A stretch of 64,000 nucleotides of DNA from Haliotis rufescens. Its lineage: Eukaryota. Positions 1 through 64,000 of this stretch are shown here, piece by piece (within the stretch, counting starts at the first letter, position 1; the number at the start of each line of letters is the position of its first letter). The DNA lies in NCBI RefSeq assembly GCF_023055435.1, contig NW_025964035.1, positions 868,001 through 932,000 of the forward strand. Reading direction: 5' to 3'. Both the position numbers and the translations under genes were made by a program. The notes under the pieces were generated by a model. It was not told where the DNA came from. It did no database searches and saw nothing but the letters and a program-made list of their open reading frames with translations.

Positions 1-177
1 CCTGTGTGCAAGGATAGAAACGTGTGTACAAGGATAGACACATGTGTACAAGGATAGACACGTTTGTACAAGGATAGACACGTGTGTACAAGGATAGACA
101 CGTGTGTACAAGGATAGACACATGTGTGTAAAGCATAGACACCTGTGTACAAGGACAGACACCTGTGTACAAGGATA
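1..177. repeat. 20-bp minisatellite (gtgtgtacaaggatagacac)n
   Basis: ~9 near-identical units, truncated by the window edge. Confidence 0.95.
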
Positions 178-429
178 TGTAGATAACATATGGCTTGCCA
201 TAACCCGCGTATATCATGGAACGACCTGATACCGCCATGAGGTCAGGGGATCATATGTAATCTTGCTATTTGTAAGGTTTGTATTTCACATATTTTAATC
301 CTAGGAGTGAAACGACAGTATGTATCACTGATTGATTGAGGCAGACAGAACGCTTCAAAAGTCCCTGGCAATATGACAATATACAACATTTTCTTAAGTT
401 TTGTTAAAGCTTCTAACTTTTCACGATTA

Positions 430-600
430 GTGAGTGAGTGAGTGAGTATTGTTTTACACCGCTTTTAGCAATATTCCAGCAATATCACAGCGGGGGACAC
501 CAGAAATGGGCTTCACACATTGTACCCATGTCGGGAATCAAACCAGGGTTTTCGGCGTGACGAGCGAACGCTTTAACCCACTAGGCTACCCGACTGCCCC
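430..600 (-). mobile_element. SINE family 1 (tRNA-derived, ~170 bp, (ACTC)n tail)
   Basis: A/B-box-like head ggggcggtcgggtagcctagtggttaaagcg...gggttcgattcc; flanking duplication ttt.acgattagtg. Further copies at 960-1125, 28370-28520, 35790-35935, 39977-40073, 41790-41915, 44269-44405, 47340-47480, 53124-53287 and 61837-62006. Confidence 0.88.
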
Positions 601-959
601 TTTTAACGATTAGTGTAAGGGAATTAAATAGAAAACGATGACACATGCACAGTCATGTCGTATTTGATTGTACAATGACACCCACTTGAAGTGCTGGGGC
701 TCTGGTGGGCCAGTTGCCTTTGCCGACACAACCTACTTTGCAGAGTTGAATCCCTTATATGTGCCCGGATCATATGAGTTCGGATTCGAATTCCCGATAA
801 TTATCCTTGGTTTGTCAGCACCATAGCTGTGCTAGTAGGTTTCACCGAAATGATAAATGCCTAAGACCTGCACTACAGTGGGCGTTCAACTTGTGAATCC
901 ACTGTGCATTGCTAGTAATTTTATCTAGAAAGTCTGTATAAACTAAAATCATGTATTGA

Positions 960-1125
960 AGTGAGTGAGTGTGGTTTTACACCGCTTTTAGCAATATTCC
1001 AGCAATATCACGGCGGGGACACCAGAAATGGGCTTCACACATTGTATACATGTCGGGAAACGAACCCAGGTCTTCGACGTGACGAGTGAAAGCTTTAACC
1101 ATTAGCTAGGCTACCCGACCGCCCC
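960..1125 (-). mobile_element. SINE family 1
   Basis: Near-identical to 430-600; TSD-like atcatg.attgaa. Confidence 0.88.
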
Positions 1126-1434
1126 ATCATGAATTGAAAATGTCGTAGCTGTGTATATATACACCTCGTCAAAAGTATCGCGCCATCAATATGTTTTGAG
1201 AATCAGAAAAGAAATGGGTAAGTAGAAGCTGGAAAGCGAAACAAAAGCAATACTTCATGGTATTTTTCTGAATTATAGGGGAAAATGAGCATTAGCAAGA
1301 AAAACACAACTTTATTCCCCAGCGACTACAAGGACTGTAAATGGGGATATATAGAGGCAGGATAAGTATGGTAACTGTCAGGAATGAGAAATACAGATCA
1401 ACTTGTCTCAGTAACGTTGTACCTGTGTCACAGT

Positions 1435-2230
1435 TAGTTCTAACCCTACGTCCCAGCTGATCCCATAGCTGCTCGATTGGATTCAGGTCTGGTCTTGGTA
1501 AAGACCAAGGCAGAGTCTCTTTGGCGTTGCTTTGGCGATAGTCACAGCTCGGTGAGGGCGGGTATTGTCGCCCATGAAGACAGGACGTGTGGCAAGTGCA
1601 CGGTTATCCAAGTGAGGCACAACAAGAAACGTCAAAGCTGGTATATTAGTTCCTTGGTCCGTTTAATGTCCCCTGAATTGTGACCAAATCAAGTTTACAA
1701 TCAAAGTAGTAACATCCCCATACCACCAGTGAGCCGCCACCACACGCCACTGTTTCCTGGATGTTGAACTGATGATGAGATGTTCCTCTGTGCCTCCAGA
1801 CACGAGTCCTACCATCAGTGTGGTGCAATAAAAACGACTCTCGTCAGACCAACAAATCCTCCTCCATGACCTCAGGTTCTAGTGTGTGCTCGAGCCTGAT
1901 ACCAGGCTTAACGGTCCCATATGTGTTGGGGTGAGGAGTGGACGTCTTATTGGTCTTCTGGCCTTCATCCTGATGCATTCAGTCCACGCCTTGTAGTGCT
2001 AAGGGGCTCTCTGTTGTAGGTATGGCGGTGATGACGAAGAACAGTGCAAGTCCTGATCTCGGAAAGTCGGATCTCACATGTTCAGTCAATGTGTCTTTTC
2101 TAATGAGTCGACTGATTACAGCATGATTAATGATCAACACCGTGACAATGACCCGATATGACATGCTCCTTTGGTGCATGTCAATGGTTTGCCATCTTTG
2201 ATTTTCTGGGATAGTTCGCTTAGGCATTTC
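1435..2230 (-). mobile_element. Degenerate Tc1/mariner (Tc1-type) transposase remnant
   Basis: HTH-like N-terminus MPKRTIPENQRWQ..., then WSDESRF, VFMGDNTRPHRA and PWSLPRPDLNPIEQLWDQLGRRV catalytic motifs, broken by frameshifts. Confidence 0.85.
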
Positions 2231-2564
2231 AGTAACAGTTACAGTCGTTCCAAAGACAGACTTTCAAATTGGTAGAACTTCCATTCAACTAATAGCAGTA
2301 AAAGCGCATCACCTTTCTTTCATCAAACATGAAACTCTTTATAGAGACCCCCTCGGTATGCATACGGCTCGCAGGTAAGATGGCTACCATTCTACAGGCA
2401 GATTATGTGTCAACACACAGTTCACATATGAAAATCTCTACATTCAAAATGAACTCGCAATTACATTTCCAATTTGTGATACTTTTGACGAGGTGTATAG
2501 AATCACAAAGGTAATGATATTTCTTGTCAGCAAATGCCTTTCTGAAAGATATAACTATACTTAC

Positions 2565-5500
2565 ATCTCCATTGCGCTGACGCAATCCGGGCCGCTAGAG
2601 GGCGCTGGAAGTAAGGCATCTCGTTGTACTCCGCTGAAACAAGATGCGCATCACATGTACACAAGGCTTGATGATGCAGATTCAGCCCGCTACACTACTG
2701 TCCAAAACAAACTTCCCCACGACCGGTAAACTGTCGCAACGTGATTGTACACTTCCGAACAAATCAAACGTCCCGCTGGCGACAGTATCGCAAACTATTC
2801 GAAACATGGCGATAGAAATTAATATTGTTGCTGTATTTATTTGAAAAGGAAATGTATTGTCTTTGTCTTTAACGTCAGACATGTCTGTCATTATCTGACT
2901 ACAGTATCGACCATGCGTATATATACAAAGTGGCCCACCTATATCTATGTGGGGTACACCTACTTTATTACCCACGTGGTAATACGAAAACAGGCAACAC
3001 AATAATGCTATATGAAGGCGGTCTGGAAATAATCGGTCTGAACTAGACAATCCACTGATTGATAACATGAACTTCGATCTACACAAATTGGATATGATGA
3101 CATCCATTTACCAAGCCAGTGGGATTGACCACCCGATCCCGTTATTCGCCTCTTACAACAAGCATAGTCGTCTATTACGACAAGCATGGGTTGCGGAAGA
3201 CCTATTCTAACCCGGATCTTCATGGGTTTCTTGTCTTATGTGAGTGAGTGAGTGAGTGAGTGAGTTGTGTTTACGCCGCTTTTAACAGTATTACAGTTAT
3301 ATCGCGGCGTGTCAGCTTAATGTGGGAGGAAAGCCCGAAGTGATGCAGGTCTCAGACGTTTACCACTTCGGTGAAACCCACGAGCACGGGTATGGTGCTG
3401 ACAAACCTAGAAACATAATCGGGACGAACCGGGTTTCGAACCCACAATCATTGGTTTCTGGCGTGCCCAAGGGACGCAACTCTGCACAGCGAATCGCGGC
3501 GCCTTAGACGACTCGGCCACCCGTGCCCCCTCTTGTCTTATGAGAAGGATGGACTTCAGATATGTAATTAGTTCCCACTGACTCAAAGATGCAGACATTG
3601 TTTAAGTAGAAGCGGCAACACATACCTAGTTGGTCTAAGGACATCAGTGCTGTAACACAAACAGAGAATTTCTATTGATATTAACATGGCACAGAATCTT
3701 TATCAAACTAAGCAATTGTATACAGAGAAGGGAAATTATGTTATCAGAACAGCATGTTCATGAAAACGTTTTGAACAAATATGAATGTTTGTGGTAGAGC
3801 GTCCGCCCGGAGAGCGGAAGGTCCGGGGTTCGATCCCCAGCTGCGTCATACCAAAAGACGTTAAAAGATGGTACTTGTTGTTACCCTGTCTGGCGCATGA
3901 CATTAAGGGGCTAAAACAAGGACTGGTCGGCTCGGAGTCAGTATACTGTGTCTGAGTTGGGTATTCATGTTAAACTGCGGCATGGTATCTCAGTGAGCTA
4001 GCACTATAAATCGGCATCAGTCCGGACTAGTACAAGCAGCCACACACACACATACGTGCATGCACGTCGCTATATAAGTGCAATAATCTTGGACGCGACG
4101 TTAAACCCAATTTCACCTCACCTCACCTCAAAATTAGAAATAGGGGGCTCTTATTAGAATGGTATTTTGGTGGAAAAAAACAGAGTTGAAAGATAAATTT
4201 CGTGGTTTATGCTGACAGCCTGAAATGTTTATATACGACAGATATATTTTTCCAGAATTTAATTGCCGATAATTAAGGGTGCATATAACACACGAGTGCA
4301 TATTATACACGAATAAATAAGTCTTGTGTACATTGATCAATCGAAAGGGGTGCTAATTGGGATTGTAAATATAATAAGCCAATATATCGCCGTGGGCGCT
4401 TATTAGAGCGGGGCGTTTATTACGTCGAATACGGTATCTTGTATATCCTGAACTATTTGGATGATGTTACGTTAAGCACCGAGTATCCCCGAGTACTGGC
4501 AGGAAGTATGAATCGAACAGAGGCCACATGAAAACGAGCAACTCATACCAGTTATCTTATGTTTTAGGTGTTTTGATTTTTGCATTCAGTTAATACAAGC
4601 AACAAAACCCGTTCAATGTTCGTATGAAATAACTGCCCAACCAGGGTTCATTTGACGATTCCGACTTAAGCCTAAACATGTGCTGATCAATCACGATCAT
4701 CTAGTGACGAAAACAGGCGTTCGTGAAAAACTGAGCACTGGTCACAAACACATGAAAAGTTCAAGAAAAGGAATTGCATCATTATTGTCATCGATTGGAA
4801 ATGTCCTCCACAATCATGTCTACAACAAAGCGTTTTGAAAGCTATACTAAGGCCTTGAATGTTGCAACCCTGATTAAACAACTTTTGAGAAAGAGTCATT
4901 TGACGCTTTTATAAATCTTCGAAGAACGATCATTCTCGATTGTATCTCAAACATTGTCAAATGTAGACAGCACAGCTGACTGAATATAGGTCCAGTATTC
5001 GAGGACATGCGCTCTATCAAGTCAAAAGACCATACTGTATACGTACGGAATCCCCCTGGCATACCCATACCCCCCGTTCCTCGAGGTGCAGCACTCCTTC
5101 CGACCCCGCTACCCCCTACTCCTCCTTGGCCCATTCCTCCGCCCATTCCTCCTCCTAGCTCCATGCCAAATCCTCCTGTTTAAACACAAACGTTTCAAGA
5201 GTTAAAACCATTATAATGTATAGTGCCGAATGCTGATTCATAATAATGTCTTTGTTTTTTTTCGTTTGTTGTTTGACGCCGCACTCCGCAATATTACAGC
5301 TATATGACAGCGGTCTGTAAATAATCGAGGATGGACCAGACAATCCAGTGATTGACATCATTAGCATCGACCCACGCAATTGGGATACAATGACATGTAT
5401 CAACCAAGTCAGCGAGCTTGACCACCCAATCCCGTTAGTCGCCTTTAACGACAAGCATAGTCGCCTTTTAACGGCAAGCATGGGTTGCTGAAGACTTACT

Positions 5501-8500
5501 CTACCCCGGATCTTCACGGGTCTTGTTGTTCAACGCCGCACTAGTCCAAGTGTATGACGGCGGTATTTGACGATTTGGTCACTCAGCGAGCCTGACCACC
5601 CAATCCCCTTTGTCGCCTCTTACGACAAGCACAGTCGCCTTTTAAGGCAGATTCCTGCTTATGACTTAAATTGTCATAACGTACCAGTGTCTCACCTGCA
5701 CGGCCATATGTTAAAGTAACGTTACAATATATCTGTTCTTCACGACCAGAAGTTGAAATAACGTTGTAATGTATCTATTCTATACGACAATACATGTGCT
5801 CTAAACAGCCAGAAGAAGCAACGTCGATGGAATAGATGTAATCTAACAATTATACAATGATGACGAGGTTACATTGTCGCGGACTTCAGGTGACGGAAAT
5901 TGACATTGCAGACACAGATGAATCTACATTAGCTCGGCACCCATGAACATCAGGTCTTGTCTTCAGCAACCCATGCTTGTCGTAAAAGTCGGCTGACGGG
6001 ATCGGGTTGTCAGACTCAGTGACTCGGTTGAAGCATGTCATCATATCCCAGTGGCATAGATCGATGTTCATGATGTCAGGCACTGGCTTGTCTGGTCCAG
6101 ACTCGATTATTTACAGACCGTCGTCATGTAGCTGGAATATTGCTGAGTGCGGCGTTTAAAAACGAACAGACCGAAACAGATTCAAAGAACAAAACAACAG
6201 AAGCAGGGTGGAGCCTCAGCGTCTTCAGAAGCTATGCTGCACCGGAGAAACGAGTGACCAAATCGTCAAATACCGCTGTCATACACTTGGAATAGTGCGG
6301 CGTTAAACAACAAGACCCGTGAAGATCCGGGGTAGAATAGGTCTTCAGCAACCCATGCTTGCCGTAAAAGGCGACTATGCTTGTCGTAAAAGGCGACTAT
6401 GATTGTCGTAAAAGGCGACTAACCGGATCGGGTGGTCAGGCTCGCTGACTTGGTTGATGCATGTCATCGATCCCTATTGCGTGGATCGATGCTCATGATG
6501 TCAATCTATGGATTGTCTTGTCCAGACTCGATTATTTACATACCGTCGTCATATAGCTGGAATATTGCTGAGTGCGGCGTTAAACATCAAACCAACCAAC
6601 CAACGTTAAACAACAAACAAGCAGACAGACAGTAGCTCGATGGCTGTATAACTTACCTCCACCCATGAATCCTGGCCCGACCATAGACTCCACTGGAACA
6701 CAAACAATGAAGGGCTAATGGAACCCCGGTAATATACCCCGCCAACATGTGGCGTTGTTTGGTGGTTGTCATTTAACAATGCAGCATATCTTACGTGCTC
6801 AGCATGAAATGGCTAAAGGTACAAGGTTAATTCCATTGGCCATTGACGACATCTTTGAAACCTTCTATGTTTGGTATCTATATCCTATAGGCCTATCAAC
6901 AATATTTTTTTGTATTCATAAATTCAGTAACACAACTACTCATTCATTTTGTTCTTAATGTAACGAGATACATAAATGTAAACTAACAAACTGCGAATAG
7001 TGTACACATTGTATTGAACTGTGAATTTTGAACACAGAGTATTGAGATGTGAATATTGTTAACATTGCATTGAACTGTGAATATTGAACACAGTGTATTG
7101 AGATGTGAATATTGTTAACATTGTATTCAACTGTGAATATTGCAAACAGAGTATTGAGATGTGAATATTGTTGACGTTGCATTGAACTGTAAATATTGCA
7201 AACAATGTATTTAGATGTTAATATTGTTAACATTGCATTGAACTGTAAATATTGCACACAGTGTATTGAGAGGTGAATATTGTTAATATTGTATTGAACT
7301 GTGAATATTGAACACAGTGTATTGAGATGTGAATATTGTACACATTGCATTGAATTGTGAATATTGAACACAGTGTATTGAGATGTGAATATTGTGAACA
7401 TTGCATTGTACTGCGAATATTGCAAACAGTGTATTGAGATGTGAATATTATGAACATTGCATTGAACTGTGAATATTGCAAACAGTGTATTGAGAGGTGA
7501 ATATTGTTAACATTGCATTGAACTGTGAATATTGCACACAGTGTATTGAGATGTGAAAATTGTACACATTGCATTGAGCTGTGAATATTGAACACAGTGT
7601 ATTGAGATGTGAATATTGTTAACATTGCATTGAACTGTGAATATTGCACACAGTGTATTGAGATGTGAATATTGTTAACATTGCATTGAACTGTGAATAA
7701 TGCACACAGTGTATTGAGATGTGAATATTGTTAACATTGTATTGAACTGTGAAATTGCACACAGTGTATTGAGGGGTGAATATTGTTAACAGTGTATTGA
7801 GATGTGAATATTGCCCACAGTGTATTGAGATGTGAATATTGTTAATATTGTTTTGAACTGTGAATATTGCACACAGTGTATTGAGATGTTAATATTGTTA
7901 ACATTGTATTGAACTGTGAATATTGCACACAGTGTATTGAGATGTGAATATTGTTAATATTGTTTTGAACTGTGAATATTGCACACAGTGTATTGAGATG
8001 TTAATATTGTTAACATTGTATTGAACTGTGATTATTGCCCACAGTGTATTGAGATGTGAATATTGTTAATATTGTTTTGAACTGTGATTATTGCACACAG
8101 TGTATTGAGATGTGAATATAGTTCACATTGCATTGAACTGTGAATATTGCACACAGTGTATTGAGATGTTAATATTGTTAACATTGCATTGAACTGTGAT
8201 TATTGCACACAGTGTATTGAGATGTGAATATAGTTCACATTGCATTGAACTGTGAATATTTAACACAGTGTATTGAGATGTGAATATTGTTCACATTGTA
8301 TTGAACTGTGAATATTTAACACAGTGTATTGAGATGTGAATATTGTTAACACTGTATTGAACTGTGAAATTGCACACAGTGTATTGAGGGGTGAATATTG
8401 TTAACAGTGTATTGAGATGTGAATATTGCCCACAGTGTATTGAGATGTGAATATTGTTAATATTGTTTTGAACTGTGAATATTGCACACAGTGTATTGAG

Positions 8501-10161
8501 ATGTTAATATTGTTAACATTGCATTGAACTGTGATTATTGCACACAGTGTATTGAGATGTGAATATTGTTCACATTGCATTGAACTGTGAATATTTAACA
8601 CAGTGTATTGAGATGTGAATATTGTTCACATTGCATTGAACTGTGAATATTTAACACAGTGTATTGAGATGTGAATATTGTTCACATTGTATTGAACTGT
8701 GAATATTGCACACAGTGTATTGAGATGTGAATATTGTTAACATTGTATAGAGATGTGAATATTGTTCACATTGTATTGAACTGTACATATTGCACACAGT
8801 GTATTGAGATGTGAATATTGTTAACATTGTATTGAACTGTGAATACTGCACATATTGCATTGAGATGTGAATATTGTTGACGTGGTATTGAACTGTGAAT
8901 AGTGTTCTCATTGCATTGAACTGTGAATATTGTCCACTTTGTATTGAACTGTGAATATTGTACATATTGTTTTGAAATGTGAATATTCTACATATTGTAT
9001 TGAACTGTGAATATTGTTCTCATTGCATTGAACTGTGAATATTGTACACTTTATATTGAATTGTGAATATTGTACACTTTGTATTGAAATGTGAATTTTG
9101 TACACATTGTATTGAGATGTGAATATTGTACACATTGTATTGTGATGTTAACATTATATACTTTGTATTGAACTGTGAATATTGTACATATTGTATTGAG
9201 ATGTGAATATTGTACATATTGTATTGTGATGTGAATATTGCACATAGTGTATTGAGATGTGAATATTATATACTTTGTATTGAACTGTGAATATTGTATA
9301 TATTGTATTGAGATGTGAATATTGTACACTTTGTATTGAATTGTGAATATTGTAAACTTTGTATTGAAACGAGAATATTGTACATATTGTATTGAACTGG
9401 GAACTTTGTACACTAGTATTATATCACATAGGCTTAGCTGAGATCCACAACATGTTCGTGAATGTGCCATATCCAATACTTACTTAAAGGACTGCCTAGC
9501 AGTTCCCTTGACATCATTGTTTAGTTAGATGTAAATAGTGTTATGACATACACTTTAAATCGTGGGGAAAATGCATAAACTTGCCCAACATGTAAAACAT
9601 CATCCGTCCAAGATATGAAAAAAATATGATTCTTAAATTAATTTTAATACTAGTATACATCTTACCATTACGTTATGTATAATATTTTGGTTGCATGTAT
9701 AATACATACTTCATGCATAATGGTCAATTAAACAATCTTTGTTCATGCCTCGCGTTTTAACGTTGTAGTCACGTTGACTCAACAAGGAATTACAATACTT
9801 ATAACGCATAGTTACCTCCGCCCCATTGTCCGGTGACACCTGGAAATTGAATCAACGTTATTGGTAACAAACTCAGGTACATTTTATAATGCACCAACAT
9901 TGTACAAATGACTTTCATAAACATGACAGTTACACAAACATACTTTACTTAATGCCTTTGCGGAATGCCTCATACATTTGAGCTGGAACATAAGCTCCCA
10001 GCCTGTTCACAACAATTGCTGGAGATATTTGATGTCAGGTAAAATCACAAATGCACACCTACTGATTATTGAAAAATATAAATAAGCGTAAACCTACCTT
10101 TCAATGTCAACAAAACGACTAATGGCTGCACAAGGATCCTCACTGATACCATATTGACCAT
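2565..10161 (-). CDS. Gene A: secreted Gly/Met-rich low-complexity protein (3' end unresolved). Coding exons 10098-10161, 6657-6692, 5047-5175, 3626-3649, 2565-2633
   Basis: All introns are GT-AG and phase 1. Spliced peptide: MVNMVSVRILVQPLVVLLTLKVES-MVGPGFMGGGGFGMELGGGMGGGMGQGGVGGSGVGRSAAPRGTGGMGMPGGFPLMSLDQLAEYNEMPYFQRPLAARIASAQWR... The hydrophobic N-terminus ending V-E-S looks like a signal peptide. Internal exon lengths 36/129/24/69 are all multiples of 3. Confidence 0.75.
3240..3530 (-). mobile_element. SINE family 2 (tRNA-like head, ~280 bp, V-domain-like ...gggtttc...tttcctcccac core)
   Basis: TSD tcttgtcttatg. Copies at 22391-22623, 30270-30557, 35333-35613, 36731-37012, 43488-43712, 46931-47213, 54908-55184 and 63660-63942. 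The V-domain label is from recall. Confidence 0.88.
3790..4130 (+). mobile_element. SINE family 3 (tRNA-derived, ~340 bp, Meta-domain-like core, (CCTCA)n tail)
   Basis: gtggtagagcgtccgcc...ggttcgatcccc head, then cataccaaaagacgttaaaagatggtac...gcattaagg core. Copies at 21023-21366, 33486-33793, 39300-39592, 41378-41665 and 58648-58980. The Meta label is from recall. Confidence 0.85.
4780..5010 (-). mobile_element. Penelope-like retroelement RT C-terminal remnant (related fragments at ~28840-28910 on - and ~42950-43035 on +)
   Basis: Translates VYI*QCLRYNRE*SFFEDL*KRQMTLSQKLFNQGCNIQGLSIAFK. This resembles the PLE thumb-region motif VYISQLIRY..C....F..R...L..KL..QGY (family assignment from recall). 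Confidence 0.5.
5047..5175 (-). CDS. Gene A exon 3 (Gly/Met-rich)
   Basis: Acceptor tttgtgtttaaacag, donor gtacgt; overlaps ORF 4874..5164; encodes GGFGMELGGGMGGGMGQGG...GMPGGF. Confidence 0.8.
6315..6620 (+). mobile_element. SINE family 4 (~270-300 bp, no tRNA head; gcttgtcgtaagaggcgactaa hairpin; (AAAC/CAAC)n tail)
   Basis: Copies at 3030-3228, 5260-5522, 5940-6160, 20596-20740, 27380-27648, 30750-31017, 33218-33455, 35015-35288, 44515-44695 and 48760-49008. Confidence 0.88.
6975..9415. repeat. AT-rich satellite, 28-bp subunit / 56-bp dimer, in gene A intron 1
   Basis: Repeats of tattgcacacagtgtattgagatgtgaa + tattgttaacattgcattgaactgtgaa over ~2.4 kb. Confidence 0.95.
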
Positions 10162-10719
10162 TTCCACGTCGGCGCGAGAAGGACCTCCTGTGTCATCTCC
10201 CTCGTTAATCGGTCGTGACACGTGACATTTTAATTGTCACGTCAAACAAAGGGTGTTTTCCTTCTTGCATAGCATCCGCGCACGTCACAGGAATAGAGAC
10301 ACCAACAGCAAAGAATTTTTATGATATTGCTCCATATCAGCACTTACGATATGTCACTGCTGTGAATCATAGTTCATGGTGTACCGTTAGACCCCGCTAA
10401 TCCGGACTGTTCCGTCCTTAGCGAACTCGCCCGGATTGACAAATTTACGGATTAACTTTTTAAAGAAACTAAATACTTTTATTTCCTTTTATATTGATGA
10501 TTGTTCTCCACTGTATTCGTTCGGTAGGCATTGTTTCCGGATTAAACGGGTCCAGATTAACAGGGTTCACCTGGACAGTTAACATATGTCTGACAAAGCA
10601 TCCATTTTTCACTTACACCCAGCTGGAATAATCAATTTTTACAAAAAAAAATACCACCAGTCCATACATGTTGACCCTTTTCAAAACAGAAAATATTTAC
10701 TTGTTTTAATAGAAATCAA

Positions 10720-10726
10720 TTTTATT
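10720..10726 (-). promoter_or_regulatory. Polyadenylation signal (AATAAA) of gene B
   Basis: tttatt on the + strand ~210 nt after the stop codon. Confidence 0.55.
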
Positions 10727-10932
10727 TCAAATCATACATAACGTATTTCATTTCAGCACACTAATAATGAACCCGTAGGCTTATCCTTATGACAGATTAT
10801 AATTTAGCAGTCCTTTATAACATAGAAGCCATATCATGCCATCCACGTCGTTTCTGTACAATGCGACTTTCACAACCAAAATAGTAGTTTTAACTCAAAG
10901 GAAATGCAGTTTTGCAATCAAATCTGCAAAAT

Positions 10933-13900
10933 TTAGAGGAGGCTAAGTAAGAATGGATCTGGTCCCATGGCATGGTTAGGATCAACCATTTGATATGTAG
11001 AATGATGTGATTCAAATCCAACGCCTATCCCTTGATTTGCACCCAACCCTACATCAGGGCCGTGAAAAGAACCCATATTAGGTGCATGAATGTCCCTCCA
11101 TGGGTTTCCAAAACCCACATCCGGGCCAGGGAACGGAGCTGCGTTTCCAAAACCCATATCAGTTGCATGTCTGTCCCTCATTTGGTGTCCCAAACCCATC
11201 TCAGCACCGTGGAACGGACCTGGGTGTCCAAATCCAACATCGGTAGCCATACCCATATCAGGGCCTTGAAGCCGACCTACGTCTCTGAAACCCGTATGAG
11301 TAGCATGGCGATCTGCCATTGGGTGACCAGAACGTGTGTCCATTCCTGCTCCTTGTCTGGAATGTAATGTATCAATAGGTCCTGTACCCATCCCAAGAGC
11401 AGCATCGGCGTGTCCTACACCTGTATCTACAACACCACCAGATGCCTTGTCTGGCCCTAAAGTCTGAAAAGGACGTCCACCCCCTAGCCTCTGAACAGCA
11501 ATTTGAATATCCTGTATGTTACTTTGACCCTGGTTAGCCGTCAGCATGTCCATGGCGGCCTTGTTCTCTGACGCAAATTGAGATCTTGAGGCAGCATCAA
11601 GTCTGAGGTTTCCACCATGCGTGTTAAGACCACTACTATGTCCCTTCTCCATTAATTTATCATTTGCACCTAGCGACTGCGTTATTCTCAGCCTACCCCC
11701 AAACCTGTCAATGTGTGGATCCCTAACGGGACTATTGATGTCCGCAGCACTGATCACTATGGGGAGTCGGAATTTAGTGAGAAGCTCCGCATCAGTAATC
11801 CGACCCCCATCTACTATGTCAGTGACATTCTGTTTACCACTGGTAAACGTAGAACCAGAACGACTATCAAGTCCTTTAGCTTTGTTTAACACGTCCCCAA
11901 CACCGCCTGAAGAACTGTTCTCTGTCAGCATGTCAGGAGACATCACTGATAAGTCTGTGTGTTGTGCATCACTGCCAAGGGCATTGTTCGACAAACTTCT
12001 ACCTTGCTCTGATTGTCTGGTGGGGTCATTTTGACCACCATCCTGTAAAGTATTCCTCAGTGGAACCGAGTCTGCATGGAGATCCTTATTAGAAACTTGG
12101 CCCATAAGCGTGTCTCTGCCACTAACACTTCCCGTGATACTGTCATTAAGACGGTTATTGTTTAATCCCAACTTGGTCACATCTCCAGTGGACTTAGTTG
12201 TTTGAGTCATATCGCTGCCTGTTCTCCCAAGTATTCCATTCTTTAGTGATGTGCCATCATGTGATAATTCCTGGGACAAAGATAATGACCCTTGAGCACT
12301 TCTGCCCATATTTGGTAAAAGGACATCCTTTGCTGGCTGCGTACTCTCTTCATTACCCGTAATTCTGTTCTGGTTTAAATGAAGATCTGTTTTACGGTGA
12401 AAGAAGTTCTTATCAGAAAGAGTCGTTCCTTGTGTCAAAGAATTGCTCCCTACTGTACCAACCTTGGGATCTTTTTGTGTGTCAAATGTCGATAAGGTCT
12501 GTTTTTCCCTCAACAGAGCATCAGGTGATTTTCCCCCGAGGCCAACAGGCGATGTCATTGCAAATTTGGCACCGTTGTTCCCGGTAAGTTTTAGATCCCT
12601 TACCTCTGCGACACCCGGTGTTTCATGGACAGAATTGATCGTGGGTCTCTTTGAAAATATTTTTGTAGTGCTACCAACAGCCGAACTCACAAATCTAGCT
12701 TGATCATTAAAATGAGAGTTCATTCTTGAAGGTGAATGCGTCCCCCATCCGCGTGTGTCTACCCGGGATATCTGTGCCATTCTACTCCTTGGGAAAGATG
12801 GCGACATACTCTGGTGGGAAAAGCTTGACATCCGGTCAGAGGACCTAGGTGAATCCGAAGACATCCTTTGGGAACTATGGTCAAATGATGAGCCAGTGCC
12901 CACAAGTTGATGTCGATCTATGGCCTGCATTGATCTACGAGAGCTACCTGACGTTTCTCCTCGCATAGCGTGAGAATTGAAGTGAGAGTTGGATCTGTCT
13001 GTCATTCTCCAGTTAGGATGTGTCATCATGTCAGAGGAATGAGACATTGTTCTAGACGAACGGGGATTCTCTGAAAATAATGATGCCTCTCTGGAAGGGT
13101 GTGACATCCTTCTGTCTGACATCAGCCCTACATCCCTGAAATCCCTTCTACCACTCTGCAACCGTGCGTTGGCAAAATCCTGGCTCAGTCCACCAGGTTG
13201 TTGGGACATACCTGAGGATACTCTTGTAGGCGTCATCTGATTTGCAGATTGTTTCCTGTCAAATGTAAATCCAGCATGATCAGAGGCAAACTGTGATTGG
13301 CGACTTGTAGCTAGCTGTGTTGCGGACTGAGACAACATTCGTTGTGTTTGACCAAGTTGACTTCCAGCAGGGTCGCCCATTAGGTGAGTACCACCTGAGG
13401 CCTGCATTGCATTAGTTCCAGTACCAGAACCTGAAATCGCTTGACTACTAGCCAGATTAGGTGTCGGAACACCATCCCTTAATATGGCTCTTTGAAACTG
13501 GTTATCAGCAGGCCTGGTCGGAGACGTTCCAAGATCAGTTGATGCCATATTTCCAGCTGAGAAGCGCGCAGTGTCTTGCAATAAGGGATTCGTACCAGTG
13601 CCGGGCATGGACTGACCATGCCCACTGGAACCTCCTAGAAAGGCTCCTGTTTGATCGGCATTAGCAAAGCCTGATTGTTGACCAGAGGAGCCTCTGAGTT
13701 GAGTGTCGGCAATAGAAGAGGATAGGTGACGAGATGACTGCTCCATTCCTGTGATGTGGTTAGTAGGATTAGTCCTGCTCAGTGGATGTTCTCGGAAGCC
13801 AGTACCCATGTCCATCTGTGACGGCGGTCCTCTGTGTGTCAGTCCCATTCTCCTCCGCTCATGCAGTGCCATCTGGTGAGATGTGTGAAGGCCACGCCCA

Positions 13901-14603
13901 CGGTCATGTGAGGATGTTGATCGAGGAGCCACATCGGCAGGGTAGGGTTCAGTTCCCATTCCACTCCGCCCTGGATAATGTCCGCCAAGACCTTGATCAA
14001 ATGCTCCAGGACCAGGGTCGTAAGGTCCAGGTCCACCCACAGACGGATCATAGGGTCCAGACCCTGCCATAGTTTGATCATAGGGCCCTGCTCCCCCGCC
14101 AAGCCTGGGATCATAAGGACCAGGTGGTCCCATACTTGGATCATAAGGACCAGCAGCTCCCATGCTTGGATCATAAGGACCGACTGGTCCCATGCTTGGA
14201 TCATAAGGACCGGATGTCCCCATACTTGGATCATAAGGACCGGGTCTTCCCATACCTGGATCATAAGGTCCGCCTCTTCCCATACTTGGATCATAAGGTC
14301 CAGCACCTCTGGCTGGATCATATGGTCCCGGACCCATGCTGCCCATGCCGCCCATTCCGGGATCTACACTGCCAACTGTACCCATCCCTGGATCGTAAGG
14401 TCCTCTGCTCCTTAGCGGATCATAAGGACCTGGACCAGCCATAGTATTGCCATAGGGGTCAACTGCTCCCATTCTAGGATCATAGGTCGGGGCCTGGTGC
14501 CTGGGGAACATATGAGAAGCAGTCATTGGTTCAGTCAGAGCCGGTGTCAGTGATGCTGGAGCCATGCCAGGCGGAGGCTGAGCCCACATACCAGTAGTAG
14601 CAT
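10933..14603 (-). CDS. Gene B terminal exon (1222 full sense codons): GPYDPSMG repeats, Ser/Arg/Met/His-rich middle, Gly/His/Phe/Met C-terminal repeats
   Basis: 3.66-kb uninterrupted ORF (10933..14589) extended to acceptor cctattgttttacag at 14604; TAA stop at 10933-10935; AATAAA ~210 nt downstream. Confidence 0.92.
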
Positions 14604-17600
14604 CTGTAAAACAATAGGGTATATCTCAAACGATATGCGTATCTTTGATTGAGTATATGTTAATATTTCAAAGAAAAACCTAGCACTGTTTGATTTGATT
14701 TTCGAACAAAAGTGTTGAAGTATTGAAACTTTTTCATCCTGCTGGACGAAATAATAGAGCAAAGAGTTAATTAGATCAATTTAACTAGTGACGCTATAAC
14801 TGATAACTACACATTATACACGTCGTGCACTTAGCTTCAAATTGATACTGATACATAGGGTTCAGGTTCATATATAACGCGGAGGTTCATACATAGAGTG
14901 GAGGTTCATACATAGAGTGGAGGTTCCTACATACAGAAGGGTTCATACATAGAGTACAGGTTCATACATAGAGTGGAGGTTCATACACAGAGTGGAGGTT
15001 CATACATAGAGTAGAGGTTCATACATAGAGCGGAGGTTCATACATAGAGTGGAGGTTCATACATAGAGTGGAGGTTCATACATAGAGTTGAGGTTCATAC
15101 ATAGAGTAGAGGTTCATACATAGAGTGGAGGTTCATACATATAGGGGAGGTTCATACATACAGAGGAGGTTCATACATGCAGTGGAGCTTCATACATAGA
15201 GCGGAGGTTCATACATAGAGCGGAGGTTCATACATAGAGCGGAGGTTCATACATAGAGCGGAGGTTCATACATAGAGTGGATGTTCATACATAGAGTGGA
15301 GGTTCATACATAGAGCGGAGGTTCATACATGGAGTGGAGGTTCACACATAGAGTGGAGGTTCACACATAGAGTGGAGGTTCATACATACAGAGGAGGTTC
15401 ATACATGGAGAGGAGGTTCATACATAGAGTGGAGGTTCATACATAGAGCGGAGGTTCATACATAGAGCGGAGGTTCATACATAGAGTGGAGGTTCACACA
15501 TAGATTTGAGGTTCATACATAGAGTGGATGATCATACATAGAGCGGATGTTCATTCATAGAGCGGGGGTTCATACATAGAGTGGAGGTTCACACATAGAG
15601 TGGAGGTTCATACATACAGAGGAGGTTCATACATGGAGTGGAGGTTCATACATAGAGCGGAGGTTCATACATAGAGCGGAGGTTCATACATAGAGCGGAG
15701 GTTCATACATAGAGTGGAGGTTCACACATAGAGTGGAGGATCATACATAGAGCGGAGGTTCATACATAGAGTGGATGTTCATACATAGAGCGGGGGTTCA
15801 TACATAGAGTGGAGGTTCATACATAGAGTGGATGTTCATACATAGAGCGGAGGTTCACACATAGAGCGGAGGTTCATACATAGAGTGGAGGTTCACACAT
15901 AGATTGGAGGTTCATACATAGAGTGGATGTTCATACATAGAGCGGGGTTCATACATAGAGTGGAGGTTCATACATAGAGCGGAGGTTCACACATAGAGCG
16001 GAGGTTCAGACATAGAGTGGATGTTCATACATAGAGCGGAGGTTCATACATAGAGCGGAGGTTCACACATAGAGTGGAGGTTCAGACATAGAGTTGATGT
16101 TCATACATAGAGCGGGGTTCATACATAGAGTGGATGTTCATACATAGAGCGGAGGTTCACACATAGAGCGGAGGTTCATACATAGAGTGGAGGTTCACAC
16201 ATAGATTGGAGGTTCATACATAGAGTGGATGTTCATACATAGAGCGGGGTTCATACATAGAGTGGAGGTTCATACATAGAGCGGAGGTTCACACATAGAG
16301 CGGAGGTTCAGACATAGAGTGGATGTTCATACATAGAGCGGAGGTTCATACATAGAGCGGAGGTTCACACATAGAGTGGAGGTTCAGACATAGAGTTGAT
16401 GTTCATACATAGAGCGGGGTTCATACATAGAGAGGATGTTCATACATAGAGCGGAGGTTCACACATAGAGCGGAGGTTCATACATAGAGTGGATGTTCAT
16501 ACATAGAGTGGAGGTTCATACATAGAGCGGAGGTTCATACATAGAGCGGAGGTTCACACATAGAGTGGAGGTTCATACATGGAGTGGAGGATCATACATA
16601 GAGTGGAGGTTCATACATAGAGTGGAGGTTCACACATAGAGCGGAGGTTCATACATAGAGTAGAGGTTCATACATAGAGTGGATGTTCATACATAGAGCG
16701 GGGGTTCATACATAGAGCGGATGTTCATACATAGAGCGGGGGTTCATACATAGAGTGGAGGTTCATACATCGAGCAGAGGTTTCTACATTGAATGTAGCT
16801 CGCAATGTGACGTTCATACACCTATTGAAGGGCGAGGTGGAAAAGCCGTACTTCGTATATTCATGATATTTTAGAATTATTCGCGTGTCAATACATACCG
16901 AAGCATGGTATCCTGCAGCCAGCTGGGGGAAATAAGAAAAATTTGGTAAACAACATATGAAATGGATCTGTATGTACATACCTAGTCCTAGGTTCACACT
17001 GATTATGTCAACACACACGTGAGATTAAAACACATGTTGCAATGTCTCGTAGTAGGAGCCGAGCATCAATCATTCCTGCTTACTTGAAGGTATGTATGGG
17101 TATGTTTGTGTGTGTGCGTGTGTGTATGTGTGTGTGTGTGTGTGTGTTTATGTGTATGCTTNNNNNNNNNNNNNNNNNNNNNNNNNNNNNNNNNNNNNNN
17201 NNNNNNNNNNNNNNNNNNNNNNNNNNNNNNNNNNNNNNNNNNNNNNNNNNNNNNNNNNNNNNNNNNNNNNNNNNNNNNNNNNNNNNNNNNNNNNNNNNNN
17301 NNNNNNNNNNNNNNNNNNNNNNNNNNNNNNNNNNNNNNNNNNNNNNNNNNNNNNNNNNNNNNNNNNNNNNNNNNNNNNNNNNNNNNNNNNNNNNNNNNNN
17401 NNNNNNNNNNNNNNNNNNNNNNNNNNNNNNNNNNNNNNNNNNNNNNNNNNNNNNNNNNNNNNNNNNNNNNNNNNNNNNNNNNNNNNNNNNNNNNNNNNNN
17501 NNNNNNNNNNNNNNNNNNNNNNNNNGTGTATCGTTTAAATTTTGCACTTAACGTAGATTTTTTTAAACCAACCACATTTGTTTGCAAGACATGCAGGATA

Positions 17601-20600
17601 TCCTGACAAAACGTGTTGTCACAAGAAAAAACCTGTTTGGCTCCTCCTCTGACAACAATTGTTAAACATTGGATGCTGAACCCAAGTCACGCACTCACTC
17701 TTTATTTGCACATACGAGTAGGTGAAGATACTGGCATCTTTAGTGAACCCACATTCAGGAAGAACTACCACCAAACGCTCTGGCCTTCATGAATTATTAT
17801 GTATTGCTTATAAGAGTAATTATTTTTGTATAGTGTGACAGTCAATATTTTGTATTGTGTATGACAGTAATTATTTATTTATTGCGAGTAAGATTTATCA
17901 TTTGTGTATTGCGTGTGACAGTAATTATTATGTATTGTATGTGACAGAAATTTTGTATTTCGAGTAAGAGTAACTATTTATGCATTGTGTTTGAGAGTAA
18001 TTATTCATGTATTGGGTGACAGTTACTCTTTATATATTGCATGTGAGAGTGATTATTTATGTATTGCATGGAAGAGCAATTATTTATGTATTGTGTGTGA
18101 CAGTAACTCTTTATATATTGCAAAAGAGAGTGATTATTTATGTATTGCGTGAAAGAGAAATTATTTATGTATCGTGTGTGAAAAGTAATTATTTATGTAT
18201 TGTGTGTGAGATTAATTCTTTATATATTGCGTGTGAGAGTAACTATTTACGTATTGCGTGTGAGATTAATCATTTATGTATTGTGTGTGACAGTTTCACT
18301 TAATATGTTGCTTGTGAGAGTAACTATTTATGTATTGCGTGTGAAAGTAATCATTTATGTATTGTGTGTGACAGGAACTCTTTATATATTGCTTTTTAGA
18401 GTAATTATTCATGTATAGCGTGTGACAGTAATTATTCATGCAATGTGTGTGACAATAATTTTTTTATATATTGCTTGTGGTAGTAACTATTTATGTATTG
18501 CGTGGAAAAGTAATTATTTATGCATTGCGCGGAAGAGTAATTATTTATGTATATTCATGGAAGAGTAATTATTTTTGCATTGTGTGACAGTCATAATTTA
18601 TGCATTGCGTGGAAGAGTAATTATTTTGTGCCAGTCATTATTTATGTATTGCGTGGAAGAGTAATTATATTTTGTATTGTGACAGTAATAATTGATGTAA
18701 TGCGTTGAAGAGTAATTAGAGTAATTATTTATGTATGGTGTGGAAAAGTAATTATTTATGTATTGCGAAAAAGAGTACTCATTTATGTATTACGTGTAAG
18801 AGTTATCATATTCTATCTGAAAGGGAACCTTCTCGCACATTTCGTGTCTGTTTGTGTGTTTTCTTTACATTACGAGCAACGTAATATGGGGTACAATGGC
18901 ACACAATCAGCCAAGTCACCGAATTTGACCAGCTGATCCAGTGCAGTGGCCTGTTTACGACAGGTAAAAGAGAGCTGGGACCTATTATTAACATGGCTCC
19001 ACGAGACAGCTCCCCAGTCGTTAGTTAACGTCGTCTAGCGAACATAAAATCACTTACCATCGGCTACTCGATCAGCGACTGCAGTAGCTGAAATGACATC
19101 ACAATATGATTATAGCGTTATCAAAATAACGTTATCTCCAGGAATAACGACTTCTTCAACAGCATGAAGACGTAATTGTCCAATTAGAATGGAGGCTGCT
19201 CAGAACCAATAAAATATCAATATAATTATTCCTACGTTTATGAATTTACTTTATATAGCTCGATGAACGTTTCAATACAAATGCATGACAATATCAATAT
19301 ATATATATGTTGAAAACATCAACGGATATTAATCAATGTATGGCTGTATGTTTATTTACCGAGTTCGGCATTCATGACCTTCATTTTTCCAGCCTTCTTC
19401 TTGGCGTTTCGTATAAAACCTGCACAAGAGGAAAATAATATGAAATAGGTGCATACATGTATTTAAACAATACACTCATACCTTTAGTTTAACAACACAC
19501 TTATACCAGTAGTTTAACAACATCCGTATACCTGAACTTTAACAACACATTTATATATGTAGTTTAAGAACACACTGATACCTGTAGTTTAACAATACAC
19601 TCATACCTTTAGTTTAAGAACACACCCATACCTGTAGTTTAACAACACATTTATACCTGTAGCTTAAGAGCACACTCATACATTTAGTTTAAGAACACAT
19701 TCATACCTGGAGTTTAACAATACATTTATATCTGTAGTTTAAGAACACACTCATACCTGGAGTTTAACAACACATTTATATCTGTAGTTTAAGAACACAC
19801 TCATACCTGGAGTTTAACAACATACTTATACCTGAAGTTTAAGAACACACTCATACCCGTAGTTTAACAACACACTTATACCTGAAGTTATAATATTCGT
19901 TATAACATCGCACAGTGGCACGTAACTGACAGTGGTATATTTAGTTGCCGTTTGCGGTATCATATCAAATAAGCAGAACATTTTGGGCGATGCATCAGCC
20001 CAGATATGTCACCGTACACGGCGACTAAAGACACCATAACGAACTGTCTGGTAACCATATCGTACAACCGTTGACATTAAGGGTCAAAGGGAGACTACTC
20101 TTCAATCCTTAAAGGCCAAATCTTGTTGAAAATTGTAACTATTATCTTTAACAATAAAGTTACGTGATCTCAGAAATGATTAATGTCCTTGCACATAACA
20201 ATTAATGATATAAAAACACAAAACAGTGTCGAATAAGGAATTTATGTACCAGAAGTTTCATGTGAAATATGTGAGGTGTGTGTTGGAAAATCCAAGATGG
20301 CTGTTGGTATACGGTCTAATATTAGTAACAACCATCTTGCATATTTACTGACGATTTTGGGGCTCATGTGGGGTCAGTAGTTCTGCTCACTGATTGGTCA
20401 ATTTCACTTTAAGGCATAATAAACAATATAAACTGACATTTGTACTTAATAATTGGGATTATTTTCCAACTGTAACTCACGTGACACAACACAACCTGAT
20501 GCAGGTCGTGAACCTTATGGCGTGTCCCTTTGGTATGATTGTGCACCTAGTTCTGTAAAACACCGACTAACAGAACTTCTTTGAGAGGCATTTAGATTTT

Positions 20601-23600
20601 TGTTTGTTTGTTGTTTAACGCCGCACTCAGCAATATTCCAACTATATGAAGGCGGTCTGTAAATAATCGAGTCTGGACCAGACAATCCAGTGATTGATAT
20701 CATAAGCATCGACCCACGCTATTGGAATACGGTGACACACTGAGGCATTTAGAAGTTAGAGTACTAAGTAAGGATATGATATATTGATGAACAACTTCTT
20801 TATCACAATTAGCAGCGACGTTTCGGTGAAGGTTCTGACACTGTTACCAAGCAAGTGGTGTCCAGAGTATGGTTAACAAGTTCTTATAACAGGCCAACAT
20901 TGACTTAGTTTTCAAGCGAAGTAACAGCATTCAGAACACCATTAATGCAACAGGAACACCACTATTCATCCACAAGCAAGACCTATCAGGAGCAGTGTAC
21001 CACATTCCTCGCAATTGTGGACAGGTGAGGTGAGGTGAAATGGGGTTTAACGTCGCGTCCAAGATTATTGCACTTATATAGCGACGTGCATGCACGCGTG
21101 TGTGTGTGTGTGGCTGCTTGTACTAGTCCGGACTGATGCCAATTTATAGTGCTAGCACACTGAGATACCATGCCGCAGTTTAACATAAATACCCCACTCA
21201 GACACAGTATACTGACTGCGAGCCGACCAGTTCTTGTTTTAGCCCCTTAATGCCGAGCGCCAGGCAGGGTAACAACAAGTACCATCTTTTAACGTCTTTT
21301 TGGTATGACGCGGCCGGGGATCAAACCCCGGGCCTTCCGCTCTACCACTAGACCACGGAGGCGGTCTAATTTTGGACAGGCTGATATTGGCGAAACATCA
21401 AGGCTCCTCAAAACACGAAATAAAGAACATCAAAATTGACTCAACGTCAGCTCTATCAGACCATATCCGTGGCAACCCAAGCTACAACGTCCCGTGAGCG
21501 AGACAGATTGCGATTACAATTATCGGGAGACGACCCCTTTAATGCTGCACACCGTTGTGTAGCACGTGCAGTACGTGTTTGCGCTGTTCCTCCTACGTTG
21601 CAGTGGTATGCAACGGAAAAAGCCGAGTGGAACTGAATGTAGATCGGTACTGAGAACAGACATTGACCTCCGTGTGATCTGATTGTACTTACATGCAATG
21701 TTACCCCCGCCGGTCGAAGGAACTGAAATATATACAGGAAAAATGAAGGCCAAGAAAATTTGTTTCCGGCAAAATAAGACCTTCATGAACATGAGTCATC
21801 GGTAATAGTTGTAAGAAAAGTTGGGTTTGCGATTTTCATACGGACGTAGAATAATTTCGCTCTGATTCTCAAGACTCAAGAATGTGGTTTGTATTGAATT
21901 AAAACATACTTAATCACACACCCATTGGTTCAAATAATACCTATGAAATTTAAGTAGCATGTGTTGTTGCAATGTGTCATATCGTGATATGATCAATCAG
22001 AACATGAAGATATTTACCTTTGCGTTTGAGTATGTGATCGTAAATGATGTACATTGCTTACATTTCGATGATCGCCCCTTTTTAACCTTACGTTCAGAAA
22101 TAGAAACACTTACTTTCTCCTCCGCCTGAAACATAAATGAGTTGATGTTGTATTGTTCATAACAATCAGTACCGTCATAGTTATAGTTATCATCATCATC
22201 ATCATCATCATTACCAGTTAGTGTCGTAGCATGATGCAATTTTCATTTCTGATCTCTGCAGTATGATATTGCTTCCGTTCTTTGAATGTCGTAACTCTAA
22301 TTACAACTCATAAGATATTTAAAATAGAAATCGAACTGAACTTGCTCTAAACATATACCTTAACTGCCGAGTAAAGAGAGTATACAATTGGAGTGAGTGA
22401 GTTGGGTTTAACGCCGCTCTTAACAGTATTCCAGCTATAGCGCGGCGTGTCAATTTAATGTGGGAGGAAAGCCCGAAGTGATGCAGGTCTGAGACGTTTA
22501 CCACTTCGGTGAAACCCATGAGCATCGGTGTGGTGCTGACAAACCTTGAAACATAATCGGGGCGAACCGGGATTCGAACCCACAATCATTAGTTTCTGGC
22601 GTGCCCAAGGGACGCAACTCTGTATTGTTTGTTTGTTTCAGTTGTGTATACTTTCTTTTGTACCACACTGTACACCCACCGTTAAGGAAGCTTGTGATAG
22701 CCAACTGCACCTTGTCAGCTGAAACAGCAAACATCAGAAGATATATTTCCAGCCCACTATTTGCTTAATGACAAGCACTGCAGGTTGAAAAGTCAACATT
22801 AGTTTGAAAAATTCTAACTTACTGTGACAACATGCATTGTATGAAATACGTCCCTTAAAGACTTCAATTAAACATTTAAGAATATTATGCCATCCTGCTG
22901 CAGTGACAATGCTAAATGTTAGTATGTGTTCAGACACGAAGTGCCAGGATTTGTTTATTTGATTATTTGGATAAGCTTTATTTAACTCTGTCCGTTTTTT
23001 TCTACATACTGTAAACTACGGTTATCATGAACTCAAAGGGACCACTAATTTTAGTTCGTTATAACTGCAGTTCGTTATAAGCATATATACAGCATATATA
23101 CACCAAATGGCCGGGCCAAAAATAAACAGTTCGTTATATCCGTCTCTTAAAAGCTTCGACATAAGCGTGTTCGTTATAAACGACATGAACACAACTTCAG
23201 TGGACTAGTCAACTTGGAAGCCCTCTATTTGTATTGTTAATCGTGGCTGCTACATGCATGTAATATAGATTTGTATCATCAGCTTTGGTACCACATCGGT
23301 TCAGTGCTTATGTACTTACCCATCATTTCTTTGGGGCTTGTATTTGCTGTAACATATATATGAACATTAATTCATTGTAAGTTTAGTGATGAATGAGACA
23401 GAAAAACTATTGAATATTTCTGTCAACGCTAAGGTGACAATTTGAAGAAAAGAATATTCCAAAATATTAATTGGTCAGTTGTTATCAAACGCAGTTCGTT
23501 GTGCAGAGATGCGCCTATAATATTGACAGCATGCAATGATTGTTGATTCGAATCCAATGACACCATAACTATGAAACTTGTTCTATTGTACTACATGCAA

Positions 23601-26600
23601 TATTACCAACATTACCACAAATATATTTCGCGATAAATTTCGACTTAGTGACATTCATAATAAAACCCTGTTCCACAAATCGATCTTTGTGCTAGGACTC
23701 TCGTAACTCCCATACTGTAACACAGACTTACGACATTCGTAGCGTAAAATCAGTTTGAGGAACGGCCCTGATATTATTTAATTCCTGAAGCTCAAACATC
23801 AAGATCCGGTAAATGGGGATACTCACGTGGCAATGTGGCTCTGAGTTGTTTTTCTGAAACAGAAATGGCATGTTCAATTTTCGAAATTTTACCAGGTACT
23901 TTTAGATGCGTCATTTGTGGTCCAGTATTTTTTAAATTAAAGAAAACGAATCTGTAAACACTTCATAATGAAGTCCGATATGCTCTTCAAGAAATATAAA
24001 AGAACACCCCTCACCAACTTACCTAAATTCCAGCACATGCCTATACAAAGGAAAATGATAATACGTTAGCATAATTCATACATGTTTCAAATTTGAAATG
24101 TCAGAAAAAATGTAGATTAGCTATGTTTGAGAATGAATCACATACTTCAATTGTCCTCCAGATAATTGAACATTCACAATTAGTCGAATTTCTTCCTCTG
24201 ATTAACATATTATTATAACTGTATTTCTTAAATGATTCAGAACAAAACAAATGTATATCTAATAATTTTTAATCAAATATATTTTTGTGGATATACTTAC
24301 CGTCTAGGGCAAACGGGTTCTCTGAAAACGCAATAAAATGTGATTAAACATGAGACTCCTTGACAACATATGTATGTTATTATATAAACCTAACCTGTGT
24401 GAATACATGTAATTCTGTACAACTTATCAACAGCTTTGTCGACATTTCACCTTAACAGACCTACAAATCATTATGTTTTCGTGAGTAAATGGAGTTACGT
24501 AATAAAATCTGATCCTGGCATGTTCGTTGTCCATATTGAAGATATGTCCATATTTGGTCATACATGTAGGACAAAATTAAACAGCAAAGTTTTTTTTGTG
24601 AATTTATTAAACTTGATATATTTATGATTTCCACTGCGGTGATTGATCACGTACCCCCCGGGTCACCCAACAGATGAGGAGGTATGCCTCCGACTCCGCC
24701 CAGTAAACCGGCCCCGCCCACTGTTCCAGCCCCGCCCATTCCACCGGCTCCAGCCATTCCTCCCGCAGCCGCCATTCCAGCTGATGCCGCTTGACCTGTA
24801 GGATAACAAGATCATTCTTTCAAGTACGTTTTTGTCAAAAACTATATTCCAGGTCAAACATATCCCTTCATAGTTGTAAATATAACGCTATTGACTTTTT
24901 GCCATAAAGGAGCCACGAGTGGTCCAGTCCTCTAATGCACCGCATTTCGCTGTAAAGAGTTGCTTCCCAGGGTGCGTTGCTAAAAGCCAATCGCTTGCAA
25001 GCGATGTACAGCGATTCGCCTTACAATGGTACGCTAACTTCCAGCCGCTTGCAATTGCAACAATCGCTGGCAAAATCGCTTCGTTCTCAAACCAAAATGG
25101 CGGCTGAGTTTGACAGCGGAACAAGAAATTCTTGCCTGGATTAGTTTGGAAATTGGCAGCTCACATCGCACCTTCCTTAGTCCGCTCTACATCTTCAAAG
25201 TAGTCATAAATTCATCGAGCGACTTTTATTACGTTCTTCATTTGGGCAAGGCAACCAAGCGGTAGTTCCGCCGCCATTTTGGAAAAGTGCGTAAGCACGG
25301 GGGTGAGCTAAATTTGCTTACTCCAAGCGATTCGTTGCTTGTAACGCGCCCCAAGTGTCTTGAGTGTAAGGAGTAAAGCTAACCAAATCAACTGACAGAG
25401 ACTGGTGATGCCATTGTGATGTCACTGGAACCGATTACGTCATAATAATCTCCAAGCACAGTGATGCAATTTAATTGTTGCAATATCTCCCAGTTTGGTT
25501 AATTGCACGTCATCGTAGCACAACGATCCTCATAATATCAATCACGGGTTTGTCTAGCCTCGACCATGGTGTGGGCTAACAAACAAAACAAACAAACCTT
25601 TCCTTTAGCTTACCTGGAGGAGGAGCCATTTGGGAGAAACATAATCCTGAAACACAGCGAATACATCATAGTAATTTGCTGGTAAACCAGAATGAGACAA
25701 CACAAAATGTGATTTGGGTAAAAACACAAAACAGATCAGAAATGCATCAATAATATCTATCTGTATATTTCAATGTGGTATGCATGTGTTGCCATCGGGC
25801 CATTTATATCATCGTTAAACTGCCGGGCAGAAGAAAGTATACACCCATGTTTTGTGGTGGCTAATGATGAAAGAATGGTTAATCGATGGTGATATAGTTG
25901 ATAAGGGTATCATATTTCTGTTTTGGAGTGTGTAGTAGCTCGGCGACTGTTTGCAACAGAGTAACGTTTCGATAACGTTTTGTATTTTTTTTTAAACTGC
26001 AAATGTTTATTTCTTTTTCCCGATAGATGAGTTCAATCATTCGATACAACTCATAAAGTTGTTTAATTCATACAATCATAAAGTGTCCGTGTTATAAGTG
26101 AAATTAGACTGAGACACACACAAAACGTTTGTTTAACGTTAACATGAGTATCACTCTGGTTCCAAGTTTCAGTCAAGATCGTGTCTTTGTAACGAGTTGT
26201 TCCTCAGATTCTTTACTCTCCCAATGGTGTTACAAGATCATGGTTTACAGGTATGCGGTACATTACACTGCATTATCGCATCTTGTTCTTAATGATACTC
26301 AAGTTATTGTACTGTCCTTTCCTGACGGGTATTTTAGAAAGTGTACACATATTTCGGATGCATGTTTAAATTGTTGTTGTCACGATATTGCTGAATTACT
26401 GCCGATGTAACTTTAAATCTTAACACACTCACTCACTTCTAATGATACACGCAGTGTATCCTAATACTGATCAAAGCAGCGATAAACCCAACACATTCAC
26501 TCACTCACTCACTTTATGATACGGTGCATAATTGGAAAGAAATGGACTAATTTTCTAGTTCTAGTTCTACCGCCCGCAGTAGATTTTTGTATGTCTTTTC

Positions 26601-27875
26601 GAGTAGAAATAGAAAGGAATATATAGACAGACCTGTACTCATATCAAACATTTAAAAAACCCATCAAAAATACAATCGAAGATGATGTTATTTTAAATTC
26701 TTCTCATCATTACAAATAGGATAAATTAATCCAACTTTAAAAAATAAGCGTGTGGACAATGATGATTTATATTTTTACCAGCAATTAACATGTTGATCTA
26801 AAAGTGAAAGTTGTTTTCTCTAGTAAGAGATATATAGACATTCCACGATGCGTCTGTGAATCCAAATAAGCAAGATATAATATGCCTCCCCCAAAAATGA
26901 TTGAGCGACCATAAGTGCTCTGTAAATTTACAACGTAAACGCTAGACAATAATCAATCTTGATTATCAGCCTAAACAGTAATAATCAAAATAGCGGTAAA
27001 AATTGAATGGAACACTCAAAATCTGTGATAACACCACGTGTCCAATAAAATGGTAAGCATGTCCCTCCCTACCGATAGCACCCGCCTCTCACACAATTTG
27101 CATGATAAAATGTATATGTTTGTAGCTTGACGCCGGACATTAGTGCTCGTACGCGACGGCGGCCTGAGAACAAACCAAACAATCAAGCGACCGATGGACC
27201 ACACAATCAAGTGACCGATGGACCACACCATCAAGTGACCGATGGACCACACAATCAAGTGACCGATGGACCACACCATCAAATGACCGATGGACCACAC
27301 CATCAAGTGACCGATGGACCACACAATCAAGTGACCGATGGACCACATAATCAAGTGACCGATGGACCATACAATCAAGTTGGTTGGTTGGTTTGTTGTT
27401 TAACGCCGCACTCAGCAATATTCCAGCTATATGACGGCGGTCTGTAAATAATCGAGTCTGGACCAGACAATCCAGTGATTGATATCATTAGCATCGATCC
27501 ACCCAATTGGGATCGATGACATGCATCAACCAAGTCAGCGAGCCTGACCACCCGATCCCGTTAGTCGCCTTTTACGACAAGCATAGTCGCCTTTTACGGC
27601 AAGCATGGGTTGCTGGAGACCTATTCTACCCCGGAATCTTCACGGGTCCACAATCAAGTGACACAATAGCGCAAACCCAGAATAGAGAAGACGGAATTGT
27701 CAAGTGCGTGTACATTCTTCCCGAAAATGGCGCACGAGTGTAAGCTGAACGCCCTATATGGTACATGCAAGTCCTTGTCATAAAGCTGACCTGGCAGGAA
27801 CTAAAACGGCTGGTCAGAACAACGTGACAAGCCACACCTACCTGTAAGTGTGAATAGGAAACAGGCAGTGAACAT
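10933..27875 (-). CDS. Gene B: secreted ~1375-aa repetitive low-complexity (Gly/Met/Pro/Ser/His-rich) protein. Coding exons 27842-27875, 25614-25646, 24655-24795, 24301-24321, 24023-24040, 23827-23853, 23320-23346, 22114-22125, 21693-21722, 19360-19419, 19058-19087, 16899-16922, 10933-14603
   Basis: All 12 introns are GT-AG and phase 1. Internal exons of 33,141,21,18,27,27,12,30,60,30,24 nt are all multiples of 3. Spliced N-terminus: MFTACFLFTLTGLCFS-QMAPPPGQAASAGMAAAGGMAGAGGMGGAGTVGGAGLLGGVGGIPPHLLGDPGENPFALDGMCWNLEKQLRATLPPNTSPKEMMGGGEIPSTGGGNIACFIRNAKKKAGKMKVMNAELATAVADRVADAGCRIPCFDATTGMWAQPPPGM..., which joins in frame to the 1218-aa ORF. There is an in-frame stop upstream of the ATG. Confidence 0.8.
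14857..16785. repeat. 19-bp minisatellite (ggaggttcatacatagag[t/c])n, ~100 units
   Basis: Direct inspection; lies in the last intron of gene B. Confidence 0.97.
17162..17525. other. Assembly gap (N run) next to a (GT)n microsatellite
   Basis: N run. Confidence 1.
17790..18805. repeat. Degenerate ~27-bp AT-rich minisatellite (gagtaattatttatgtattgcgtgtga)n
   Basis: Direct inspection. Confidence 0.9.
19460..19890. repeat. 25-bp minisatellite (aacacactcatacctgtagtttaag)n
   Basis: ~17 units. Confidence 0.92.
21023..21366 (-). mobile_element. SINE family 3
   Basis: TSD-like aatt.tggacagg. Confidence 0.88.
24655..24795 (-). CDS. Gene B exon 3 (Gly/Ala/Met-rich)
   Basis: Acceptor gttatcctacag, donor gtacgt, 141 nt; GC-rich coding-like island in AT-rich DNA. 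Confidence 0.8.
24970..25352. mobile_element. Probable old MITE
   Basis: Imperfect inverted ends gggtgcgttgc...aatcgcttg / caagcgatt...gtaacgcgcccc. Confidence 0.5.
27180..27380. repeat. 24-bp minisatellite (aatcaagtgaccgatggaccacac)n
   Basis: ~8 units, followed by a SINE insertion with the acaatcaagt duplication. Confidence 0.95.
27380..27648 (-). mobile_element. SINE family 4
   Basis: Full length, TSD acaatcaagt. Confidence 0.9.
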
Positions 27876-28369
27876 ATTGGTGATCAGCTTCACTAGTCCC
27901 AGGTCACACGGCGCTCGCTACCATGATACTGACACAACCCACGTGTCTCATTGGAAGACATAGAACACACCTTGAACCATCTACTTACAATAGACCATTA
28001 TATGAACAACTGAAATCTACAAGCTCCACCGATACATTAGAGGATATTGACAAATGGATGAGTTTTGATAAAACATATTTCATGTTAATTACTGGCATTG
28101 TTGTCATATATTACGGTCGACAGCAAAACGCAATTAAAGTGTCATGCAGTCGTGTTGAACTCTGTCACGAGGATTGTCTTCTTGCGTCGTAGCCGCAGCC
28201 GTTTCCGGTGTGACCAGGTTAGGCGAGACGAGATTGTCACTTCGTGAAATGTGACTATGCTATTTCCGTCAGGTGGAAGAAGAGGTGTTTTCTGTAGTTC
28301 ATTCTAAAAATAACATATAATTTGAAGAAGTCTTCGACATATACCTGTTGAAGACCCCGAGATCACTTT

Positions 28370-28520
28370 GAGTGAGTGAGTGAGTGAGTATGGTTTTACG
28401 CCGCTTTTAGCAATATTCCAGCAATATCACGGCGGGGGACACAAGAAATGGGCTTCACACATTGTACCCATGTCGGCGTGACGAGCGAACGCTTTAACCA
28501 CTAGGCTACCCGACCGCCCC
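28370..28520 (-). mobile_element. SINE family 1 (internal deletion)
   Basis: TSD gagatcactttgagtg. Confidence 0.88.
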
Positions 28521-29350
28521 GAGATCACTTTGAGTGTAATCAGCTATAGTTCATATATTGATCACATTCATTGATACACGCAAGGATCCTGGAATTACTT
28601 CCGGCTGAATGTGCCAAAGCGCAGGATTGCACAAAGAAAGTATGCTAGCAGGCTTAAACCTAATCGCCGTTTAACAGACGAGAATGATGGTACATCACAA
28701 ACACATGCAAAGGCAAGTCAATTGTTCAAACAATTGAAAAAACACGTGAACATATGGCACAAATCAATATAGGGAATTACACCTGACATCATTTCTGTGA
28801 CTGATTTGGAAATGTCCTCCTCATGTCTCCATAAAATCTTTTGAAAGGTTTACTTGGTCATTGTGTGTTGTAACCTTGATCAAACAACTTTTGAGCAAGA
28901 GAAGCATAAGGGAATGAGGAGACATTGTTGCATTGTAATAGTCATAATTGCGACATAATACATGACAGTAGCGCACAGTGGCAAGCAATAGGCACATGCA
29001 CAAACTACCAATAGAAACAGGCCGATGGGAAATTCTATCACGAGAACAAATGATATGTATATTGTGTGACTGCCAAGTAATTGGTGACGAGTTCCATTAT
29101 GTATTCAACTGTAATTCCTCTTTAACCTTACGCGCTGAATGAGTTAATGAATACTACACCCACTGGCTAAACTTAAGTAGATATCGTAAACTGTTCACAA
29201 ATGGTAAAGCAGGTACCTTAAAATAAAACTCTCAAAGGTCCTCAGACATTTGAATGCTATACTGTGACGTATGCTACACTATATGCCATCAAGCTGTATA
29301 CCTATTACTGTAGGTTTTTGTTGTTGTACAACCCATGTACCACCGATGGT

Positions 29351-29777
29351 NNNNNNNNNNNNNNNNNNNNNNNNNNNNNNNNNNNNNNNNNNNNNNNNNN
29401 NNNNNNNNNNNNNNNNNNNNNNNNNNNNNNNNNNNNNNNNNNNNNNNNNNNNNNNNNNNNNNNNNNNNNNNNNNNNNNNNNNNNNNNNNNNNNNNNNNNN
29501 NNNNNNNNNNNNNNNNNNNNNNNNNNNNNNNNNNNNNNNNNNNNNNNNNNNNNNNNNNNNNNNNNNNNNNNNNNNNNNNNNNNNNNNNNNNNNNNNNNNN
29601 NNNNNNNNNNNNNNNNNNNNNNNNNNNNNNNNNNNNNNNNNNNNNNNNNNNNNNNNNNNNNNNNNNNNNNNNNNNNNNNNNNNNNNNNNNNNNNNNNNNN
29701 NNNNNNNNNNNNNNNNNNNNNNNNNNNNNNNNNNNNNNNNNNNNNNNNNNNNNNNNNNNNNNNNNNNNNNNNNNNNN
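29351..29777. other. Assembly gap (N run)
   Basis: N run. Confidence 1.
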
Positions 29778-30749
29778 GACCCTGACAAGTTGCACATCGG
29801 TAAAGTGTAAATGTGGCAGAGACGTAATGGACGTAAAAACGACAGGTCGTGAGAGCAAGCAGATCGGGGGTTTTCATGTTAATTATTAATTGTAAGATCC
29901 AATATTTTATCTGTAAATTTATTTAATTAACTGTGAGTGTTATATTGAGATAACATACCCAAGCATACCGCTGAGATCGTCACACTGTGGCATGGTATTG
30001 TCAGTGCAATAACCTTGAACGCTAAACGTTAAACCTCATTTCTCCCCACCTCATTTCACTATATGAATGAGTTTATTACCACTTTGAATAGTTAAATCAC
30101 GGCGTGGCGGCTAAGAGCATGAGGAAATCCGAAAGAAATCATATGATCTGCTATTTCATATTGATGAGTTGCAGTATGTACCTATGTCGAGCATAATTCG
30201 TTATTTGATGGTGGTAATTTGTGTTTGGTTGAAGCAAGGAGATGGTATCAAATATATGATTTAGTAATTGAGTAGGTGACTTGAGTTTAACGCCGCTTTT
30301 GACAGTATCCCAGGCGTAACACGGTGTAACACGACGAATTAGCTTAATGTGGGAAAAAAGACGAAATGATGCGGATCTCAGACGTTTACCACTTTGGTGA
30401 AACCCACGCACGAGTATGGTGCTGACAAACCTAGAAACATAATTGGGGCGACCGGGATTCGAACCCATAGGTCCTGGCGTCCCCATGCAACGCCAAGAGT
30501 CGCAACTCTTCACAGCGAATTGCAGCACCTTTGACTACTGGGCCACCCATGCTCCCGTATGAGTCAACAGGACACGACTTCTGTATACTTTTTCATGAAA
30601 GATACGCAACTTGAATAATAGCTCTCATTACGAAATTTATGATCGTGTCTATACTCATAGGGGTTGTTCAATAACTAGACAATCCGTGACGGAAAATATT
30701 TTTTTTAATTTGAACTTTTCCTTTGGACGAAAGGCCGGTCACTTGACCT

Positions 30750-31017
30750 GGGTTGGTTGGTTGGTTTGTTGTTTAACGCCGCACTCAGCAATATTCCAGC
30801 TATATGACGGCGGTCTGGAAATAATCGAGTCTAGACCAGACAATCCAGTGATAAATATCATGAGCATCGATCCACGCAATTGGGATCGATGACATGCATC
30901 AACCAAGTCAGCGAGCCTGACCACCCGATCCCATTAATCGCCTTTTACGACAAGCATAGTTACCTTTTACGGCAAGCATGGGTTGCTGAAGACCTATTCT
31001 ACCCCGGAATCTTCTGG
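30750..31017 (-). mobile_element. SINE family 4
   Basis: Near full-length copy. Confidence 0.88.
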
Positions 31018-31662
31018 GAATTCCCTTGCGCTGATGCACACTGAAGCGTTGATCATTTAGGCCTTCTGATCTTGAACTCAGCGTTCTGGTATACATTTTG
31101 AAACGTCAGAGAGTTCGACTGCATGATCGTTCACGAATATCCTCGCTACGACCCATCCTAGTGAACAAAACGAAGAAATGCACATCCAATCTATCGTAGT
31201 ATCGACTCGATCTGTGTCTAGGCTGACACTGACAGTCTACAGCAATCTATGATTTTACCTTAGTGTCTATTTGACACATCTTCCTTCACCTCTCACTGAT
31301 CGCCACAGGTTCATTAATAACTTCCGAAATCCCTCCCGTCACGTTTACCGTTTTCGGCCATTTTGACGTCTTGTACTTGATGTAAATGTATTACGACGCG
31401 CTGTCATTGTGACTTACTTGCTGAGGTAGTTCTTAACATACCTTTCTCATATAATGGTGATGTTATTTGAATACATGTGTTAGATGTTTCTGAAGAGCAA
31501 GTTGAGCTATATTCGCTCTCTTTTTCAGGAACTATTTTATTCCGCGATACAGCTGGTCGTCGTATGGCTGTCTGTGAAAGCATGAATTCACACGTACGAA
31601 ATAAAATTGTGTATAGATCTAAGCCTACATCCTTAGGGGTAACCAAAATTGATAAAAGATGA

Positions 31663-31813
31663 TAAGAATCGACTTTCACGTTGTGTGAGTTCCTTGGTGT
31701 ATGAACCTTCATAGAGTGAGGTCCAAAGTAAGCGCAAACGTTCATAGAGTTGGCCCTCACTCTATGAAGGTTCATACTCCAATGAACTCACACAAAGTGA
31801 AAGTCAATTCTTA
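31663..31813. mobile_element. Palindromic MITE (~59-bp arms)
   Basis: taagaatcgactttcac...catagagtgagg and its near-perfect reverse complement. Confidence 0.8.
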
Positions 31814-34094
31814 ATGAGATGTAGATTGAGTTTATCACATCCGGCGGTTAATATCATATTCTCATAGATCAGGCTACGAGTATGCCCGTTAAGTGGCAGA
31901 AACGTTGAAGTTCAATAACATTGTCTGCTGTTTTGTCCGACATGCACGCAGGATATTCACTCACAAATATATGCACGTAACAACCATCAACGTCTTCAAC
32001 AAAACACTGATGTTGTTAACGCGCAATACAGAATTTGTTTCAGAATCTAAGATATGAAATGTATGTGTGTATCTCCTGTGCTTTATTTATTAATTACTTT
32101 GCAAATATCCAATGTGCACTGATGAAACGTTACGTTAAAACTTGGGGATCATGAAATATAAATGTTATGATCGATTGTCAGAAGTTCAGTGTAAGATCAT
32201 CTGTGACAAATGACTGACAGAGGTTGAACGATTTCAGAACCAAAAGTTATCGCCCCAACACACCCGAAACATTGCATGTGAACCATGTTATTTCTCCGTA
32301 TTGGGAATGCGTCGACTACGTGATGAACCCCTAAGGGCTATTAGCATGCCTGTAACTGGTAGAAATCAGCGAGAGGGGCCAATATGTTATCTCAGTCGGT
32401 GGTTTGCAGCCCAGTCTGGTTTCTGCAGACACAAGTTAATGATCTGCCCCGCACAGGGGGCCCAAGGTCAAACACACAAGTCCGGGATCGATTGATCAGA
32501 AACCAGGCCTTAAGAACTCGAGATCAAACAGCCAATTAAAACGCTGTTCACTAGCGCGAGGCTACCTGAGTTCTAATTACTGACCAGACGATATGCATGG
32601 GGCTTTTGTGCATGCTCGGCGACCACGTGCTGAACCACCGTTAAAAGATTCAACACATTCTCGCCAGTGGCCATGGTGTTTAGAGCGTAGTGTCGATGGT
32701 CTCGTCTAATGGTTACAGAGGGGTCCACATTCACCCTGGCCTTTCTAGACAGGCGTGTGCGTCTCTGGAACCAACGTTACGGGAAAGTCATTGTGAGACA
32801 CCATGAATGGCATTGGGTCTTTTCATTTATGAAATCATTTGCTATCTGCGAATATCCCCTATTGGCTTGGAAAGTAGATAAAATACTCGACATTTGTCTA
32901 ACTCCAAGCTCCTTTTTCAGTGTTTGTGTTTTTAATATCAGTGCATCAATTTGGAGCTCTGGAACTCGTTTAGAAAAGGAATATATATATAAATATATAT
33001 ATAATAAATATATAATAAATATATAATAAATATATAATAAATATATATATGCATCGCCAAGAGACGCAACTCTGCACAGCGAATTGCAGCACCTTCAACT
33101 ACTGGGCCACCCATGCTTCCATATGAGTCAACTGGACATATACTTTTTCCAGAGGCATTGAATGCTGTAACCTTGATGTGAGAAGTTGTTTGTCGTATGA
33201 CGGTCTTTACCAATTCAACCCTTGAAGATTCCGGGGTAGAATAGGTCTTCAGCAACCCATGCTTGCCGTAAAATGCGACTGTGCTTGTCGTATGAGGCGA
33301 CTAACGGGATCGGGTGGTCAGGCTCGCTGACTGATTGCGTAGATCAATGCTCTTGATACCAAACACTGGATTGTCTGGTCCAGACTCGATTATTTACAGA
33401 ACGCTGTCATATTGCTGGCATATTGCCGAGCGCGGCGTTAAACAACAAAACAAACCGAATACATTCTGTGAATATTATGGACAGGGTGAGGTGAGGTGAG
33501 GTGAGGTTAAATGGGGTTTAACGTCGCGTCCAAGATTATTGCACTTATATAGCGACGTGCATGTACGTGTGTGTGTTTGTTTGGCTGCTTGTATTAGTCC
33601 GGACTGATTCCGATTTATAGTGCTAGCCCACTGAGATACCATGCCGCAGTTTAACATGAATACCCAACTCAGACACAGTATACTGACTCCGAGCCGACCA
33701 GTCCTTGTTTTAGCCCCTTAATGCCGAGCGCCAGACAGGGTAACAACAAGTACCATCTTTTAACGTCTTTTGGTATGACGCGGCCGGGGATCGAATTATC
33801 AGGGCGGGGGACACAAGCAATGGGCTTCACACATTGTAACAATGTGGAGAATCGAACCCGGATCTTTGGCGTAACGAGCGAACGCTTTAAGCACTGGACT
33901 ACCCAACCGCCCCTCAACAACGGAGAAGACGCGTCTGATACTCCTTGTGTTCAGCGCATCTGTCATTCATTCACCTCCCTGTTCACAAACAACACATTGA
34001 CACAAAGAGTTTAAATTTTCTCTTTATAAACAACATGATACATGGGACATGAAGCAAGTTTGACCATCACTGGAAAGTATGTCATAAATATAAG

Positions 34095-34272
34095 TGTTAC
34101 AACCGTTAAACTCTGAAACGTGTTCATAGATAGAATTATTACAACCGTGAGAATCTGAAAAGAATTCATAGTTGCAATTGTTGCAACCGTGAGAATCTGA
34201 AAAGTATTCATAGTTGCAATTGTTACAACCGTGAGAATCTGAAAAGAATTCATAGATAGACTTGTTACAACG
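34095..34272. repeat. ~42-bp tandem repeat downstream of the gene C stop
   Basis: About four copies of acaaccgtgagaatctgaaaagaattcatag... Confidence 0.85.
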
Positions 34273-34494
34273 TGACCCTCTGGAAAGGGGGTTATGTACA
34301 TATTTGTGATATTGTTGACTCCCTGGAAAGGAGGCCATATGTAATTGGTGCATCCTTGACTATCTCGACAGTACGTCGTGCGACGTTGTAAACAATGAAC
34401 ATGCGTCTACATTCACTGTGACAATGTTATGTCTGTTGATTGATTGTACAGGCAGCGTCAACAAGGCCAGGGTGGTAGTTCTACTACCAAAGGT

Positions 34495-37400
34495 TTAGTT
34501 GTAGCAGGACGAGAACTCGTTTATGGTCGCCTCTCTCTGCATGAATTCGGGGCCTCTTGATAACATGTTCTCAATCGTGTGAACATCTCCCACTGAAACA
34601 GAGGTCATTTTAAGGGTAACGCTATTTTTCAGGGCATTATCATTTGCAGAAACCCGAGGTCTTCCATTAACTGCCCGACGAATAGCTAAAATGGATGGAA
34701 TTTTGTATCAAATAAAAAGAAACAACAATATCGGTTTTGGACTTTTTACTGCAATCAACACAAATGTCACTGACCCACTTTTACAAGTATGGAAACGTCA
34801 TAGAACAAACCAGATGACGTCACTATTTAACGTGACGTCACCTATGCCTACCCTATGACGTCACCTTACAACGGGCGTGATAATGGCCCGTCGTCAAGCC
34901 ATATGAGGGCATTATCAAGTTACAGTAGCCCGCTGATTCTTGATAACATGCGGGCGGTTTACTGATAAGTCTATCCATTTTAGCTATAATACATTACAAT
35001 TCGCTTTAATCGTGTTTGTTTGTTTGTTTGTTTGTTGTTTAACGCCGCACTCAGCAATTTTCCAGCTATACGACGGCTGTCTGTAAATAATCGAATCTGG
35101 ACCAGACAAGCAAGTGATTGACATCATGAGCATCGATGTTATGTCATTGGAACACGATGGCATGCATCAACCATGTCAGCGAGCCTGACCAACCGTTCCC
35201 ATTAGTCGCCTCTTACGGCAAGCATAATGGCCTTTTGCGGTAAGCATGGATTGCTGAAGTCCGATTCTACCCCGGATCTTCACGGGTCTCGTTCTAATCC
35301 ATTCGGTGTAGCACTTTACTTCTACTGCAACAGGGGGCACGGGTGGCCCAGTCGTCTAAGACGCCGCGATTCGCTGTGCAGAGTTGCGTCCCTTGGGCAC
35401 GCCAGAAACCTATGATTGTGGGTTCGAATCCTGGTTTCCCCCCGATTATGTTTCTAGGTTTGTCAGCACCATACCCGTGCTCGTGGGTTTCACCGAAGTT
35501 GTAAACGTCTGAGACCTGCATCACTTCTGGCTTTCCTCCCACATTAAGCTGTCACGCCGTGATATAAATGGAATAATGTTAAAAGCGGCGTTAAACCCAA
35601 CTCACTCACTCCCTCACACAACTACAACTGTATGGATGATACCTTCACGCCGTCGGCGCTCTTGTATTGTGTAGAATTACGTCAGTTTGGCGTACCAGAA
35701 TCCGATGATCACGGAAAGGAAGCACATATTCGTTATGATGCTAGTTTTGGTTTGTAAACTCTATGGTTTTACAAAGTGGTAAGCGTCTGGGTGAGTCAGG
35801 TTTTACGCCGTATTTAGGAATATTCCGGCAATATCACTGCGGGGACAAAAGAAATGGGCTTCAACATGTGGGGATTCGAACCCGGGTCTTCGGCGACACG
35901 AGCGAACGTTGTAACCACCATGTTACCCCACCGACCGGTATGCGTCTGAAACTTACTTTGAGCTAACACGTTAAGCTCATAAGCCATAATATAAATGTTC
36001 AAAGCAGCGTTAAATCCAGCTCACTCGCTCACCTTGGGCCAACCTAAAAACGTCGACGTGATTCAGCATTGTGGCATCTTACAGCGCCTTCATGTTTCAA
36101 AAGTTGTATTGTAAAGATTCTAGACAATACTCACGGTGTTGAATATGCATAATCCGATTGAACACCACGAATCCAGGCGTGTCTATCGCGGTGATGATTT
36201 CGTTGGGGATGACGATCTGGAAACGACACTCCTTGTCGGTTTCAGTCAGAGGGTTACCAAGGCAACGCTCGGCATATCGACCATCAGGATTGAAGAAATG
36301 GATCTGTGTTGATGAAAGCAACGAAACATGACTTAGTGGCCTGACGTACACAGCTCGGTGTTGGAAGTTTCAACCTATGGGGAAATACTACTACATCTTC
36401 ATCAGCCTCAGTTTCAAATAATACATGATGGTCTAAAGAAGCAGGGGGCACGGGTGGCCGAGTCGTCTAAGGCGCCGCAATTCGCTGTGCAGAGTTGCGT
36501 CCCCTGGGTACGCCAGAAACCTATGATTGTCGGGCCGGGGATCGAATTATCAGGGCGGGGGACACAAGCAATGGGCTTCACACATTGTACCAATGTGGGG
36601 AATCGAACCCGGATCTTCTGCGGAACGAGCGAACGCTTTAAGCACTGGACTACCCAACCGCCCCTCAACAACGGAGAAGACGCGTCTGAAACTCCTTGTG
36701 TTCAGCGCATCTGTCATTCATTCACCTCCCGGGGGCACGGGTGGCCCAGTCGTCTAAGGCGCCGCGATTCGCTGTGCAGAGTTGCGTCCCCTGGGTACGC
36801 CAGAAACCTATGATACTGGGTTCGAATCCCGGTTCGCCCCGATTATGTTTCTAGGTTTGTCAGCACCATACCCGTGCTCGTGGGTTTCACCGAAGTGGTA
36901 AACGTCTGAGACCTGCATCACTTCTGGATTTCCTCACATTAAGCTGACACGCCGTGATATAACTGGAATATTGTTAAAAGCGGCGTTAAACCAAACTCAC
37001 TCAATCACTCACTAAAGAAGCAAACGCGTGGGACTTCCCAAAGTTCTCATGGTGACGTGATGTCATGAAGCGTGAATGACGTCATTTGATGACGCAATCT
37101 TATAATATGTGTGGTATATGGAGCCATGTTAATGCAATAGTTTAAAAAGACAGCTTATTGACAACACTGCATCAGTAAGTACCTATTAATTGATGTTTCC
37201 CTCAATCTTTCTGCCCAGTATGGTAACTGTAGATGGCAGATGGACATAATCAGGGAGTTTCAGTCTTGAAAGAAGTAAGGATATGGACTTCTCCGTCAAT
37301 GCAGATGCTGTATTGATTGATTCGCGATTGACTGATTTGACGAGTGCGTCCGACTACTGCTGATTCCGCGTATCGTTCTGTCATGGATATAACATTTGCT

Positions 37401-40400
37401 TGACATCTAACTGCTATTCACATATAACATTTGGATACGCGTTAAGTCACCGCAGAGATGCTCTTACAGCACGCATGCACGCACGCACTCACGCAAGCAT
37501 GCATGCACGCACGCACGCACGCACCCCTCTTACCGTGGTGTCTCCCTTGCCAGGCGTAAATGTAAGGCTTGTCCTGACCGTAGCCACCCCCTACCAGGTA
37601 AGGATGAGAACCCTGATCTTACCATGACCATCCCCCACCCCACCCCACCCCACCCCTACCACGTGAGGGTGAGAGGGTTGTTCTTACCGTGACCATCCCC
37701 GACCCCGCCCCTACCACGTGAGGGTGAGAGGGTTCTTCTTACCGTGATCATCCCCCCACCCCAACCCTACCACGTGAGGGTGAGAGGGTCGTTCTTACCG
37801 TGACCACCCCCACCCCCGCCCCTCCCACGTGAGGGTGAGAGGGTTGATCTTACCGTGACCATCCCCCACCCCAACTACGTGAGGGTGAGAGGGTTGTTCT
37901 TACCGTGACCATCCCCCACCCCACCCCTACCACGTGAGGGTGAGAGGGTTGTTCTTACCGTGACCATCCCCCGTCCCGTCTCTACCACGTGAGTGTGAGA
38001 CGGCTGTTCTTACCGTGCCCCACTCCTACCAAGTGAGGCTGAGGGGGCTGTTCTTACCGTGGCACGTCCCCAATACCACGTGAGGGTGAGAGGGTTTTTC
38101 TTGCCGTGCCCTCTCCCTACCACCTGAGGGTGAGAGGGCTGTTCTTACCGTGGCGCGTCCCCCCTGCCAGGTGAGGGTGCGGTCGAAGGGGAAGCTGTTC
38201 CATGGCACACAGTCACCTCCGTTGAGGACCACCTGGTATGTGGCTGCCACGGGGGTGATAACTCGACGGCGTCTGGACATTGAAAAAGATTAATATTTCT
38301 TATGTTTCCTATTCAAAATTACCAATGATATAAGCACTCACTGCAAGTCCTTCGTCTGTCTGCAGTTACCTTCAAGTTGTGGTTATTTTCAAAAGGATAA
38401 ACTGTGCTTCCCGCCAGGCATAAGGGAGGTAACTCCAAACTTACAAATATGCATTCCATTAGCAATTTATTAGAAACAAACCGAATCGTTAAATTTGAAT
38501 TTAGTCGAAATTTAGTCGAAACGTGTTGATGCTAGTACAAAAACCGTCCCGTTGAGGCCTTCTGACACTCACTTGTCACCAATCCTCTCTAACAATATCA
38601 ACACAAAGTTCTTTGGACAAGTACATCTGGACATATGTTTTGATCTACATCTGAAACCAAATAACTGGATCATGTGAATATTTTGATTCCTTCATTTTCA
38701 AAGTCGATTCCTACACTCGTCCCAATTACGATCTTTGGTTTATAGACACCAAACCAGAGCTTATGGGTTCCATCAATGTGGCAAACGTCTACGATAAGTT
38801 ACAAACGCGATTTTAATCCTGAATTAAGCCNNNNNNNNNNNNNNNNNNNNNNNNNNNNNNNNNNNNNNNNNNNNNNNNNNNNNNNNNNNNNNNNNNNNNN
38901 NNNNNNNNNNNNNNNNNNNNNNNNNNNNNNNNNNNNNNNNNNNNNNNNNNNNNNNNNNNNNNNNNNNNNNNNNNNNNNNNNNNNNNNNNNNNNNNNNNNN
39001 NNNNNACCATCTTCGTTGACTGCCACTGAAGTGCTTCCAAGAAACGACCGTAGTTGCTTGGTCGAAGGCTGTAAATTTGCACTAATTCTTTTATTTGCTC
39101 CAACGATAGCTGTGCTTTCCTGCAAAAGTCGAACCACTTTATAGTAGTCATATCAGCCCCCATAATCAATATCCAACATGAAACAATACACAGACATGTG
39201 TCATCCGTTTCAAAAATATTGTTTAGTTCATAAATCCTTTCATTTGGTTAAATAAATGTCTTCAGCATAGCGGTAACGAAGTCCCAGGTACGTTTGTTTC
39301 AGGTGAGGTAAAATGGGGTTTAACGTCGCGTCCAAGATTATTGCACTTATATAGCGACGTGCATGTACGTGTGTGTGTTTGTGTGGCTGCTTGTACTAGT
39401 CCGGACTGATGCCTATTTATAGTGCTAGCTCACTGAGATACAATGCCGCAGTTTAACATGAGCGCCGAGCGCCAGACAGGGTAACAACAAGTACCATCTT
39501 TTAACGTCTTTAGGTATGACGCGGTCCGGGATCGAACCCCGGACCTTCCGTTCTCCGGGCGGACGCTCTACCACTAGACCACGGAGGCAGTCACATTTGT
39601 TTCAGGGTAGTGACCTTCCTTCTGCATACATAAGTACATAAGTATATTTTGTATAAATTGTCAGTTTTCAACTATATTTATGTTTAAACGTACTGAGTTT
39701 CAGCTGGTGTCGTGCCCTGTTGTTTGTTCGTTGCCTCTGTCACAGACGTCGTCTCGACACCCTTTGTATCCACTGAAACACGACAAGAAGGAGGTATTAT
39801 TACTGAATCTAGCCATCCGACTTGTCACCATCCAACCAATCACCGTCTTGTGAAACTATATAAGTTGTTTGTAAGAGCATCCTGACGTCATAATATTTGG
39901 TTTGACGTCACTTGTTTGTAACGTAACAATTGGTCAAGATAGATCTAATTGACACAAAGTAAGGTCTTGTGACGTGTTGGGTACAATGTGTGAAGCCCAT
40001 TTCTGGTGTCCCCCTCCGTGATATTGCTGGAATATTGCTAAAAGCGGCGTAAAACCATACTCACTCACTCACTCTTGTGACGTGTAATGCTACATTCGTC
40101 ACAAATGGTGTGGGAGATTAAAATGTAAGTCAGAAAATAGTCCACACATATATCTGCTTCCCCCTCATGGAGAGCATTATTTGAAAGTTGGTACTATATG
40201 TGAGGATACAAGTAATGTTTAAGGGGAGGTAGATTTTTCACCTTTGTTCACTTGTGCGCCAGCAGATGGGGATGAATCTACTGGAGGTGTTTGTGCAGAG
40301 CTAGCACTTGCCCCAGCTGTAGGTTTGACACCGGCATTGATTCCTGTTTCTGACGCCGTACTGGCGCTTGTCCCTGTTGCTGACGCCGTACTGGCATTTG

Positions 40401-43400
40401 TTACTGTAGTTGACGATGTGATGACGCCTGTTCCTGTTGCTGACGTAGTGCTGGCGCTTGTTGCTGTTGCTGACGACTTGATGGCGCTTGTTCCTGTCGC
40501 AGACGCCGAACTGGCGCTTGTTGCAGTTGCTGACGATTTGATGGCGCCTGTTCCTGTCGCAGACGCCGAACTGGCGCTTGTTGCAGTTGCTGACGATGTG
40601 ATGGCGTTTGTCCCTGTCGCAGACGCCGAACTGGCGCTTGTTGGTGTTGCTGACGATGTGATGGCGTTTGTTCCTGTTGCTGACGATGTGATCGCGTTTG
40701 TTCCGGTTGCTGACGAAGTGATGGCACTGGTTCCTGCCAGTGGTGTGCTAGCACCTATTCCTGTTCCTGACGATGTGATGGCGTTTGTTCCTGTTTGTGA
40801 CGAGGTGATGGAGCTTGTTCCTGTTGCTGACGATGTGATGGCGTTTGTTCCTCTTGCTGATGAAGTGATGGCACTGGCTCCTGTCAGTGATGTGCTAGCA
40901 CCTATTCCTGTGGTTGCTGAGGTGCCTGCACTTGTTCCAGTTGTTGCAGTTGCCGCTATTGCGGGGGAACCAGAGCTCTTCCAGGTAAGAGATGTAGGCG
41001 CCACTGTTGTGCTTGGAGAACTAACACTTATTTTAGTACTTGGTGCAGAAGATGAAACAGTACTAGCAACGACTGTGGTTGAGGTACTTGTGATGGGTGT
41101 AGTGGAAGCGACGGAAGCTATTGTGGTTGAAGATCCAGTGACAGGCTCAGATGAGGAAGCGTTAACTGTCCAAGGAGCAGGTGATGCATTCACAACGGCC
41201 GCGAATAAGGTATCGGCGCTGGAGGCAGCTGTGGATGAAGTAGAATATGTTGAATCTACAGTTGTAGGGAACGAAACACAACTGCCTCCAACAGAGGCCG
41301 TGAAACTATGACTAGTTCCGACTGTATAAGGACCAACGTTACCTGTAGCTAATTAAAGGGCACTAGTTGTGGAATAAGAGGTGAAATGGGGTTTAACGTG
41401 GCGTTCAAAATTATTGCACTTATCTCGCGACGTGCATGCACGTGTGTCTGGCTGCTTGTACTAGTCCGGACAAATGCCGGATTCATTGAGATATCATGCC
41501 GAAGGATAAACATGGATAACCTACTCAGACACGGTAGACTTAAGCCTTTGTTTTATCGCCTTCCTGCCGAGCGCCAGACAGGGTGACAACAAGTACTACC
41601 TTTTAGCGTCTTTTGTTACGACGCGGCAAGGGGATAGAACCACCCTGGGCGGACGCTCTATCCACTATATTGTATGGAACCGTTGACCTTCAGCTCTTTG
41701 GACATGTGGAAGACTATGTTTTGTTTTGTTTTTCGTTTGTTTAACGCCGCTAGCTATAAGGCCGCCCGAACATAACCCAATGATTGATTGAGTGAGTGAG
41801 TATAGTTTTACGCCGTTTTAGCAATATTCCAGCAATATCACGGAGGGGAACACCAGAAATAGGCTTCGTCGTCGTGACAAGCGAACACTTTAACCACTAG
41901 GCAACCCCACCGCCCTTCCAATGATTGACATCATGAGCATTGATCTACGAAATTCGGATACGATGACATGCGTCAAGACTGACCACCCGATCCCGTTAGT
42001 CGTCTCTTAGCCAGAGAGGAAATAAGGAATCAGTTGATTACATTACTAGTACTGTAGTGCAGTAAACTACGGTTATAACGAACTCAAAGGGACCACTAAT
42101 TTTAGTTCGTTGTAGCCGTGGTTCGTTATATGCATATATACAGCATAACTACAGCAAATAGTCGGGACAAAAAAGTAAGTTCGTTATATCCGTCAGTTCG
42201 TTAGAAGCGTGTTCGTTATAACCGTAGTTTACTGTACTATTATCTGTGCCTTTACCATTTGCAGCTGCACTATTTTTATCTGAGGATAGTAAACCTGATG
42301 CTGCACTGGCATTTGATGAAGCTGTTGATGTCGTCGAAGCTGCAATTGTGGTTACAGAAGAATTCGAGGATGCTTTGGGATCGGTGACAGACGAAGACTG
42401 CATGATACCGATGGTCGCACTGGTGGAGGACGAACTGGCGTTTGCACTAGATGACGGGCCAGCATTTGTACCGGTTGTTGATGAAGAGTTGGCACCAGTG
42501 GTGTTTGTTGGTGAAGGAGCACTGGCATTTCGTGCCGATGCCGAATTAACTGGGAGTGAGGCAACTGCAGCTGTAGCCGAGGCACTAGCATCTACAGCAG
42601 CTGTAGAAGAAGAGGAGTTACCTGTGGTCGATTTATCAGTCGAGACCTTGGTTCCAGGGGTCGATGATAAGATGGACGCAATTGTGCTCGGCGACAGAGC
42701 CATCTTTGAAATAGTGGGCACAAGAGATGCCCCGAGTGTGTTGGAGGAGGAGGAGGAGGAGGACTCGCTGGTCCCTGTAGTTGCTGCATCTTTCCCTGCA
42801 CTTTCTGTTGCTGCTGCGGACGCCGCCGAGGCCTTATCAGAACTGACCTCATTAGTTCCACCGTCCTTAATAAAAAATAAGGGGTTTAAACATTTTACAA
42901 CGATTTTTATTTTACATCCATGACAAAGAAATTATTTCTCATCGAATATGAGTTTCTTGCTCAGAAGTTGTTTGATCAAGGTTACAACATTCAAGGCCTC
43001 AGTTAAGCTTTCAAAAAGATTTATGGGAGACGTGTGGGGGACATTTCCAAATTTGACGCATCAGTGACAAAAATGATGTCCGATGCAATTCCCTATTTTG
43101 ACTTGTACCATATGTTCCAATGTTATTTCAGGTGAACAGTTGACTTGCATTTGCATGTGTTTGTGACGGGTGCCATGGTGGGACAGGATACGGTCACCTT
43201 TTCACCAACACCTGGTATCATTACTATTTGATAGTGATTTATAAACATATGCTCAAGATATAGTCGGAATTGTACAATCCACTCTACTTTATGCAGAGAT
43301 GCCGATTGGATATGGAAAGGGTTTGTCTCTTTTTTGATATAAATGGTTTGGTAGAACATATCTTCATATCTATATAGAACAGGTCTTCTGATTTCTGTTA

Positions 43401-46400
43401 ATACGAAAGGACAAATGGTCATTTCGAGTTATGACCTTAGTCGCATACAGGCCTCTCATCATAAACACATGCAGCTGAGATAACGTTAGTGAGTGAGTGA
43501 GTGAGTGAGTTGGGTTTAACGCCGCTTTTAACAGTATTCAAGTTATATCACGGCGTGTCAGCTTAATGTGGGAGGAAAGCCCGAAGTGATGCAGGTCTCA
43601 GACGTTTACTACTTCGGTGAAACCCACGAGCACGGGTATGGTGCTGACAGACCTAGAAACATAACCGGGGCGAACCGGGATTCGAACCCACAATCATAGG
43701 TTTCTGGCGTGACCTTGTACATCTGAAGGTTCCGAAGTTTGATATCAATGACCCTGTAAAACCTCATCAATATTACCAAGTATGATAGAGCCACCTGACT
43801 ATTACGGTCACCTGACTATTACGGTCAGGGCGGATATTTGCCCACTGTTGAAACATGCAAATTGACACTTGTAATCAGACTTACCACGAGACTTCGTTTT
43901 ACGACGTGTACTGAAATTGAAAATTCAGAAAACATGTCAACACTTGTCACAGGGGACGGAGGAATGTGCGAATGTCTTGCTAAATACATTGTTTGCTAGG
44001 CATTTCTTACAAGTTGACGGATGACAACGTTGACGAAAGATGTATGGATAACATCTTCTTTAATATACTGTAACAGCAACTTTTCGGTACAGACGCGTAT
44101 ACCGTTGTCAATCAACACTGGATATTGAAGAAGGTACAGAATTATATATTGTGGATAAAAGATTATCTGATTCAGTAATAGATGGTCAATAAACCTCGTC
44201 CTAATAAATGGAGGATCAAATTCAATTTTTTGTTTAAAAAATGGATTGTTTCTCAGATAGATCTACTCAGGGGCGGTCGGGTAGCCTTGTGGTTAAAGGG
44301 TTCGCTCCTCACGCCGAAGACCCGTGTTCGATTCACGAAATGGGTACAATATGTGAAGCCCATTTCTGGTTTCCCCTGCCGTGATATTGCTGGCATATTG
44401 CTATATGCATATTACTAATAGAAAGCTGGTCTAAACTGTATTATATATTTTATATTTGTGAATATACTTTGCACATTCCGTTTTCGTATTTGTCATTCTT
44501 GACACTTTTCATGACCGACGTGAAAACCAGGGTTATAATTGGTTTTCAGTAACCAATGCTTTTAGTAGGAGGTGACCAACGGGATCGGTTAGTCAGACTC
44601 GCTGACTTGGTTAGTGCATGTCATCGTATCCCTGATGCGTAGATTTATGCTAGTGGTGTCAATCACTGGATTGTCTGGTCAAGACTCGTCATATGCTGAA
44701 ATGTTTTCGTGAAGGCACTGGGGACCAACCTTTTGGTGTTTGCCGATGTAGTTTTGATGGGGGTGGATCATAGATCCCTGAACGGAAGAGCGAACATTTT
44801 GTTTCAAAAGACATTGCTTATTTTTTAAAAAAGCTGTGCCAAATACTTTTTCCAATTATTTCCAAACCCCCCTTAAACCAAATACCCATTGGTACCAGAC
44901 AAACAATGTGTGGCTATACTTACATCCATCAATGTGAGCGACTGTCACGGCAACTGCACACAGAGAACATACCATCAATGGAAACATCTTCTGACCAATC
45001 TCATTCAAATCAGATCTTAGTTTTCGCTACCGCTAAACAAAGATCTGAGGACATCCCATTAAGGGTCACGTCAGAGCGACCTTTCATCCAACCAATCAGA
45101 GCGTCGCTTACCAGATCATGAAAGTGACTGTCGGAATGTGTTTTCCAATCATGCAACCACGAAATATTTAACACGGGGTATTCCGAACGACAGTTACGGG
45201 TTTTATGATTATATCCGTACAATCTAGGCCATATATAAGCCATTCCAGAATGTTCTTCTTATCAGTTTTAATTTTTTTTAATCGAGAATATGTCAAAATA
45301 TGTTTCAAAGCGTAGTCGCCAGTTTGAAACTAGTGTCGTAAAGCTCGAGAAAGCTGATTGGCTATTGTCGATTTCTTGTCAGTCATTAAATTGGTCGGTC
45401 AAAAATCGCGAAAGGTCGTTCTGACGTGATCCGTAATGGGATGTCCTCAGATCTTTGTTTAGCGATAGCGAAAACTAAGATCTGATTTTAATGAGATTGT
45501 CTTTTGACAAGACACATTCACAAAATAACAACAACCATTATGTTCCGTTAAAAGGTTCTTTCGAAATAACGACAAAAACCGTCCCAGATGCATATTCACT
45601 GACTTCACGTTTGTCCAGATATTAAATATATGTTTTAATGGAATAGACATAAATGTGAACACGTCAAAATATTGTTTGGGGTAAGTAAGAGACTAAAACA
45701 TTTACGTGACACCCTGCAAAAAATATAAGCTATAACACCTATTGCCTTCTCATTAATCAATGGTTTAAAAATATTTTTGATATCTCAATAAAGTATTTCT
45801 AAGTGTAGTTCCAGATCTCTAGTTCACCGAGTCTTGTTTGTCAGGAATACTACCATCTACATCTGCCGACATGCAACATTTAGTGGGTTACACTCTTGAA
45901 CCATGTCAGGGGACGAGCTTCAGAATGACGTCATATGTCTGTGACATCATGTTCTCAAAGTCATATTCTAGACTCATCAGACCCAGACATAATTATAACT
46001 ATTCAGCATCTACAATAGTTATAAGAATAAACTGCCTGGCAAAAGAAAGTATATATTTGAAACTTAGATTTAACCTAACATCAGATGCTGGATGAGAAGC
46101 AACTTTCTCAAACTTAATGATGACAAAACTGAGCTCTTGATCATTAGCTCTTAACAGATGCAGTCCAAAGTACGATTTCCTGGTTTGAAAATTGGGGAGT
46201 GTACGGTTGAGCAAAACTCTTGTGCCCGAAATCTAGGCGTGATCATTGACTCAACACTCAGTCTGGATAACCATGTAAGCAGTATGTGCAAAGACAGCTT
46301 ACTTTCACATCAGGAACATCAGACAGATAGCAAGATACGTAGACACAGCATCAGTCAAGTGCCTAGTCCATGCATTTGTAACATCAAGACTTGACTATTG

Positions 46401-47628
46401 TAATAGTCTTCTGTATGGTATCCAGCAGCAGCATCTGGATAGACTACAGCGTGTGCAAAACACTGCTGCCAGACTCATCACACGGAAGTCAATGCGTGAA
46501 CACATTACACCCGTCCTGAAAGAGCTGAACTGGCTACCTGTGAGACTCAGGATCGTGTTCAAGCTGATCATGTTTGTCTACAAATCGATCCATGGGCTAT
46601 CCCCAGTATACCTCCAGGAACTCACTGCCCTTTACCAACCTGGCCGAACACTGAGATCTGCAAACCAACTACAGCTTGCTGTTCCACCAACCAGCAGAAC
46701 AACATATGGCGACAGAACCTTCCGAAAAGCAGGTGCAACACCTTTAGATCAAAACTCAAGACCATCCTCTTCAAAAGAGCATACGACTGAGCGCTCTTGA
46801 GCAGGCAGTTGTCTGGATAAGTAGCGCTATATAAATGCGTAATTTAATTTAATAATTAATTAATTTAACAATTACAAACGTCATTAAATTGTTACTGGCC
46901 TGAAACAGTCGCCGAAACACTGCACAATAAAGGGGGCAAGTGCGGCCCTGTTGTCTAAGGCGCCGCGATTCGCTGTGCAGAATTGCTTCCCTTGGGCACG
47001 CCAGAAACCTATGATTGTGGGTTCGAATCCCGGTTCGCCTCGATAATGTTTCTTGATTTGTCAGCACCATACCCGTGCTCGTGGGTTTCACCGAAGTGGT
47101 AAACGTCTGAGACCTGCATCACAGAGCAGGCTTTCCTCCCACATTAAGCTGACACGCCGTGATACAACTGGTCTGCTGTTAAAAGCGGCGTAAAACCCAA
47201 TTCACTCACTCACTGCACAATTAAATTCCAAAACACAACTAAAATATATTCATCATCGAATAACCATTCCTTGTTTGTTTCATTTTCAGGACCAATGAAA
47301 CATAAGTGTATATTTTCTTTTACCCGTCAGTTCTTTTGTTAGCCTAGTAGTTATTGCTTTAATTTGCCATTCCGGGTTCGACTCCCAACATGGGCACAAT
47401 ATGTGAAGCACAAGTTTGGTGTTCCACTTTCGTCATTGCGTCTCTCAGGCTCGAATAAGTAAAACCTCACTCACTCACTCGCTGCTACCATTGCTGTCCT
47501 TCGACAGATCACTGCAGTCGCTTATGTGCTTGTCGTCCTATTGACATTGAGCTAAACGCAATTTCACGGCCTTGTTAAATATTTTCGGACTTACCCATGA
47601 AAGCGATCCAGATCATTCTCGGCCCCAT
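34495..47628 (-). CDS. Gene C: secreted 839-aa mucin-like Ser/Thr/Ala-rich protein with an unrecognised ~210-aa C-terminal globular domain. Coding exons 47595-47628, 44924-44953, 43885-43910, 42256-42865, 40242-41342, 39694-39772, 39008-39119, 38730-38788, 38573-38650, 38149-38272, 36135-36303, 34495-34592
   Basis: GT-AG introns with consistent phases (1,1,0,1,1,2,0,2,2,0,1); exons sum to 2520 nt. N-terminus: MGPRMIWIAFMVAVTVAHIDG-LHVVKR-SLVDGGTNEVSS... C-terminus: QKAQLSLEQIKELVQIYSLRPSNYGRFLEALQWQSTKMTFATLMEPISSGLVSINQRSCRSKHMSRCTCPKNFVLILLERIGDKRRRVITPVAATYQVVLNGGDCVPWNSFPFDRTLTWQGGRATIHFFNPDGRYAERCLGNPLTETDKECRFQIVIPNEIITAIDTPGFVVFNRIMHIQHLGDVHTIENMLSRGPEFMQREATINEFSSCYN*. The gap at 38831-39005 could hide a small exon. 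Confidence 0.75.
35333..35613 (+). mobile_element. SINE family 2
   Basis: Full-length copy. Confidence 0.88.
36135..36303 (-). CDS. Gene C exon 11 (globular domain)
   Basis: Acceptor gctttcatcaacacag, donor gtgagt; IHFFNPDGRYAERCLGNP...RIMHIQH; lies within ORF 36097..36351. Confidence 0.75.
36444..37012 (+). mobile_element. Composite SINE family 2 insertion with a captured 200-bp local segment
   Basis: SINE head + copy of 33781-33979 + full SINE, all inside one TSD (ctaaagaagca). Confidence 0.85.
37525..38180. repeat. ~55-bp GC-rich minisatellite derived from the gene C exon 10 end plus its splice donor
   Basis: Minus-strand unit ACCCTCACGTGGTAGGGGTGGGGTGGGGGATGGTCACG-GTAAG-AACAACCCTCTC, about 11-12 copies. 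Confidence 0.9.
38831..39005. other. Assembly gap (N run) inside gene C intron 7
   Basis: N run. Confidence 1.
40242..41342 (-). CDS. Gene C exon 5: Ser/Thr/Ala stalk with 30-nt (TGTNAITSSA / TATSASSASA) repeats
   Basis: ORF 40219..41193 extended to acceptor aattagctacag; donor G|gtgaaa; 1101 nt, phase 1-1. Confidence 0.85.
42060..42234. mobile_element. ~175-bp Tc1/mariner(pogo)-like MITE (other copies 53706-53881, partial ~23009-23185)
   Basis: TIR CAGTAAACTACGGTTATAACGAAC; TA flanks on the 53706 copy. Confidence 0.88.
42256..42865 (-). CDS. Gene C exon 4: Ser/Ala/Thr-rich
   Basis: Acceptor ttattttttattaag in frame with ORF 42149..42721; donor G|gtaaag just before a MITE. Confidence 0.8.
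44996..45499. mobile_element. MITE/foldback element with ~90-bp terminal inverted repeats
   Basis: caatctcattcaaatcagatcttagttttcgctaccgctaaacaaagatctgaggacatccc... is mirrored at 45410-45499. Confidence 0.85.
46060..46865 (+). mobile_element. 5'-truncated L2-clade LINE (RT C-terminal part and 3' tail)
   Basis: NFLKLNDDKTELL..., ARNLGVIIDSTLS, SRLDYCNSLLYG, LQRVQNTAARL...HITPVLKELNWLPV; tail gcgctatataaat followed by (taat)n. Confidence 0.88.
46931..47213 (+). mobile_element. SINE family 2
   Basis: TSD cactgcacaat. Confidence 0.88.
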
Positions 47629-48330
47629 TGTCAGATGATCTCTGCCCTTGGCCACTGCGATGCAAAAGATGGAGACAGCAGGATGTGTTTTGATTTTAAC
47701 TTACGTTACTTTCCACCCTTTGCGTGAGCGTATAAAGTGTCATCACGATTTCAATGCCACACTGACACTTTAAACAATAAAAATATATATATGTCACACG
47801 AGGTATCTTTTTCCCCATTAGCGTAAATAAAACCCATGAAATATAACTATTTTTGTTAATATTGTATTGTTTCTCATACAGAGCTGAATGTAGGTGTTGT
47901 AAGGAATGGTTTTAATAACGGTTGGATAACCTTTGAGACAAATAGAATGAAACGTAATAAAACTGTCGTGCCATGCTTAGGGTACTATTTAAGATGTAAA
48001 GTAGATGTAATGTTATTTTAACTGGCGTCACGCAGACCATGATGACAGGATCGCTTAATCTAGGAAGCGATTTGTCTTGGATTATGACGGGGTTGTGCTG
48101 TGTCTACGTGGAACGTACATGCACCTGTCTTTGTATAAGCACATGAACCTTGCACGATAGGTGCTGCTCCCATGAACCCATACAGTTTCTAGATGCTGCC
48201 TCTCACGTGGGCGCTGAGTCAATTCATTCACTTTCTTACGCCCAGAAACGATTGACATTGTATAAACGAACAGCAGAGTTCTACTGCGCTAGACTACAGG
48301 CCAACATAGGATCTGTTTGACGTGTGAATA

Positions 48331-48553
48331 CCCTGCCGGGCAAAAGAAAGTATACACCCATTGTGGCTAAAAATGAAATAACAGGACATAGTTATTTAAT
48401 AGTGATGTATCTTATACGGGTATCATAGCTGTGTTTTGGACCCTAACCTGGATGTTTTTCGGCAACTGTTTTCTGCCTAGCAACGTCTTGATAACTTTTT
48501 TAATTGTTTTGGTCAAATCCAATTTTCAAGTGTATATTTCTTTTGCCCTGCTG
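48331..48553. mobile_element. Tc1-like MITE (related copy ~25819-26025)
   Basis: Ends CTGCCGGGCAAAAGAAAGTATACAC / GTGTATATTTCTTTTGCCCTGCTG. Confidence 0.65.
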
Positions 48554-48759
48554 TTATTTATAGTGATTGGGTCAGGAAAGCGCTTCTTTGAACAGTATGT
48601 CGGTTAAATTAAGGAATGTCGGTATAAAGTGATACAGGTCTTGCACACTTTCTAACTGTATAGGATTATGCCACACCCAAGGGAAGAAACGGTGAATGCG
48701 CGATTTAGTCACCCGTGTCTCCGGTGCAGCATAGCTACTGGAGGCGTTGATGCTGTTTC

Positions 48760-49008
48760 GATTTGTTTGTTGTCAACGCCGCACTCAGCAATATTCCAGC
48801 TATATGACGGCGGTCTGTAAATAATCGAGTCTAGGCCAGACAATCTAGTGATTGACACCATGAGCATCGATCCACGTAATTTCGGATACGATGACATGCA
48901 TCAACCAAGTCAGCGAGCCTCACCACCCGTTCCCGTAAGTCGCCTCTTACGACATTTAGGGCATGCTTTGATTGCTGAAGAGCTCTTCTACCTCGGATCT
49001 TCACGGGT
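48760..49008 (-). mobile_element. SINE family 4
   Basis: Full-length diverged copy. Confidence 0.85.
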
Positions 49009-49504
49009 CGCACAGATACTGAAGACGTCAGTTCATCACCAAGTGAGCAAGCCGCAAGACTGCCAGCACAGACGTATCACCCTAATGGCAGCTGAATACA
49101 TATGCTACTCACAAAAGGTTAAGAAGCACCTGACTGTTTCATATTGCTATAGTTAATATGCCATATGCCATGCCAGATTAACAATAGTTACTGACGAATC
49201 GGGTGGTCCTCAACGTCTTTTGAAATGGTATAGATTTAATCACTATCAGGGCTCAACCCTATTGATTTTGATAGTAATAATAGTACTTTTCTGCAATCAC
49301 AAACCATAAGATGACACCTAAGTTACCGAAAAATGGGGTGTGTGGGTGTGGGTGTGGGCGTGTCTATGTGTGTGTGTTTTTTTTGGGGGGGGGTCTCCAA
49401 ATCTCCCATTGCCACGCTAAAGATCTGCTGCCCACATTTTGTCATTTTAGTACTCATATCAGACACAACGGTTCCAATGTGTAAGATGAACCAATCAGTC
49501 AGCG

Positions 49505-50562
49505 AGGTATCAAGCCGTCACACACGCAGCAAGTTAAGTGTCAAGCACAAACGCATATGCAGTCAGGGAAGTGTCGAACACAAGACACACATGCAGTCCG
49601 GGAAATATCAAGCACATTCACACATGCAGTCAGGTAAGTGTTGAACCCAAGACACACATGCAGTCCGGGAAATATCAAGCACATTCACACATGCAGTCAG
49701 GAAAGTGCCGAACACAAGACACACATGCAGTCCGGGAAATATCAAGCACATTCACACATGCAGTCAGGTAAGTGTCAAACACAAGACACACATGCAGTCC
49801 GGGAAATATCAAGCACATTCACACATGCAGTCAGGTAAGTGTCAAACACAAGACACACATGCAGTCCGGGAAATATCAAGCACATTCACACATGCAGTCA
49901 GGTAAGTGTCGAACACAAGACACACATGCAGTCCGGGAAATATCAAGCACATTCACACATGCAGTCAGGTAAGTGTCGAACACAAGACACACATGCAGTC
50001 CGGGAAATATCAAGCACATTCACACATGCAGTCAGGTAAGTGTCAAACACAAGACACACATGCAGTCCGGGAAATATCAAGCACATTCACACATGCAGTC
50101 AGGTAAGTGTCGAACACAAGACACACATGCAGTCCGGGAAATATCAAGCACATTCACACATGCAGTCAGGTAAGTGTCAAACACAAGACACACATGCAGT
50201 CCGGGAAATATCAAGCACATTCACACATGCAGTCAGGTAAGTGTTGAACACAAGACACACATGCAGTCCGGGAAATATCAAGCACATTCACACATGCAGT
50301 CAGGAAAGTGCCGAACACAAGACACACATGCAGTCCGGGAAATATCAAGCACATTCACACATGCAGTCAGGTAAGTGTCAAACACAAGACACACATGCAG
50401 TCCGGGAAATATCAAGCACATTCACACATGCAGTCAAGTAAGTGTCAAACACAAGACACACATGCAGTCCGGGAAATATCAAGCACATTCACACATGCAG
50501 TCAGGTAAGTGTTGAACACAAGACACACATGCAGTCCGGGAAATATCAAGCACATTCACACC
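49505..50562. repeat. 67-bp satellite, ~15 near-identical copies
   Basis: Unit gtgtcaaacacaagacacacatgcagtccgggaaatatcaagcacattcacacatgcagtcaggtaa; produces the ladder of 66-aa ORFs. Confidence 0.97.
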
Positions 50563-51702
50563 TGCTGTAAGAGAACTTTGAACCTATCCCGACGGACACT
50601 GAGCTGCATTAGCAGATTTTATTGGCGCCTCTCACGAATGACGCCTCTCAAGAAAATAAACACAACCGAGCAAGCCAGAGATATTAAAATGAATAATATA
50701 AAAAAACTTAAACTAAGTAAAGATGAAGTTGAAAATCTTGATAAGGAAATTAGCATTGAAGAAATTGAAACAGCAGTTCTGTCCATGAAACATAAAACGA
50801 GCACTAGTATCGATGGATATCTGGTCCTTTTGGAAGAAATTAGGCCCTTGGATTCATAGATTTATGAAGGAAACCTATAAAAATAACAGATTATCTAAAA
50901 CAATGAATAGAGAAATTATCACTTGTCTTCCCAAACCAAATAAAGACAGAAATCTAGTAAAACAACAGGCGCCAGATTACATTGCTAAATTCCCTTTATA
51001 AAATCATAAGTTATGCAAATAGACATGACAAACAAACAGGCTTTATTCCTTGAAGCTGTATGACTGAAAACATAAGCATACTTTATGATATTATCTTTGA
51101 AACTAGAAGGTTAAGCAGGCCAGGCCTACTGTTATTCCCTGATTTTGAAAAAGCTTTTGACACAGTCTCAACACAATTTATTGTACAAGTATTACAAAAA
51201 AAATTGATTTGGACCAAAAATCATTAAATGGATAAAGATTTTAACTACGTCAGCATCTGTTTTACAAAATGGGCATATTTCATCATTTTGTATGTCAGAA
51301 AGAGGATGTAGACAGGGAGACCCGGTTTCTCCCTGTCTGTTCCTATTTGTAGTCGAAATATTAGATACAATGATCAGGGTTAATTCTTACATAAAGGGCA
51401 TTACACTAAATAACGCAGAACTCAAATTAGGACAGTATTCTGACGATACACAAGTCTTTCTGAGGGGATCTGAAAATAGCTGCCATAGAAACATTAAATA
51501 ATTTCTATATAATTTAAAATGAATGTAGATAAGACAAAAGCAATCAAATCTGGCTAGGTGCAATGTCGGGAAATAATATATCTTTAGGTAATGATTTAAA
51601 ACAACACTGACATAAAGGAGATTTTGAAATTTTAGATATTTCACTAAACCCTGTTTAAAAGACCTATGGATGTTCAATACAAAGAAGCGATTGGATACTA
51701 TA

Positions 51703-52734
51703 CAGCTGCATCCCAAAAGTTTGTTCACTTCACTTTCTTAAAGTTAGGTACTGTGTTTTAATACCTTAGATTATTTTATTTTCCAATCTATTGTTTTTTT
51801 AGATATGCATACTAACCTTATATGCAAATGTGCCAAACGTAACCGAAATTTGCCAACTTTACATGTATATTTAGTTTTGTATCCATTTTCTAATATGTCA
51901 CCTAACAGTCGTCAGTAGGACGGAGAAGATTGTTTGCAGCATCAAAGCGTAAGTTATCATCTTTTCTATGCAGTAAGCTTAGTAGCTAACCTTTGGCCTC
52001 TGCAAAAGTGTCTGTCATAATTATTTCGAGATAAATGTTAACTTTAAATGCAGTTTAATTGATTTTTCGATACAATGTGCTTTTTGCATAATAATATCTG
52101 CCAATGTCACTGTTCTAGAGATAAGACTCTGCAAATCATTTCAAATTCTAGTTTAATATGTTATAATTTATTTGATTTAACTTGTAACGAAGGATGGCAG
52201 CGAGAAAGAGACGTAACCTGACTTTAGATGAGAGCAGGCAAATTGTAACCATGAGAGATTTGGGGTTTCCAAGGAAGACTGTGAAAAGAAGAATGAGAAG
52301 AGAATACGAATGTAGGGTGTCAATTAGAGGAATGATAAAACTCTATCAAAAGTACAAGACAACAGGCAGTGTTAACGACCGTGTAAGATCTGGCAGACCG
52401 AAATGTACTTCTGTACGAGAAGACAGAATAATCCGCAAAGAATGTCTAAGAGATAGGTATGCAACGCTCAACATTCTTCATGGAAAATTAAAGCAATCAC
52501 TGTGTAGAACAATCAGTAGGATGACAATCTCAAGACGACTTATGCTCTTTGGTCTAAAATGCCAAAGAGTGAATGCAGTCGTCACTGCTAAAGGTGGACA
52601 CACTCATTATTGAACGTTCTTTCAGAATAAAATGATCAAATGATAAAAATGTTTGTTGTTTTCTCTGTATTTTACTCCAAAGTTGGTTGTTTACAATGTC
52701 TTACTGAGGTGAACAAACTTTTGGGATGCAGCTG
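51703..52734 (+). mobile_element. Internally deleted Tc1 element (non-autonomous)
   Basis: Perfect 26-bp TIRs CAGCTGCATCCCAAAAGTTTGTTCAC with TA target duplication. ORF 52194..52613 has the HTH region (RSGRP..TS.REDR) fused directly to the C-terminal AVVTAKGGHTHY; the DDE domain is absent. Confidence 0.92.
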
Positions 52735-53123
52735 TAGACACAATACTTGCCAACTGGCGTAGAAGAAATTAAACACGAATAGGGAAAATCACAGTTATAA
52801 ATTTCTACTCTAGTACATATTTTCTCTACACTACCTTACCCACTAAAAACATTTATTCATGAAATCAAAACAATTTTATTTATAAATTTATTTGGAATGA
52901 CAAAAAGGAAAAGATCAAAAGAAAAAAATATGATTCGAGTATAAAGTGACGGTGGTATTAGAATGATTGACATTGAATCTTTTATAAATACTCTTAAACT
53001 GTCTACCTTCAAAGGATAATTAATATAGAACACAGGTAGCAATAACATCTTTCCCATAAGCCACACATTCTTACTCGGCGCTAATATAAATAATATTGGT
53101 GACTGCTTATCTCATATGGACAA

Positions 53124-53287
53124 GGGGCGGTCGGGTAGCCTACTGGTTAAAGCGTTCGCTCGTCACGCCGAAGACCCGGGTTCGATTCCAGACATGGGTA
53201 CAATGTGTGAAACCCATTGCTGGTGTCCCCCGCCGTGATATTGCTGGAATATTGCTAAAAGCGGCGTAAAACCATACTCAGTCAGTC
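53124..53287 (+). mobile_element. SINE family 1
   Basis: Full length, TSD tcatatggacaa. Confidence 0.92.
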
Positions 53288-53705
53288 ATATGGACAATCC
53301 TTATTGGTGAGATGTTTTGACTGCATGGGGCATAGGTTATAGAAAACATGAGTTTGATAATGATGATATAGAACAAATCATGGTTCAACCGCTCTAATTA
53401 ATCATCATTTTGTATCTTCATATATTATAAGGCATTGGTTGCATCGTGGTGTTCACTACATAAGAGATATTCGCAATGAAAATGTATTCTAAATTTGAAG
53501 ATTTTAAGATCAGATACAAAATTAAAGGAACAATTTTGGACTATCAAAAGCTGTAAACTGATATTCCTAAAGTTGTCGTTACAAACAGATCATGAAATTT
53601 AAGTGAACTAAGCATAAACAATGTTTGTTCTCACATTCTCTCAGATAAAAAGGGATCCAGGATATTTTATGACAAAATAATCACAAGCATTAAAGTATTA
53701 GAATA

Positions 53706-53881
53706 CAGTAAACTACGGTTATAACGAACTCAAAGGGAATACTAATTTCAGTTCGTTATAACCGTAGTTCGTTATAAGCATATATACAGCATAACTACAT
53801 CAAATGGTCGGGACCAAAAAAGTAAATCCGTTATATCCGTCAGTTCGTTATAAGCGTGTTCGCTATAACCGTAGTTTACTG
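53706..53881. mobile_element. MITE, same family as 42060-42234
   Basis: TA-CAGTAAACTACGG...CCGTAGTTTACTG-TA. Confidence 0.9.
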
Positions 53882-56800
53882 TACTGGTATGGTATTTTCT
53901 ACTTCCCTATTAATTGAAGAAGTTTTTGCCTACTACAGTAAATGTACTGTACGCTGTGGACTTTCAATATAGATTTATTTATAGAACAATCTACCAAAAG
54001 AAAGAATTACTTGTCCTAAACTTAGTTGATGATGATATTTGTACATTCTGTAAATGCTGTAGAGAAGATTTATCACATATTTATTATGAATGTGAACACG
54101 TCAAGGACTTCTGGTCACAGGTTGAAATATTTATCAACAGTAATCTAAATATTGAACTTGAATTAAGAAAACATACTATTATGTTTCGATATTGTACATA
54201 TGACCATGCAGTTAAACCTATTTTGCTGTCAGCAAAACGATTCATTATTTGCCATGTATGATTCAACAAATACCGTCTAATTCATAAAAAGATTGAGTGA
54301 TATCTGTCAAATTGAAAAATATATTGCAAACAAAAACAACAGAATGCACTGTTATCAAATGGAAATGGAAGCAACTGATTTTTACTCTCTGTCCATAGTC
54401 ACCATGCGTTCAAAAAATGGAAATGGAATAAAATCTATTTTGAAACAAAGTTAAGTATCAAGCACATACACATGTGCAATACGTGGAATATGAAGCCCAA
54501 ACACATATGAAGTATCATACACAGACACACATGCAGTCCGTGAAATATCAAGCACATACACATATCCTGTAAGTGAAGTTTAAAACACATACACACAAGC
54601 AGTCAAATGCCCAACACACTGAACTGCATGAGCAGATTTTATTGGCGCCTCTCACGAATATATCTAAGCCGGTACCTTGAAGCTTAAACACGAGCTGCCA
54701 TACGGTACGGCGACAGGAAGGTGCGGCTTCAGTGCATACAGTGATATTCATTTGGTCACCATCGGTGTCCACACATCTATATATAGTCCTGTTGACAATC
54801 TAATACAGAGACACGTGTACTGTTTTGTAGTACAATCTAGAAGGGCTTTATGGAGTCATTGTGTGGGGTAATATATAGAGCTGCTGTACACTGTATTGAT
54901 GTACGAGTCAGTGAGTGAGTTGGGTTTAACGCCGCTTTTAAAAGTATTCCAGTTATATCACTTTTGATATTTTTATATTTAAGGAAAGCCCGAAGTGATG
55001 CAGGTCTCAGACGTTTACCACTTCGGTGAAACCCACGAGCACGGGTATGGTGCTGACAAACCTAAAAATATAATCGGGGCTAACCAGCAATCGACCCCAC
55101 AATCATAGGTTTCTGGCGTGCCCAAGGTACGCAACTCTGCACAGTGAATCGCGGCCCCTCAGACGACTGTGCCACCCGTACCCCTGTATTGTACAGAGAT
55201 GCTGACAGATTTCTGTTCTTGTTACTTCGACTATTTGTAAGTAATTTCAATTATTTTCTCGTTACTTCGATTCTTTTCTCGTTCGATTATTATGTCTTTA
55301 TTTCAAGTGTTTTTCAAAAACTCGAAATTTCGATTGTTCTCTTGCTTCGATTATTTTCTCGTTGTTTCAATAGTTTTCTCGAAATTACGAGTTTTTGCTC
55401 GTTAATTCGAACGATTTTCTCGTCATTTCAAATTGTTCTGAGAAATCGAGAAATGTCGGGGGGAAAATCGAGTACCCTTCACTATTTGATAGTAATTCAT
55501 ATACCCATGCTCAAGGTATTGTCGGAATCGTACAGTGGTAGCTGCTATTACTAGAGATATCAAATGATTATGGGAAAAAAAAGCTTTGGTCACTTTATTT
55601 AATCATGTGTGAGTTTTAATAACTTGAATATTAGGCGAGGAGGATCCTTTTTGGAAAGTAGAAAACCTTTGACAAAAGTACACACGCGTAGATGTAAGAA
55701 ATTATGTTAATCTAATCAATCATATTGTAACACATTAAGCATGTAGAAAGATAAATCTCAATCAGACTTTCGAGCTTGAGGTGCATTTATATAGAATAAT
55801 TACTTAAAAGGTGTGGACATCTTTCAAATGAAATACAGTTTGAATTGAATTTTTGGGAACATTATTTTTATTGATCATATTGTCATTAAAAGAAAAACAA
55901 ACAACTAATTAACTTGAAATTGATGACAAATGTCCAATAAATGTTCAGTTTAAATATGAATGTGATTTTCATATACAGAAAGAGATATCACTTCAACCTA
56001 AAGATATGTTAAAAGTATAATTAACAATTGAGACGGTGATTACTGCAAATAGAAAGACATTGTTGACGTTGTACAATTACTATGACGATAATAATAACTC
56101 ATTTTTTTTCTTTTGTTCATGTTTTAATGTGAAATCCATCTGATGTAAGACTCCCTGTTTTATGTTCAAAACATGTTTTCATACTTTCGAAATACACTAT
56201 TTTCTTTTGTGCAAGCAAATATCATGTTTTGGATAATTGATAAATCCTGTTAATATATATTAGATGATGTTGTGTTTACTGTGTGCAATAACTACATAAT
56301 TATTATGTAATATCTGGCTATTGTTAACAATCTTTTCTAAAACAGTATGTTTTGTAATTCAATAAAATTAAACTTTCGAAATCTTATTTTACTTGCTGAA
56401 TAAGAAATATTTTGACAGAAGACTAACATATTTATTTATTTAAAATCATAGAAGTAACAATATAATTGAAACATTGGGCGTTGAGTCTATACAATGATTA
56501 TCTACACAGTCTAAACTTTCCATAGTTTATTTCCCCTTATCCATGGAGAAGAAGTCAAAAGAAATTTTGATGTGCTCCCTGCCACTTTTAACGGACAATG
56601 GTCTGAACAGAGCTGAAACAAGTACTCACTCACTCACCCAGCATATATATATACGATTACCTTATTTTTTTCTCCCAATACCGATTGGGATATCTCTCTA
56701 TATATATTAAAGTTAACATAATGGTATTTACAAATATCAAACTTTCAAAATTATTCCTGTATAAATATATATCTATAGTTTCCAATAATTTTTGAATAAA

Positions 56801-59088
56801 AGGAGTTGAAACACTTTATGAAAAGTTAATTGAAAATAATATCATATTTGGTCATGAGTATTAAGAAGTCCTATTTGAAATTCATTAGACTAGACACAAT
56901 TACGGGTATTATTTTCTTTACTCATCTCCAGGAACTTGTCAAATTTACTTTCCATATTCCACATATATTAGTGATTATGTTTAGGAGTTTAGTGTATGAA
57001 TAGTTTAGTAGTTGGTGGCTTCAGGTACAGTGCCAAGACGGTACAGAAGTATGTCAGAATGAAGGATAAATGTATTCTTGTTACACTCTCAACTGAAGTG
57101 TAACAGACCAAAATTGCACCTTGATTTTATTACGGTGTTTCTTCTTGACATATTGAAAGTAAACGAATGATTAATCATTATCAAGCCAATACAAAATTGT
57201 GATATATAGTCAACTTGTATTTGGCTTTCAAAGAAAGTGATGTCATAAGTAAACAATACATATTTTAACCTCTTTACAGGGATTTTGATTTACTGATTAT
57301 TTGATGTCTCTTTTTGTCTCATTCCAGTGACATAATTAAAACCTTTTTTATCTTGGTTTGATTGCTGAATTAACTTGATTCCTTTTCATCAGTTTTTTTA
57401 TTTATATCTGATTAATTTAATATTTAATTCATTTATATTTTGGAAGAACAGTGTCTTGTGTCAACTGGACTCATGGCAAAACTCGTACACTGAGCGAAAG
57501 AGCAAATGCACGGAAGTGCTGAATGTCATGCAGTAGATTTACGATACACATTTGTCTTTAAATACACTATCACTTTGTTTTGTCATAACCTCGGTGGCAT
57601 ACTGTAAGCCATGTGTAACTCGAAATGCACCATTTGATTTACGTCCGGGCTCCTGACAGCAAAATGAAAAGACCAGTGTGTTACAAGCACAATGTCGTTG
57701 GACGTCAGCACTAAATATGCAAAATCTTCTATTTTGGACATATAGGATACAATGTTCTAGTCAGTGGCCGACCATTTGATATTATTGGGCGATGGGGAGT
57801 GTGTGCTAGGGTCTTATCGAAACAAATCAACTGTCCCCGAAAATTCTTGAACAAAAATAATTATGCTTCCTTTTGTTGGAAGAAACAAAATCTGCCACAG
57901 TGTGTCAACATGACTTTAAAAAATATATATATTATTACAAATTTGGTCTCAACATTTCCCTCAATGGTCCCTAACATTTCAATCCATGGAGTTCCTGGTC
58001 ATAACTTGCTGTTTGCTCCCGATCAACATGCCGAAAGGATTAAAAAGGTCAATATTTGGCATCGAAGAGGCATCGCTCTACAGTCTTATGTTCATTTCAC
58101 ATTCATGCAGAATTGTATCATATATTTTTATACGACTGTTCGTTTTCTGAGTGGTTTATTTCTCTTCTCAACTAAACATTTTGTATCAAAGGTTAAATAT
58201 GTCATCGATCTGTACACCCATGAGTCATAATTATATTATATATATATATATTATATTTATTAGACTATGAACACCTATGACCTTTTATGTTATGTCAGTG
58301 TTTGACGTTTACATTTAATATTTTTAAAACGAAAAAAAATGCTGACAAAAATAATTTGGCTTAACCACAAAAATGTGTAGTTCACTGAAGATGGTGAATG
58401 TTGTGTAAGTTGATGGTTTGTGGACAGACAAGACTTTGCCCCTTTAAGGGAGATATCGCTTGGATTAGATCAAACGATATCTACGCTGTAGATATCGCTG
58501 CAATGAAATTACATCACAATGCTTTGCAGACCATTGTGACGTCACCGGTTACCATGACGTCACAATCAAATGACATCACTAATGGCGCTGCTACTGAAGC
58601 TGTTAGCAGTACTTTTTACACTGAATCTTTATCTCCCTTTAAATCTACGACTCCGTGGTGTAGTGGATAGGGCGTCTGTCCGGACAGCGGAATGTCGGTG
58701 GTTCGATCACCGGCCGCGTCATACCAACAAACAATAAAGTATAGTACTTGTTGTTACCCTGGCTGATGCTCGGCATTAAGAGGATGACCTTAGGACAGGT
58801 CACTCGGAGTCAGTACACTGTGTCTGAGTGGGATATTCAATTTAAACTGCGGCATGGTATCTGAAGTGGGTTAGCACTATAAATTGGCATGAGTCCGGAC
58901 TAGTACAAGCAGAGACACACACACGTCGCTATATGAGCGCAATAATCCTGCAAAGTCAAACCTCATTTCACCTCACTTCACTACATTCAAATTGCAGAAA
59001 GTCTTGAAGCGCTGACAGACACTTTTAGAGTTGTCTCCCCAATGATTGACCAATTAATAAACGAAACGTCATGCTATCTATTGAGTTC

Positions 59089-59094
59089 TTTATT
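59089..59094 (-). promoter_or_regulatory. Polyadenylation signal (AATAAA) of gene D
   Basis: tttatt on the + strand ~170 nt after the TGA. Confidence 0.55.
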
Positions 59095-59264
59095 ACAACT
59101 AGAGAGCGTACACACATTCAGTCATCTGGCTTTCATATAACGTCTGTAGCGTGATGTCGACCCATCACTGCTACGTATCACTGTGCTGTCATTGCCGTGG
59201 ACTTCAAGTCTTCCGGCGGCACTGACCGATTGACCCAAGTGAATGATTAGTGTAAACCGTAGTA

Positions 59265-62200
59265 TCACCAACCTGAAAGAAAAATACATAAACGAAATCA
59301 GTACCATTCAAGAAAAGGATTAAAAAGATTGAACAGTGACATAAGACAAAGTGAGTTTGGCTTAACGCCGCTATGTATTTCATGACGGCATGTCTGCTTG
59401 GAGGGAACAACTCGAAGTGATGCAGATCTTAGACGTTGACCACGCACGAGTAAGCTTGGATGATTCGAATCCCAGATCATTGGTTTGTGGAACACCTAAT
59501 GAACGCAGCTCCTTGAGCATATATATTAACATATATATGTATACACCCTTGTTACCTTATTCCAAATCATGGCATATAGTCTTATATAAAGATGACACAA
59601 ATGGTGTAACATAATTTAGCATTGTAATGGCGTTAGTAGATGGACAGACGGATTCAACATCTATGATGTTATAAGTGGGAAGACTTTTTTATTGGGGGAT
59701 CTACGTTCATATGTTCTTAAAAACGACAATAAATATGTATCTACACTTGTCAACAAACTGTTCTAACACTGCACCGACCTCTTTGAGCCATGGGTTGCTG
59801 TTGGGGGTTTGGCAGCTGTATTCCGAGCGTTCTGAAGAAGGCCGATATGGCGTCGTTCACGAACTGGGTTCTCTGTGGTGCTGGCATTCTTAGAAGTGCT
59901 TCGGCGAGATGGGGGGCTATTTCGGGATCCTTTGAAAAAATAAACATAATAAGAAATTCTGTATAAAATAGCAGCCTTGCTGTCTTCTTAGCCGAAGCCT
60001 TATAATATATGGTTATTATAACGGACACGGTGGGTTCTTTAACGAGCAGGCGAACATGTGAATAATTGGTCTGCAGGAGCGATGGTGTAGGATATGGTTC
60101 CCGTTTTTGGGAACACCTGGAGGTCATCACTGATTTTCAGTGATCCAGTCACATAGAGAATCTCATCCGAGTGTCTTTTGATATCAAATATATCAACACG
60201 AGTTGATAAAAGTGGAAAAATTCCGAGGCTTGCCGAGGATATTTGCAAATTTTATCAACGAGTGTTATCTTGGGGTTAGTGTTAACCCGGGGTTATCTTA
60301 ATGAGGTGAGTGGATGTGTCCTGGGTCCGGACCAACAGTGTTTCATTGTGTATTTACATGATCTCAAAAACCTCAATGAACCACTCACCTGGCTTTGTGG
60401 CATGTTAGCCATATTGGCTCTGAGTCCTTGTTTCTGTGATGGTTGCTGTGGGTGTTGCTGTTGGGGAGGCTGAGGCTGAGGCTGGGGATTTGGAGGCTGT
60501 GGGTAAGGTGATGGACCTTGGTTCTGAGGCTGGTTGGGGAAATGATTATGTTGAGTTGGCATTTGGGAGATCTGTTGGTTGAATGGCAACTGTGTTGGCT
60601 GTGGCTGGGATGGAGGTTGTGGTTGTGGTTGTTGTGATTGATGTTGCTGTGGCTGTTGTGGCTGATGCTGGGGCGGTGTAATCTGGAAGGGATCCTTTCC
60701 CCACGGGGCAGCGTTCTGTGTGCTGGGATCGGGGAATGGCATCGGGGCTCTAGCTGGGGGGGAAGCGGGGGATCCCCATCTGTTTCCCCTTGGAGGTTGT
60801 GGAGAGGGAGGGACATAGAGATGCCCGCCGTTGGGCCCGTTGCCTTGTGGTCTTCCATTTCCCATACCGCTCGGTTTCTGACCTCCCACGGGATTTTGCA
60901 GTAGGTTTACAATACTTCCCATAACATTTTGCATATTGTTCCCAGCTTTGTTAGGATTTCCCATACCGTTGTTAGGATTTCCCATACCGTTGTTAGGATT
61001 TCCCATACCGTTGTTAGGATTTCCCATACCACCCATTGGGTTCCCCATGCCATTCATTGGGTTCCCCATGCCATTCATGGGATTTCCCATTCCACCCATC
61101 GGATTTCCCATTCCGCCCATCGGGTTGCCCATACCACCCATCGGGTTGCCCATACCGCCCATACCACCCATCGGGTTGCCCATACCGCCCATCGGGTTTC
61201 CCATACCACCCATCATGTTTCCTAGAGCAGCCAGAGGATTTGCCATTGGTCCCATAGGATTCACCCCGCCGTTCATCGCTGCAAACATGCCCATCATGCC
61301 AATCTTACGAGGTCCCCGAAGAGCTGTAAACAAATAAATATGAGTTAGACAAACGTAGTTGTAACTAGTGAGTGAGTGAGTAGTTTTGTTTCACTCCGCT
61401 TGGAATCTTTTTTCAGTTACTTCATTGCGTGGCAGTTTTAACTTGTACCACATGTTCCCGTGTTATTTTTCAGTTGACTTGCCGTTGCATGTGTTTGTGA
61501 CGAGCACCACCAGTGAGACAGGATACACTCACCTTTTCGCGAACACCTGGTATCATTACTATTTGATAGTGATCCATAAGCACATGCTCATGTTCATGAA
61601 AAAGTCGGAATCGTACAATCAACAGATTTATGCAGAGATTTCTATTGCATATGGAAAGGGATTTGGCGCTTTATTCCAACGAGATTCACTTTTGTGAAAC
61701 ACAAACTTTGGTACAATGTTGCTACAAAACGGACCCGGGATTCAAACCCGCGACCACTGCACAGATAATTAGGGCCTTAGACGATTGAGCTAACCTTGCC
61801 TATTTGAATATGAATCATTACTGTATTTCTATTTCAGTGAGTGAGTGAGTGAGTATGGTTTTACGCCGCTTTTAGCAATATTCCAGCAATATCACGGCGG
61901 GGGACACCAGAAATGAGTTTCACACATTGTACCCATGTCGGGAATCGAACCCGGGTCTTCGGCGTGACGAGCGAACGCTTTAACCACTAGTCTACCCGAC
62001 CGCCCCTTCTATTTCAGATTATAAAATTAACGAAAGAAAGCACGTCCATACTTACGATCACAAGCAATATTACAGCCGGCACCTGAAAGAAACAATAAAT
62101 AATCATAATCATAGTCAGAGGAAGCGTATGTAACTCAGACAACTTCAAATGAAGTTAAAGAACACCCGATTAATTCACTTTAATATGATTACTACATATT

Positions 62201-62709
62201 GCCATGACTTCAATTCAGTGCTATATAAGTTGGTCATCAGAGCCAAGTCCAACAAGACTCCTTTTGCATGTATAGGTGAGTGAGTATATGTTTAATGTGT
62301 AGCAGTCAGGTACTGCTATATAATGGCGGCAAACCAGTGGTTATGGTCAACTCCTTAGCGTTATGATCTGGTACAATCAGAGAGTTCGTACACTGGGGCC
62401 ATCGAGTCTGGTTGTTGAATCATCATGTAATAATGCAAAACGCGAATACCTGGTGTCATCACTATTATTGATTTATAAACAAATGCTAATAATAAAGTCG
62501 AAATCGTACAAGGGGCTCTGCTTTTAAATTTCTTAAGGAAACGGTTATATCTCATTGAATTACGTTATATGTATGTTAAATAATACATATTAGTGTGTGT
62601 CAACTTACCATCAACGAGATCAGAGAATGCTCCGGCTGTGAAAAAAAATTAAAATGTTAATAATAAAGACTTTTATATATTTTTCTACATATTTCGACAC
62701 GACACACGT

Positions 62710-62750
<41 letters not shown>

Positions 62751-63000
62751 GATCATCTTCATGATGTTATCTGTGGATATCTGGGCAACCACAAGCTAAT
62801 TTAAAAAGAATGAAGGAGTGAACAAATGAGTGGCATGTCATCATGATTCGAACCCATGATTTGAACCAACGTATGACTTTAAACGGTTGGACATAAAATA
62901 AGTATGACATGGCCATGATCAAAAGAACTACAACTGCAGCAAGAACACAATAGACTGAGATGCCGTAGAGTTTACGTACCGACTTCCATTGGACTCCGGT
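59265..63000 (-). CDS. Gene D (5' incomplete): Gly/Met/Asn- and Pro/Gln-rich low-complexity protein. Coding exons 62980-63000, 62609-62635, 62056-62082, 60389-61323, 59779-59929, 59265-59272
   Basis: GT-AG junctions in consistent phase. Peptide: ...RSPMEVAGAFSDLVDGAGCNIACDPLRGPRKIGMMGMFAAMNGGVNPMGP...(GMGNPxx)x12...PQ-rich...QSQ|DPEIAPHLAEALLRMPAPQRTQFVNDAISAFFRTLGIQLPNPQQQPMAQR|GW*. AATAAA at 59089-59094. No signal-peptide exon found; it probably lies beyond 64000. Confidence 0.75.
60389..61323 (-). CDS. Gene D large exon: GMGNP(M/N)(G/N) heptads then Pro/Gln tract
   Basis: Within ORF 60293..61333; acceptor ttatttgtttacag, donor CAG|gtgagt. Confidence 0.88.
61837..62006 (-). mobile_element. 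SINE family 1
   Basis: Full length, TSD ttctatttcag. Confidence 0.92.
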
Positions 63001-63659
63001 CTGTAAGGAAATGAAGATTTCAGACATTAATAAGAAGTGTAAAACTCTACTTGCATGTATGGATGTGTCAAGTGTGCAACAATCAAACTTCCTACAACAT
63101 TTCACTTACATATTTCATAGAGATACAGGATATTAGATTTCATCTAGTGTGATCGCCATGCCACTTGAGCTGTACACTTACCAGGAAACTGAGAATTAAA
63201 AATGGAGTGCACACTGATCCATTCTTCAGGGAATTTATTCAGATTTATTATGGTCTAAGCGCATTTGCGCAGTTATAAATTGGACAGTGCGCTATATAAT
63301 TTCATAATTTAATTAATATTTTTTAAGTCGTTTAACACACATTTTCGAGGTTTCTTTCATCTCCTTCATCGTGTGAATGATGGATGCAGAAGCTGGGCAT
63401 TGTTCCACGAAGCTATCTCAGTATGGGAGTCACGAACACTATGGCGCTTTGTGGAACATGGCCCTGAACTGTATCTAGCTTGTATCACAATGAACTACTG
63501 ACTTCGAAATACATCGTCAACGATTATAAATTATCATTGTCGTGTGTGTTCTTCATGTCCTGTATGAAGAGTACTTATCTCACATTGCACATGAAGGTCG
63601 GACCCATTCTATTCATTCCAACGTTTCCCGCTGACATGTAAGGCAATTTCTGGTGTTTC

Positions 63660-63942
63660 CGAGTGAGTGAGTGAGTTGGGTTTAACGCCGCTTTTAACAT
63701 TATTCAAGTTATATCACGGCGTGTCAGCTTAATGTGGGAGGAAAGCCCCAAGTGATGCAGGTCTCAGACGTTTACCACTTCGGTGAAACCCACGAGCACG
63801 GGTATGGTGCTGACAAACCTAGAAACATAATCGGGGCGAACCGAGATTCGAACCCACAATCATAGGTTTCTGGCGTGCCGAAGTGACGCAACTCTGCACA
63901 GCGAATCGCGGCGCCTTAGACTACTTGGCCACCCGTGCCCCC
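63660..63942 (-). mobile_element. SINE family 2
   Basis: Full-length copy. Confidence 0.9.
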
Positions 63943-64000
63943 TTGTGTTTCTGAGCTCGAATTGCTGAGATGCTGGCGATTTGCAATCTCGAAACATTGA

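What the first reader, a model, noticed from the sequence alone, without database searches (positions are those of the whole stretch)
2565..63000. Tandem cluster of four same-strand genes for secreted low-complexity proteins with a shared exon scaffold but different repeat payloads
Seen in sequence: genes A, B, C and D run head-to-tail on the minus strand. A, B and C each split a signal peptide across a short phase-1 first exon (34 coding nt in both B and C) and a 30-36 nt second exon. The payloads differ completely: GGM (A), GPYDPSMG plus His/Gly (B), Ser/Thr/Ala (C), GMGNP plus Pro/Gln (D). Established: molluscan mantle and shell secretomes are rich in lineage-specific secreted repetitive low-complexity-domain proteins. 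Inference: this is a co-regulated kit for one extracellular material (shell matrix, periostracum, mucus or glue) that diversified by replacing the large exon behind a conserved front end. I recognise none of the proteins.
Basis: partly seen in the sequence, partly recalled or inferred. Interest (0 to 1): 0.85.

Follow-up and report, generated by a model that had tools for sequence, protein, structure and literature searches.

The report
Abalone shell-matrix protein gene cluster
This stretch of abalone genome carries a row of real genes for secreted, disordered proteins whose counterparts in a sister species were found inside the shell by a published proteome, so the proteins are already known; their side-by-side arrangement and partly shared gene layout did not turn up in my limited paper searches.

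Summary
The window is Haliotis DNA; an earlier scan note calls it red abalone.

All four have orthologues among the 77 "major" shell-matrix proteins of H. laevigata (Mann et al. 2018, PMC6003135):
- A = Tri_127820 plus Tri_45070
- B = idb_3591
- C = Tri_29101
- D = idb_20008

Those contigs come from a mantle transcriptome, and MS/MS peptides span several of the predicted splice junctions.

- **Gene A** is only the front end of an 11-exon gene. Its 1,339-codon payload exon lies outside the window, and "GGM" is a front-end exon also present in B.
- **Gene C** starts with a 64-nt coding first exon and a 26-nt second exon, shown by spliced RNA contigs. The 34-nt candidate at 46571-46538 sits in a dispersed repeat.
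- **Gene D** has a signal peptide with the 34/30-nt pattern, 16 kb beyond the window end.

A, B and D share a front end of phase-1 micro-exons followed by one giant exon. B and D also share a 4-Cys module with conserved intron positions. C is built differently. The large exons are unrelated once composition is corrected.

A fifth shell-protein gene (idb_4071) lies 37-54 kb away on the other strand.

Earlier scan notes on this window (micro-exons, 4-Cys module) agree. The scan also noted another secreted-protein cluster elsewhere in this genome.

The parts
10098..10152 (-). Gene A exon 1: 55 coding nt from the ATG at 10152 (an alternative in-frame ATG sits at 10161), ends in phase 1. It encodes the first part of the signal peptide (MVSVRILVQPLVVLLTLK).
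   Evidence: It matches the N-terminus of H. laevigata Tri_127820, which that paper flags as having a signal peptide.
9816..9839 (-). Gene A exon 2: 24 nt, phase 1 to 1 (GVTGQWGG).
   Evidence: The sequence is conserved in Tri_127820.
5047..5175 (-). Gene A exon 3: 129 nt, a Gly/Met-rich front-end exon. It is the counterpart of B exon 3.
   Evidence: The local alignment with B exon 3 scores 70 against 43.8 +/- 7.6 for shuffles; 8 of 2000 shuffles reach it.
3626..3649 (-). Gene A exon 4: 24 nt (PLMSLDQL).
   Evidence: The H. laevigata MS/MS peptide GFPLMSLDQLAEYNEMPYLQR spans the exon 3/4 and 4/5 junctions.
2565..2633 (-). Gene A exon 5: 69 nt with a GTAAGT donor. The gene continues outside the window.
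   Evidence: The later exons are at L005:9761-9717, 8054-8016, 7362-7336 and 5970-5947, then a 27-nt exon, then the giant exon (open frame L005:628-4701).
10933..14603 (-). Gene B exon 14: the giant 3,671-nt exon, stop codon included. It carries the GPYDPSMG repeats, a long Ser-rich disordered stretch and a His/Gly/Met-rich tail.
   Evidence: It is 93% identical to an H. cracherodii protein and 48% to an H. asinina protein.
16899..24321 (-). Gene B exons 4-13: ten symmetric phase-1 micro-exons of 21, 18, 27, 27, 39, 12, 30, 60, 30 and 24 nt. Coordinates: 24321-24301, 24040-24023, 23853-23827, 23346-23320, 22718-22680, 22125-22114, 21722-21693, 19419-19360, 19087-19058, 16922-16899. They encode the 4-Cys module.
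   Evidence: H. laevigata peptides IQMAITSYLNGGGEIPSTGGGNIACVIR and VMNADLATAVADKVADAGCR span these junctions, including the 12-nt exon.
24655..24795 (-). Gene B exon 3: 141 nt, Gly/Ala/Met-rich.
25614..25646 (-). Gene B exon 2: 33 nt, the second half of the signal peptide (GLCFSQ, then MAPPP).
27842..27875 (-). Gene B exon 1: 34 coding nt, phase 1 (MFTACFLFTLT).
34495..34592 (-). Gene C last exon, with the stop codon. It is the end of the C-terminal globular domain.
   Evidence: It matches the C-terminus of H. laevigata Tri_29101.
36135..36303 (-). Gene C exon of the globular domain (begins IHFFNPDGRY).
   Evidence: The peptide ATIHFFNPDGR spans the junction with the exon before it.
38149..38272 (-). 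Gene C exon of the globular domain. A minisatellite built from copies of the exon end plus its donor follows it.
39006..39119 (-). Gene C exon that runs into the assembly gap at 38831-39005. Its 3' end (about 5 codons and the donor) is unread.
39694..39772 (-). Gene C linker exon (begins VDTKGVETTS).
40242..41228 (-). Gene C exon 4: the Ser/Thr/Ala repeat exon. Its acceptor at 41228 is set by RNA joints.
   Evidence: joint 42256 to 41228 in X1 and X2. Also. The donor at 40242 is predicted, not tested.
42256..42865 (-). Gene C exon 3: a Ser/Ala/Thr-rich exon that starts in phase 0.
   Evidence: joints 43885 to 42865 and 42256 to 41228. Also.
43885..43910 (-). Gene C exon 2: 26 nt (LHVVKRSLV), goes from phase 1 to phase 0.
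   Evidence: joints on both sides in X1, X2 and X9.
44924..45022 (-). Gene C exon 1: 64 coding nt from the ATG at 44987 (MFPLMVCSLCAVAVTVAHIDG), ends in phase 1.
   Evidence: an X9 contig runs unspliced from 45022 to 44924. The X1 and X2 contigs have 27 nt on the far side of the 44924 joint. Also.
46350..46750 (.). A copy of a dispersed repeat. It contains the 34-nt ATG candidate at 46571-46538, which is not an exon of C.
   Evidence: at least 40 copies at 86-99% identity on many contigs; no joint from it, and only low-depth mismatched contigs that also occur in the C-negative run.
59265..59272 (-). Gene D last coding exon, up to the TGA stop. An AATAAA signal sits at 59094-59089.
59779..59929 (-). 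Gene D penultimate exon: 151 nt, not repetitive.
60389..61323 (-). Gene D large exon: 935 nt, GMGNP repeats followed by a Pro/Gln-rich part.
   Evidence: It is close to identical in layout to H. laevigata idb_20008.
62056..63000 (-). Gene D: three phase-1 micro-exons at 63000-62980 (21 nt), 62635-62609 (27 nt) and 62082-62056 (27 nt). They form the end of the 4-Cys module.
   Evidence: The upstream exons lie outside the window: 34-nt exon 1 at L004:5806-5773, 30-nt exon 2 at L004:3520-3491, and further exons in L004 and L003.
17162..17525 (.). Assembly gap inside the B intron between exons 12 and 13.
   Evidence: no orthologue residue is missing from the model.
29351..29777 (.). Assembly gap in the spacer between B and C, about 1.5 kb upstream of B's start codon.
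38831..39005 (.). Assembly gap that truncates a gene C exon. It was left unfilled.

Best explanation
The window is the core of a genomic cluster of shell-matrix protein genes of an abalone. Four genes on the minus strand, plus a fifth on the plus strand 37-54 kb away, encode proteins that start with a signal peptide and are largely intrinsically disordered and of low complexity; C also ends in a globular domain. In a congener these proteins are made in the mantle and end up occluded in the shell: A, B and C mainly in nacre, D mainly in the prismatic layer.

A, B and D are built alike. The signal peptide is split by a phase-1 intron. A run of symmetric phase-1 micro-exons of 12-141 nt follows, encoding short conserved modules: a Gly/Met-rich exon in A and B, and a 4-Cys module in B and D. 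Then comes one very large exon that holds the repeat-rich disordered payload.

The most likely history (inferred) is tandem duplication of one such gene. After that the big exon turned over quickly by in-frame repeat gain and loss, until no sequence similarity remained, while the small front-end exons kept their phase, positions and a few residues.

C is a mucin-like protein with a C-terminal domain that the H. laevigata paper annotated as an RmlC-like jelly-roll fold. It sits in the cluster but does not share the scaffold.

Shown: gene models, orthology to published shell proteins, the splice junctions of C, and co-presence of B and C transcripts. Inferred: common ancestry of A, B and D, and what each protein does in the shell.
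For: - B has annotated orthologues in H. cracherodii (93% identity) and H. asinina (48%).
- The 14-exon B model has GT-AG introns, all in phase 1, and one open frame of 1,388 aa.
- Motifs from all four genes occur in the H. laevigata shell-proteome supplements, with MS/MS peptides. The matching entries are Tri_127820 and Tri_45070 for A, idb_3591 for B, Tri_29101/CLC_652 for C, and idb_20008/CLC_363 for D.
- All these entries are in that paper's Table 1 of 77 major proteins, with per-layer abundances. A, B and D are flagged there as having a signal peptide.
- The contigs are from mantle RNA.
- Spliced contigs with GT..AG joints confirm C exons 1 to 4 in three runs. The run that lacks B also has zero depth on C exons.
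- A continues through colinear phase-1 micro-exons into the giant exon in L005 (open frame L005:628-4701). The two H. laevigata contigs overlap by 43 residues.
- D exon 1 has 34 coding nt and exon 2 has 30 nt, like B's 34 and 33.
- The B and D 4-Cys modules align with z about 4-5. The module opens with an 18-nt exon of pattern xxCxxL in both genes, the second Cys is the codon split by a phase-1 intron in both, and Cys3 and Cys4 sit in the last micro-exon before the big exon in both.
- Clustering is not chance. Six of the 77 major entries (five genes) map within about 134 kb of a 1.33-Gb genome.
Against: - No shell proteomics or tissue-labelled RNA for this species was available. The run labels are coded, so 'mantle' rests on the congener.
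- The DNA around exons 1 and 2 of A, B and C shows no similarity.
- The peptide-level similarities of the front ends are short and partly compositional. For A against B, 8 of 2000 shuffles reach the score.
- In my recollection, not checked here, phase-1 introns next to signal peptides are common in secreted-protein genes generally, so the shared layout could be partly convergent.
- The large exons show no similarity at all with composition-based statistics.
- D's orthologue was not found in the protein database.
- No signal-peptide predictor was available. For C the call rests on hydropathy only.
Confidence: 0.85

Rival explanations
1. The genes are neighbours, and A, B and D look alike in layout only by convergence. 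Secreted-protein genes often carry a phase-1 intron within or just after the signal peptide. Runs of symmetric small exons could arise independently, so A, B and D would not be paralogues.
For: There is no DNA similarity around exons 1 and 2. The large exons show no similarity. The A-B similarity lies in a Gly/Met-rich exon and is modest. C shows that an unrelated gene can sit in the same cluster and also have a phase-1 first intron.
Against: B and D both have exactly 34 coding nt in exon 1. Both open the module with an 18-nt xxCxxL exon, split the second Cys codon with a phase-1 intron, and place a GC-x-I-x-C motif in the last micro-exon before the giant exon. The aligned tail scores z about 4-5. 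A and B share the order signal-peptide exon 1, signal-peptide exon 2, Gly/Met exon, then a short exon containing an LD motif (PLMSLDQL in A, ENPFALD in B).
Confidence: 0.25
2. The cluster is not one co-regulated kit. The genes are expressed in different mantle zones and serve different shell layers, and they merely share a chromosomal neighbourhood left by duplication.
For: In H. laevigata, A, B and C are enriched in nacre fractions and D in prismatic acid-insoluble fractions. Within nacre, C is mostly in the acid-insoluble fraction and B and the 3' part of A mostly in the acid-soluble fraction.
Against: All orthologues were assembled from one mantle RNA sample. B and C are present together in X1, X2 and X9 and absent together in X23. 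Most major proteins were detected in both layers.
Confidence: 0.4
3. These are general mantle or epithelial secretions (mucus-like proteins) that are trapped in the shell passively and have no specific role in mineralisation.
For: C is mucin-like (Ser/Thr/Ala repeats). No function has been tested for any of them. Shell proteomes are known to contain bystander proteins such as actin.
Against: Each passes the paper's 'major protein' threshold of at least 0.2% of total in two or more fractions after surface cleaning. They also show layer- and solubility-specific partitioning.
Confidence: 0.15

Closest known systems
Haliotis laevigata shell-matrix proteome entries Tri_127820, Tri_45070, idb_3591, Tri_29101/CLC_652, idb_20008/CLC_363 and idb_4071 (Mann et al. 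2018, Proteome Sci 16:11, PMC6003135)
   Same: They are direct orthologues of the genes here. They share the N-termini, the 4-Cys module, the GPYDPSMG and GMGNP repeats, and the C-terminal domain.
   Different: That work had transcripts and peptides only. It listed Tri_127820 and Tri_45070 as two separate proteins. The genome shows they are one gene, and shows the tandem arrangement and the exon structure.
Pearl-oyster shematrin and KRMP families of repetitive low-complexity shell proteins (own knowledge, not checked here)
   Same: They are tandemly duplicated, mantle-secreted, fast-evolving shell proteins in which the signal-peptide exon is the conserved part.
   Different: As I recall, those genes have few exons, and members within a family keep recognisably related Gly-rich payloads. 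Here a long phase-1 micro-exon front end precedes payloads with no detectable similarity.
Vertebrate SCPP gene cluster (enamel, dentine, milk and saliva proteins; own knowledge, not checked here)
   Same: It is a tandem cluster of genes for secreted disordered proteins of mineralised tissue. Homology there is seen mainly in gene structure, intron phase and the signal-peptide exon rather than in sequence.
   Different: It is an unrelated lineage. As I recall, SCPP introns are phase 0 and the genes have no giant terminal exon. It is an analogue, not a relative.
Schistosoma micro-exon genes and aphid 'bicycle' genes (the latter seen, PMC9168663)
   Same: They are secreted proteins encoded through runs of symmetric micro-exons, and homology is recognisable by gene structure.
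   Different: As I recall, nearly the whole coding region is micro-exons in those genes. Here micro-exons make up only the front end and about 90% of the protein comes from one exon.

Membership tests
Molluscan shell-matrix proteins (operational class) | The protein is identified by mass spectrometry in cleaned, demineralised shell. | tested here: met
   Met for the orthologues in H. laevigata: peptides and Table 1 abundances. Not tested for this species itself.
Molluscan shell-matrix proteins (operational class) | The protein has an N-terminal signal peptide and is secreted. | tested here: inconclusive
   All four have a hydrophobic N-terminal core; the best 10-residue Kyte-Doolittle mean is 2.1-2.7. 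The paper flags a signal peptide for the A, B and D orthologues. No SignalP was available, and C's orthologue contig is truncated at the 5' end.
Molluscan shell-matrix proteins (operational class) | The gene is expressed in the mantle. | tested here: inconclusive
   The orthologue contigs derive from mantle RNA of a congener. Runs of this species hold B and spliced C, but their tissue labels are coded.
One paralogous family A/B/D (front-end homology) | Same intron phase and symmetric micro-exons ahead of one giant exon. | tested here: met
   All mapped front-end introns of A, B and D are phase 1, and every mapped internal front-end exon length is a multiple of 3. D's exon chain is not fully mapped.
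One paralogous family A/B/D (front-end homology) | Sequence similarity of front-end modules beyond composition. | tested here: inconclusive
   B-D: score 41-45 against 24.5 +/- 4.3 for shuffles, reached by 2-10 of 2000, with matching Cys and intron positions. A-B: 70 against 43.8 +/- 7.6, reached by 8 of 2000. There is no DNA-level similarity.
One paralogous family A/B/D (front-end homology) | Gene C shares the scaffold. | tested here: not met
   C has a 64-nt coding first exon, a 26-nt second exon ending in phase 0, two large repeat exons, then a multi-exon globular domain.
Micro-exon genes in the Schistosoma sense | Most of the coding sequence is made of symmetric micro-exons. | tested here: not met
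   In B, 12 small internal exons give 154 codons out of 1,388. One exon encodes the rest.

The most novel reading that the evidence does not exclude
Several 'orphan' disordered shell proteins with no mutual sequence similarity (A, B, D, and perhaps others nearby) descend from one ancestral gene at this locus. The phase-1 micro-exon front end would be the only surviving trace of that ancestry. Gene structure and position would then give a general way to recover the hidden families of mollusc shell proteins. They would also show how new matrix proteins arise: by duplication plus runaway repeat turnover in one giant exon, much as in the vertebrate SCPP cluster.
Probability: 0.45. Interest if true: 0.6.

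Novelty: new member of a known kind. Interest (0 to 1): 0.45.

Why it matters
The authors of the abalone shell proteome asked whether their many compositionally odd, unmatchable proteins share true homology. This locus gives a concrete, testable answer for some of them.

- Six of their 77 major entries come from five neighbouring genes.
- Two of those entries (Tri_127820 and Tri_45070) are one gene.
- Three genes share an exon scaffold despite unrelated payloads.

That gives a handle for finding hidden families of shell proteins by gene structure, and for choosing targets for knock-down studies of nacre against prismatic layer formation. It is a useful refinement, not a surprise in kind.

Tried and rejected
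- **Protein database, gene D:** searches with D's large exon, whole and restricted to its non-repetitive middle, found nothing. The candidate list is swamped by low-complexity words, or the orthologue is unannotated or outside the length window.
- **Representative library, gene C:** a scan with C's 56-residue exon gave only a chance hit to a PKD-domain protein.
- **Pfam:** nothing for any exon or for the H. asinina orthologue.
- **Exon 1 and 2 flanks:** DNA alignment of A, B and C showed no homology.
- **Large exons:** BLAST with composition correction gave no hits. The uncorrected hits are compositional.
- **Paper searches:** searching for the repeat motifs as words found nothing. Searches for abalone shell-gene clusters and for micro-exons in shell genes found no paper describing this locus.
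- **First models corrected:** my first A model, with wrong donors and a TAA stop at 2561, and my first C exon 4 acceptor at 41342 were wrong. They were corrected by peptide evidence and RNA joints.
- **Reader-type exon rejected:** the 34-nt first exon for C at 46571-46538 was rejected.
- **Joined models:** Searches were done exon by exon by reference. Exons were joined only inside local scripts, to check frames and to compare with proteins already fetched.
- **Fold of C's domain:** the C-terminal domain of C was therefore not folded, and an assembly gap also interrupts it.
- **Neighbouring Cys-repeat frame:** the open frame in L006 is not shown to be a shell protein.

Full report
**What the window is**

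The window is G000:C257:868001-932000 of a 1.33-Gb, 615-contig genome. The largest minus-strand open frame (10933-14589) finds an H. cracherodii protein at 93% identity and an H. asinina protein at 48%. The DNA is therefore from an abalone. An earlier scan note on another piece of this genome calls it red abalone; I did not verify the species name.

**Gene B**

I mapped the two orthologues back onto the window and placed splice sites. This gives a 14-exon model.
- Every intron is GT-AG and in phase 1.
- The internal exons are 33, 141, 21, 18, 27, 27, 39, 12, 30, 60, 30 and 24 nt.
- The last exon is 3,671 nt (14603-10933), and the joined frame is open for 1,388 codons.
- Exon 1 has 34 coding nt (27875-27842) and exon 2 has 33 nt.
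- The gap at 17162-17525 lies in the intron between exons 12 and 13. No orthologue residue is unaccounted for.

**The proteins are known shell proteins**

A word search of the supplements of Mann et al. 2018 (PMC6003135) with short motifs from each gene hit sequences and MS/MS peptide tables.
- B is idb_3591.
- D is idb_20008/CLC_363.
- C is Tri_29101/CLC_652.
- A is Tri_127820.
- The 1,358-codon open frame just outside the window (L005:628-4701) is Tri_45070.

All are in that paper's Table 1 of 77 major shell proteins.
- A, B and C are mainly in nacre fractions. D is mainly in prismatic acid-insoluble fractions.
- A, B and D are flagged there as having signal peptides and being disordered.
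- C is annotated there with an RmlC-like jelly-roll domain.
- The Tri, CLC and idb contigs were assembled from mantle RNA.

Several identified peptides span my predicted junctions:
- A exons 3/4/5
- B exons 8/9/10/11, 11/12/13 and 13/14
- the C junction at ...GGRAT|IHFF...

This is protein-level support in a congener.

**Gene A**

Tri_127820 and Tri_45070 overlap by 43 residues. In the genome the five A exons in the window are 10152-10098, 9839-9816, 5175-5047, 3649-3626 and 2633-2565. Five further phase-1 micro-exons in L005 follow, and then the giant exon.

A is therefore an 11-exon gene of about 1,490 codons whose payload is Pro/Ser/Thr/Gln-rich. The Gly/Met-rich exon is a front-end element that B also has in third position. 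The A-B alignment scores 70 against 43.8 +/- 7.6 for shuffles. The paper's two entries are one gene.

**Gene C**

- Contigs in X1, X2 and X9 carry GT..AG joints 44924 to 43910 and 43885 to 42865.
- X1 and X2 also carry the joint 42256 to 41228. X9 uses a donor 39 nt upstream.
- An X9 contig runs unspliced from 45022 to 44924.

Exon 1 therefore holds 64 coding nt from the ATG at 44987, and exon 2 is 26 nt and ends in phase 0. The 34-nt candidate at 46571-46538 is not joined to anything and lies in a repeat with at least 40 copies.

X23 has zero depth on C exons, so B and C are present and absent together in these runs.

The gap at 38831-39005 removes the end of the exon that starts at 39119. 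The H. laevigata orthologue has only seven residues between the flanking conserved stretches, so about five codons and the donor are missing. I left the gap unfilled.

**Gene D**

Within the window D reads MEV... with no signal peptide. The H. laevigata orthologue, however, has about 230 more N-terminal residues.

Searching the flanks fetched from the genome found exon 1 at L004:5806-5773 (34 coding nt, phase 1) and exon 2 at L004:3520-3491 (30 nt). A chain of symmetric phase-1 micro-exons leads from there to the window exons. D spans about 20.5 kb.

**Shared scaffold**

A, B and D share this layout: a signal peptide split by a phase-1 intron, then symmetric phase-1 micro-exons, then one giant exon.

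B and D also share a 4-Cys module.
- It opens with an 18-nt exon of pattern xxCxxL in both genes.
- The second Cys codon is split by a phase-1 intron in both.
- Cys3 and Cys4 sit in the last micro-exon before the big exon in both.
- The aligned tail scores 41-45 against 24.5 +/- 4.3 for shuffles.

The DNA around exons 1 and 2 is not alignable. The large exons show no similarity once composition is corrected. C does not share the scaffold.

**Extent of the cluster**

A scan of 50 kb further on each side found the orthologue of idb_4071, another major nacre protein. It lies on the plus strand, 37-54 kb below the window start.

Five genes, covering six of the 77 major entries, thus lie within about 134 kb. 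By my estimate, random placement would give about 0.005 neighbours at this distance.

**Interpretation**

This is a shell-matrix protein gene cluster. It needs correcting for A, C and D.

The proteins are published but uncharacterised. My four paper searches found no paper describing the genomic arrangement, the merging of two entries into one gene, or the structural paralogy of A, B and D.

The kind is familiar: tandem clusters of fast-evolving secreted disordered biomineralisation proteins, as in pearl-oyster shematrins or the vertebrate SCPP cluster. I cite those two from my own knowledge.

**Limits**

- Run labels were coded.
- No signal-peptide predictor was on hand.

Noticed in passing
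Outside the window: G000:C257, window-relative -53803 to -37460, plus strand (loci L012-L016): Two large Pro/Gln/Trp-rich open frames match H. laevigata idb_4071, another major nacre protein listed as 'similar to basic proline-rich / methionine-rich protein'. The shell-protein cluster therefore extends beyond the window and onto the other strand.
   Followed up: partly
L005 (open frame L005:628-4701) together with window 2565-10152: The two H. laevigata proteome entries Tri_127820 and Tri_45070, listed as separate proteins, are the 5' and 3' parts of one gene. Tri_127820 ends ...KLKRSE where Tri_45070 reads ...KLKATLDK. This suggests a short isoform or a retained intron.
   Followed up: partly
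window 37525-38180: A minisatellite of 44-111-nt units, each carrying a copy of the end of C's exon plus its GTAAGA donor, sits directly after the real donor at 38149. It forms an array of decoy 5' splice sites (also an earlier scan note).
   Followed up: partly
window 6995-9395 and 14851-16782: There are large intronic tandem arrays: 43 copies of a 56-nt unit in A intron 2, and 102 copies of a 19-nt unit in the last B intron.
   Followed up: no
window 42256-42295, 42662, 40950: The related species (run X9) uses a donor 39 nt upstream in C exon 3. It also differs by in-frame indels only (3 nt and 9 nt) in the repeat exons, as expected for repeat turnover under frame constraint.
   Followed up: no
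L006:5552-6139 (minus strand) and L006:7365-7329, 1392-1356: An open frame holds two copies of a 6-Cys motif ending NGCGHTCQ, which is WAP-like but lacks the CC pair. Two identical 37-nt phase-1 signal-peptide-like exons (MVTAIVVLGLCA) lie nearby. There is no Pfam hit and no match in the shell-proteome supplements.
   Followed up: partly
window 52194-52613 (plus strand) and 49541-50565: The C-D spacer holds a remnant that looks like the N-terminus of a Tc1/mariner-type transposase (judged by eye, not searched) and a 67-nt tandem array of 15 copies.
   Followed up: no
window 10161-10933: B's stop codon and A's start codon are only about 770 nt apart. A's promoter must therefore overlap or abut B's 3' UTR.
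   Followed up: no

What the first reader, a model, noticed from the sequence alone, without database searches (positions are those of the whole stretch)
16899..25646. Micro-exon-gene architecture: nine consecutive 12-60 nt symmetric phase-1 exons in gene B
Seen in sequence: exons of 21, 18, 27, 27, 12, 30, 60, 30 and 24 nt, each with a pyrimidine-rich AG acceptor and a GT donor (gtaagt, gtgagt, gtaaat, gtatgt). All are multiples of 3, all phase 1, and they splice into one stop-free frame leading into the 3.7-kb exon. Established: schistosome micro-exon genes (MEGs) use strings of symmetric micro-exons to diversify secreted proteins by exon skipping. Inference: any subset could be skipped in frame, giving combinatorial isoforms. 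ORF finders and many gene predictors would miss this whole region.
Basis: partly seen in the sequence, partly recalled or inferred. Interest (0 to 1): 0.85.

Follow-up and report, generated by a model that had tools for sequence, protein, structure and literature searches.

The report
Micro-exon chain in abalone nacre gene
A red-abalone gene for a secreted nacre-matrix protein really has a chain of ten tiny frame-preserving exons, but together they encode one conserved four-cysteine domain and appear to be always included, not mixed into many isoforms.

Summary
All nine micro-exons sit at the stated places on the minus strand with strong splice sites, far beyond chance (8 strict candidates against 0.5 expected).

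A 14-exon model translates exactly to RefSeq XP_046380125.2 ("hornerin-like", Haliotis rufescens, 1388 aa). All 13 introns are phase 1. The N gap lies inside the m8-m9 intron, and four abalone species show no extra residues there.

The protein is the ortholog of idb_3591, an uncharacterised major nacre protein of H. laevigata. Published MS/MS peptides span the junctions from m3 to the last exon.

The ten micro-exons encode a 97-residue four-Cys domain that is 87% identical between distant abalones, against 53% for the rest. Each species has one annotated isoform. MEG-like combinatorial skipping of these exons is therefore unlikely, although all 1024 subsets would stay in frame.

The neighbouring paralog (gene D) has 19 symmetric small exons and 14 RefSeq isoforms. 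All 14 arise from skipping linker exons, never the homologous Cys-domain exons.

Other first-reader notes on this genome also report MEG-like genes; they are unchecked.

The parts
27842..27875 (-). Exon 1 coding part (34 nt): start codon at 27875, first 11 residues of the signal peptide, donor GTAGGT, ends in phase 1
   Evidence: found by matching the N-terminus of P0003; the model equals P0003
25614..25646 (-). Exon 2 (33 nt, phase 1-1): end of the signal peptide and start of the mature protein
24655..24795 (-). Exon 3 (141 nt, phase 1-1): Gly/Ala/Met-rich linker
24301..24321 (-). Micro-exon m1 (21 nt): start of the conserved domain, holds an NPF tripeptide
24023..24040 (-). Micro-exon m2 (18 nt): holds Cys 1; gene D has an 18-nt exon with Cys at the same position
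23827..23853 (-). Micro-exon m3 (27 nt), donor GTGAGT
   Evidence: junction m3/m4 covered by an H. laevigata peptide
23320..23346 (-). Micro-exon m4 (27 nt)
22680..22718 (-).
   Evidence: present in orthologs and in an MS/MS peptide
22114..22125 (-). Micro-exon m5 (12 nt)
   Evidence: inside the H. laevigata peptide at residues 98-125 of idb_3591
21693..21722 (-). Micro-exon m6 (30 nt); its last base is the first base of the Cys 2 codon
19360..19419 (-). Micro-exon m7 (60 nt): completes Cys 2, Lys-rich stretch, donor GTAAAT
19058..19087 (-). Micro-exon m8 (30 nt); a second in-frame CAG acceptor lies 9 nt inside it
17162..17525 (.). Assembly gap inside the m8-m9 intron, beside a GT microsatellite; not filled or looked up
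   Evidence: orthologs show no residues between m8 and m9
16899..16922 (-). Micro-exon m9 (24 nt): holds Cys 3 and Cys 4 (C-x3-C), donor GTATGT
10933..14603 (-). Last coding exon (3671 nt with the stop codon): about ten GPYDPSMG-type repeats, then a long Ser/Gly/Met-rich low-complexity region with a few conserved islands
   Evidence: (1222 of 1222 identical to P0003)

Best explanation
Gene B is the red-abalone gene for a secreted, mostly disordered nacre-matrix protein. It is RefSeq XP_046380125.2 and the ortholog of H. laevigata idb_3591.

After a signal peptide and a Gly/Ala/Met-rich linker comes a 97-residue four-cysteine domain, probably helical. Ten constitutive micro-exons of 12-60 nt encode it. 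A 3.7-kb exon then encodes GPYDPSMG-type repeats and a long low-complexity tail.

All 13 introns are phase 1. The micro-exons are recognised through near-consensus splice sites (inferred) and are spliced in together, so the domain is always made whole.

The all-phase-1 layout is an inherited feature of this module. It is shared with the neighbouring paralog D. It gives evolutionary freedom to add, lose or duplicate exons. In this gene it is not a regulated source of isoforms.
For: - The exact 14-exon model equals P0003, with all introns in phase 1. The last exon is 1222 of 1222 identical.
- Orthologs in H. cracherodii and H. asinina carry every micro-exon in the same order.
- The domain is 87% identical between H. 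rufescens and H. asinina (84 of 97). The last exon is 53% and the signal peptide plus linker 70%.
- An H. laevigata mantle transcript holds all ten micro-exons. MS/MS peptides at residues 82-97, 98-125, 136-155 and 156-183 of idb_3591 span junctions m3/m4/mX, mX/m5/m6/m7, m7/m8/m9 and m9/last exon.
- idb_3591 is a major nacre protein with a secretion signal and is scarce in the prismatic layer.
- Gene B has one isoform per species. Gene D has 14 in the same annotation, and none touches its Cys-domain exons.
- B and D share intron positions and phases around Cys 1, the 39-nt exon, the split Cys 2 codon and the last two exons.
- Skipping m2, m6, m7 or m9 removes one or two Cys.
Against: - No RNA reads of this species could be examined.
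- The MS database held only the full-length contig, so skip-junction peptides could not have been found.
- Annotation pipelines may under-call skipping of very small exons.
- The fold of the domain is not shown. The single-sequence AlphaFold model of the gene D protein has pLDDT of about 30-40 over the domain.
- B-D homology rests on weak sequence signal: BLASTP E 0.026 and hhalign E 0.0023 at 13% probability, plus gene structure.
Confidence: 0.82

Rival explanations
1. MEG-like diversification: the micro-exons of gene B are skipped in many combinations to give a pool of variant secreted proteins.
For: All 1024 subsets are in frame and stop-free. The protein is secreted. The neighbouring paralog D has 14 annotated isoforms made by skipping symmetric small exons.
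Against: The exons encode a strongly conserved four-Cys domain. Only 64 of 1024 subsets keep four Cys. One isoform is annotated in each of three species. The homologous domain exons of D are invariant in all 14 isoforms. Peptides span most junctions. Micro-exons are only 6.9% of the CDS.
Confidence: 0.06
2. Limited alternative splicing: most micro-exons are constitutive, but one or two weak points give a few minor in-frame variants. Candidates are the 39-nt exon with its GTGGGT donor, the 12-nt exon, and the second CAG acceptor 9 nt inside m8.
For: mX has a weaker donor. The strict scan found an alternative acceptor at 19078.
Against: No such variant appears in the annotated proteins of three species or in the H. 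laevigata contig. The peptide at residues 98-125 contains mX, m5 and m6.
Confidence: 0.11
3. Chance or artefact: the small exons are fortuitous AG...GT pairs in a long intron or UTR, or a product of misassembly around the gap.
For: None beyond the presence of an assembly gap in the region.
Against: There are 8 strict candidates against 0.5 expected. The model matches RefSeq exactly. The exons are conserved in three other species, with peptide evidence.
Confidence: 0.01

Closest known systems
Schistosome micro-exon genes (MEGs)
   Same: Both have a signal peptide and long runs of very small symmetric exons (6-81 bp in MEGs, 12-60 nt here) separated by introns of 0.1-5 kb (PMC10526429, PMC4350168). 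Any subset can be dropped in frame.
   Different: In MEGs most of the CDS is micro-exons, the proteins are under about 190 residues and largely disordered, and alternative splicing is documented. Here micro-exons make up 6.9% of a 1388-residue protein, encode a conserved Cys domain and show no isoforms. There is no sequence similarity, and MEGs are described as restricted to platyhelminths.
SmVAL6, a schistosome gene with a MEG-like portion
   Same: It is a composite gene in which only part of the coding region is built from very small symmetric exons (PMC4350168).
   Different: It belongs to a different protein family and phylum. Its micro-exon part is thought to come from recombination with a MEG. 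Here the array is an inherited part of a paralogous module.
Neighbouring paralog gene D (RefSeq isoforms X1-X14; ortholog of the H. laevigata prismatic-layer protein idb_20008)
   Same: Same strand and same contig, with its coding start about 52 kb from that of gene B. It has a signal peptide, a linker, a four-Cys module split into micro-exons with shared intron positions, and then a large Met/Gly-rich repeat exon. It has 20 consecutive phase-1 introns.
   Different: D has eight extra symmetric linker exons (27-69 nt) that are skipped in combinations to give 14 annotated isoforms. B has a single 141-nt linker exon and one isoform. The domain sequences are only weakly alike.
Class 1-1 modules of extracellular proteins (exon shuffling; general knowledge, cf. 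PMC8001218)
   Same: It is a secreted protein with a phase-1 intron at the signal-peptide end and a module bounded by phase-1 introns.
   Different: Classical 1-1 modules are usually one or two exons per domain. Here a 97-residue domain is cut by nine internal phase-1 introns.
Repetitive low-complexity shell matrix proteins of abalone (Marie 2010, PMC2989941; Mann 2018, PMC6003135)
   Same: It is secreted, Gly/Met-rich, repeat-bearing and predicted to be disordered, and it is found in the shell matrix.
   Different: Those papers describe proteins, not gene structure. The micro-exon-encoded N-terminal Cys domain was not pointed out.

Membership tests
Micro-exon genes (MEG) in the sense of DeMarco 2010 and Philippsen 2015 | Most of the coding region is made of very small symmetric exons | tested here: not met
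   The ten micro-exons total 288 of 4167 coding nt (6.9%). With exons 1-3 added the share is 11.9%. Definition from PMC4350168.
Micro-exon genes (MEG) in the sense of DeMarco 2010 and Philippsen 2015 | Micro-exons are multiples of three, so skipping keeps the frame | tested here: met
   All ten, plus exons 2 and 3, are multiples of three and phase 1-1. None of the 1024 subsets gives a stop or a frameshift.
Micro-exon genes (MEG) in the sense of DeMarco 2010 and Philippsen 2015 | The product has a signal peptide and is secreted | tested here: met
   The N-terminus is hydrophobic. The ortholog is listed with a secretion signal and was recovered from nacre.
Micro-exon genes (MEG) in the sense of DeMarco 2010 and Philippsen 2015 | Alternative splicing of the micro-exons gives a pool of protein variants | tested here: inconclusive
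   One annotated isoform in each of three species, one transcript contig, and junction-spanning peptides all speak against it. No RNA reads could be laid.
Micro-exon genes (MEG) in the sense of DeMarco 2010 and Philippsen 2015 | Sequence kinship with a MEG family; platyhelminth origin | tested here: not met
   The organism is a gastropod. There is no Pfam, Atlas or PDB match. The HMMER search with the gene D paralog gave only low-complexity matches.
Ortholog of the H. laevigata nacre matrix protein idb_3591 | Collinear, near-identical sequence over the N-terminal domain and the repeat region | tested here: met
   The idb_3591 sequence in the paper's supplement shows the same order of signal peptide, linker, four-Cys domain and repeats as P0003 and P0002.
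Ortholog of the H. laevigata nacre matrix protein idb_3591 | The protein is present in the shell matrix | not testable with these tools
   Shown by MS/MS for H. laevigata only. No red-abalone shell proteome was examined.
Four-Cys N-terminal module shared by genes B and D | Same Cys framework and the same intron positions and phases | tested here: met
   All four Cys align. The shared features are the 18-nt exon with Cys 1, the 39-nt exon, the split Cys 2 codon, and the boundaries before and after the C-x3-C exon.
Four-Cys N-terminal module shared by genes B and D | Statistically significant sequence similarity | tested here: inconclusive
   BLASTP E 0.026 over 19 residues. hhalign E 0.0023 at 12.7% probability over 39 columns.

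The most novel reading that the evidence does not exclude
The B/D locus is a molluscan, independently evolved counterpart of flatworm micro-exon genes. Shell-matrix proteins have N-terminal parts built from arrays of all-phase-1 micro-exons.

In gene D the linker part of the array is still used combinatorially, giving at least 14 variants of a prismatic-layer protein. In both genes another part of the array has become fixed as a folded four-Cys domain. That would be a protein domain that arose from, or was fragmented into, a micro-exon array.

Other unchecked first-reader notes on this genome hint that such secreted micro-exon genes may be common in abalone.
Probability: 0.3. Interest if true: 0.7.

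Novelty: new variant of a known kind. Interest (0 to 1): 0.45.

Why it matters
Shell-matrix proteins are usually studied as proteins. Their gene structure is rarely examined, and full-text searches found no paper linking micro-exon genes to molluscs or shell proteins.

This locus shows that one layout, long runs of tiny phase-1 exons, can be used in two ways in adjacent paralogs. In gene B it is a fixed carrier of a conserved domain. In gene D it is a cassette system that gives many variants of a prismatic-layer protein.

That makes three questions testable:
- whether isoform mixtures tune mineral texture;
- how splicing copes with 12-nt exons;
- whether MEG-like genes are really confined to flatworms.

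For gene B itself the result is mostly a correction. The structure is real and already annotated, and the diversification idea is unlikely.

Tried and rejected
- **RNA evidence.** No runs were available, so read laying could not be used.
- **Domain identity.** Pfam found nothing for the last exon, P0001, P0002, P0003 or P0016. The ESM Atlas gave no usable hit. PDB sequences gave none.
- **Wider family search.** HMMER against 1.8 billion representatives with P0006 returned 251 hits, but those listed match the Met/Gly repeat and not the Cys domain. A region-restricted word search found only the two gene B orthologs.
- **Structure.** AlphaFold on P0006 without an alignment gave mean pLDDT 42.6, with the domain at about 30-40. 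It is too poor for a fold search, so none was run. Gene B proteins exceed the 1200-residue limit.
- **More family members in this genome.** A pattern for the C-x3-C exon gave 27 hits against 26 in the control. Only B and D are real, and the look-alike on contig C57 is a minisatellite.
- **Micro-exons as recent copies of each other.** Rejected: the best flank similarity is 15 against a null maximum of 14.
- **Spliced model.** The joined CDS was only translated inside scripts and compared with P0003. Searches used the last exon by reference or database protein ids.
Full report
**What is there.** The window is eukaryotic DNA. Its last large open frame (10933-14603, minus strand) is 100% identical over 1222 residues to RefSeq XP_046380125.2, "hornerin-like" of Haliotis rufescens (P0003, 1388 aa). 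The window lies on a 5.8-Mb contig of that assembly, at G000:C257:868001-932000.

A script placed them exactly:

| Exon | Place | Length (nt) |
|---|---|---|
| m1 | 24301-24321 | 21 |
| m2 | 24023-24040 | 18 |
| m3 | 23827-23853 | 27 |
| m4 | 23320-23346 | 27 |
| m5 | 22114-22125 | 12 |
| m6 | 21693-21722 | 30 |
| m7 | 19360-19419 | 60 |
| m8 | 19058-19087 | 30 |
| m9 | 16899-16922 | 24 |

Orthologous proteins carry 13 further residues between m4 and m5.

With exon 1 (27842-27875), exon 2 (25614-25646), exon 3 (24655-24795) and the last exon, the 14-exon CDS translates exactly to P0003. All 13 introns are phase 1. If phases were independent, with phase 1 at about one third (general knowledge), 13 of 13 would have a probability below 1e-6.

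**More than chance.** A strict splice-site scan found 8 candidates on the gene strand of the region. All 8 are symmetric and open in phase 1. The expectation from the rest of the window is 0.5 (P about 9e-8), with at most 2 in 500 Markov simulations and none on the opposite strand.

**The gap.** The N run at 17162-17525 lies inside the m8-m9 intron, next to a GT microsatellite. I did not fill it or look it up. Proteins of H. cracherodii (P0001) and H. asinina (P0002) pass from m8 to m9 without extra residues. So do a mantle transcript and an MS/MS peptide of H. laevigata. The two sides are therefore in the right order, orientation and frame. A rare extra cassette exon in the gap cannot be excluded.

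**What the gene is.** The product has four parts:
- a hydrophobic N-terminus;
- a Gly/Ala/Met-rich linker (exon 3);
- a 97-residue segment with four Cys (the ten micro-exons);
- about ten GPYDPSMG-type repeats and a long Ser/Gly/Met-rich tail.

No Pfam, Atlas or PDB relative was found.

The supplement of Mann et al. 2018 (PMC6003135) holds the H. laevigata ortholog, transcript contig idb_3591. It has the same order of parts and all ten micro-exons. That paper's Table 1 lists it as an uncharacterised major shell protein with a secretion signal. Its abundance is 0.59-0.90% of the acid-soluble nacre fractions, 0.23-0.35% of the insoluble nacre fractions and 0.01-0.03% of the prismatic fractions.

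Peptides at residues 82-97, 98-125, 136-155 and 156-183 of idb_3591 cross the junctions m3/m4/mX, mX/m5/m6/m7, m7/m8/m9 and m9/last exon. The full-inclusion form is therefore made and deposited in nacre, at least in that species.

**Are the micro-exons shuffled?**

Formally they could be. All 1024 subsets keep the frame and give no stop.

The evidence points the other way:
1. The micro-exon segment is the best-conserved part of the protein. It is 84 of 97 residues identical between H. rufescens and H. asinina, against 53% for the last exon and 70% for the signal peptide plus linker.
2. Only 64 of the 1024 subsets keep four Cys. Skipping m2, m6, m7 or m9 removes one or two. Cys 2 is a split codon shared by m6 and m7.
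3. Each of three annotated species has a single protein for this gene.
4. The same annotation had the power to call skipping at this locus, as the neighbouring gene shows.

**The neighbour, gene D.** The large Met/Gly/Asn/Pro-rich open frame at 60389-61323 belongs to a gene with 14 RefSeq isoforms, X1 to X14, of 605 to 502 residues. I fetched the next 20 kb of the contig and mapped isoform X1.

After a 34-nt first coding exon come 19 consecutive symmetric exons of 18-81 nt. Together they make 690 of 1818 coding nt, or 38%. A 935-nt exon follows. There are 20 phase-1 introns in a row.

Every difference among the 14 isoforms is the loss of whole exons 3 to 10 in combinations (30, 36, 33, 33, 45, 69, 27 and 36 nt). 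These encode the disordered Gln/Pro-rich linker between the signal peptide and a four-Cys segment. The nine exons of that segment are identical in all 14 isoforms.

The H. laevigata ortholog (idb_20008, a prismatic-layer protein) lacks the equivalent of exon 5, like isoform X3.

**Genes B and D compared.** They share the Cys framework and the following intron positions:
- an 18-nt exon with Cys 1 at its third residue;
- a 39-nt exon;
- the intron that splits the Cys 2 codon;
- the boundaries before and after the C-x3-C exon.

Sequence similarity alone is weak: BLASTP E 0.026 and hhalign E 0.0023 at 13% probability. I read this as an old tandem duplication of a module that was already split into micro-exons. 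The micro-exons are not recent copies of each other.

**Mechanism.**
- *Shown:* the exon structure, phases, conservation, secretion, presence in nacre (ortholog) and full inclusion at protein level (ortholog).
- *Inferred:* the micro-exons are constitutive. They are recognised through near-consensus sites: six of ten donors are GTAAGT, and every acceptor has a pyrimidine-rich tract. The four-Cys segment is a small folded, probably helical and disulfide-bonded head on a disordered matrix-forming tail. The all-phase-1 layout serves evolutionary exon gain and loss in gene B, and regulated cassette use only in the linker of gene D.

The helices come from a low-confidence single-sequence model of the gene D protein (pLDDT about 30-40 over the domain) and are only a hint.

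**Comparison with the known.** MEGs are defined by most of the CDS lying in tiny symmetric exons, by small secreted proteins and by documented splice variation. They are said to be confined to platyhelminths (PMC4350168, PMC10526429).

Gene B meets the symmetry and secretion criteria. It fails the "most of the CDS" criterion at 6.9%. It has no kinship with MEGs and shows no variation. It is closer to the composite case of SmVAL6.

Gene D comes much nearer to a MEG in behaviour. Full-text searches found no paper linking micro-exon genes to molluscs other than as schistosome hosts, and none linking microexons to shell matrix proteins.

**Limits.**
- The joined CDS was only translated in scripts and compared with P0003. 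It was never sent to a search tool. Searches used single exons by reference or database ids.
- Isoform evidence for gene D is at annotation level.
- The scan's notebook lists other first-reader notes of MEG-like genes elsewhere in this genome. I did not check them.

**Verdict.** Gene B is an already annotated nacre-matrix gene whose micro-exon chain constitutively encodes a conserved domain.

Noticed in passing
window 59775-64000 and on to G000:C257:947806 (L002, L003): Gene D is a paralog on the same strand. It has 19 consecutive symmetric exons of 18-81 nt, 20 phase-1 introns and 14 RefSeq isoforms. All isoform differences come from combinatorial skipping of linker exons 3-10. It is the ortholog of the H. 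laevigata prismatic-layer protein idb_20008. It is a better MEG-like candidate than gene B.
   Followed up: yes
window 14851-16782; 17792-18803; 19452-19889; 27174-27380: Four introns of gene B hold minisatellites: a 19-nt unit in about 102 copies, a 27-nt unit in about 31 copies, a 25-nt unit in 17.5 copies and a 24-nt unit in 8.6 copies.
   Followed up: partly
window 63661-63945 (similar elements near 22400-22620 and 21060-21370): A SINE-like element of about 285 nt has many copies at 94-97% identity on other contigs of the genome (40 scored). Similar elements appear to lie inside gene B introns (seen by eye, not compared).
   Followed up: partly
window 19078-19087: A second CAG acceptor lies 9 nt inside micro-exon m8. 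It would remove three residues in frame. The strict scan found it, and no evidence of use was seen.
   Followed up: no
window 4874-5164 and 6657-6692, minus strand: Downstream of gene B there is another Gly/Met-rich open frame and a 36-nt symmetric exon candidate of similar composition. This suggests a cluster of Met/Gly-rich secreted-protein genes.
   Followed up: no
window 11656-11745 and 10936-10980, minus strand: There are conserved islands inside the otherwise fast-evolving last exon. One is a stretch of about 30 residues around residues 1119-1148. The other is the last 15 or so residues. Both are largely invariant among three abalone species.
   Followed up: no
window 6955-9476: A long minisatellite yields several spurious open frames of 100-156 residues with a repeating pattern.
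   Followed up: no
L004 (G000:C57:22309600-22319599), about 4590-5100 on the minus strand: A minisatellite has a unit that mimics the C-x3-C exon pattern and gives a Cys-rich repetitive open frame. It is a false positive of the pattern search.
   Followed up: yes

What the first reader, a model, noticed from the sequence alone, without database searches (positions are those of the whole stretch)
16899..24321. Small 4-Cys module built from micro-exons and shared between genes B and D
Seen in sequence: gene B micro-exons spell ENPFALDGMCWNLEKQLRATLPPNTSPKEMMGGGEIPSTGGGNIACFIRNAKKKAGKMKVMNAELATAVADRVADAGCRIPCFD. These hold the only Cys I find in the mature protein. The last three exons align exon-for-exon with gene D: MNAELA/SPMEVA, TAVADRVAD/GAFSDLVDG, AGCRIPCF/AGCNIACD, and each set sits directly before the large low-complexity exon. 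An NIAC motif also occurs in B exon 9. Inference: an undescribed helical, disulfide-bonded domain (oligomerisation or cross-linking) anchors otherwise disordered chains.
Basis: partly seen in the sequence, partly recalled or inferred. Interest (0 to 1): 0.8.

Follow-up and report, generated by a model that had tools for sequence, protein, structure and literature searches.

The report
Shared cysteine head of abalone shell proteins
Two neighbouring red-abalone genes for mostly disordered shell-matrix proteins share a roughly 97-residue, four-cysteine head built from tiny exons, found only in abalones and overlooked when the proteins were catalogued, with fold and role still untested.

Summary
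Gene B (minus strand) has ten, not nine, consecutive phase-1 micro-exons of 12-60 nt.

- **Gap:** the assembly gap lies inside an intron. RefSeq models, orthologues and a shell-derived tryptic peptide all join its flanking exons directly.
- **Cysteines:** the mature B protein has exactly four Cys, all in this 97-residue block.
- **B-D similarity:** it is significant only over the last 19 residues (p about 2-4e-4). Shared intron positions, an 18-nt first-Cys exon and a split second-Cys codon support paralogy.
- **Constraint:** the block is 86-90% identical between species with no indels, against 55-82% with many indels elsewhere. It is constitutive in all 14 D isoforms.
- **Relatives:** no Pfam, PDB or other relative was found among 1.84 billion proteins.
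- **Prior knowledge:** both proteins are already catalogued. Their H. laevigata orthologues (idb_3591, nacre-enriched; idb_20008, prismatic-enriched) were reported in 2018 as disordered shell proteins, and peptides from the block were recovered from shell.

Fold, disulfides and function remain untested. Both AlphaFold models were of low confidence.

The parts
27842..27875 (-). Gene B exon 1: start codon and first half of the signal peptide (MFTACFLFTLT)
   Evidence: matches P0009 residues 1-11; GTAGGT donor
25614..25646 (-). Gene B exon 2: end of the signal peptide and start of the mature protein (G)LCFSQMAPPP(G)
   Evidence: Gene D has an equivalent split signal-peptide exon (AGLFCHVLSQ) beyond the window
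24655..24795 (-). Gene B exon 3: Gly/Ala/Met-rich spacer ending ...IPPHLLGDPG
24301..24321 (-). Module exon 4, 21 nt, (E)NPFALD(G)
   Evidence: AG/GTAAGT, phase 1-1, in P0009 at residue 71
24023..24040 (-). Module exon 5, 18 nt, MCWNL: first Cys (Cys79)
   Evidence: Gene D has an 18-nt exon ICAAL with Cys at the same codon
23827..23853 (-). Module exon 6, 27 nt, KQLRATLP
23320..23346 (-). Module exon 7, 27 nt, NTSPKEMM (conserved N-x-S sequon)
   Evidence: The orthologous peptide ASLPANASPK was seen unmodified in shell
22680..22718 (-).
   Evidence: A shell peptide crosses it
22114..22125 (-). Module exon 9, 12 nt, GGE
   Evidence: Crossed by the shell peptide IQMAITSYLNGGGEIPSTGGGNIACVIR
21693..21722 (-). 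Module exon 10, 30 nt, PSTGGGNIA; its last base is the T of the second Cys codon
   Evidence: T|GT split, the same as in gene D
19360..19419 (-). Module exon 11, 60 nt, (C)FIRNAKKKAGKMKVMNAEL: second Cys (Cys128)
19058..19087 (-). Module exon 12, 30 nt, (A)TAVADRVAD
   Evidence: Shell peptide VMNADLATAVADK(VADAGCR)
17162..17525 (.). Assembly gap inside intron 12; not filled
   Evidence: Its flanking exons are joined directly in all models and in a shell peptide
16899..16922 (-). Module exon 13, 24 nt, (A)GCRIPCF: third and fourth Cys (Cys160, Cys164; CX3C)
10933..14606 (-). Gene B exon 14: 1222-codon Cys-free low-complexity exon (GPYDPSMG repeats, Ser/Gly-rich) plus stop codon
   Evidence: identical to P0009 from residue 166
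62980..63000 (-). Gene D module exon, 21 nt, RSPMEV
   Evidence: P0003 residue 206
62609..62635 (-). Gene D module exon, 27 nt, GAFSDLVD
62056..62082 (-). Gene D module exon, 27 nt, AGCNIACD: third and fourth Cys. Six further module exons lie beyond the window end, at 64311-66806 in window-extended coordinates (locus L003)
60389..61323 (-). Gene D large low-complexity exon (GMGNPMG repeats, then a Gln/Pro-rich part)

Best explanation
Genes B and D are paralogous shell-matrix protein genes of red abalone lying in one same-strand cluster.

**Protein layout.** Each protein has a signal peptide, a short disordered spacer, a non-repetitive head of about 97 residues, and then a long low-complexity tail. 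The head holds the only four cysteines of the mature protein, spaced C-x49/52-C-x26/32-C-x3-C. It is encoded by ten (B) or nine (D) symmetric phase-1 micro-exons.

**Shown here.**
- The exon chains are real. They are reproduced by RefSeq models in four species, and tryptic peptides recovered from H. laevigata shell cross the exon junctions.
- The head stays on the mature protein in the shell, so it is not a cleaved propeptide.
- The head is the most conserved and only indel-free part of each protein.
- It is never skipped in any of the 14 splice isoforms of D.
- It has no detectable relative outside the genus Haliotis.

**Inferred.**
- The head is the one folded, probably alpha-helical, unit of each protein.
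- The final CX3C pair is stapled to the two upstream Cys by two intramolecular disulfides.
- It serves as a docking or self-association handle that positions the disordered tail in the organic matrix.
- Because a nacre-enriched protein and a prismatic-enriched protein carry the same head, its partner is probably a component common to both shell layers, or the head itself.
For: **Splice sites and phase:**

**Independent models containing the chain:** P0009 (XP_046380125.2, H. rufescens), P0001 (H. cracherodii) and P0002 (H. asinina) for B; P0003 and 13 further isoforms (H. rufescens) and P0004/P0024 (H. rubra) for D.

**Shell proteome, PMC6003135.**
- idb_3591 is the B orthologue: up to 50 peptides, 47% coverage, nacre 0.23-0.90% against prismatic 0.01-0.03%.
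- idb_20008 is the D orthologue: prismatic 0.21-1.57%.
- Head peptides recovered include VMNADLATAVADKVADAGCR, IPCFDATTGTWAQ..., IQMAITSYLNGGGEIPSTGGGNIACVIR, IPAVVTQFMGMSIHDICAALTLK, GTGAQSDALDTIIKNR and NPMEVAGAFSDLVDGAGCNIVCDK.

**Cys positions:** four invariant in every orthologue.

**Constraint.**
- B head is 86.5% identical between H. rufescens and H. asinina with 0 gap columns. The tail is 54.6% with 218 gap columns.
- D head is 89.8% with 0 gaps, against 70-82% with 26-34 gap columns elsewhere.

**Splicing:** the head is constitutive, and exon skipping occurs only in the upstream Gln/Pro micro-exons.

**Composition:** 44-45% hydrophobic residues plus Cys in the head against 26-27% elsewhere.

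**B-D paralogy.**
- 10/19 identities, ungapped, at the C-terminal end, p = 2-4e-4.
- The best and only hhalign hit between the full-length profiles is head to head, aligning three Cys, E = 0.0022.
- Introns sit at identical codons before and after the last 54 nt.
- The second Cys codon is split T|GT in both genes, and the first Cys lies in an 18-nt exon in both.
- The signal-peptide exons are similar and split at matching points.

**No known domain or relative:**
Against: - Both AlphaFold2 models are of low confidence (pLDDT 41 and 35). The fold, the helices and the Cys pairing are therefore unproven.
- B and D are not significantly similar over the first two-thirds of the head (p = 0.88).
- MAFFT does not align the first Cys of B with the first Cys of D. 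It offers an alternative register instead, B ENPFALDGMCWN against D AQSDALDTIVKN.
- The hhalign probability is only 13%.
- No direct evidence exists for disulfides, oligomers or any binding partner.
- The conserved N-x-S sequon peptides were detected unmodified, so glycosylation is at most partial.
Contigs lay on exon-bearing bins and not on unique intron bins, but the junction rows were crowded out by SINE repeats.
Confidence: 0.6

Rival explanations
1. The head is not a folded domain. It is simply a less repetitive stretch whose four cysteines form intermolecular disulfides, cross-linking B and D, with each other or with other matrix proteins, into the insoluble shell framework.
For: - AlphaFold finds no confident fold.
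- All Cys of the mature proteins are concentrated here.
- The proteins sit in the shell matrix.
Against: - The even number of Cys, the invariant spacing and the complete lack of indels over about 97 residues suggest a packed unit.
- So does the globular-like composition.
- Cross-linking alone would constrain only the Cys, not 86-90% of all positions.
Confidence: 0.2
2. The B and D heads are unrelated. The resemblance (AGCxIxC, four Cys, phase-1 micro-exons) is convergence or chance within a cluster whose genes are all built from phase-1 micro-exons.
For: - Pairwise BLASTP gives E = 0.088.
- The N-terminal two-thirds are not similar (p = 0.88).
- The hhalign probability is 13%.
Against: - Shuffle tests give p = 2e-4 to 1.4e-3 for the C-terminal 19 residues.
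- Two introns sit at identical codons and a third is one codon off.
- Both genes share the 54-nt total for the last two exons, a split T|GT second-Cys codon and an 18-nt first-Cys exon.
- The head occupies the same place directly before the large exon in both genes, on the same strand and in the same cluster, and the signal-peptide exons are similar.
- Genome-wide pattern searches find this terminal exon only in B and D.
Confidence: 0.1
3. The four cysteines bind a metal ion (as has been proposed for the four Cys of the abalone nacre protein AP7), or the head is a mineral-interacting surface, rather than a disulfide-stapled protein-docking domain.
For: - Four conserved Cys including a CX3C motif.
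- The AP7 precedent is cited in PMC6003135.
Against: - The protein is secreted into an oxidising extracellular space.
- The head has no His, Asp or Glu clustering around the Cys and is not acidic.
- There is no sequence similarity to any metal-binding family.
Confidence: 0.07
4. The head is a propeptide or secretion chaperone that is removed before the low-complexity part enters the shell.
For: Its position is N-terminal, directly after the signal peptide and spacer.
Against: Head peptides are among the most intense peptides of both proteins in extracts of cleaned shell. VMNADLATAVADK reaches 1.0e10 with 50 spectra, and GTGAQSDALDTIIKNR reaches 3.7e10 with 89 spectra.
Confidence: 0.03

Closest known systems
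Haliotis laevigata shell-matrix proteins idb_3591 and idb_20008 (Mann et al. 2018, Proteome Sci 16:11, PMC6003135)
   Same: They are direct orthologues of gene B (nacre-enriched, 1469 aa) and gene D (prismatic-enriched, GMGNPM repeats). The head sequence and all four Cys are the same, and peptides from the head were found in shell.
   Different: The paper lists both as 'uncharacterized' and intrinsically disordered. It does not note the shared Cys-containing head, its exon structure, or that the two proteins are paralogues and genomic neighbours.
Pearl-oyster shematrin and KRMP families: shell proteins with conserved non-repetitive ends and fast-changing low-complexity cores (own knowledge, not tested here)
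   Same: The general design is the same. They are secreted, come from tandem gene families, and have a small conserved part attached to variable repetitive domains.
   Different: There is no sequence relationship. Those families do not carry this four-Cys head, and nothing is recorded here about micro-exon encoding in them.
Spider-silk (spidroin) N- and C-terminal domains
   Same: They work alike in outline only. A small non-repetitive helical terminal domain, with a Cys in the C-terminal one, controls assembly of a long repetitive structural protein.
   Different: No Pfam match, no PDB sequence match, different Cys pattern, and the fold here is unknown.
Schistosome micro-exon genes (MEGs)
   Same: These are secreted proteins encoded by runs of symmetric micro-exons. 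Exon skipping makes isoforms, as in the 14 isoforms of gene D.
   Different: Here the micro-exons are only about 7% of B's coding sequence. The head micro-exons are never skipped. There is no homology.

Membership tests
Molluscan shell-matrix proteins with repetitive low-complexity domains | N-terminal secretion signal | tested here: met
   Hydrophobic N-termini MFTACFLFTLTGLCFS / MARLTYSLTVLAGLFCHVLS. The orthologues are labelled 'SSP' in PMC6003135. No signal-peptide predictor was available.
Molluscan shell-matrix proteins with repetitive low-complexity domains | Protein recovered from cleaned shell by mass spectrometry | tested here: met
   Met for the H. laevigata orthologues idb_3591 and idb_20008. 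Not tested for H. rufescens itself.
Molluscan shell-matrix proteins with repetitive low-complexity domains | Most of the sequence is repetitive or low-complexity | tested here: met
   1222-aa Cys-free exon with GPYDPSMG repeats in B; GMGNPMG and Gln/Pro repeats in D.
Schistosome-type micro-exon genes | Most of the coding sequence lies in symmetric micro-exons (multiples of 3, mostly 36 nt or less) | tested here: not met
   The exons are symmetric (12-60 nt in B, 18-81 nt in D). But the ten head exons total 288 nt, about 7% of B's coding sequence.
Schistosome-type micro-exon genes | Protein variation generated by skipping of the micro-exons | tested here: inconclusive
   14 D isoforms differ by skipping the upstream Gln/Pro micro-exons. 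The head exons are constitutive in all of them.
Spidroin terminal domains (Pfam Spidroin_N / Spidroin_MaSp) | Sequence match to the family profile | tested here: not met
   No Pfam family at E up to 10 for P0001 or P0002. No PDB sequence hit.
Spidroin terminal domains (Pfam Spidroin_N / Spidroin_MaSp) | Five-helix bundle fold | tested here: inconclusive
   Two AlphaFold2 models show five helices in the D head, but at pLDDT 41 and 35. No fold search was run on such models.
Saposin-like and other catalogued small Cys-stabilised helical domains | Profile match and the family's Cys pattern (six Cys for saposin-like) | tested here: not met
   No Pfam or PDB match. Only four Cys, spaced C-x49/52-C-x26/32-C-x3-C.
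Twin CX3C / CX9C helix-hairpin proteins | Two CX3C or CX9C motifs facing each other | tested here: not met
   There is a single CX3C, and the other two Cys are isolated. The protein is secreted, not mitochondrial.
AP7 C-RING-like four-Cys domain of abalone nacre | Sequence similarity to the AP7 C-terminal domain | not tested
The exhaustive profile search with the head did not return AP7-like proteins.

The most novel reading that the evidence does not exclude
The head is a new fold family that acts as a regulated assembly switch, loosely comparable to spidroin terminal domains. It would keep aggregation-prone disordered shell proteins soluble in the secretory pathway. It would then dimerise or dock on a common scaffold once in the extrapallial space. 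The same handle would thus deliver different low-complexity payloads to the nacre and prismatic layers.
Probability: 0.12. Interest if true: 0.7.

Novelty: new member of a known kind. Interest (0 to 1): 0.4.

Why it matters
Abalone shell is a long-standing model for biomineralisation, and most of its matrix proteins are written off as featureless disordered chains.

This finding shows that a nacre-enriched protein and a prismatic-enriched protein carry the same small, strongly conserved, cysteine-bearing head. That head is encoded by micro-exons with conserved intron positions. It gives a concrete, expressible handle of about 97 residues for asking how such proteins are placed and held in the matrix. 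It also shows that the two proteins arose by duplication with replacement of the repetitive payload.

The reach is limited. The head is found only in Haliotis, the proteins are already catalogued, and the structure and function are still unknown.

Tried and rejected
**Searches that found nothing.**
- Pfam on the large exons and on full-length B orthologues: nothing.
- PDB sequence search with the head profile: only chance coiled-coil hits, E of 0.046 or worse.
- ESM Atlas: no usable hit.
- Exhaustive HMMER search: only B, D and two repeat proteins (P0007, P0008), whose summed weak repeats are spurious.
- Third word search with the D head: only H. rufescens and H. rubra D.
- Genome-wide pattern searches for further copies of the terminal Cys exon. 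The extra hits lack acceptor sites or are minisatellites or GT-rich repeats.
- Literature searches found no later work on these proteins.
- Literal motifs of genes A and C were not found in the H. laevigata supplement.

**Structure prediction.**
- Two AlphaFold2 runs, head alone and full-length D: pLDDT 41 and 35.
- I ran no fold search, because matches to such models are meaningless.

**RNA evidence.**
- Read laying on 18850-24400 was swamped by SINE copies, and the exon-junction rows were not listed.
- Only the depth pattern (exon bins 1-7, unique intron bins 0) is usable.

**Steps stopped or left out.**
I stopped that step, so no B-first structure model was made.
- I left out the step of joining the window's exons into a spliced protein. 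I checked exons one by one against database proteins returned by the tools.

**Ideas rejected.**
- That the shared NIAC string is meaningful.
- That the head is a propeptide.
- That N-glycosylation at the conserved sequon is obligatory, because unmodified peptides were seen.

Full report
**Where and what.** The window is G000:C257:868001-932000. The proteins it encodes are named Haliotis rufescens (red abalone) in public records that sit on a contig of the same length, 5,786,140 bases. The finding concerns the minus strand.

**The gap, tested first.**
- The N run at 17162-17525 lies between gene B exon 12 (19058-19087) and exon 13 (16899-16922), so it is inside an intron.
- Exon 12 ends, and exon 13 begins, in phase 1.
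- The RefSeq model of this very gene (P0009, XP_046380125.2) joins the two exons directly as ...VAD-AGCRIPC... So do the H. cracherodii and H. asinina orthologues (P0001, P0002) and the de novo H. laevigata mantle transcript idb_3591.
- A tryptic peptide recovered from shell, VMNADLATAVADKVADAGCR, crosses the junction.
- The letters on both sides therefore belong to one in-frame transcript.

**The observation.**
Each lies between a pyrimidine-rich AG acceptor and a GT donor, and every exon is a multiple of 3 in phase 1-1.
- The acceptor of the large exon is at 14606, so the Cys in the upstream open frame is intronic.
It has a GTGGGT donor and encodes ADKVQLAITSFLN.
- That exon is in all four B sequences. 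The shell peptide IQMAITSYLNGGGEIPSTGGGNIACVIR crosses it and also crosses the 12-nt exon GGE.
- The head of B is therefore ten exons (21, 18, 27, 27, 39, 12, 30, 60, 30 and 24 nt, total 288 nt), covering residues 70-166 of P0009.
- P0009 has Cys only at 5 and 14 (signal peptide) and at 79, 128, 160 and 164. The 1222-codon last exon has none. The claim 'only Cys of the mature protein' is correct.

**Gene D.**
- I fetched the DNA beyond the window end and found the annotated protein (P0003, plus 13 further isoforms and two H. rubra proteins).
- D's head comprises nine phase-1 exons (36, 18, 24, 39, 81, 21, 21, 27 and 27 nt, total 294 nt). They lie at window-extended coordinates 66806 down to 62056 and map exactly to P0003 residues 133-229.
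- It contains exactly four Cys (146, 198, 224, 228), besides one in the signal peptide.

**Are the two heads related?**
- Direct sequence similarity is weak. BLASTP gives E = 0.088.
- A shuffle test shows that only the last 19 residues stand out. ELATAVADRVADAGCRIPC against EVAGAFSDLVDGAGCNIAC has 10 identities with no gap. The score is 48 against 25 +/- 4.5, p = 4e-4, or 2e-4 to 1.4e-3 with Cys held fixed.
- The first two-thirds are no better than random (p = 0.88).
- Profile-profile comparison of the full-length B and D alignments gives a single hit. It is head against head with three Cys aligned, at E = 0.0022 but probability 13%.
- Gene structure adds independent support:
  - The introns before and after the last 54 nt sit at identical codons, and the one between them is shifted by a single codon.
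  - The second Cys codon is split T|GT by an intron in both genes.
  - The first Cys is the second full codon of an 18-nt exon in both genes, [MI]-C-x-x-L.
  - Both heads sit directly before the large exon.
  - The signal peptides are split by an intron and end alike, GLCFSQ and GLFCHVLSQ.
- MAFFT proposes a different register for the front half, aligning B's ENPFALDGMCWN with D's AQSDALDTIVKN. The correspondence of the first Cys is therefore not settled.
- I put paralogy at about 0.85-0.9.
- The shared NIAC string is coincidental. It sits at non-homologous Cys, and two D orthologues read NIVC.

**Is it a constrained unit?**
- Between H. rufescens and H. asinina the B head is 86.5% identical with no gap column. 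The low-complexity exon is 54.6% identical with 218 gap columns.
- The D head is 89.8% identical with no gaps between H. rufescens and H. rubra. Elsewhere D is 70-82% identical with 26-34 gap columns.
- All four Cys are invariant in B of four species and D of three.
- The 14 RefSeq isoforms of D differ only by skipping micro-exons in the Gln/Pro-rich part upstream. The head is present in every isoform.
- The head is 44-45% hydrophobic residues plus Cys, against 26-27% in the rest of each protein.

**What are these proteins?**
- A literal motif search led to Mann et al. 2018 (PMC6003135).
- Its supplementary sequences show that idb_3591 is the B orthologue and idb_20008 the D orthologue.
- idb_3591 (1469 aa, up to 50 peptides, 47% coverage) is enriched in nacre: 0.23-0.90% of the nacre fractions against 0.01-0.03% of the prismatic fractions.
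- idb_20008 is enriched in the prismatic layer, at 0.21-1.57%.
- Both are listed as uncharacterised, secreted and intrinsically disordered. The paper does not mention the shared Cys head, and no later paper in the library cites these entries.
- Head peptides are abundant in shell extracts, so the head is retained in the mature matrix protein.
- The conserved N-x-S sequon peptides (ASLPANASPK, FPNASVVTGFR) were seen unmodified.

**Is it a known domain?**
- No Pfam family matches at E up to 10.
- There is no meaningful PDB sequence match and no ESM Atlas neighbour.
- An exhaustive HMMER search of 1.84 billion representatives with the B+D profile returned only the B and D clusters. It also returned two multi-repeat proteins whose weak repeated matches add up spuriously.
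- Pattern searches of the whole assembly for the terminal Cys exon found only B and D. The other hits lack splice context or are repeats.
- The head is therefore, as far as can be detected, confined to two genes and to the genus Haliotis. Other vetigastropods are poorly represented in protein databases, so this absence carries limited weight.

**Structure.**
- AlphaFold2 on the head alignment (4 sequences) gave pLDDT 41. On full-length D it gave 35.
- Both models draw five helices in the same places, but at this confidence that is only a hint, so I ran no fold search.
- A B-first model could not be made.

**RNA.**
- Four small contig sets of the same species hold 79-87% of the words of B's large exon.
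- Laid on 18850-24400, their contigs give depth 1-7 on the bins that hold exons of 21 nt or more. They give zero on unique intron bins.
- SINE copies dominated the output, and no exon junction was listed.
- This fits spliced transcripts but does not prove them. The protein-level peptides are the stronger evidence.

**Mechanism.**
- Shown: a retained, conserved, Cys-bearing, non-repetitive head on two paralogous shell-matrix proteins that go mainly to different shell layers.
- Inferred: a small helical fold stapled by two internal disulfides, with the CX3C pair bonded to the two upstream Cys. It would act as a docking or self-association handle for the disordered tail.
- The rivals are intermolecular cross-linking without a fold, chance resemblance, metal binding, and a propeptide role. 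Each is weighed in its own section, and the propeptide idea is contradicted by the proteomics.

Exons were checked one at a time against proteins returned by the tools.

**Verdict.** The proteins are already catalogued shell-matrix proteins. What is new is recognising their shared, micro-exon-encoded, Haliotis-restricted four-Cys head.

Noticed in passing
window 14851-16782: A 19-nt minisatellite (ATACATAGAGTGGAGGTTC, about 102 copies, 89% matches) fills most of gene B's last intron.
   Followed up: partly
window 17792-18803 and 19452-19889: Two more intronic arrays: a 27/81-nt repeat (about 31 copies) next to the assembly gap, which is itself preceded by a (GT)n run at about 17100-17160, and a 25-nt repeat (17.5 copies).
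   Followed up: partly
window 20580-20710, 21020-21450, 22384-22625: tRNA-like SINE copies in gene B introns draw summed contig depths of 10^4-10^5 in the four runs laid, and a similar element at about 63660-63950 has at least 40 genomic copies at 94-97% identity. They swamp read-laying on this locus.
   Followed up: no
L003/L008 (window-extended 64311-77551) and window 59777-63000: Gene D spans at least 18 kb. Its whole N-terminal half is made of phase-1 micro-exons, and the 14 RefSeq isoforms (502-605 aa) arise by skipping Gln/Pro-rich ones, while the Cys head is constant.
   Followed up: partly
window 59777-59929: Gene D has a second conserved non-repetitive segment near its C-terminus (DPEIAPHLAEALLRMPAPQRTQFVNDAISAFFRTLGIQLP). 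It is nearly invariant between species and predicted helical at low confidence. It follows a phase-0 intron, unlike the phase-1 introns upstream.
   Followed up: no
window 10936-10965: Gene B ends in a short conserved tail (...NAMGPDPFLLSL[LI]) that is kept in H. asinina, even though the preceding low-complexity part is only 55% identical.
   Followed up: no
window 6958-9479: A long minisatellite with open frames (repeats of ...QYSQFNAMLTIFTSQYTV...) lies downstream of gene B. It is probably intronic or intergenic, not coding.
   Followed up: no
L009 (G000:C201:3231800-3241799): A minisatellite whose frame reads GCFIACYSDSASLDT repeatedly sits beside retrotransposon pol-like open frames. It mimicked the Cys-exon pattern by chance.
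   Followed up: yes
window 40222-42931: Gene C's Ser/Thr/Ala-rich mucin-like exons have no Pfam match. Literal motifs from them were not found in the H. laevigata shell proteome supplement, so whether gene C is also a shell protein is open.
   Followed up: partly

What the first reader, a model, noticed from the sequence alone, without database searches (positions are those of the whole stretch)
34495..39119. Unrecognised ~210-aa globular domain with 7 Cys on the end of a mucin-like stalk (gene C)
Seen in sequence: six exons chain through mixed phases (2,0,2,2,0,1) without a stop to give a normal-complexity sequence (CRSKHMSRCTCP, YQVVLNGGDCVPW, IHFFNPDG, ECRFQIVIP) ending SSCYN*. I cannot assign it to vWA, chitin-binding, C-type lectin, C1q or another family I know. 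Inference: a beta-rich binding or polymerisation domain displayed on a ~600-aa O-glycosylated tether. An odd Cys count could allow intermolecular bonding.
Basis: partly seen in the sequence, partly recalled or inferred. Interest (0 to 1): 0.7.

Follow-up and report, generated by a model that had tools for sequence, protein, structure and literature searches.

The report
Abalone mucin-like protein, dead-enzyme cupin cap
An abalone gene joins a predicted secretion signal and a long serine/threonine-rich stalk to a heavily altered copy of a known small enzyme domain (the DUF985 cupin); the copy has lost the two residues the yeast enzyme needs, so it likely no longer works as an enzyme and likely pairs the chains up in mucus or matrix instead.

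Summary
The gene is real and spliced, but the domain is not unknown and does not have 7 cysteines. The domain is 173 aa with 4 Cys. It is a degenerate Cupin_5/DUF985 (yeast Cff1-like) domain. One exon hits PDB 3LOI (E 1.8e-4). The spliced domain is 27% identical to the genome's own ordinary DUF985 protein (E 1e-12) and scores 16.3 bits on a bacterial profile, against 5.4 for the best shuffle. Its last three introns have the same phases as that paralogue's, with exons of 124/169/98 against 124/163/98 nt. The equivalents of Cff1 E44 and H96, both needed for activity, are lost. The full model has nine exons and 761 aa: predicted signal peptide, 559-aa Ser/Thr/Ala stalk, cupin, no anchor. Best reading: a duplicated housekeeping cupin recruited as a non-catalytic, likely dimerising cap on a secreted mucin-like protein. 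That role is untested. I found no such architecture in nine paper searches or in the scan's earlier notes.

The parts
44924..44987 (-). Exon 1 coding part: ATG and predicted signal peptide (aa 1-21)
   Evidence: Most hydrophobic 19-aa window of the protein (KD 2.08). Its last 5 nt are seen in loose ends, and it is the only upstream TGGAT|GT site in the window. No signal-peptide predictor was run.
43885..43910 (-). 26-nt micro-exon (aa 22-30, holds a KR dibasic site)
   Evidence: Loose ends of X3 and X7 match the model 30 of 30 letters; X5 matches with a few differences
42256..42865 (-). Stalk exon 1 (Ser/Thr/Ala-rich)
   Evidence: Contig pieces; indels in other runs are 27, 3 and net 63 nt, all multiples of 3 (the 63 is my arithmetic from table 8)
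40242..41228 (-). Stalk exon 2 with tandem TGTNAITSSA-type repeats; acceptor at 41228, not 41342
   Evidence: Contigs X1 record 5 and X3 record 15 pass from 42256 straight to 41228; joint 40242/39772 in 4 of 4 runs
39694..39772 (-). Last stalk/linker exon
   Evidence: Joints on both sides in 4 of 4 runs
38991..39119 (-). Cupin exon 1 (129 nt, phase 2-2); the HxEGG motif is degenerate (PSNYGRF)
38573..38650 (-).
   Evidence: Skipped in 4 of 4 runs; adding it lowers the profile score from 16.3 to 10.5 bits
38149..38272 (-). Cupin exon 2 (124 nt, phase 2-0); WH motif is now WN, SDE is now FDR
   Evidence: same length and phases as exon 2 of the paralogue
36135..36303 (-). Cupin exon 3 (169 nt, phase 0-1), the best-kept part
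   Evidence: phmmer hit to 3LOI/3LZZ, E 1.8e-4; joints in 4 of 4 runs
34495..34592 (-). Cupin exon 4 to the stop codon (98 nt)
   Evidence: Joint 34592/36135 in 4 of 4 runs; same length as the paralogue's last coding exon
34226..34494 (-). 3' UTR as far as contigs reach
   Evidence: Contig pieces of X1 and X3 end at 34226; none of four polyA hexamers was found in 34494-34150

Best explanation
This spliced nine-exon abalone gene encodes a 761-aa protein with a predicted signal peptide, a 559-aa Ser/Thr/Ala stalk and a C-terminal degenerate DUF985 (Cupin_5) domain that lacks the residues yeast Cff1 needs, so it is likely a non-catalytic cap that likely pairs chains in mucus or extracellular matrix. 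Shown: exon chain, domain homology, shared intron pattern with the genome's ordinary DUF985 gene, loss of the E44 and H96 equivalents. Inferred: origin by duplication of that gene and fusion to a signal-plus-stalk gene; secretion; heavy O-glycosylation of the stalk; loss of catalysis. Least certain: that the cupin keeps the family's dimer habit and so joins two bottle-brush chains end to end, with two new cysteines stabilising the fold outside the cell.
For: Splicing. Homology: 3LOI hit; blastp to paralogue P0003 27% over 122 aa, E 1e-12; profile of 9 bacterial DUF985 proteins gives 16.3 bits, best of 1000 shuffles 5.4, reversed sequence -0.6. Paralogue G000:C594 has exons of 124/163/98 nt with intron phases 2, 0, 1 (my arithmetic) against 124/169/98 and 2, 0, 1 here. 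The best pairwise scores are to abalone DUF985 proteins (47.7 and 43.8 bits; best bacterial 31.7). Yeast E44 and H96 map to paralogue E20 and H65 and here to a non-acidic residue and Asn657; only 6 of 19 near-invariant columns are kept, mostly Gly, Leu and Gln. E44 and H96 are each needed for MHF production (PMC8092285; PMC13267403 section 9). The three YML079-like structures tabulated are metal-free dimers (PMC2684688 Table 1). Stalk: 45.8% Ser+Thr, no Cys, 10 N-glycan sequons, no anchor. Neighbouring ORFs over about 260 kb are also low-complexity.
Against: The whole domain could not be folded or run against Pfam, and the dimer interface was not examined. The one-exon model was poor (pLDDT 59) and matched nothing. 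Tissue is unknown. The domain sits on a very long branch, so its surface may have changed too much to keep the dimer. The alignment is uncertain by one residue in the first motif and ambiguous around the family's PGF motif. Loss of E44 alone is tolerated in ordinary animal members (Ser in P0004 and in 3LOI), so animal DUF985 chemistry may differ from Cff1's. The stalk has only 4% Pro and the protein has no vWD or cystine-knot domain, so it is not a classical gel-forming mucin.
Confidence: 0.5

Rival explanations
1. The dead cupin is a binding module (lectin-like, or a decoy for a sugar, nucleotide or furanone) carried on a mucin-like stalk, where it captures small molecules or microbial glycans at an epithelial surface.
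For: The family has a pocket for a nucleotide and a sugar (PMC8092285 Discussion); 3LZZ binds GDP (PMC11594714). Pseudo-enzymes often keep binding (general knowledge). A secreted fungal member acts outside the cell (SsYCP1, PMC8704077).
Against: Most polar pocket residues are replaced, not only the catalytic ones: H18, E20, R46, T50, H65, E71, W117. A ligand, if any, would probably be a new one.
Confidence: 0.25
2. The domain is a passive folded end-cap or a relic: it protects the stalk from exoproteases or aids secretion, and has no partner.
For: Very long branch (4.8 changes per column); loss of most family motifs.
Against: The frame is intact over four exons with the last three exon lengths nearly unchanged, and the domain exons differ at 0-4 positions among four runs. 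No dN/dS could be computed.
Confidence: 0.15
3. The domain is an active extracellular enzyme with a rebuilt active site, for example an epimerase or isomerase acting on secreted sugars.
For: Asp662 and probably Glu617 are kept, and Arg and Tyr replace pocket residues; cupins change chemistry readily (PMC2684688).
Against: Both residues shown by mutation to be needed are lost; no metal-binding His cluster is evident in the sequence.
Confidence: 0.07
4. One reading: a new domain family with an unpaired Cys that forms intermolecular disulfides.
For: The extra exon is in frame with good splice signals and could be a rare cassette, giving 7 Cys.
Against: Skipped in 4 of 4 runs; clear DUF985 homology; 4 Cys, two of them aligned to Cys of the paralogue.
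Confidence: 0.03

Closest known systems
Cupin_5 / DUF985 / YML079-like family (Pfam PF06172): yeast Cff1p (YML079W, PDB 1XE7), 3LOI/3LZZ (recalled as amphioxus BbDUF985; one search lists 3LZZ as DUF985 with GDP), Atu3615 1ZNP, SO0799 1YUD
   Same: Detectable homology along most of the domain; same size (173 against 154-203 aa); HF..DG...LG...Q.V.P core kept.
   Different: HxEGG, WH, DE and PGF motifs degenerate; E44 and H96 equivalents lost; fused behind a predicted signal peptide and a 559-aa stalk, whereas the solved members are small stand-alone proteins.
The genome's own ordinary DUF985 gene (G000:C594, about 52.405-52.412 Mb; matches P0003, named Haliotis rufescens by its source)
   Same: 27% identity; same three intron phases and near-identical exon lengths; two shared Cys.
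   Different: The paralogue is 168 aa, has no stalk, passes Pfam at 124.5 bits and keeps E20 and H65.
SsYCP1 of Sclerotinia sclerotiorum (PMC8704077, passages read)
   Same: A DUF985 protein that gained a signal peptide and is secreted; described there as newly evolved.
   Different: A fungal effector; the passages read mention no mucin-like stalk. Independent origin. Its active-site state was not checked here.
Secreted mucin-like proteins with a terminal globular domain (general knowledge)
   Same: Signal peptide, long Ser/Thr-rich low-complexity region, small C-terminal folded domain.
   Different: No vWD, CysD, cystine-knot, SEA or transmembrane part; low Pro; the terminal domain derives from an intracellular enzyme family.

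Membership tests
Cupin_5/DUF985 (PF06172) | Significant homology to family members over the domain | tested here: met
   3LOI E 1.8e-4; P0003 E 1e-12; bacterial profile 16.3 bits against shuffle maximum 5.4
Cupin_5/DUF985 (PF06172) | Passes Pfam's curated cut-off of 25 bits | not testable with these tools
   The spliced domain could not be scanned. Single exons gave 0 of 5, the family search of the genome did not list this locus, and home-made profiles gave 16.3 and 21.7 bits, so it probably falls below the cut-off.
Cupin_5/DUF985 (PF06172) | Shared gene structure with an accepted member | tested here: met
   Intron phases 2, 0, 1 and exon lengths 124/169/98 against 124/163/98
Cupin_5/DUF985 (PF06172) | Jelly-roll cupin fold | tested here: inconclusive
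   Only one 56-aa exon was folded: mostly beta strands, pLDDT 59, no PDB match at E <= 0.001
Cupin_5/DUF985 (PF06172) | Homodimer | not tested
   Family members are dimers; not examined for this domain
Cff1-type MHF synthases | Glu at the E44 position (HxEGG) | tested here: not met
   No acidic residue in the motif (PSNYGRF) in either alignment register
Cff1-type MHF synthases | His at the H96 position | tested here: not met
   Asn657
Gel-forming or membrane mucins | Long Ser/Thr-rich region behind a signal peptide | tested here: met
   559 aa, 45.8% Ser+Thr, but only 4.1% Pro; signal peptide judged by hydrophobicity only
Gel-forming or membrane mucins | vWD/CysD/cystine-knot or SEA plus transmembrane parts | tested here: not met
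   Only 4 Cys after the signal peptide, no hydrophobic 19-mer beyond it above KD 1.42
Gel-forming or membrane mucins | Dense O-glycosylation | not testable with these tools
   Inferred from composition only

The most novel reading that the evidence does not exclude
Abalone turned a duplicate of the Cff1-type enzyme, whose yeast and acorn-worm homologues make the AI-2 mimic MHF, into a secreted, stalk-borne, catalytically dead binder that soaks up or presents AI-2/MHF-like furanones or their sugar precursors in mucus. That would be an animal quorum-sensing decoy acting on Vibrio at the body surface.
Probability: 0.08. Interest if true: 0.8.

Novelty: new variant of a known kind. Interest (0 to 1): 0.42.

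Why it matters
It is a traceable case of an intracellular housekeeping enzyme domain being duplicated, stripped of its catalytic residues and recruited as the end domain of a secreted mucin-like protein, with the intron pattern still showing the parent gene. Single-exon Pfam scans miss it. I saw no report of an animal secreted or mucin-fused DUF985 protein in the searches run. Because the parent family makes a mimic of the bacterial signal AI-2, the pair (intact paralogue and dead secreted copy) gives a simple test of whether molluscs use this family at the host-microbe surface. If the domain only dimerises the chains, the interest is modest: one more lineage-specific building block of mollusc mucus or matrix.

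Tried and rejected
Pfam on five single exons: 0 of 5. Homologue search with cupin exon 3 among longer proteins: 0 of 26 candidates at E <= 1; with the stalk ORF: none at E <= 1e-10 among 7989. Search of 1.84 billion representatives: one hit, a bacterial-looking repeat protein sharing a CLGNP word, rejected as chance. So I cannot say whether this gene is annotated in public databases; records from the window's own genome may be left out of such searches. The Atlas held no entry for the exon; the paralogue gave only DUF985 clusters and nothing once that family was skipped. Own-genome searches with four domain exons found one true copy each; weak extra hits (L034, L035, L037) held stops and were rejected, as was L004. 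No second cupin was found in the window or 100 kb on each side. Metagenome scan: one 15-residue chance match; genome-contig scan with P0002: none. Kringle hits to exon 2 (E 0.005, two short pieces) rejected: no kringle Cys pattern. Exon 1 of the domain: no PDB hit. One-exon AlphaFold model and Foldseek: uninformative. The tree cannot place the domain, long branch (P0005 left out as partial). Ependymin, ZP-N and lipocalin were considered from memory and dropped, untested, once DUF985 fitted. No run is on record as RNA. No transcript ending at 40219 or 39684 appeared in the shown tables, which were cut and drop rare variants. Papers on the YML079w structure were not held. Paper searches: domain peptides 0 papers; DUF985 6; CFF1/cupin/MHF 15; cupin+Haliotis 4, none relevant by title; cupin+shell matrix protein+mollusc 0; Cupin_5/PF06172/YML079-like 20, none on an animal secreted form by title or abstract start; abalone mucus proteome 14, none relevant by title; BbDUF985/YML079w 29; pseudoenzyme+mucin+secreted+gastropod 0. 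No supplements were read; abalone proteome supplements could list this protein.
Full report
Observation. Four public runs held as contigs (one study, two organism labels; RNA status is the tool's guess) were laid on 33800-46000. In 4 of 4, contigs join 40242 to 39772, 39694 to 39119, the first domain exon to 38272, 38149 to 36303, and 36135 to 34592. One contig runs from the stalk to the 3' UTR. The exon 38650-38573 with three cysteines is skipped in all four and has intron-level depth. The genome's own copy of the masked stretch shows that the first domain exon runs to 38991 and ends at a GT donor before a GAGT microsatellite, which gives a clean phase-2 join. The domain is therefore four exons, 173 aa, 4 Cys. 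The skipped segment is about what chance gives: 1 found against about 0.5 expected in these introns.

The whole gene. A second lay on 42300-42960 (three RNA-like runs from three studies and three organism labels, and one unspliced run) gave loose ends that match a 26-nt micro-exon at 43910-43885 and the last five bases of an exon ending at 44924. Two of the three match the model 30 of 30 letters. That exon begins with an ATG at 44987 and encodes the most hydrophobic segment of the protein, which I read as a signal peptide; no predictor was available. The nine-exon model is open for 761 codons and all eight introns are GT..AG. The stalk (aa 30-588) is 45.8% Ser+Thr, 65% Ser+Thr+Ala and 4% Pro, has no Cys, and carries ten N-glycan sequons. 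There is no transmembrane segment or hydrophobic tail. Length differences in the stalk of other runs are 27, 3 and net 63 nt, all keeping the frame.

What the domain is. Pfam found nothing on single exons, but exon 36303-36136 hit PDB 3LOI/3LZZ at E 1.8e-4, and 3LZZ is listed as a GDP-bound DUF985 cupin (PMC11594714, one passage). The genome holds an ordinary Cupin_5 gene on another contig. Its exons match protein P0003, named Haliotis rufescens by its source, which is my basis for calling this an abalone. The spliced domain aligns to P0003 at 27% over 122 aa (E 1e-12). Independently of sequence scores, the last three introns have phases 2, 0, 1 in both genes, and the last three exons are 124/169/98 nt here and 124/163/98 nt in the paralogue. 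This points to duplication of the abalone gene followed by fusion to a signal-plus-stalk gene. A tree could not place the domain because its branch is very long. Each of four domain exons tested is single-copy in the genome.

State of the active site. In yeast Cff1, E44 and H96 are each needed to make MHF, a mimic of the bacterial signal AI-2 (PMC8092285, passages and Discussion; PMC13267403, abstract and section 9). They map to E20 and H65 of the paralogue. Here the HxEGG motif reads PSNYGRF and the WH motif reads WN. Of 19 columns that are near-invariant in 11 family members (up to paralogue position 117), 6 are kept; the register in the first motif is uncertain by one residue, so one more Glu may be kept. 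The family's PGF motif is lost or displaced, depending on the alignment. A caveat against over-reading: two ordinary animal members also have Ser for E44 (P0004, 3LOI), though they keep both histidines. Two of the four cysteines align to cysteines of the paralogue; the other two are new.

How it most likely works. Shown: exon chain, homology, residue loss. Inferred: secretion, O-glycosylation into an extended brush, and a folded but non-catalytic cupin at the C-terminus. The three YML079-like structures tabulated in PMC2684688 are metal-free dimers (Table 1 passage), so the simplest retained property is self-association, which would join two glycosylated chains end to end in mucus or matrix (0.5). 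The gene lies among other long low-complexity ORFs; the eight scanned have no Pfam match. This fits a cluster of secreted matrix proteins but was not tested. Tissue is unknown, and the whole domain was not folded; the one-exon model was uninformative.

Comparison and novelty. It works like neither Cff1 (both tested residues fail) nor a classical mucin (no vWD, cystine-knot, SEA or anchor). It is a divergent descendant of the DUF985 family, probably below Pfam's cut-off. The nearest precedent for secretion is the fungal SsYCP1 (PMC8704077, passages). Nine paper searches and four look-ups in the scan's notes showed no animal secreted or mucin-fused DUF985 protein; subscription journals and supplements were not searched, and protein searches could not show whether the gene is already annotated. 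The amphioxus identity of 3LOI and the status of Vibrio harveyi as an abalone pathogen are recalled, not from calls.

Noticed in passing
window 10933-14625 (-) and 60293-61390 (-); L038, L042, L043, L044, L047, L053: About 260 kb around the gene hold many long low-complexity ORFs (GPYDP repeats, MGNPMGG repeats, P/Q-rich, T/A-rich, a 1358-aa T/P/S ORF); the eight ORFs scanned have no Pfam match. It looks like a cluster of secreted matrix or mucus protein genes.
   Followed up: partly
L051:2154-3677 (-), G000:C257 about 964-966 kb: A 507-aa single open frame of normal complexity with a signal-like stretch and a possible beta-propeller-like C-terminal half (my impression); no Pfam match.
   Followed up: partly
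P0004 (named Haliotis asinina) and PDB 3LOI: These ordinary animal DUF985 proteins have Ser in place of the Glu equivalent to Cff1 E44, while P0002 and P0003 keep Glu: a natural test of what E44 does in animals.
   Followed up: no
G000:C594:52411920-52412239: The end of the last exon of the ordinary DUF985 gene is tandemly repeated several times downstream of its stop codon.
   Followed up: no
window 40219-40241 and 39684-39693: Both stalk exons run into a stop codon a few codons past their donors, so intron retention would give a stalk-only protein; no such contig was shown.
   Followed up: partly
window 41229-41342: An upstream in-frame AG at 41342 is not used in the two contigs that cross this junction; they use 41228.
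   Followed up: yes
L017 (NZ_AP025318.1): In Fulvitalea axinellae the DUF985 gene lies next to an L-fucose permease gene, in keeping with a sugar-related role of the family.
   Followed up: no
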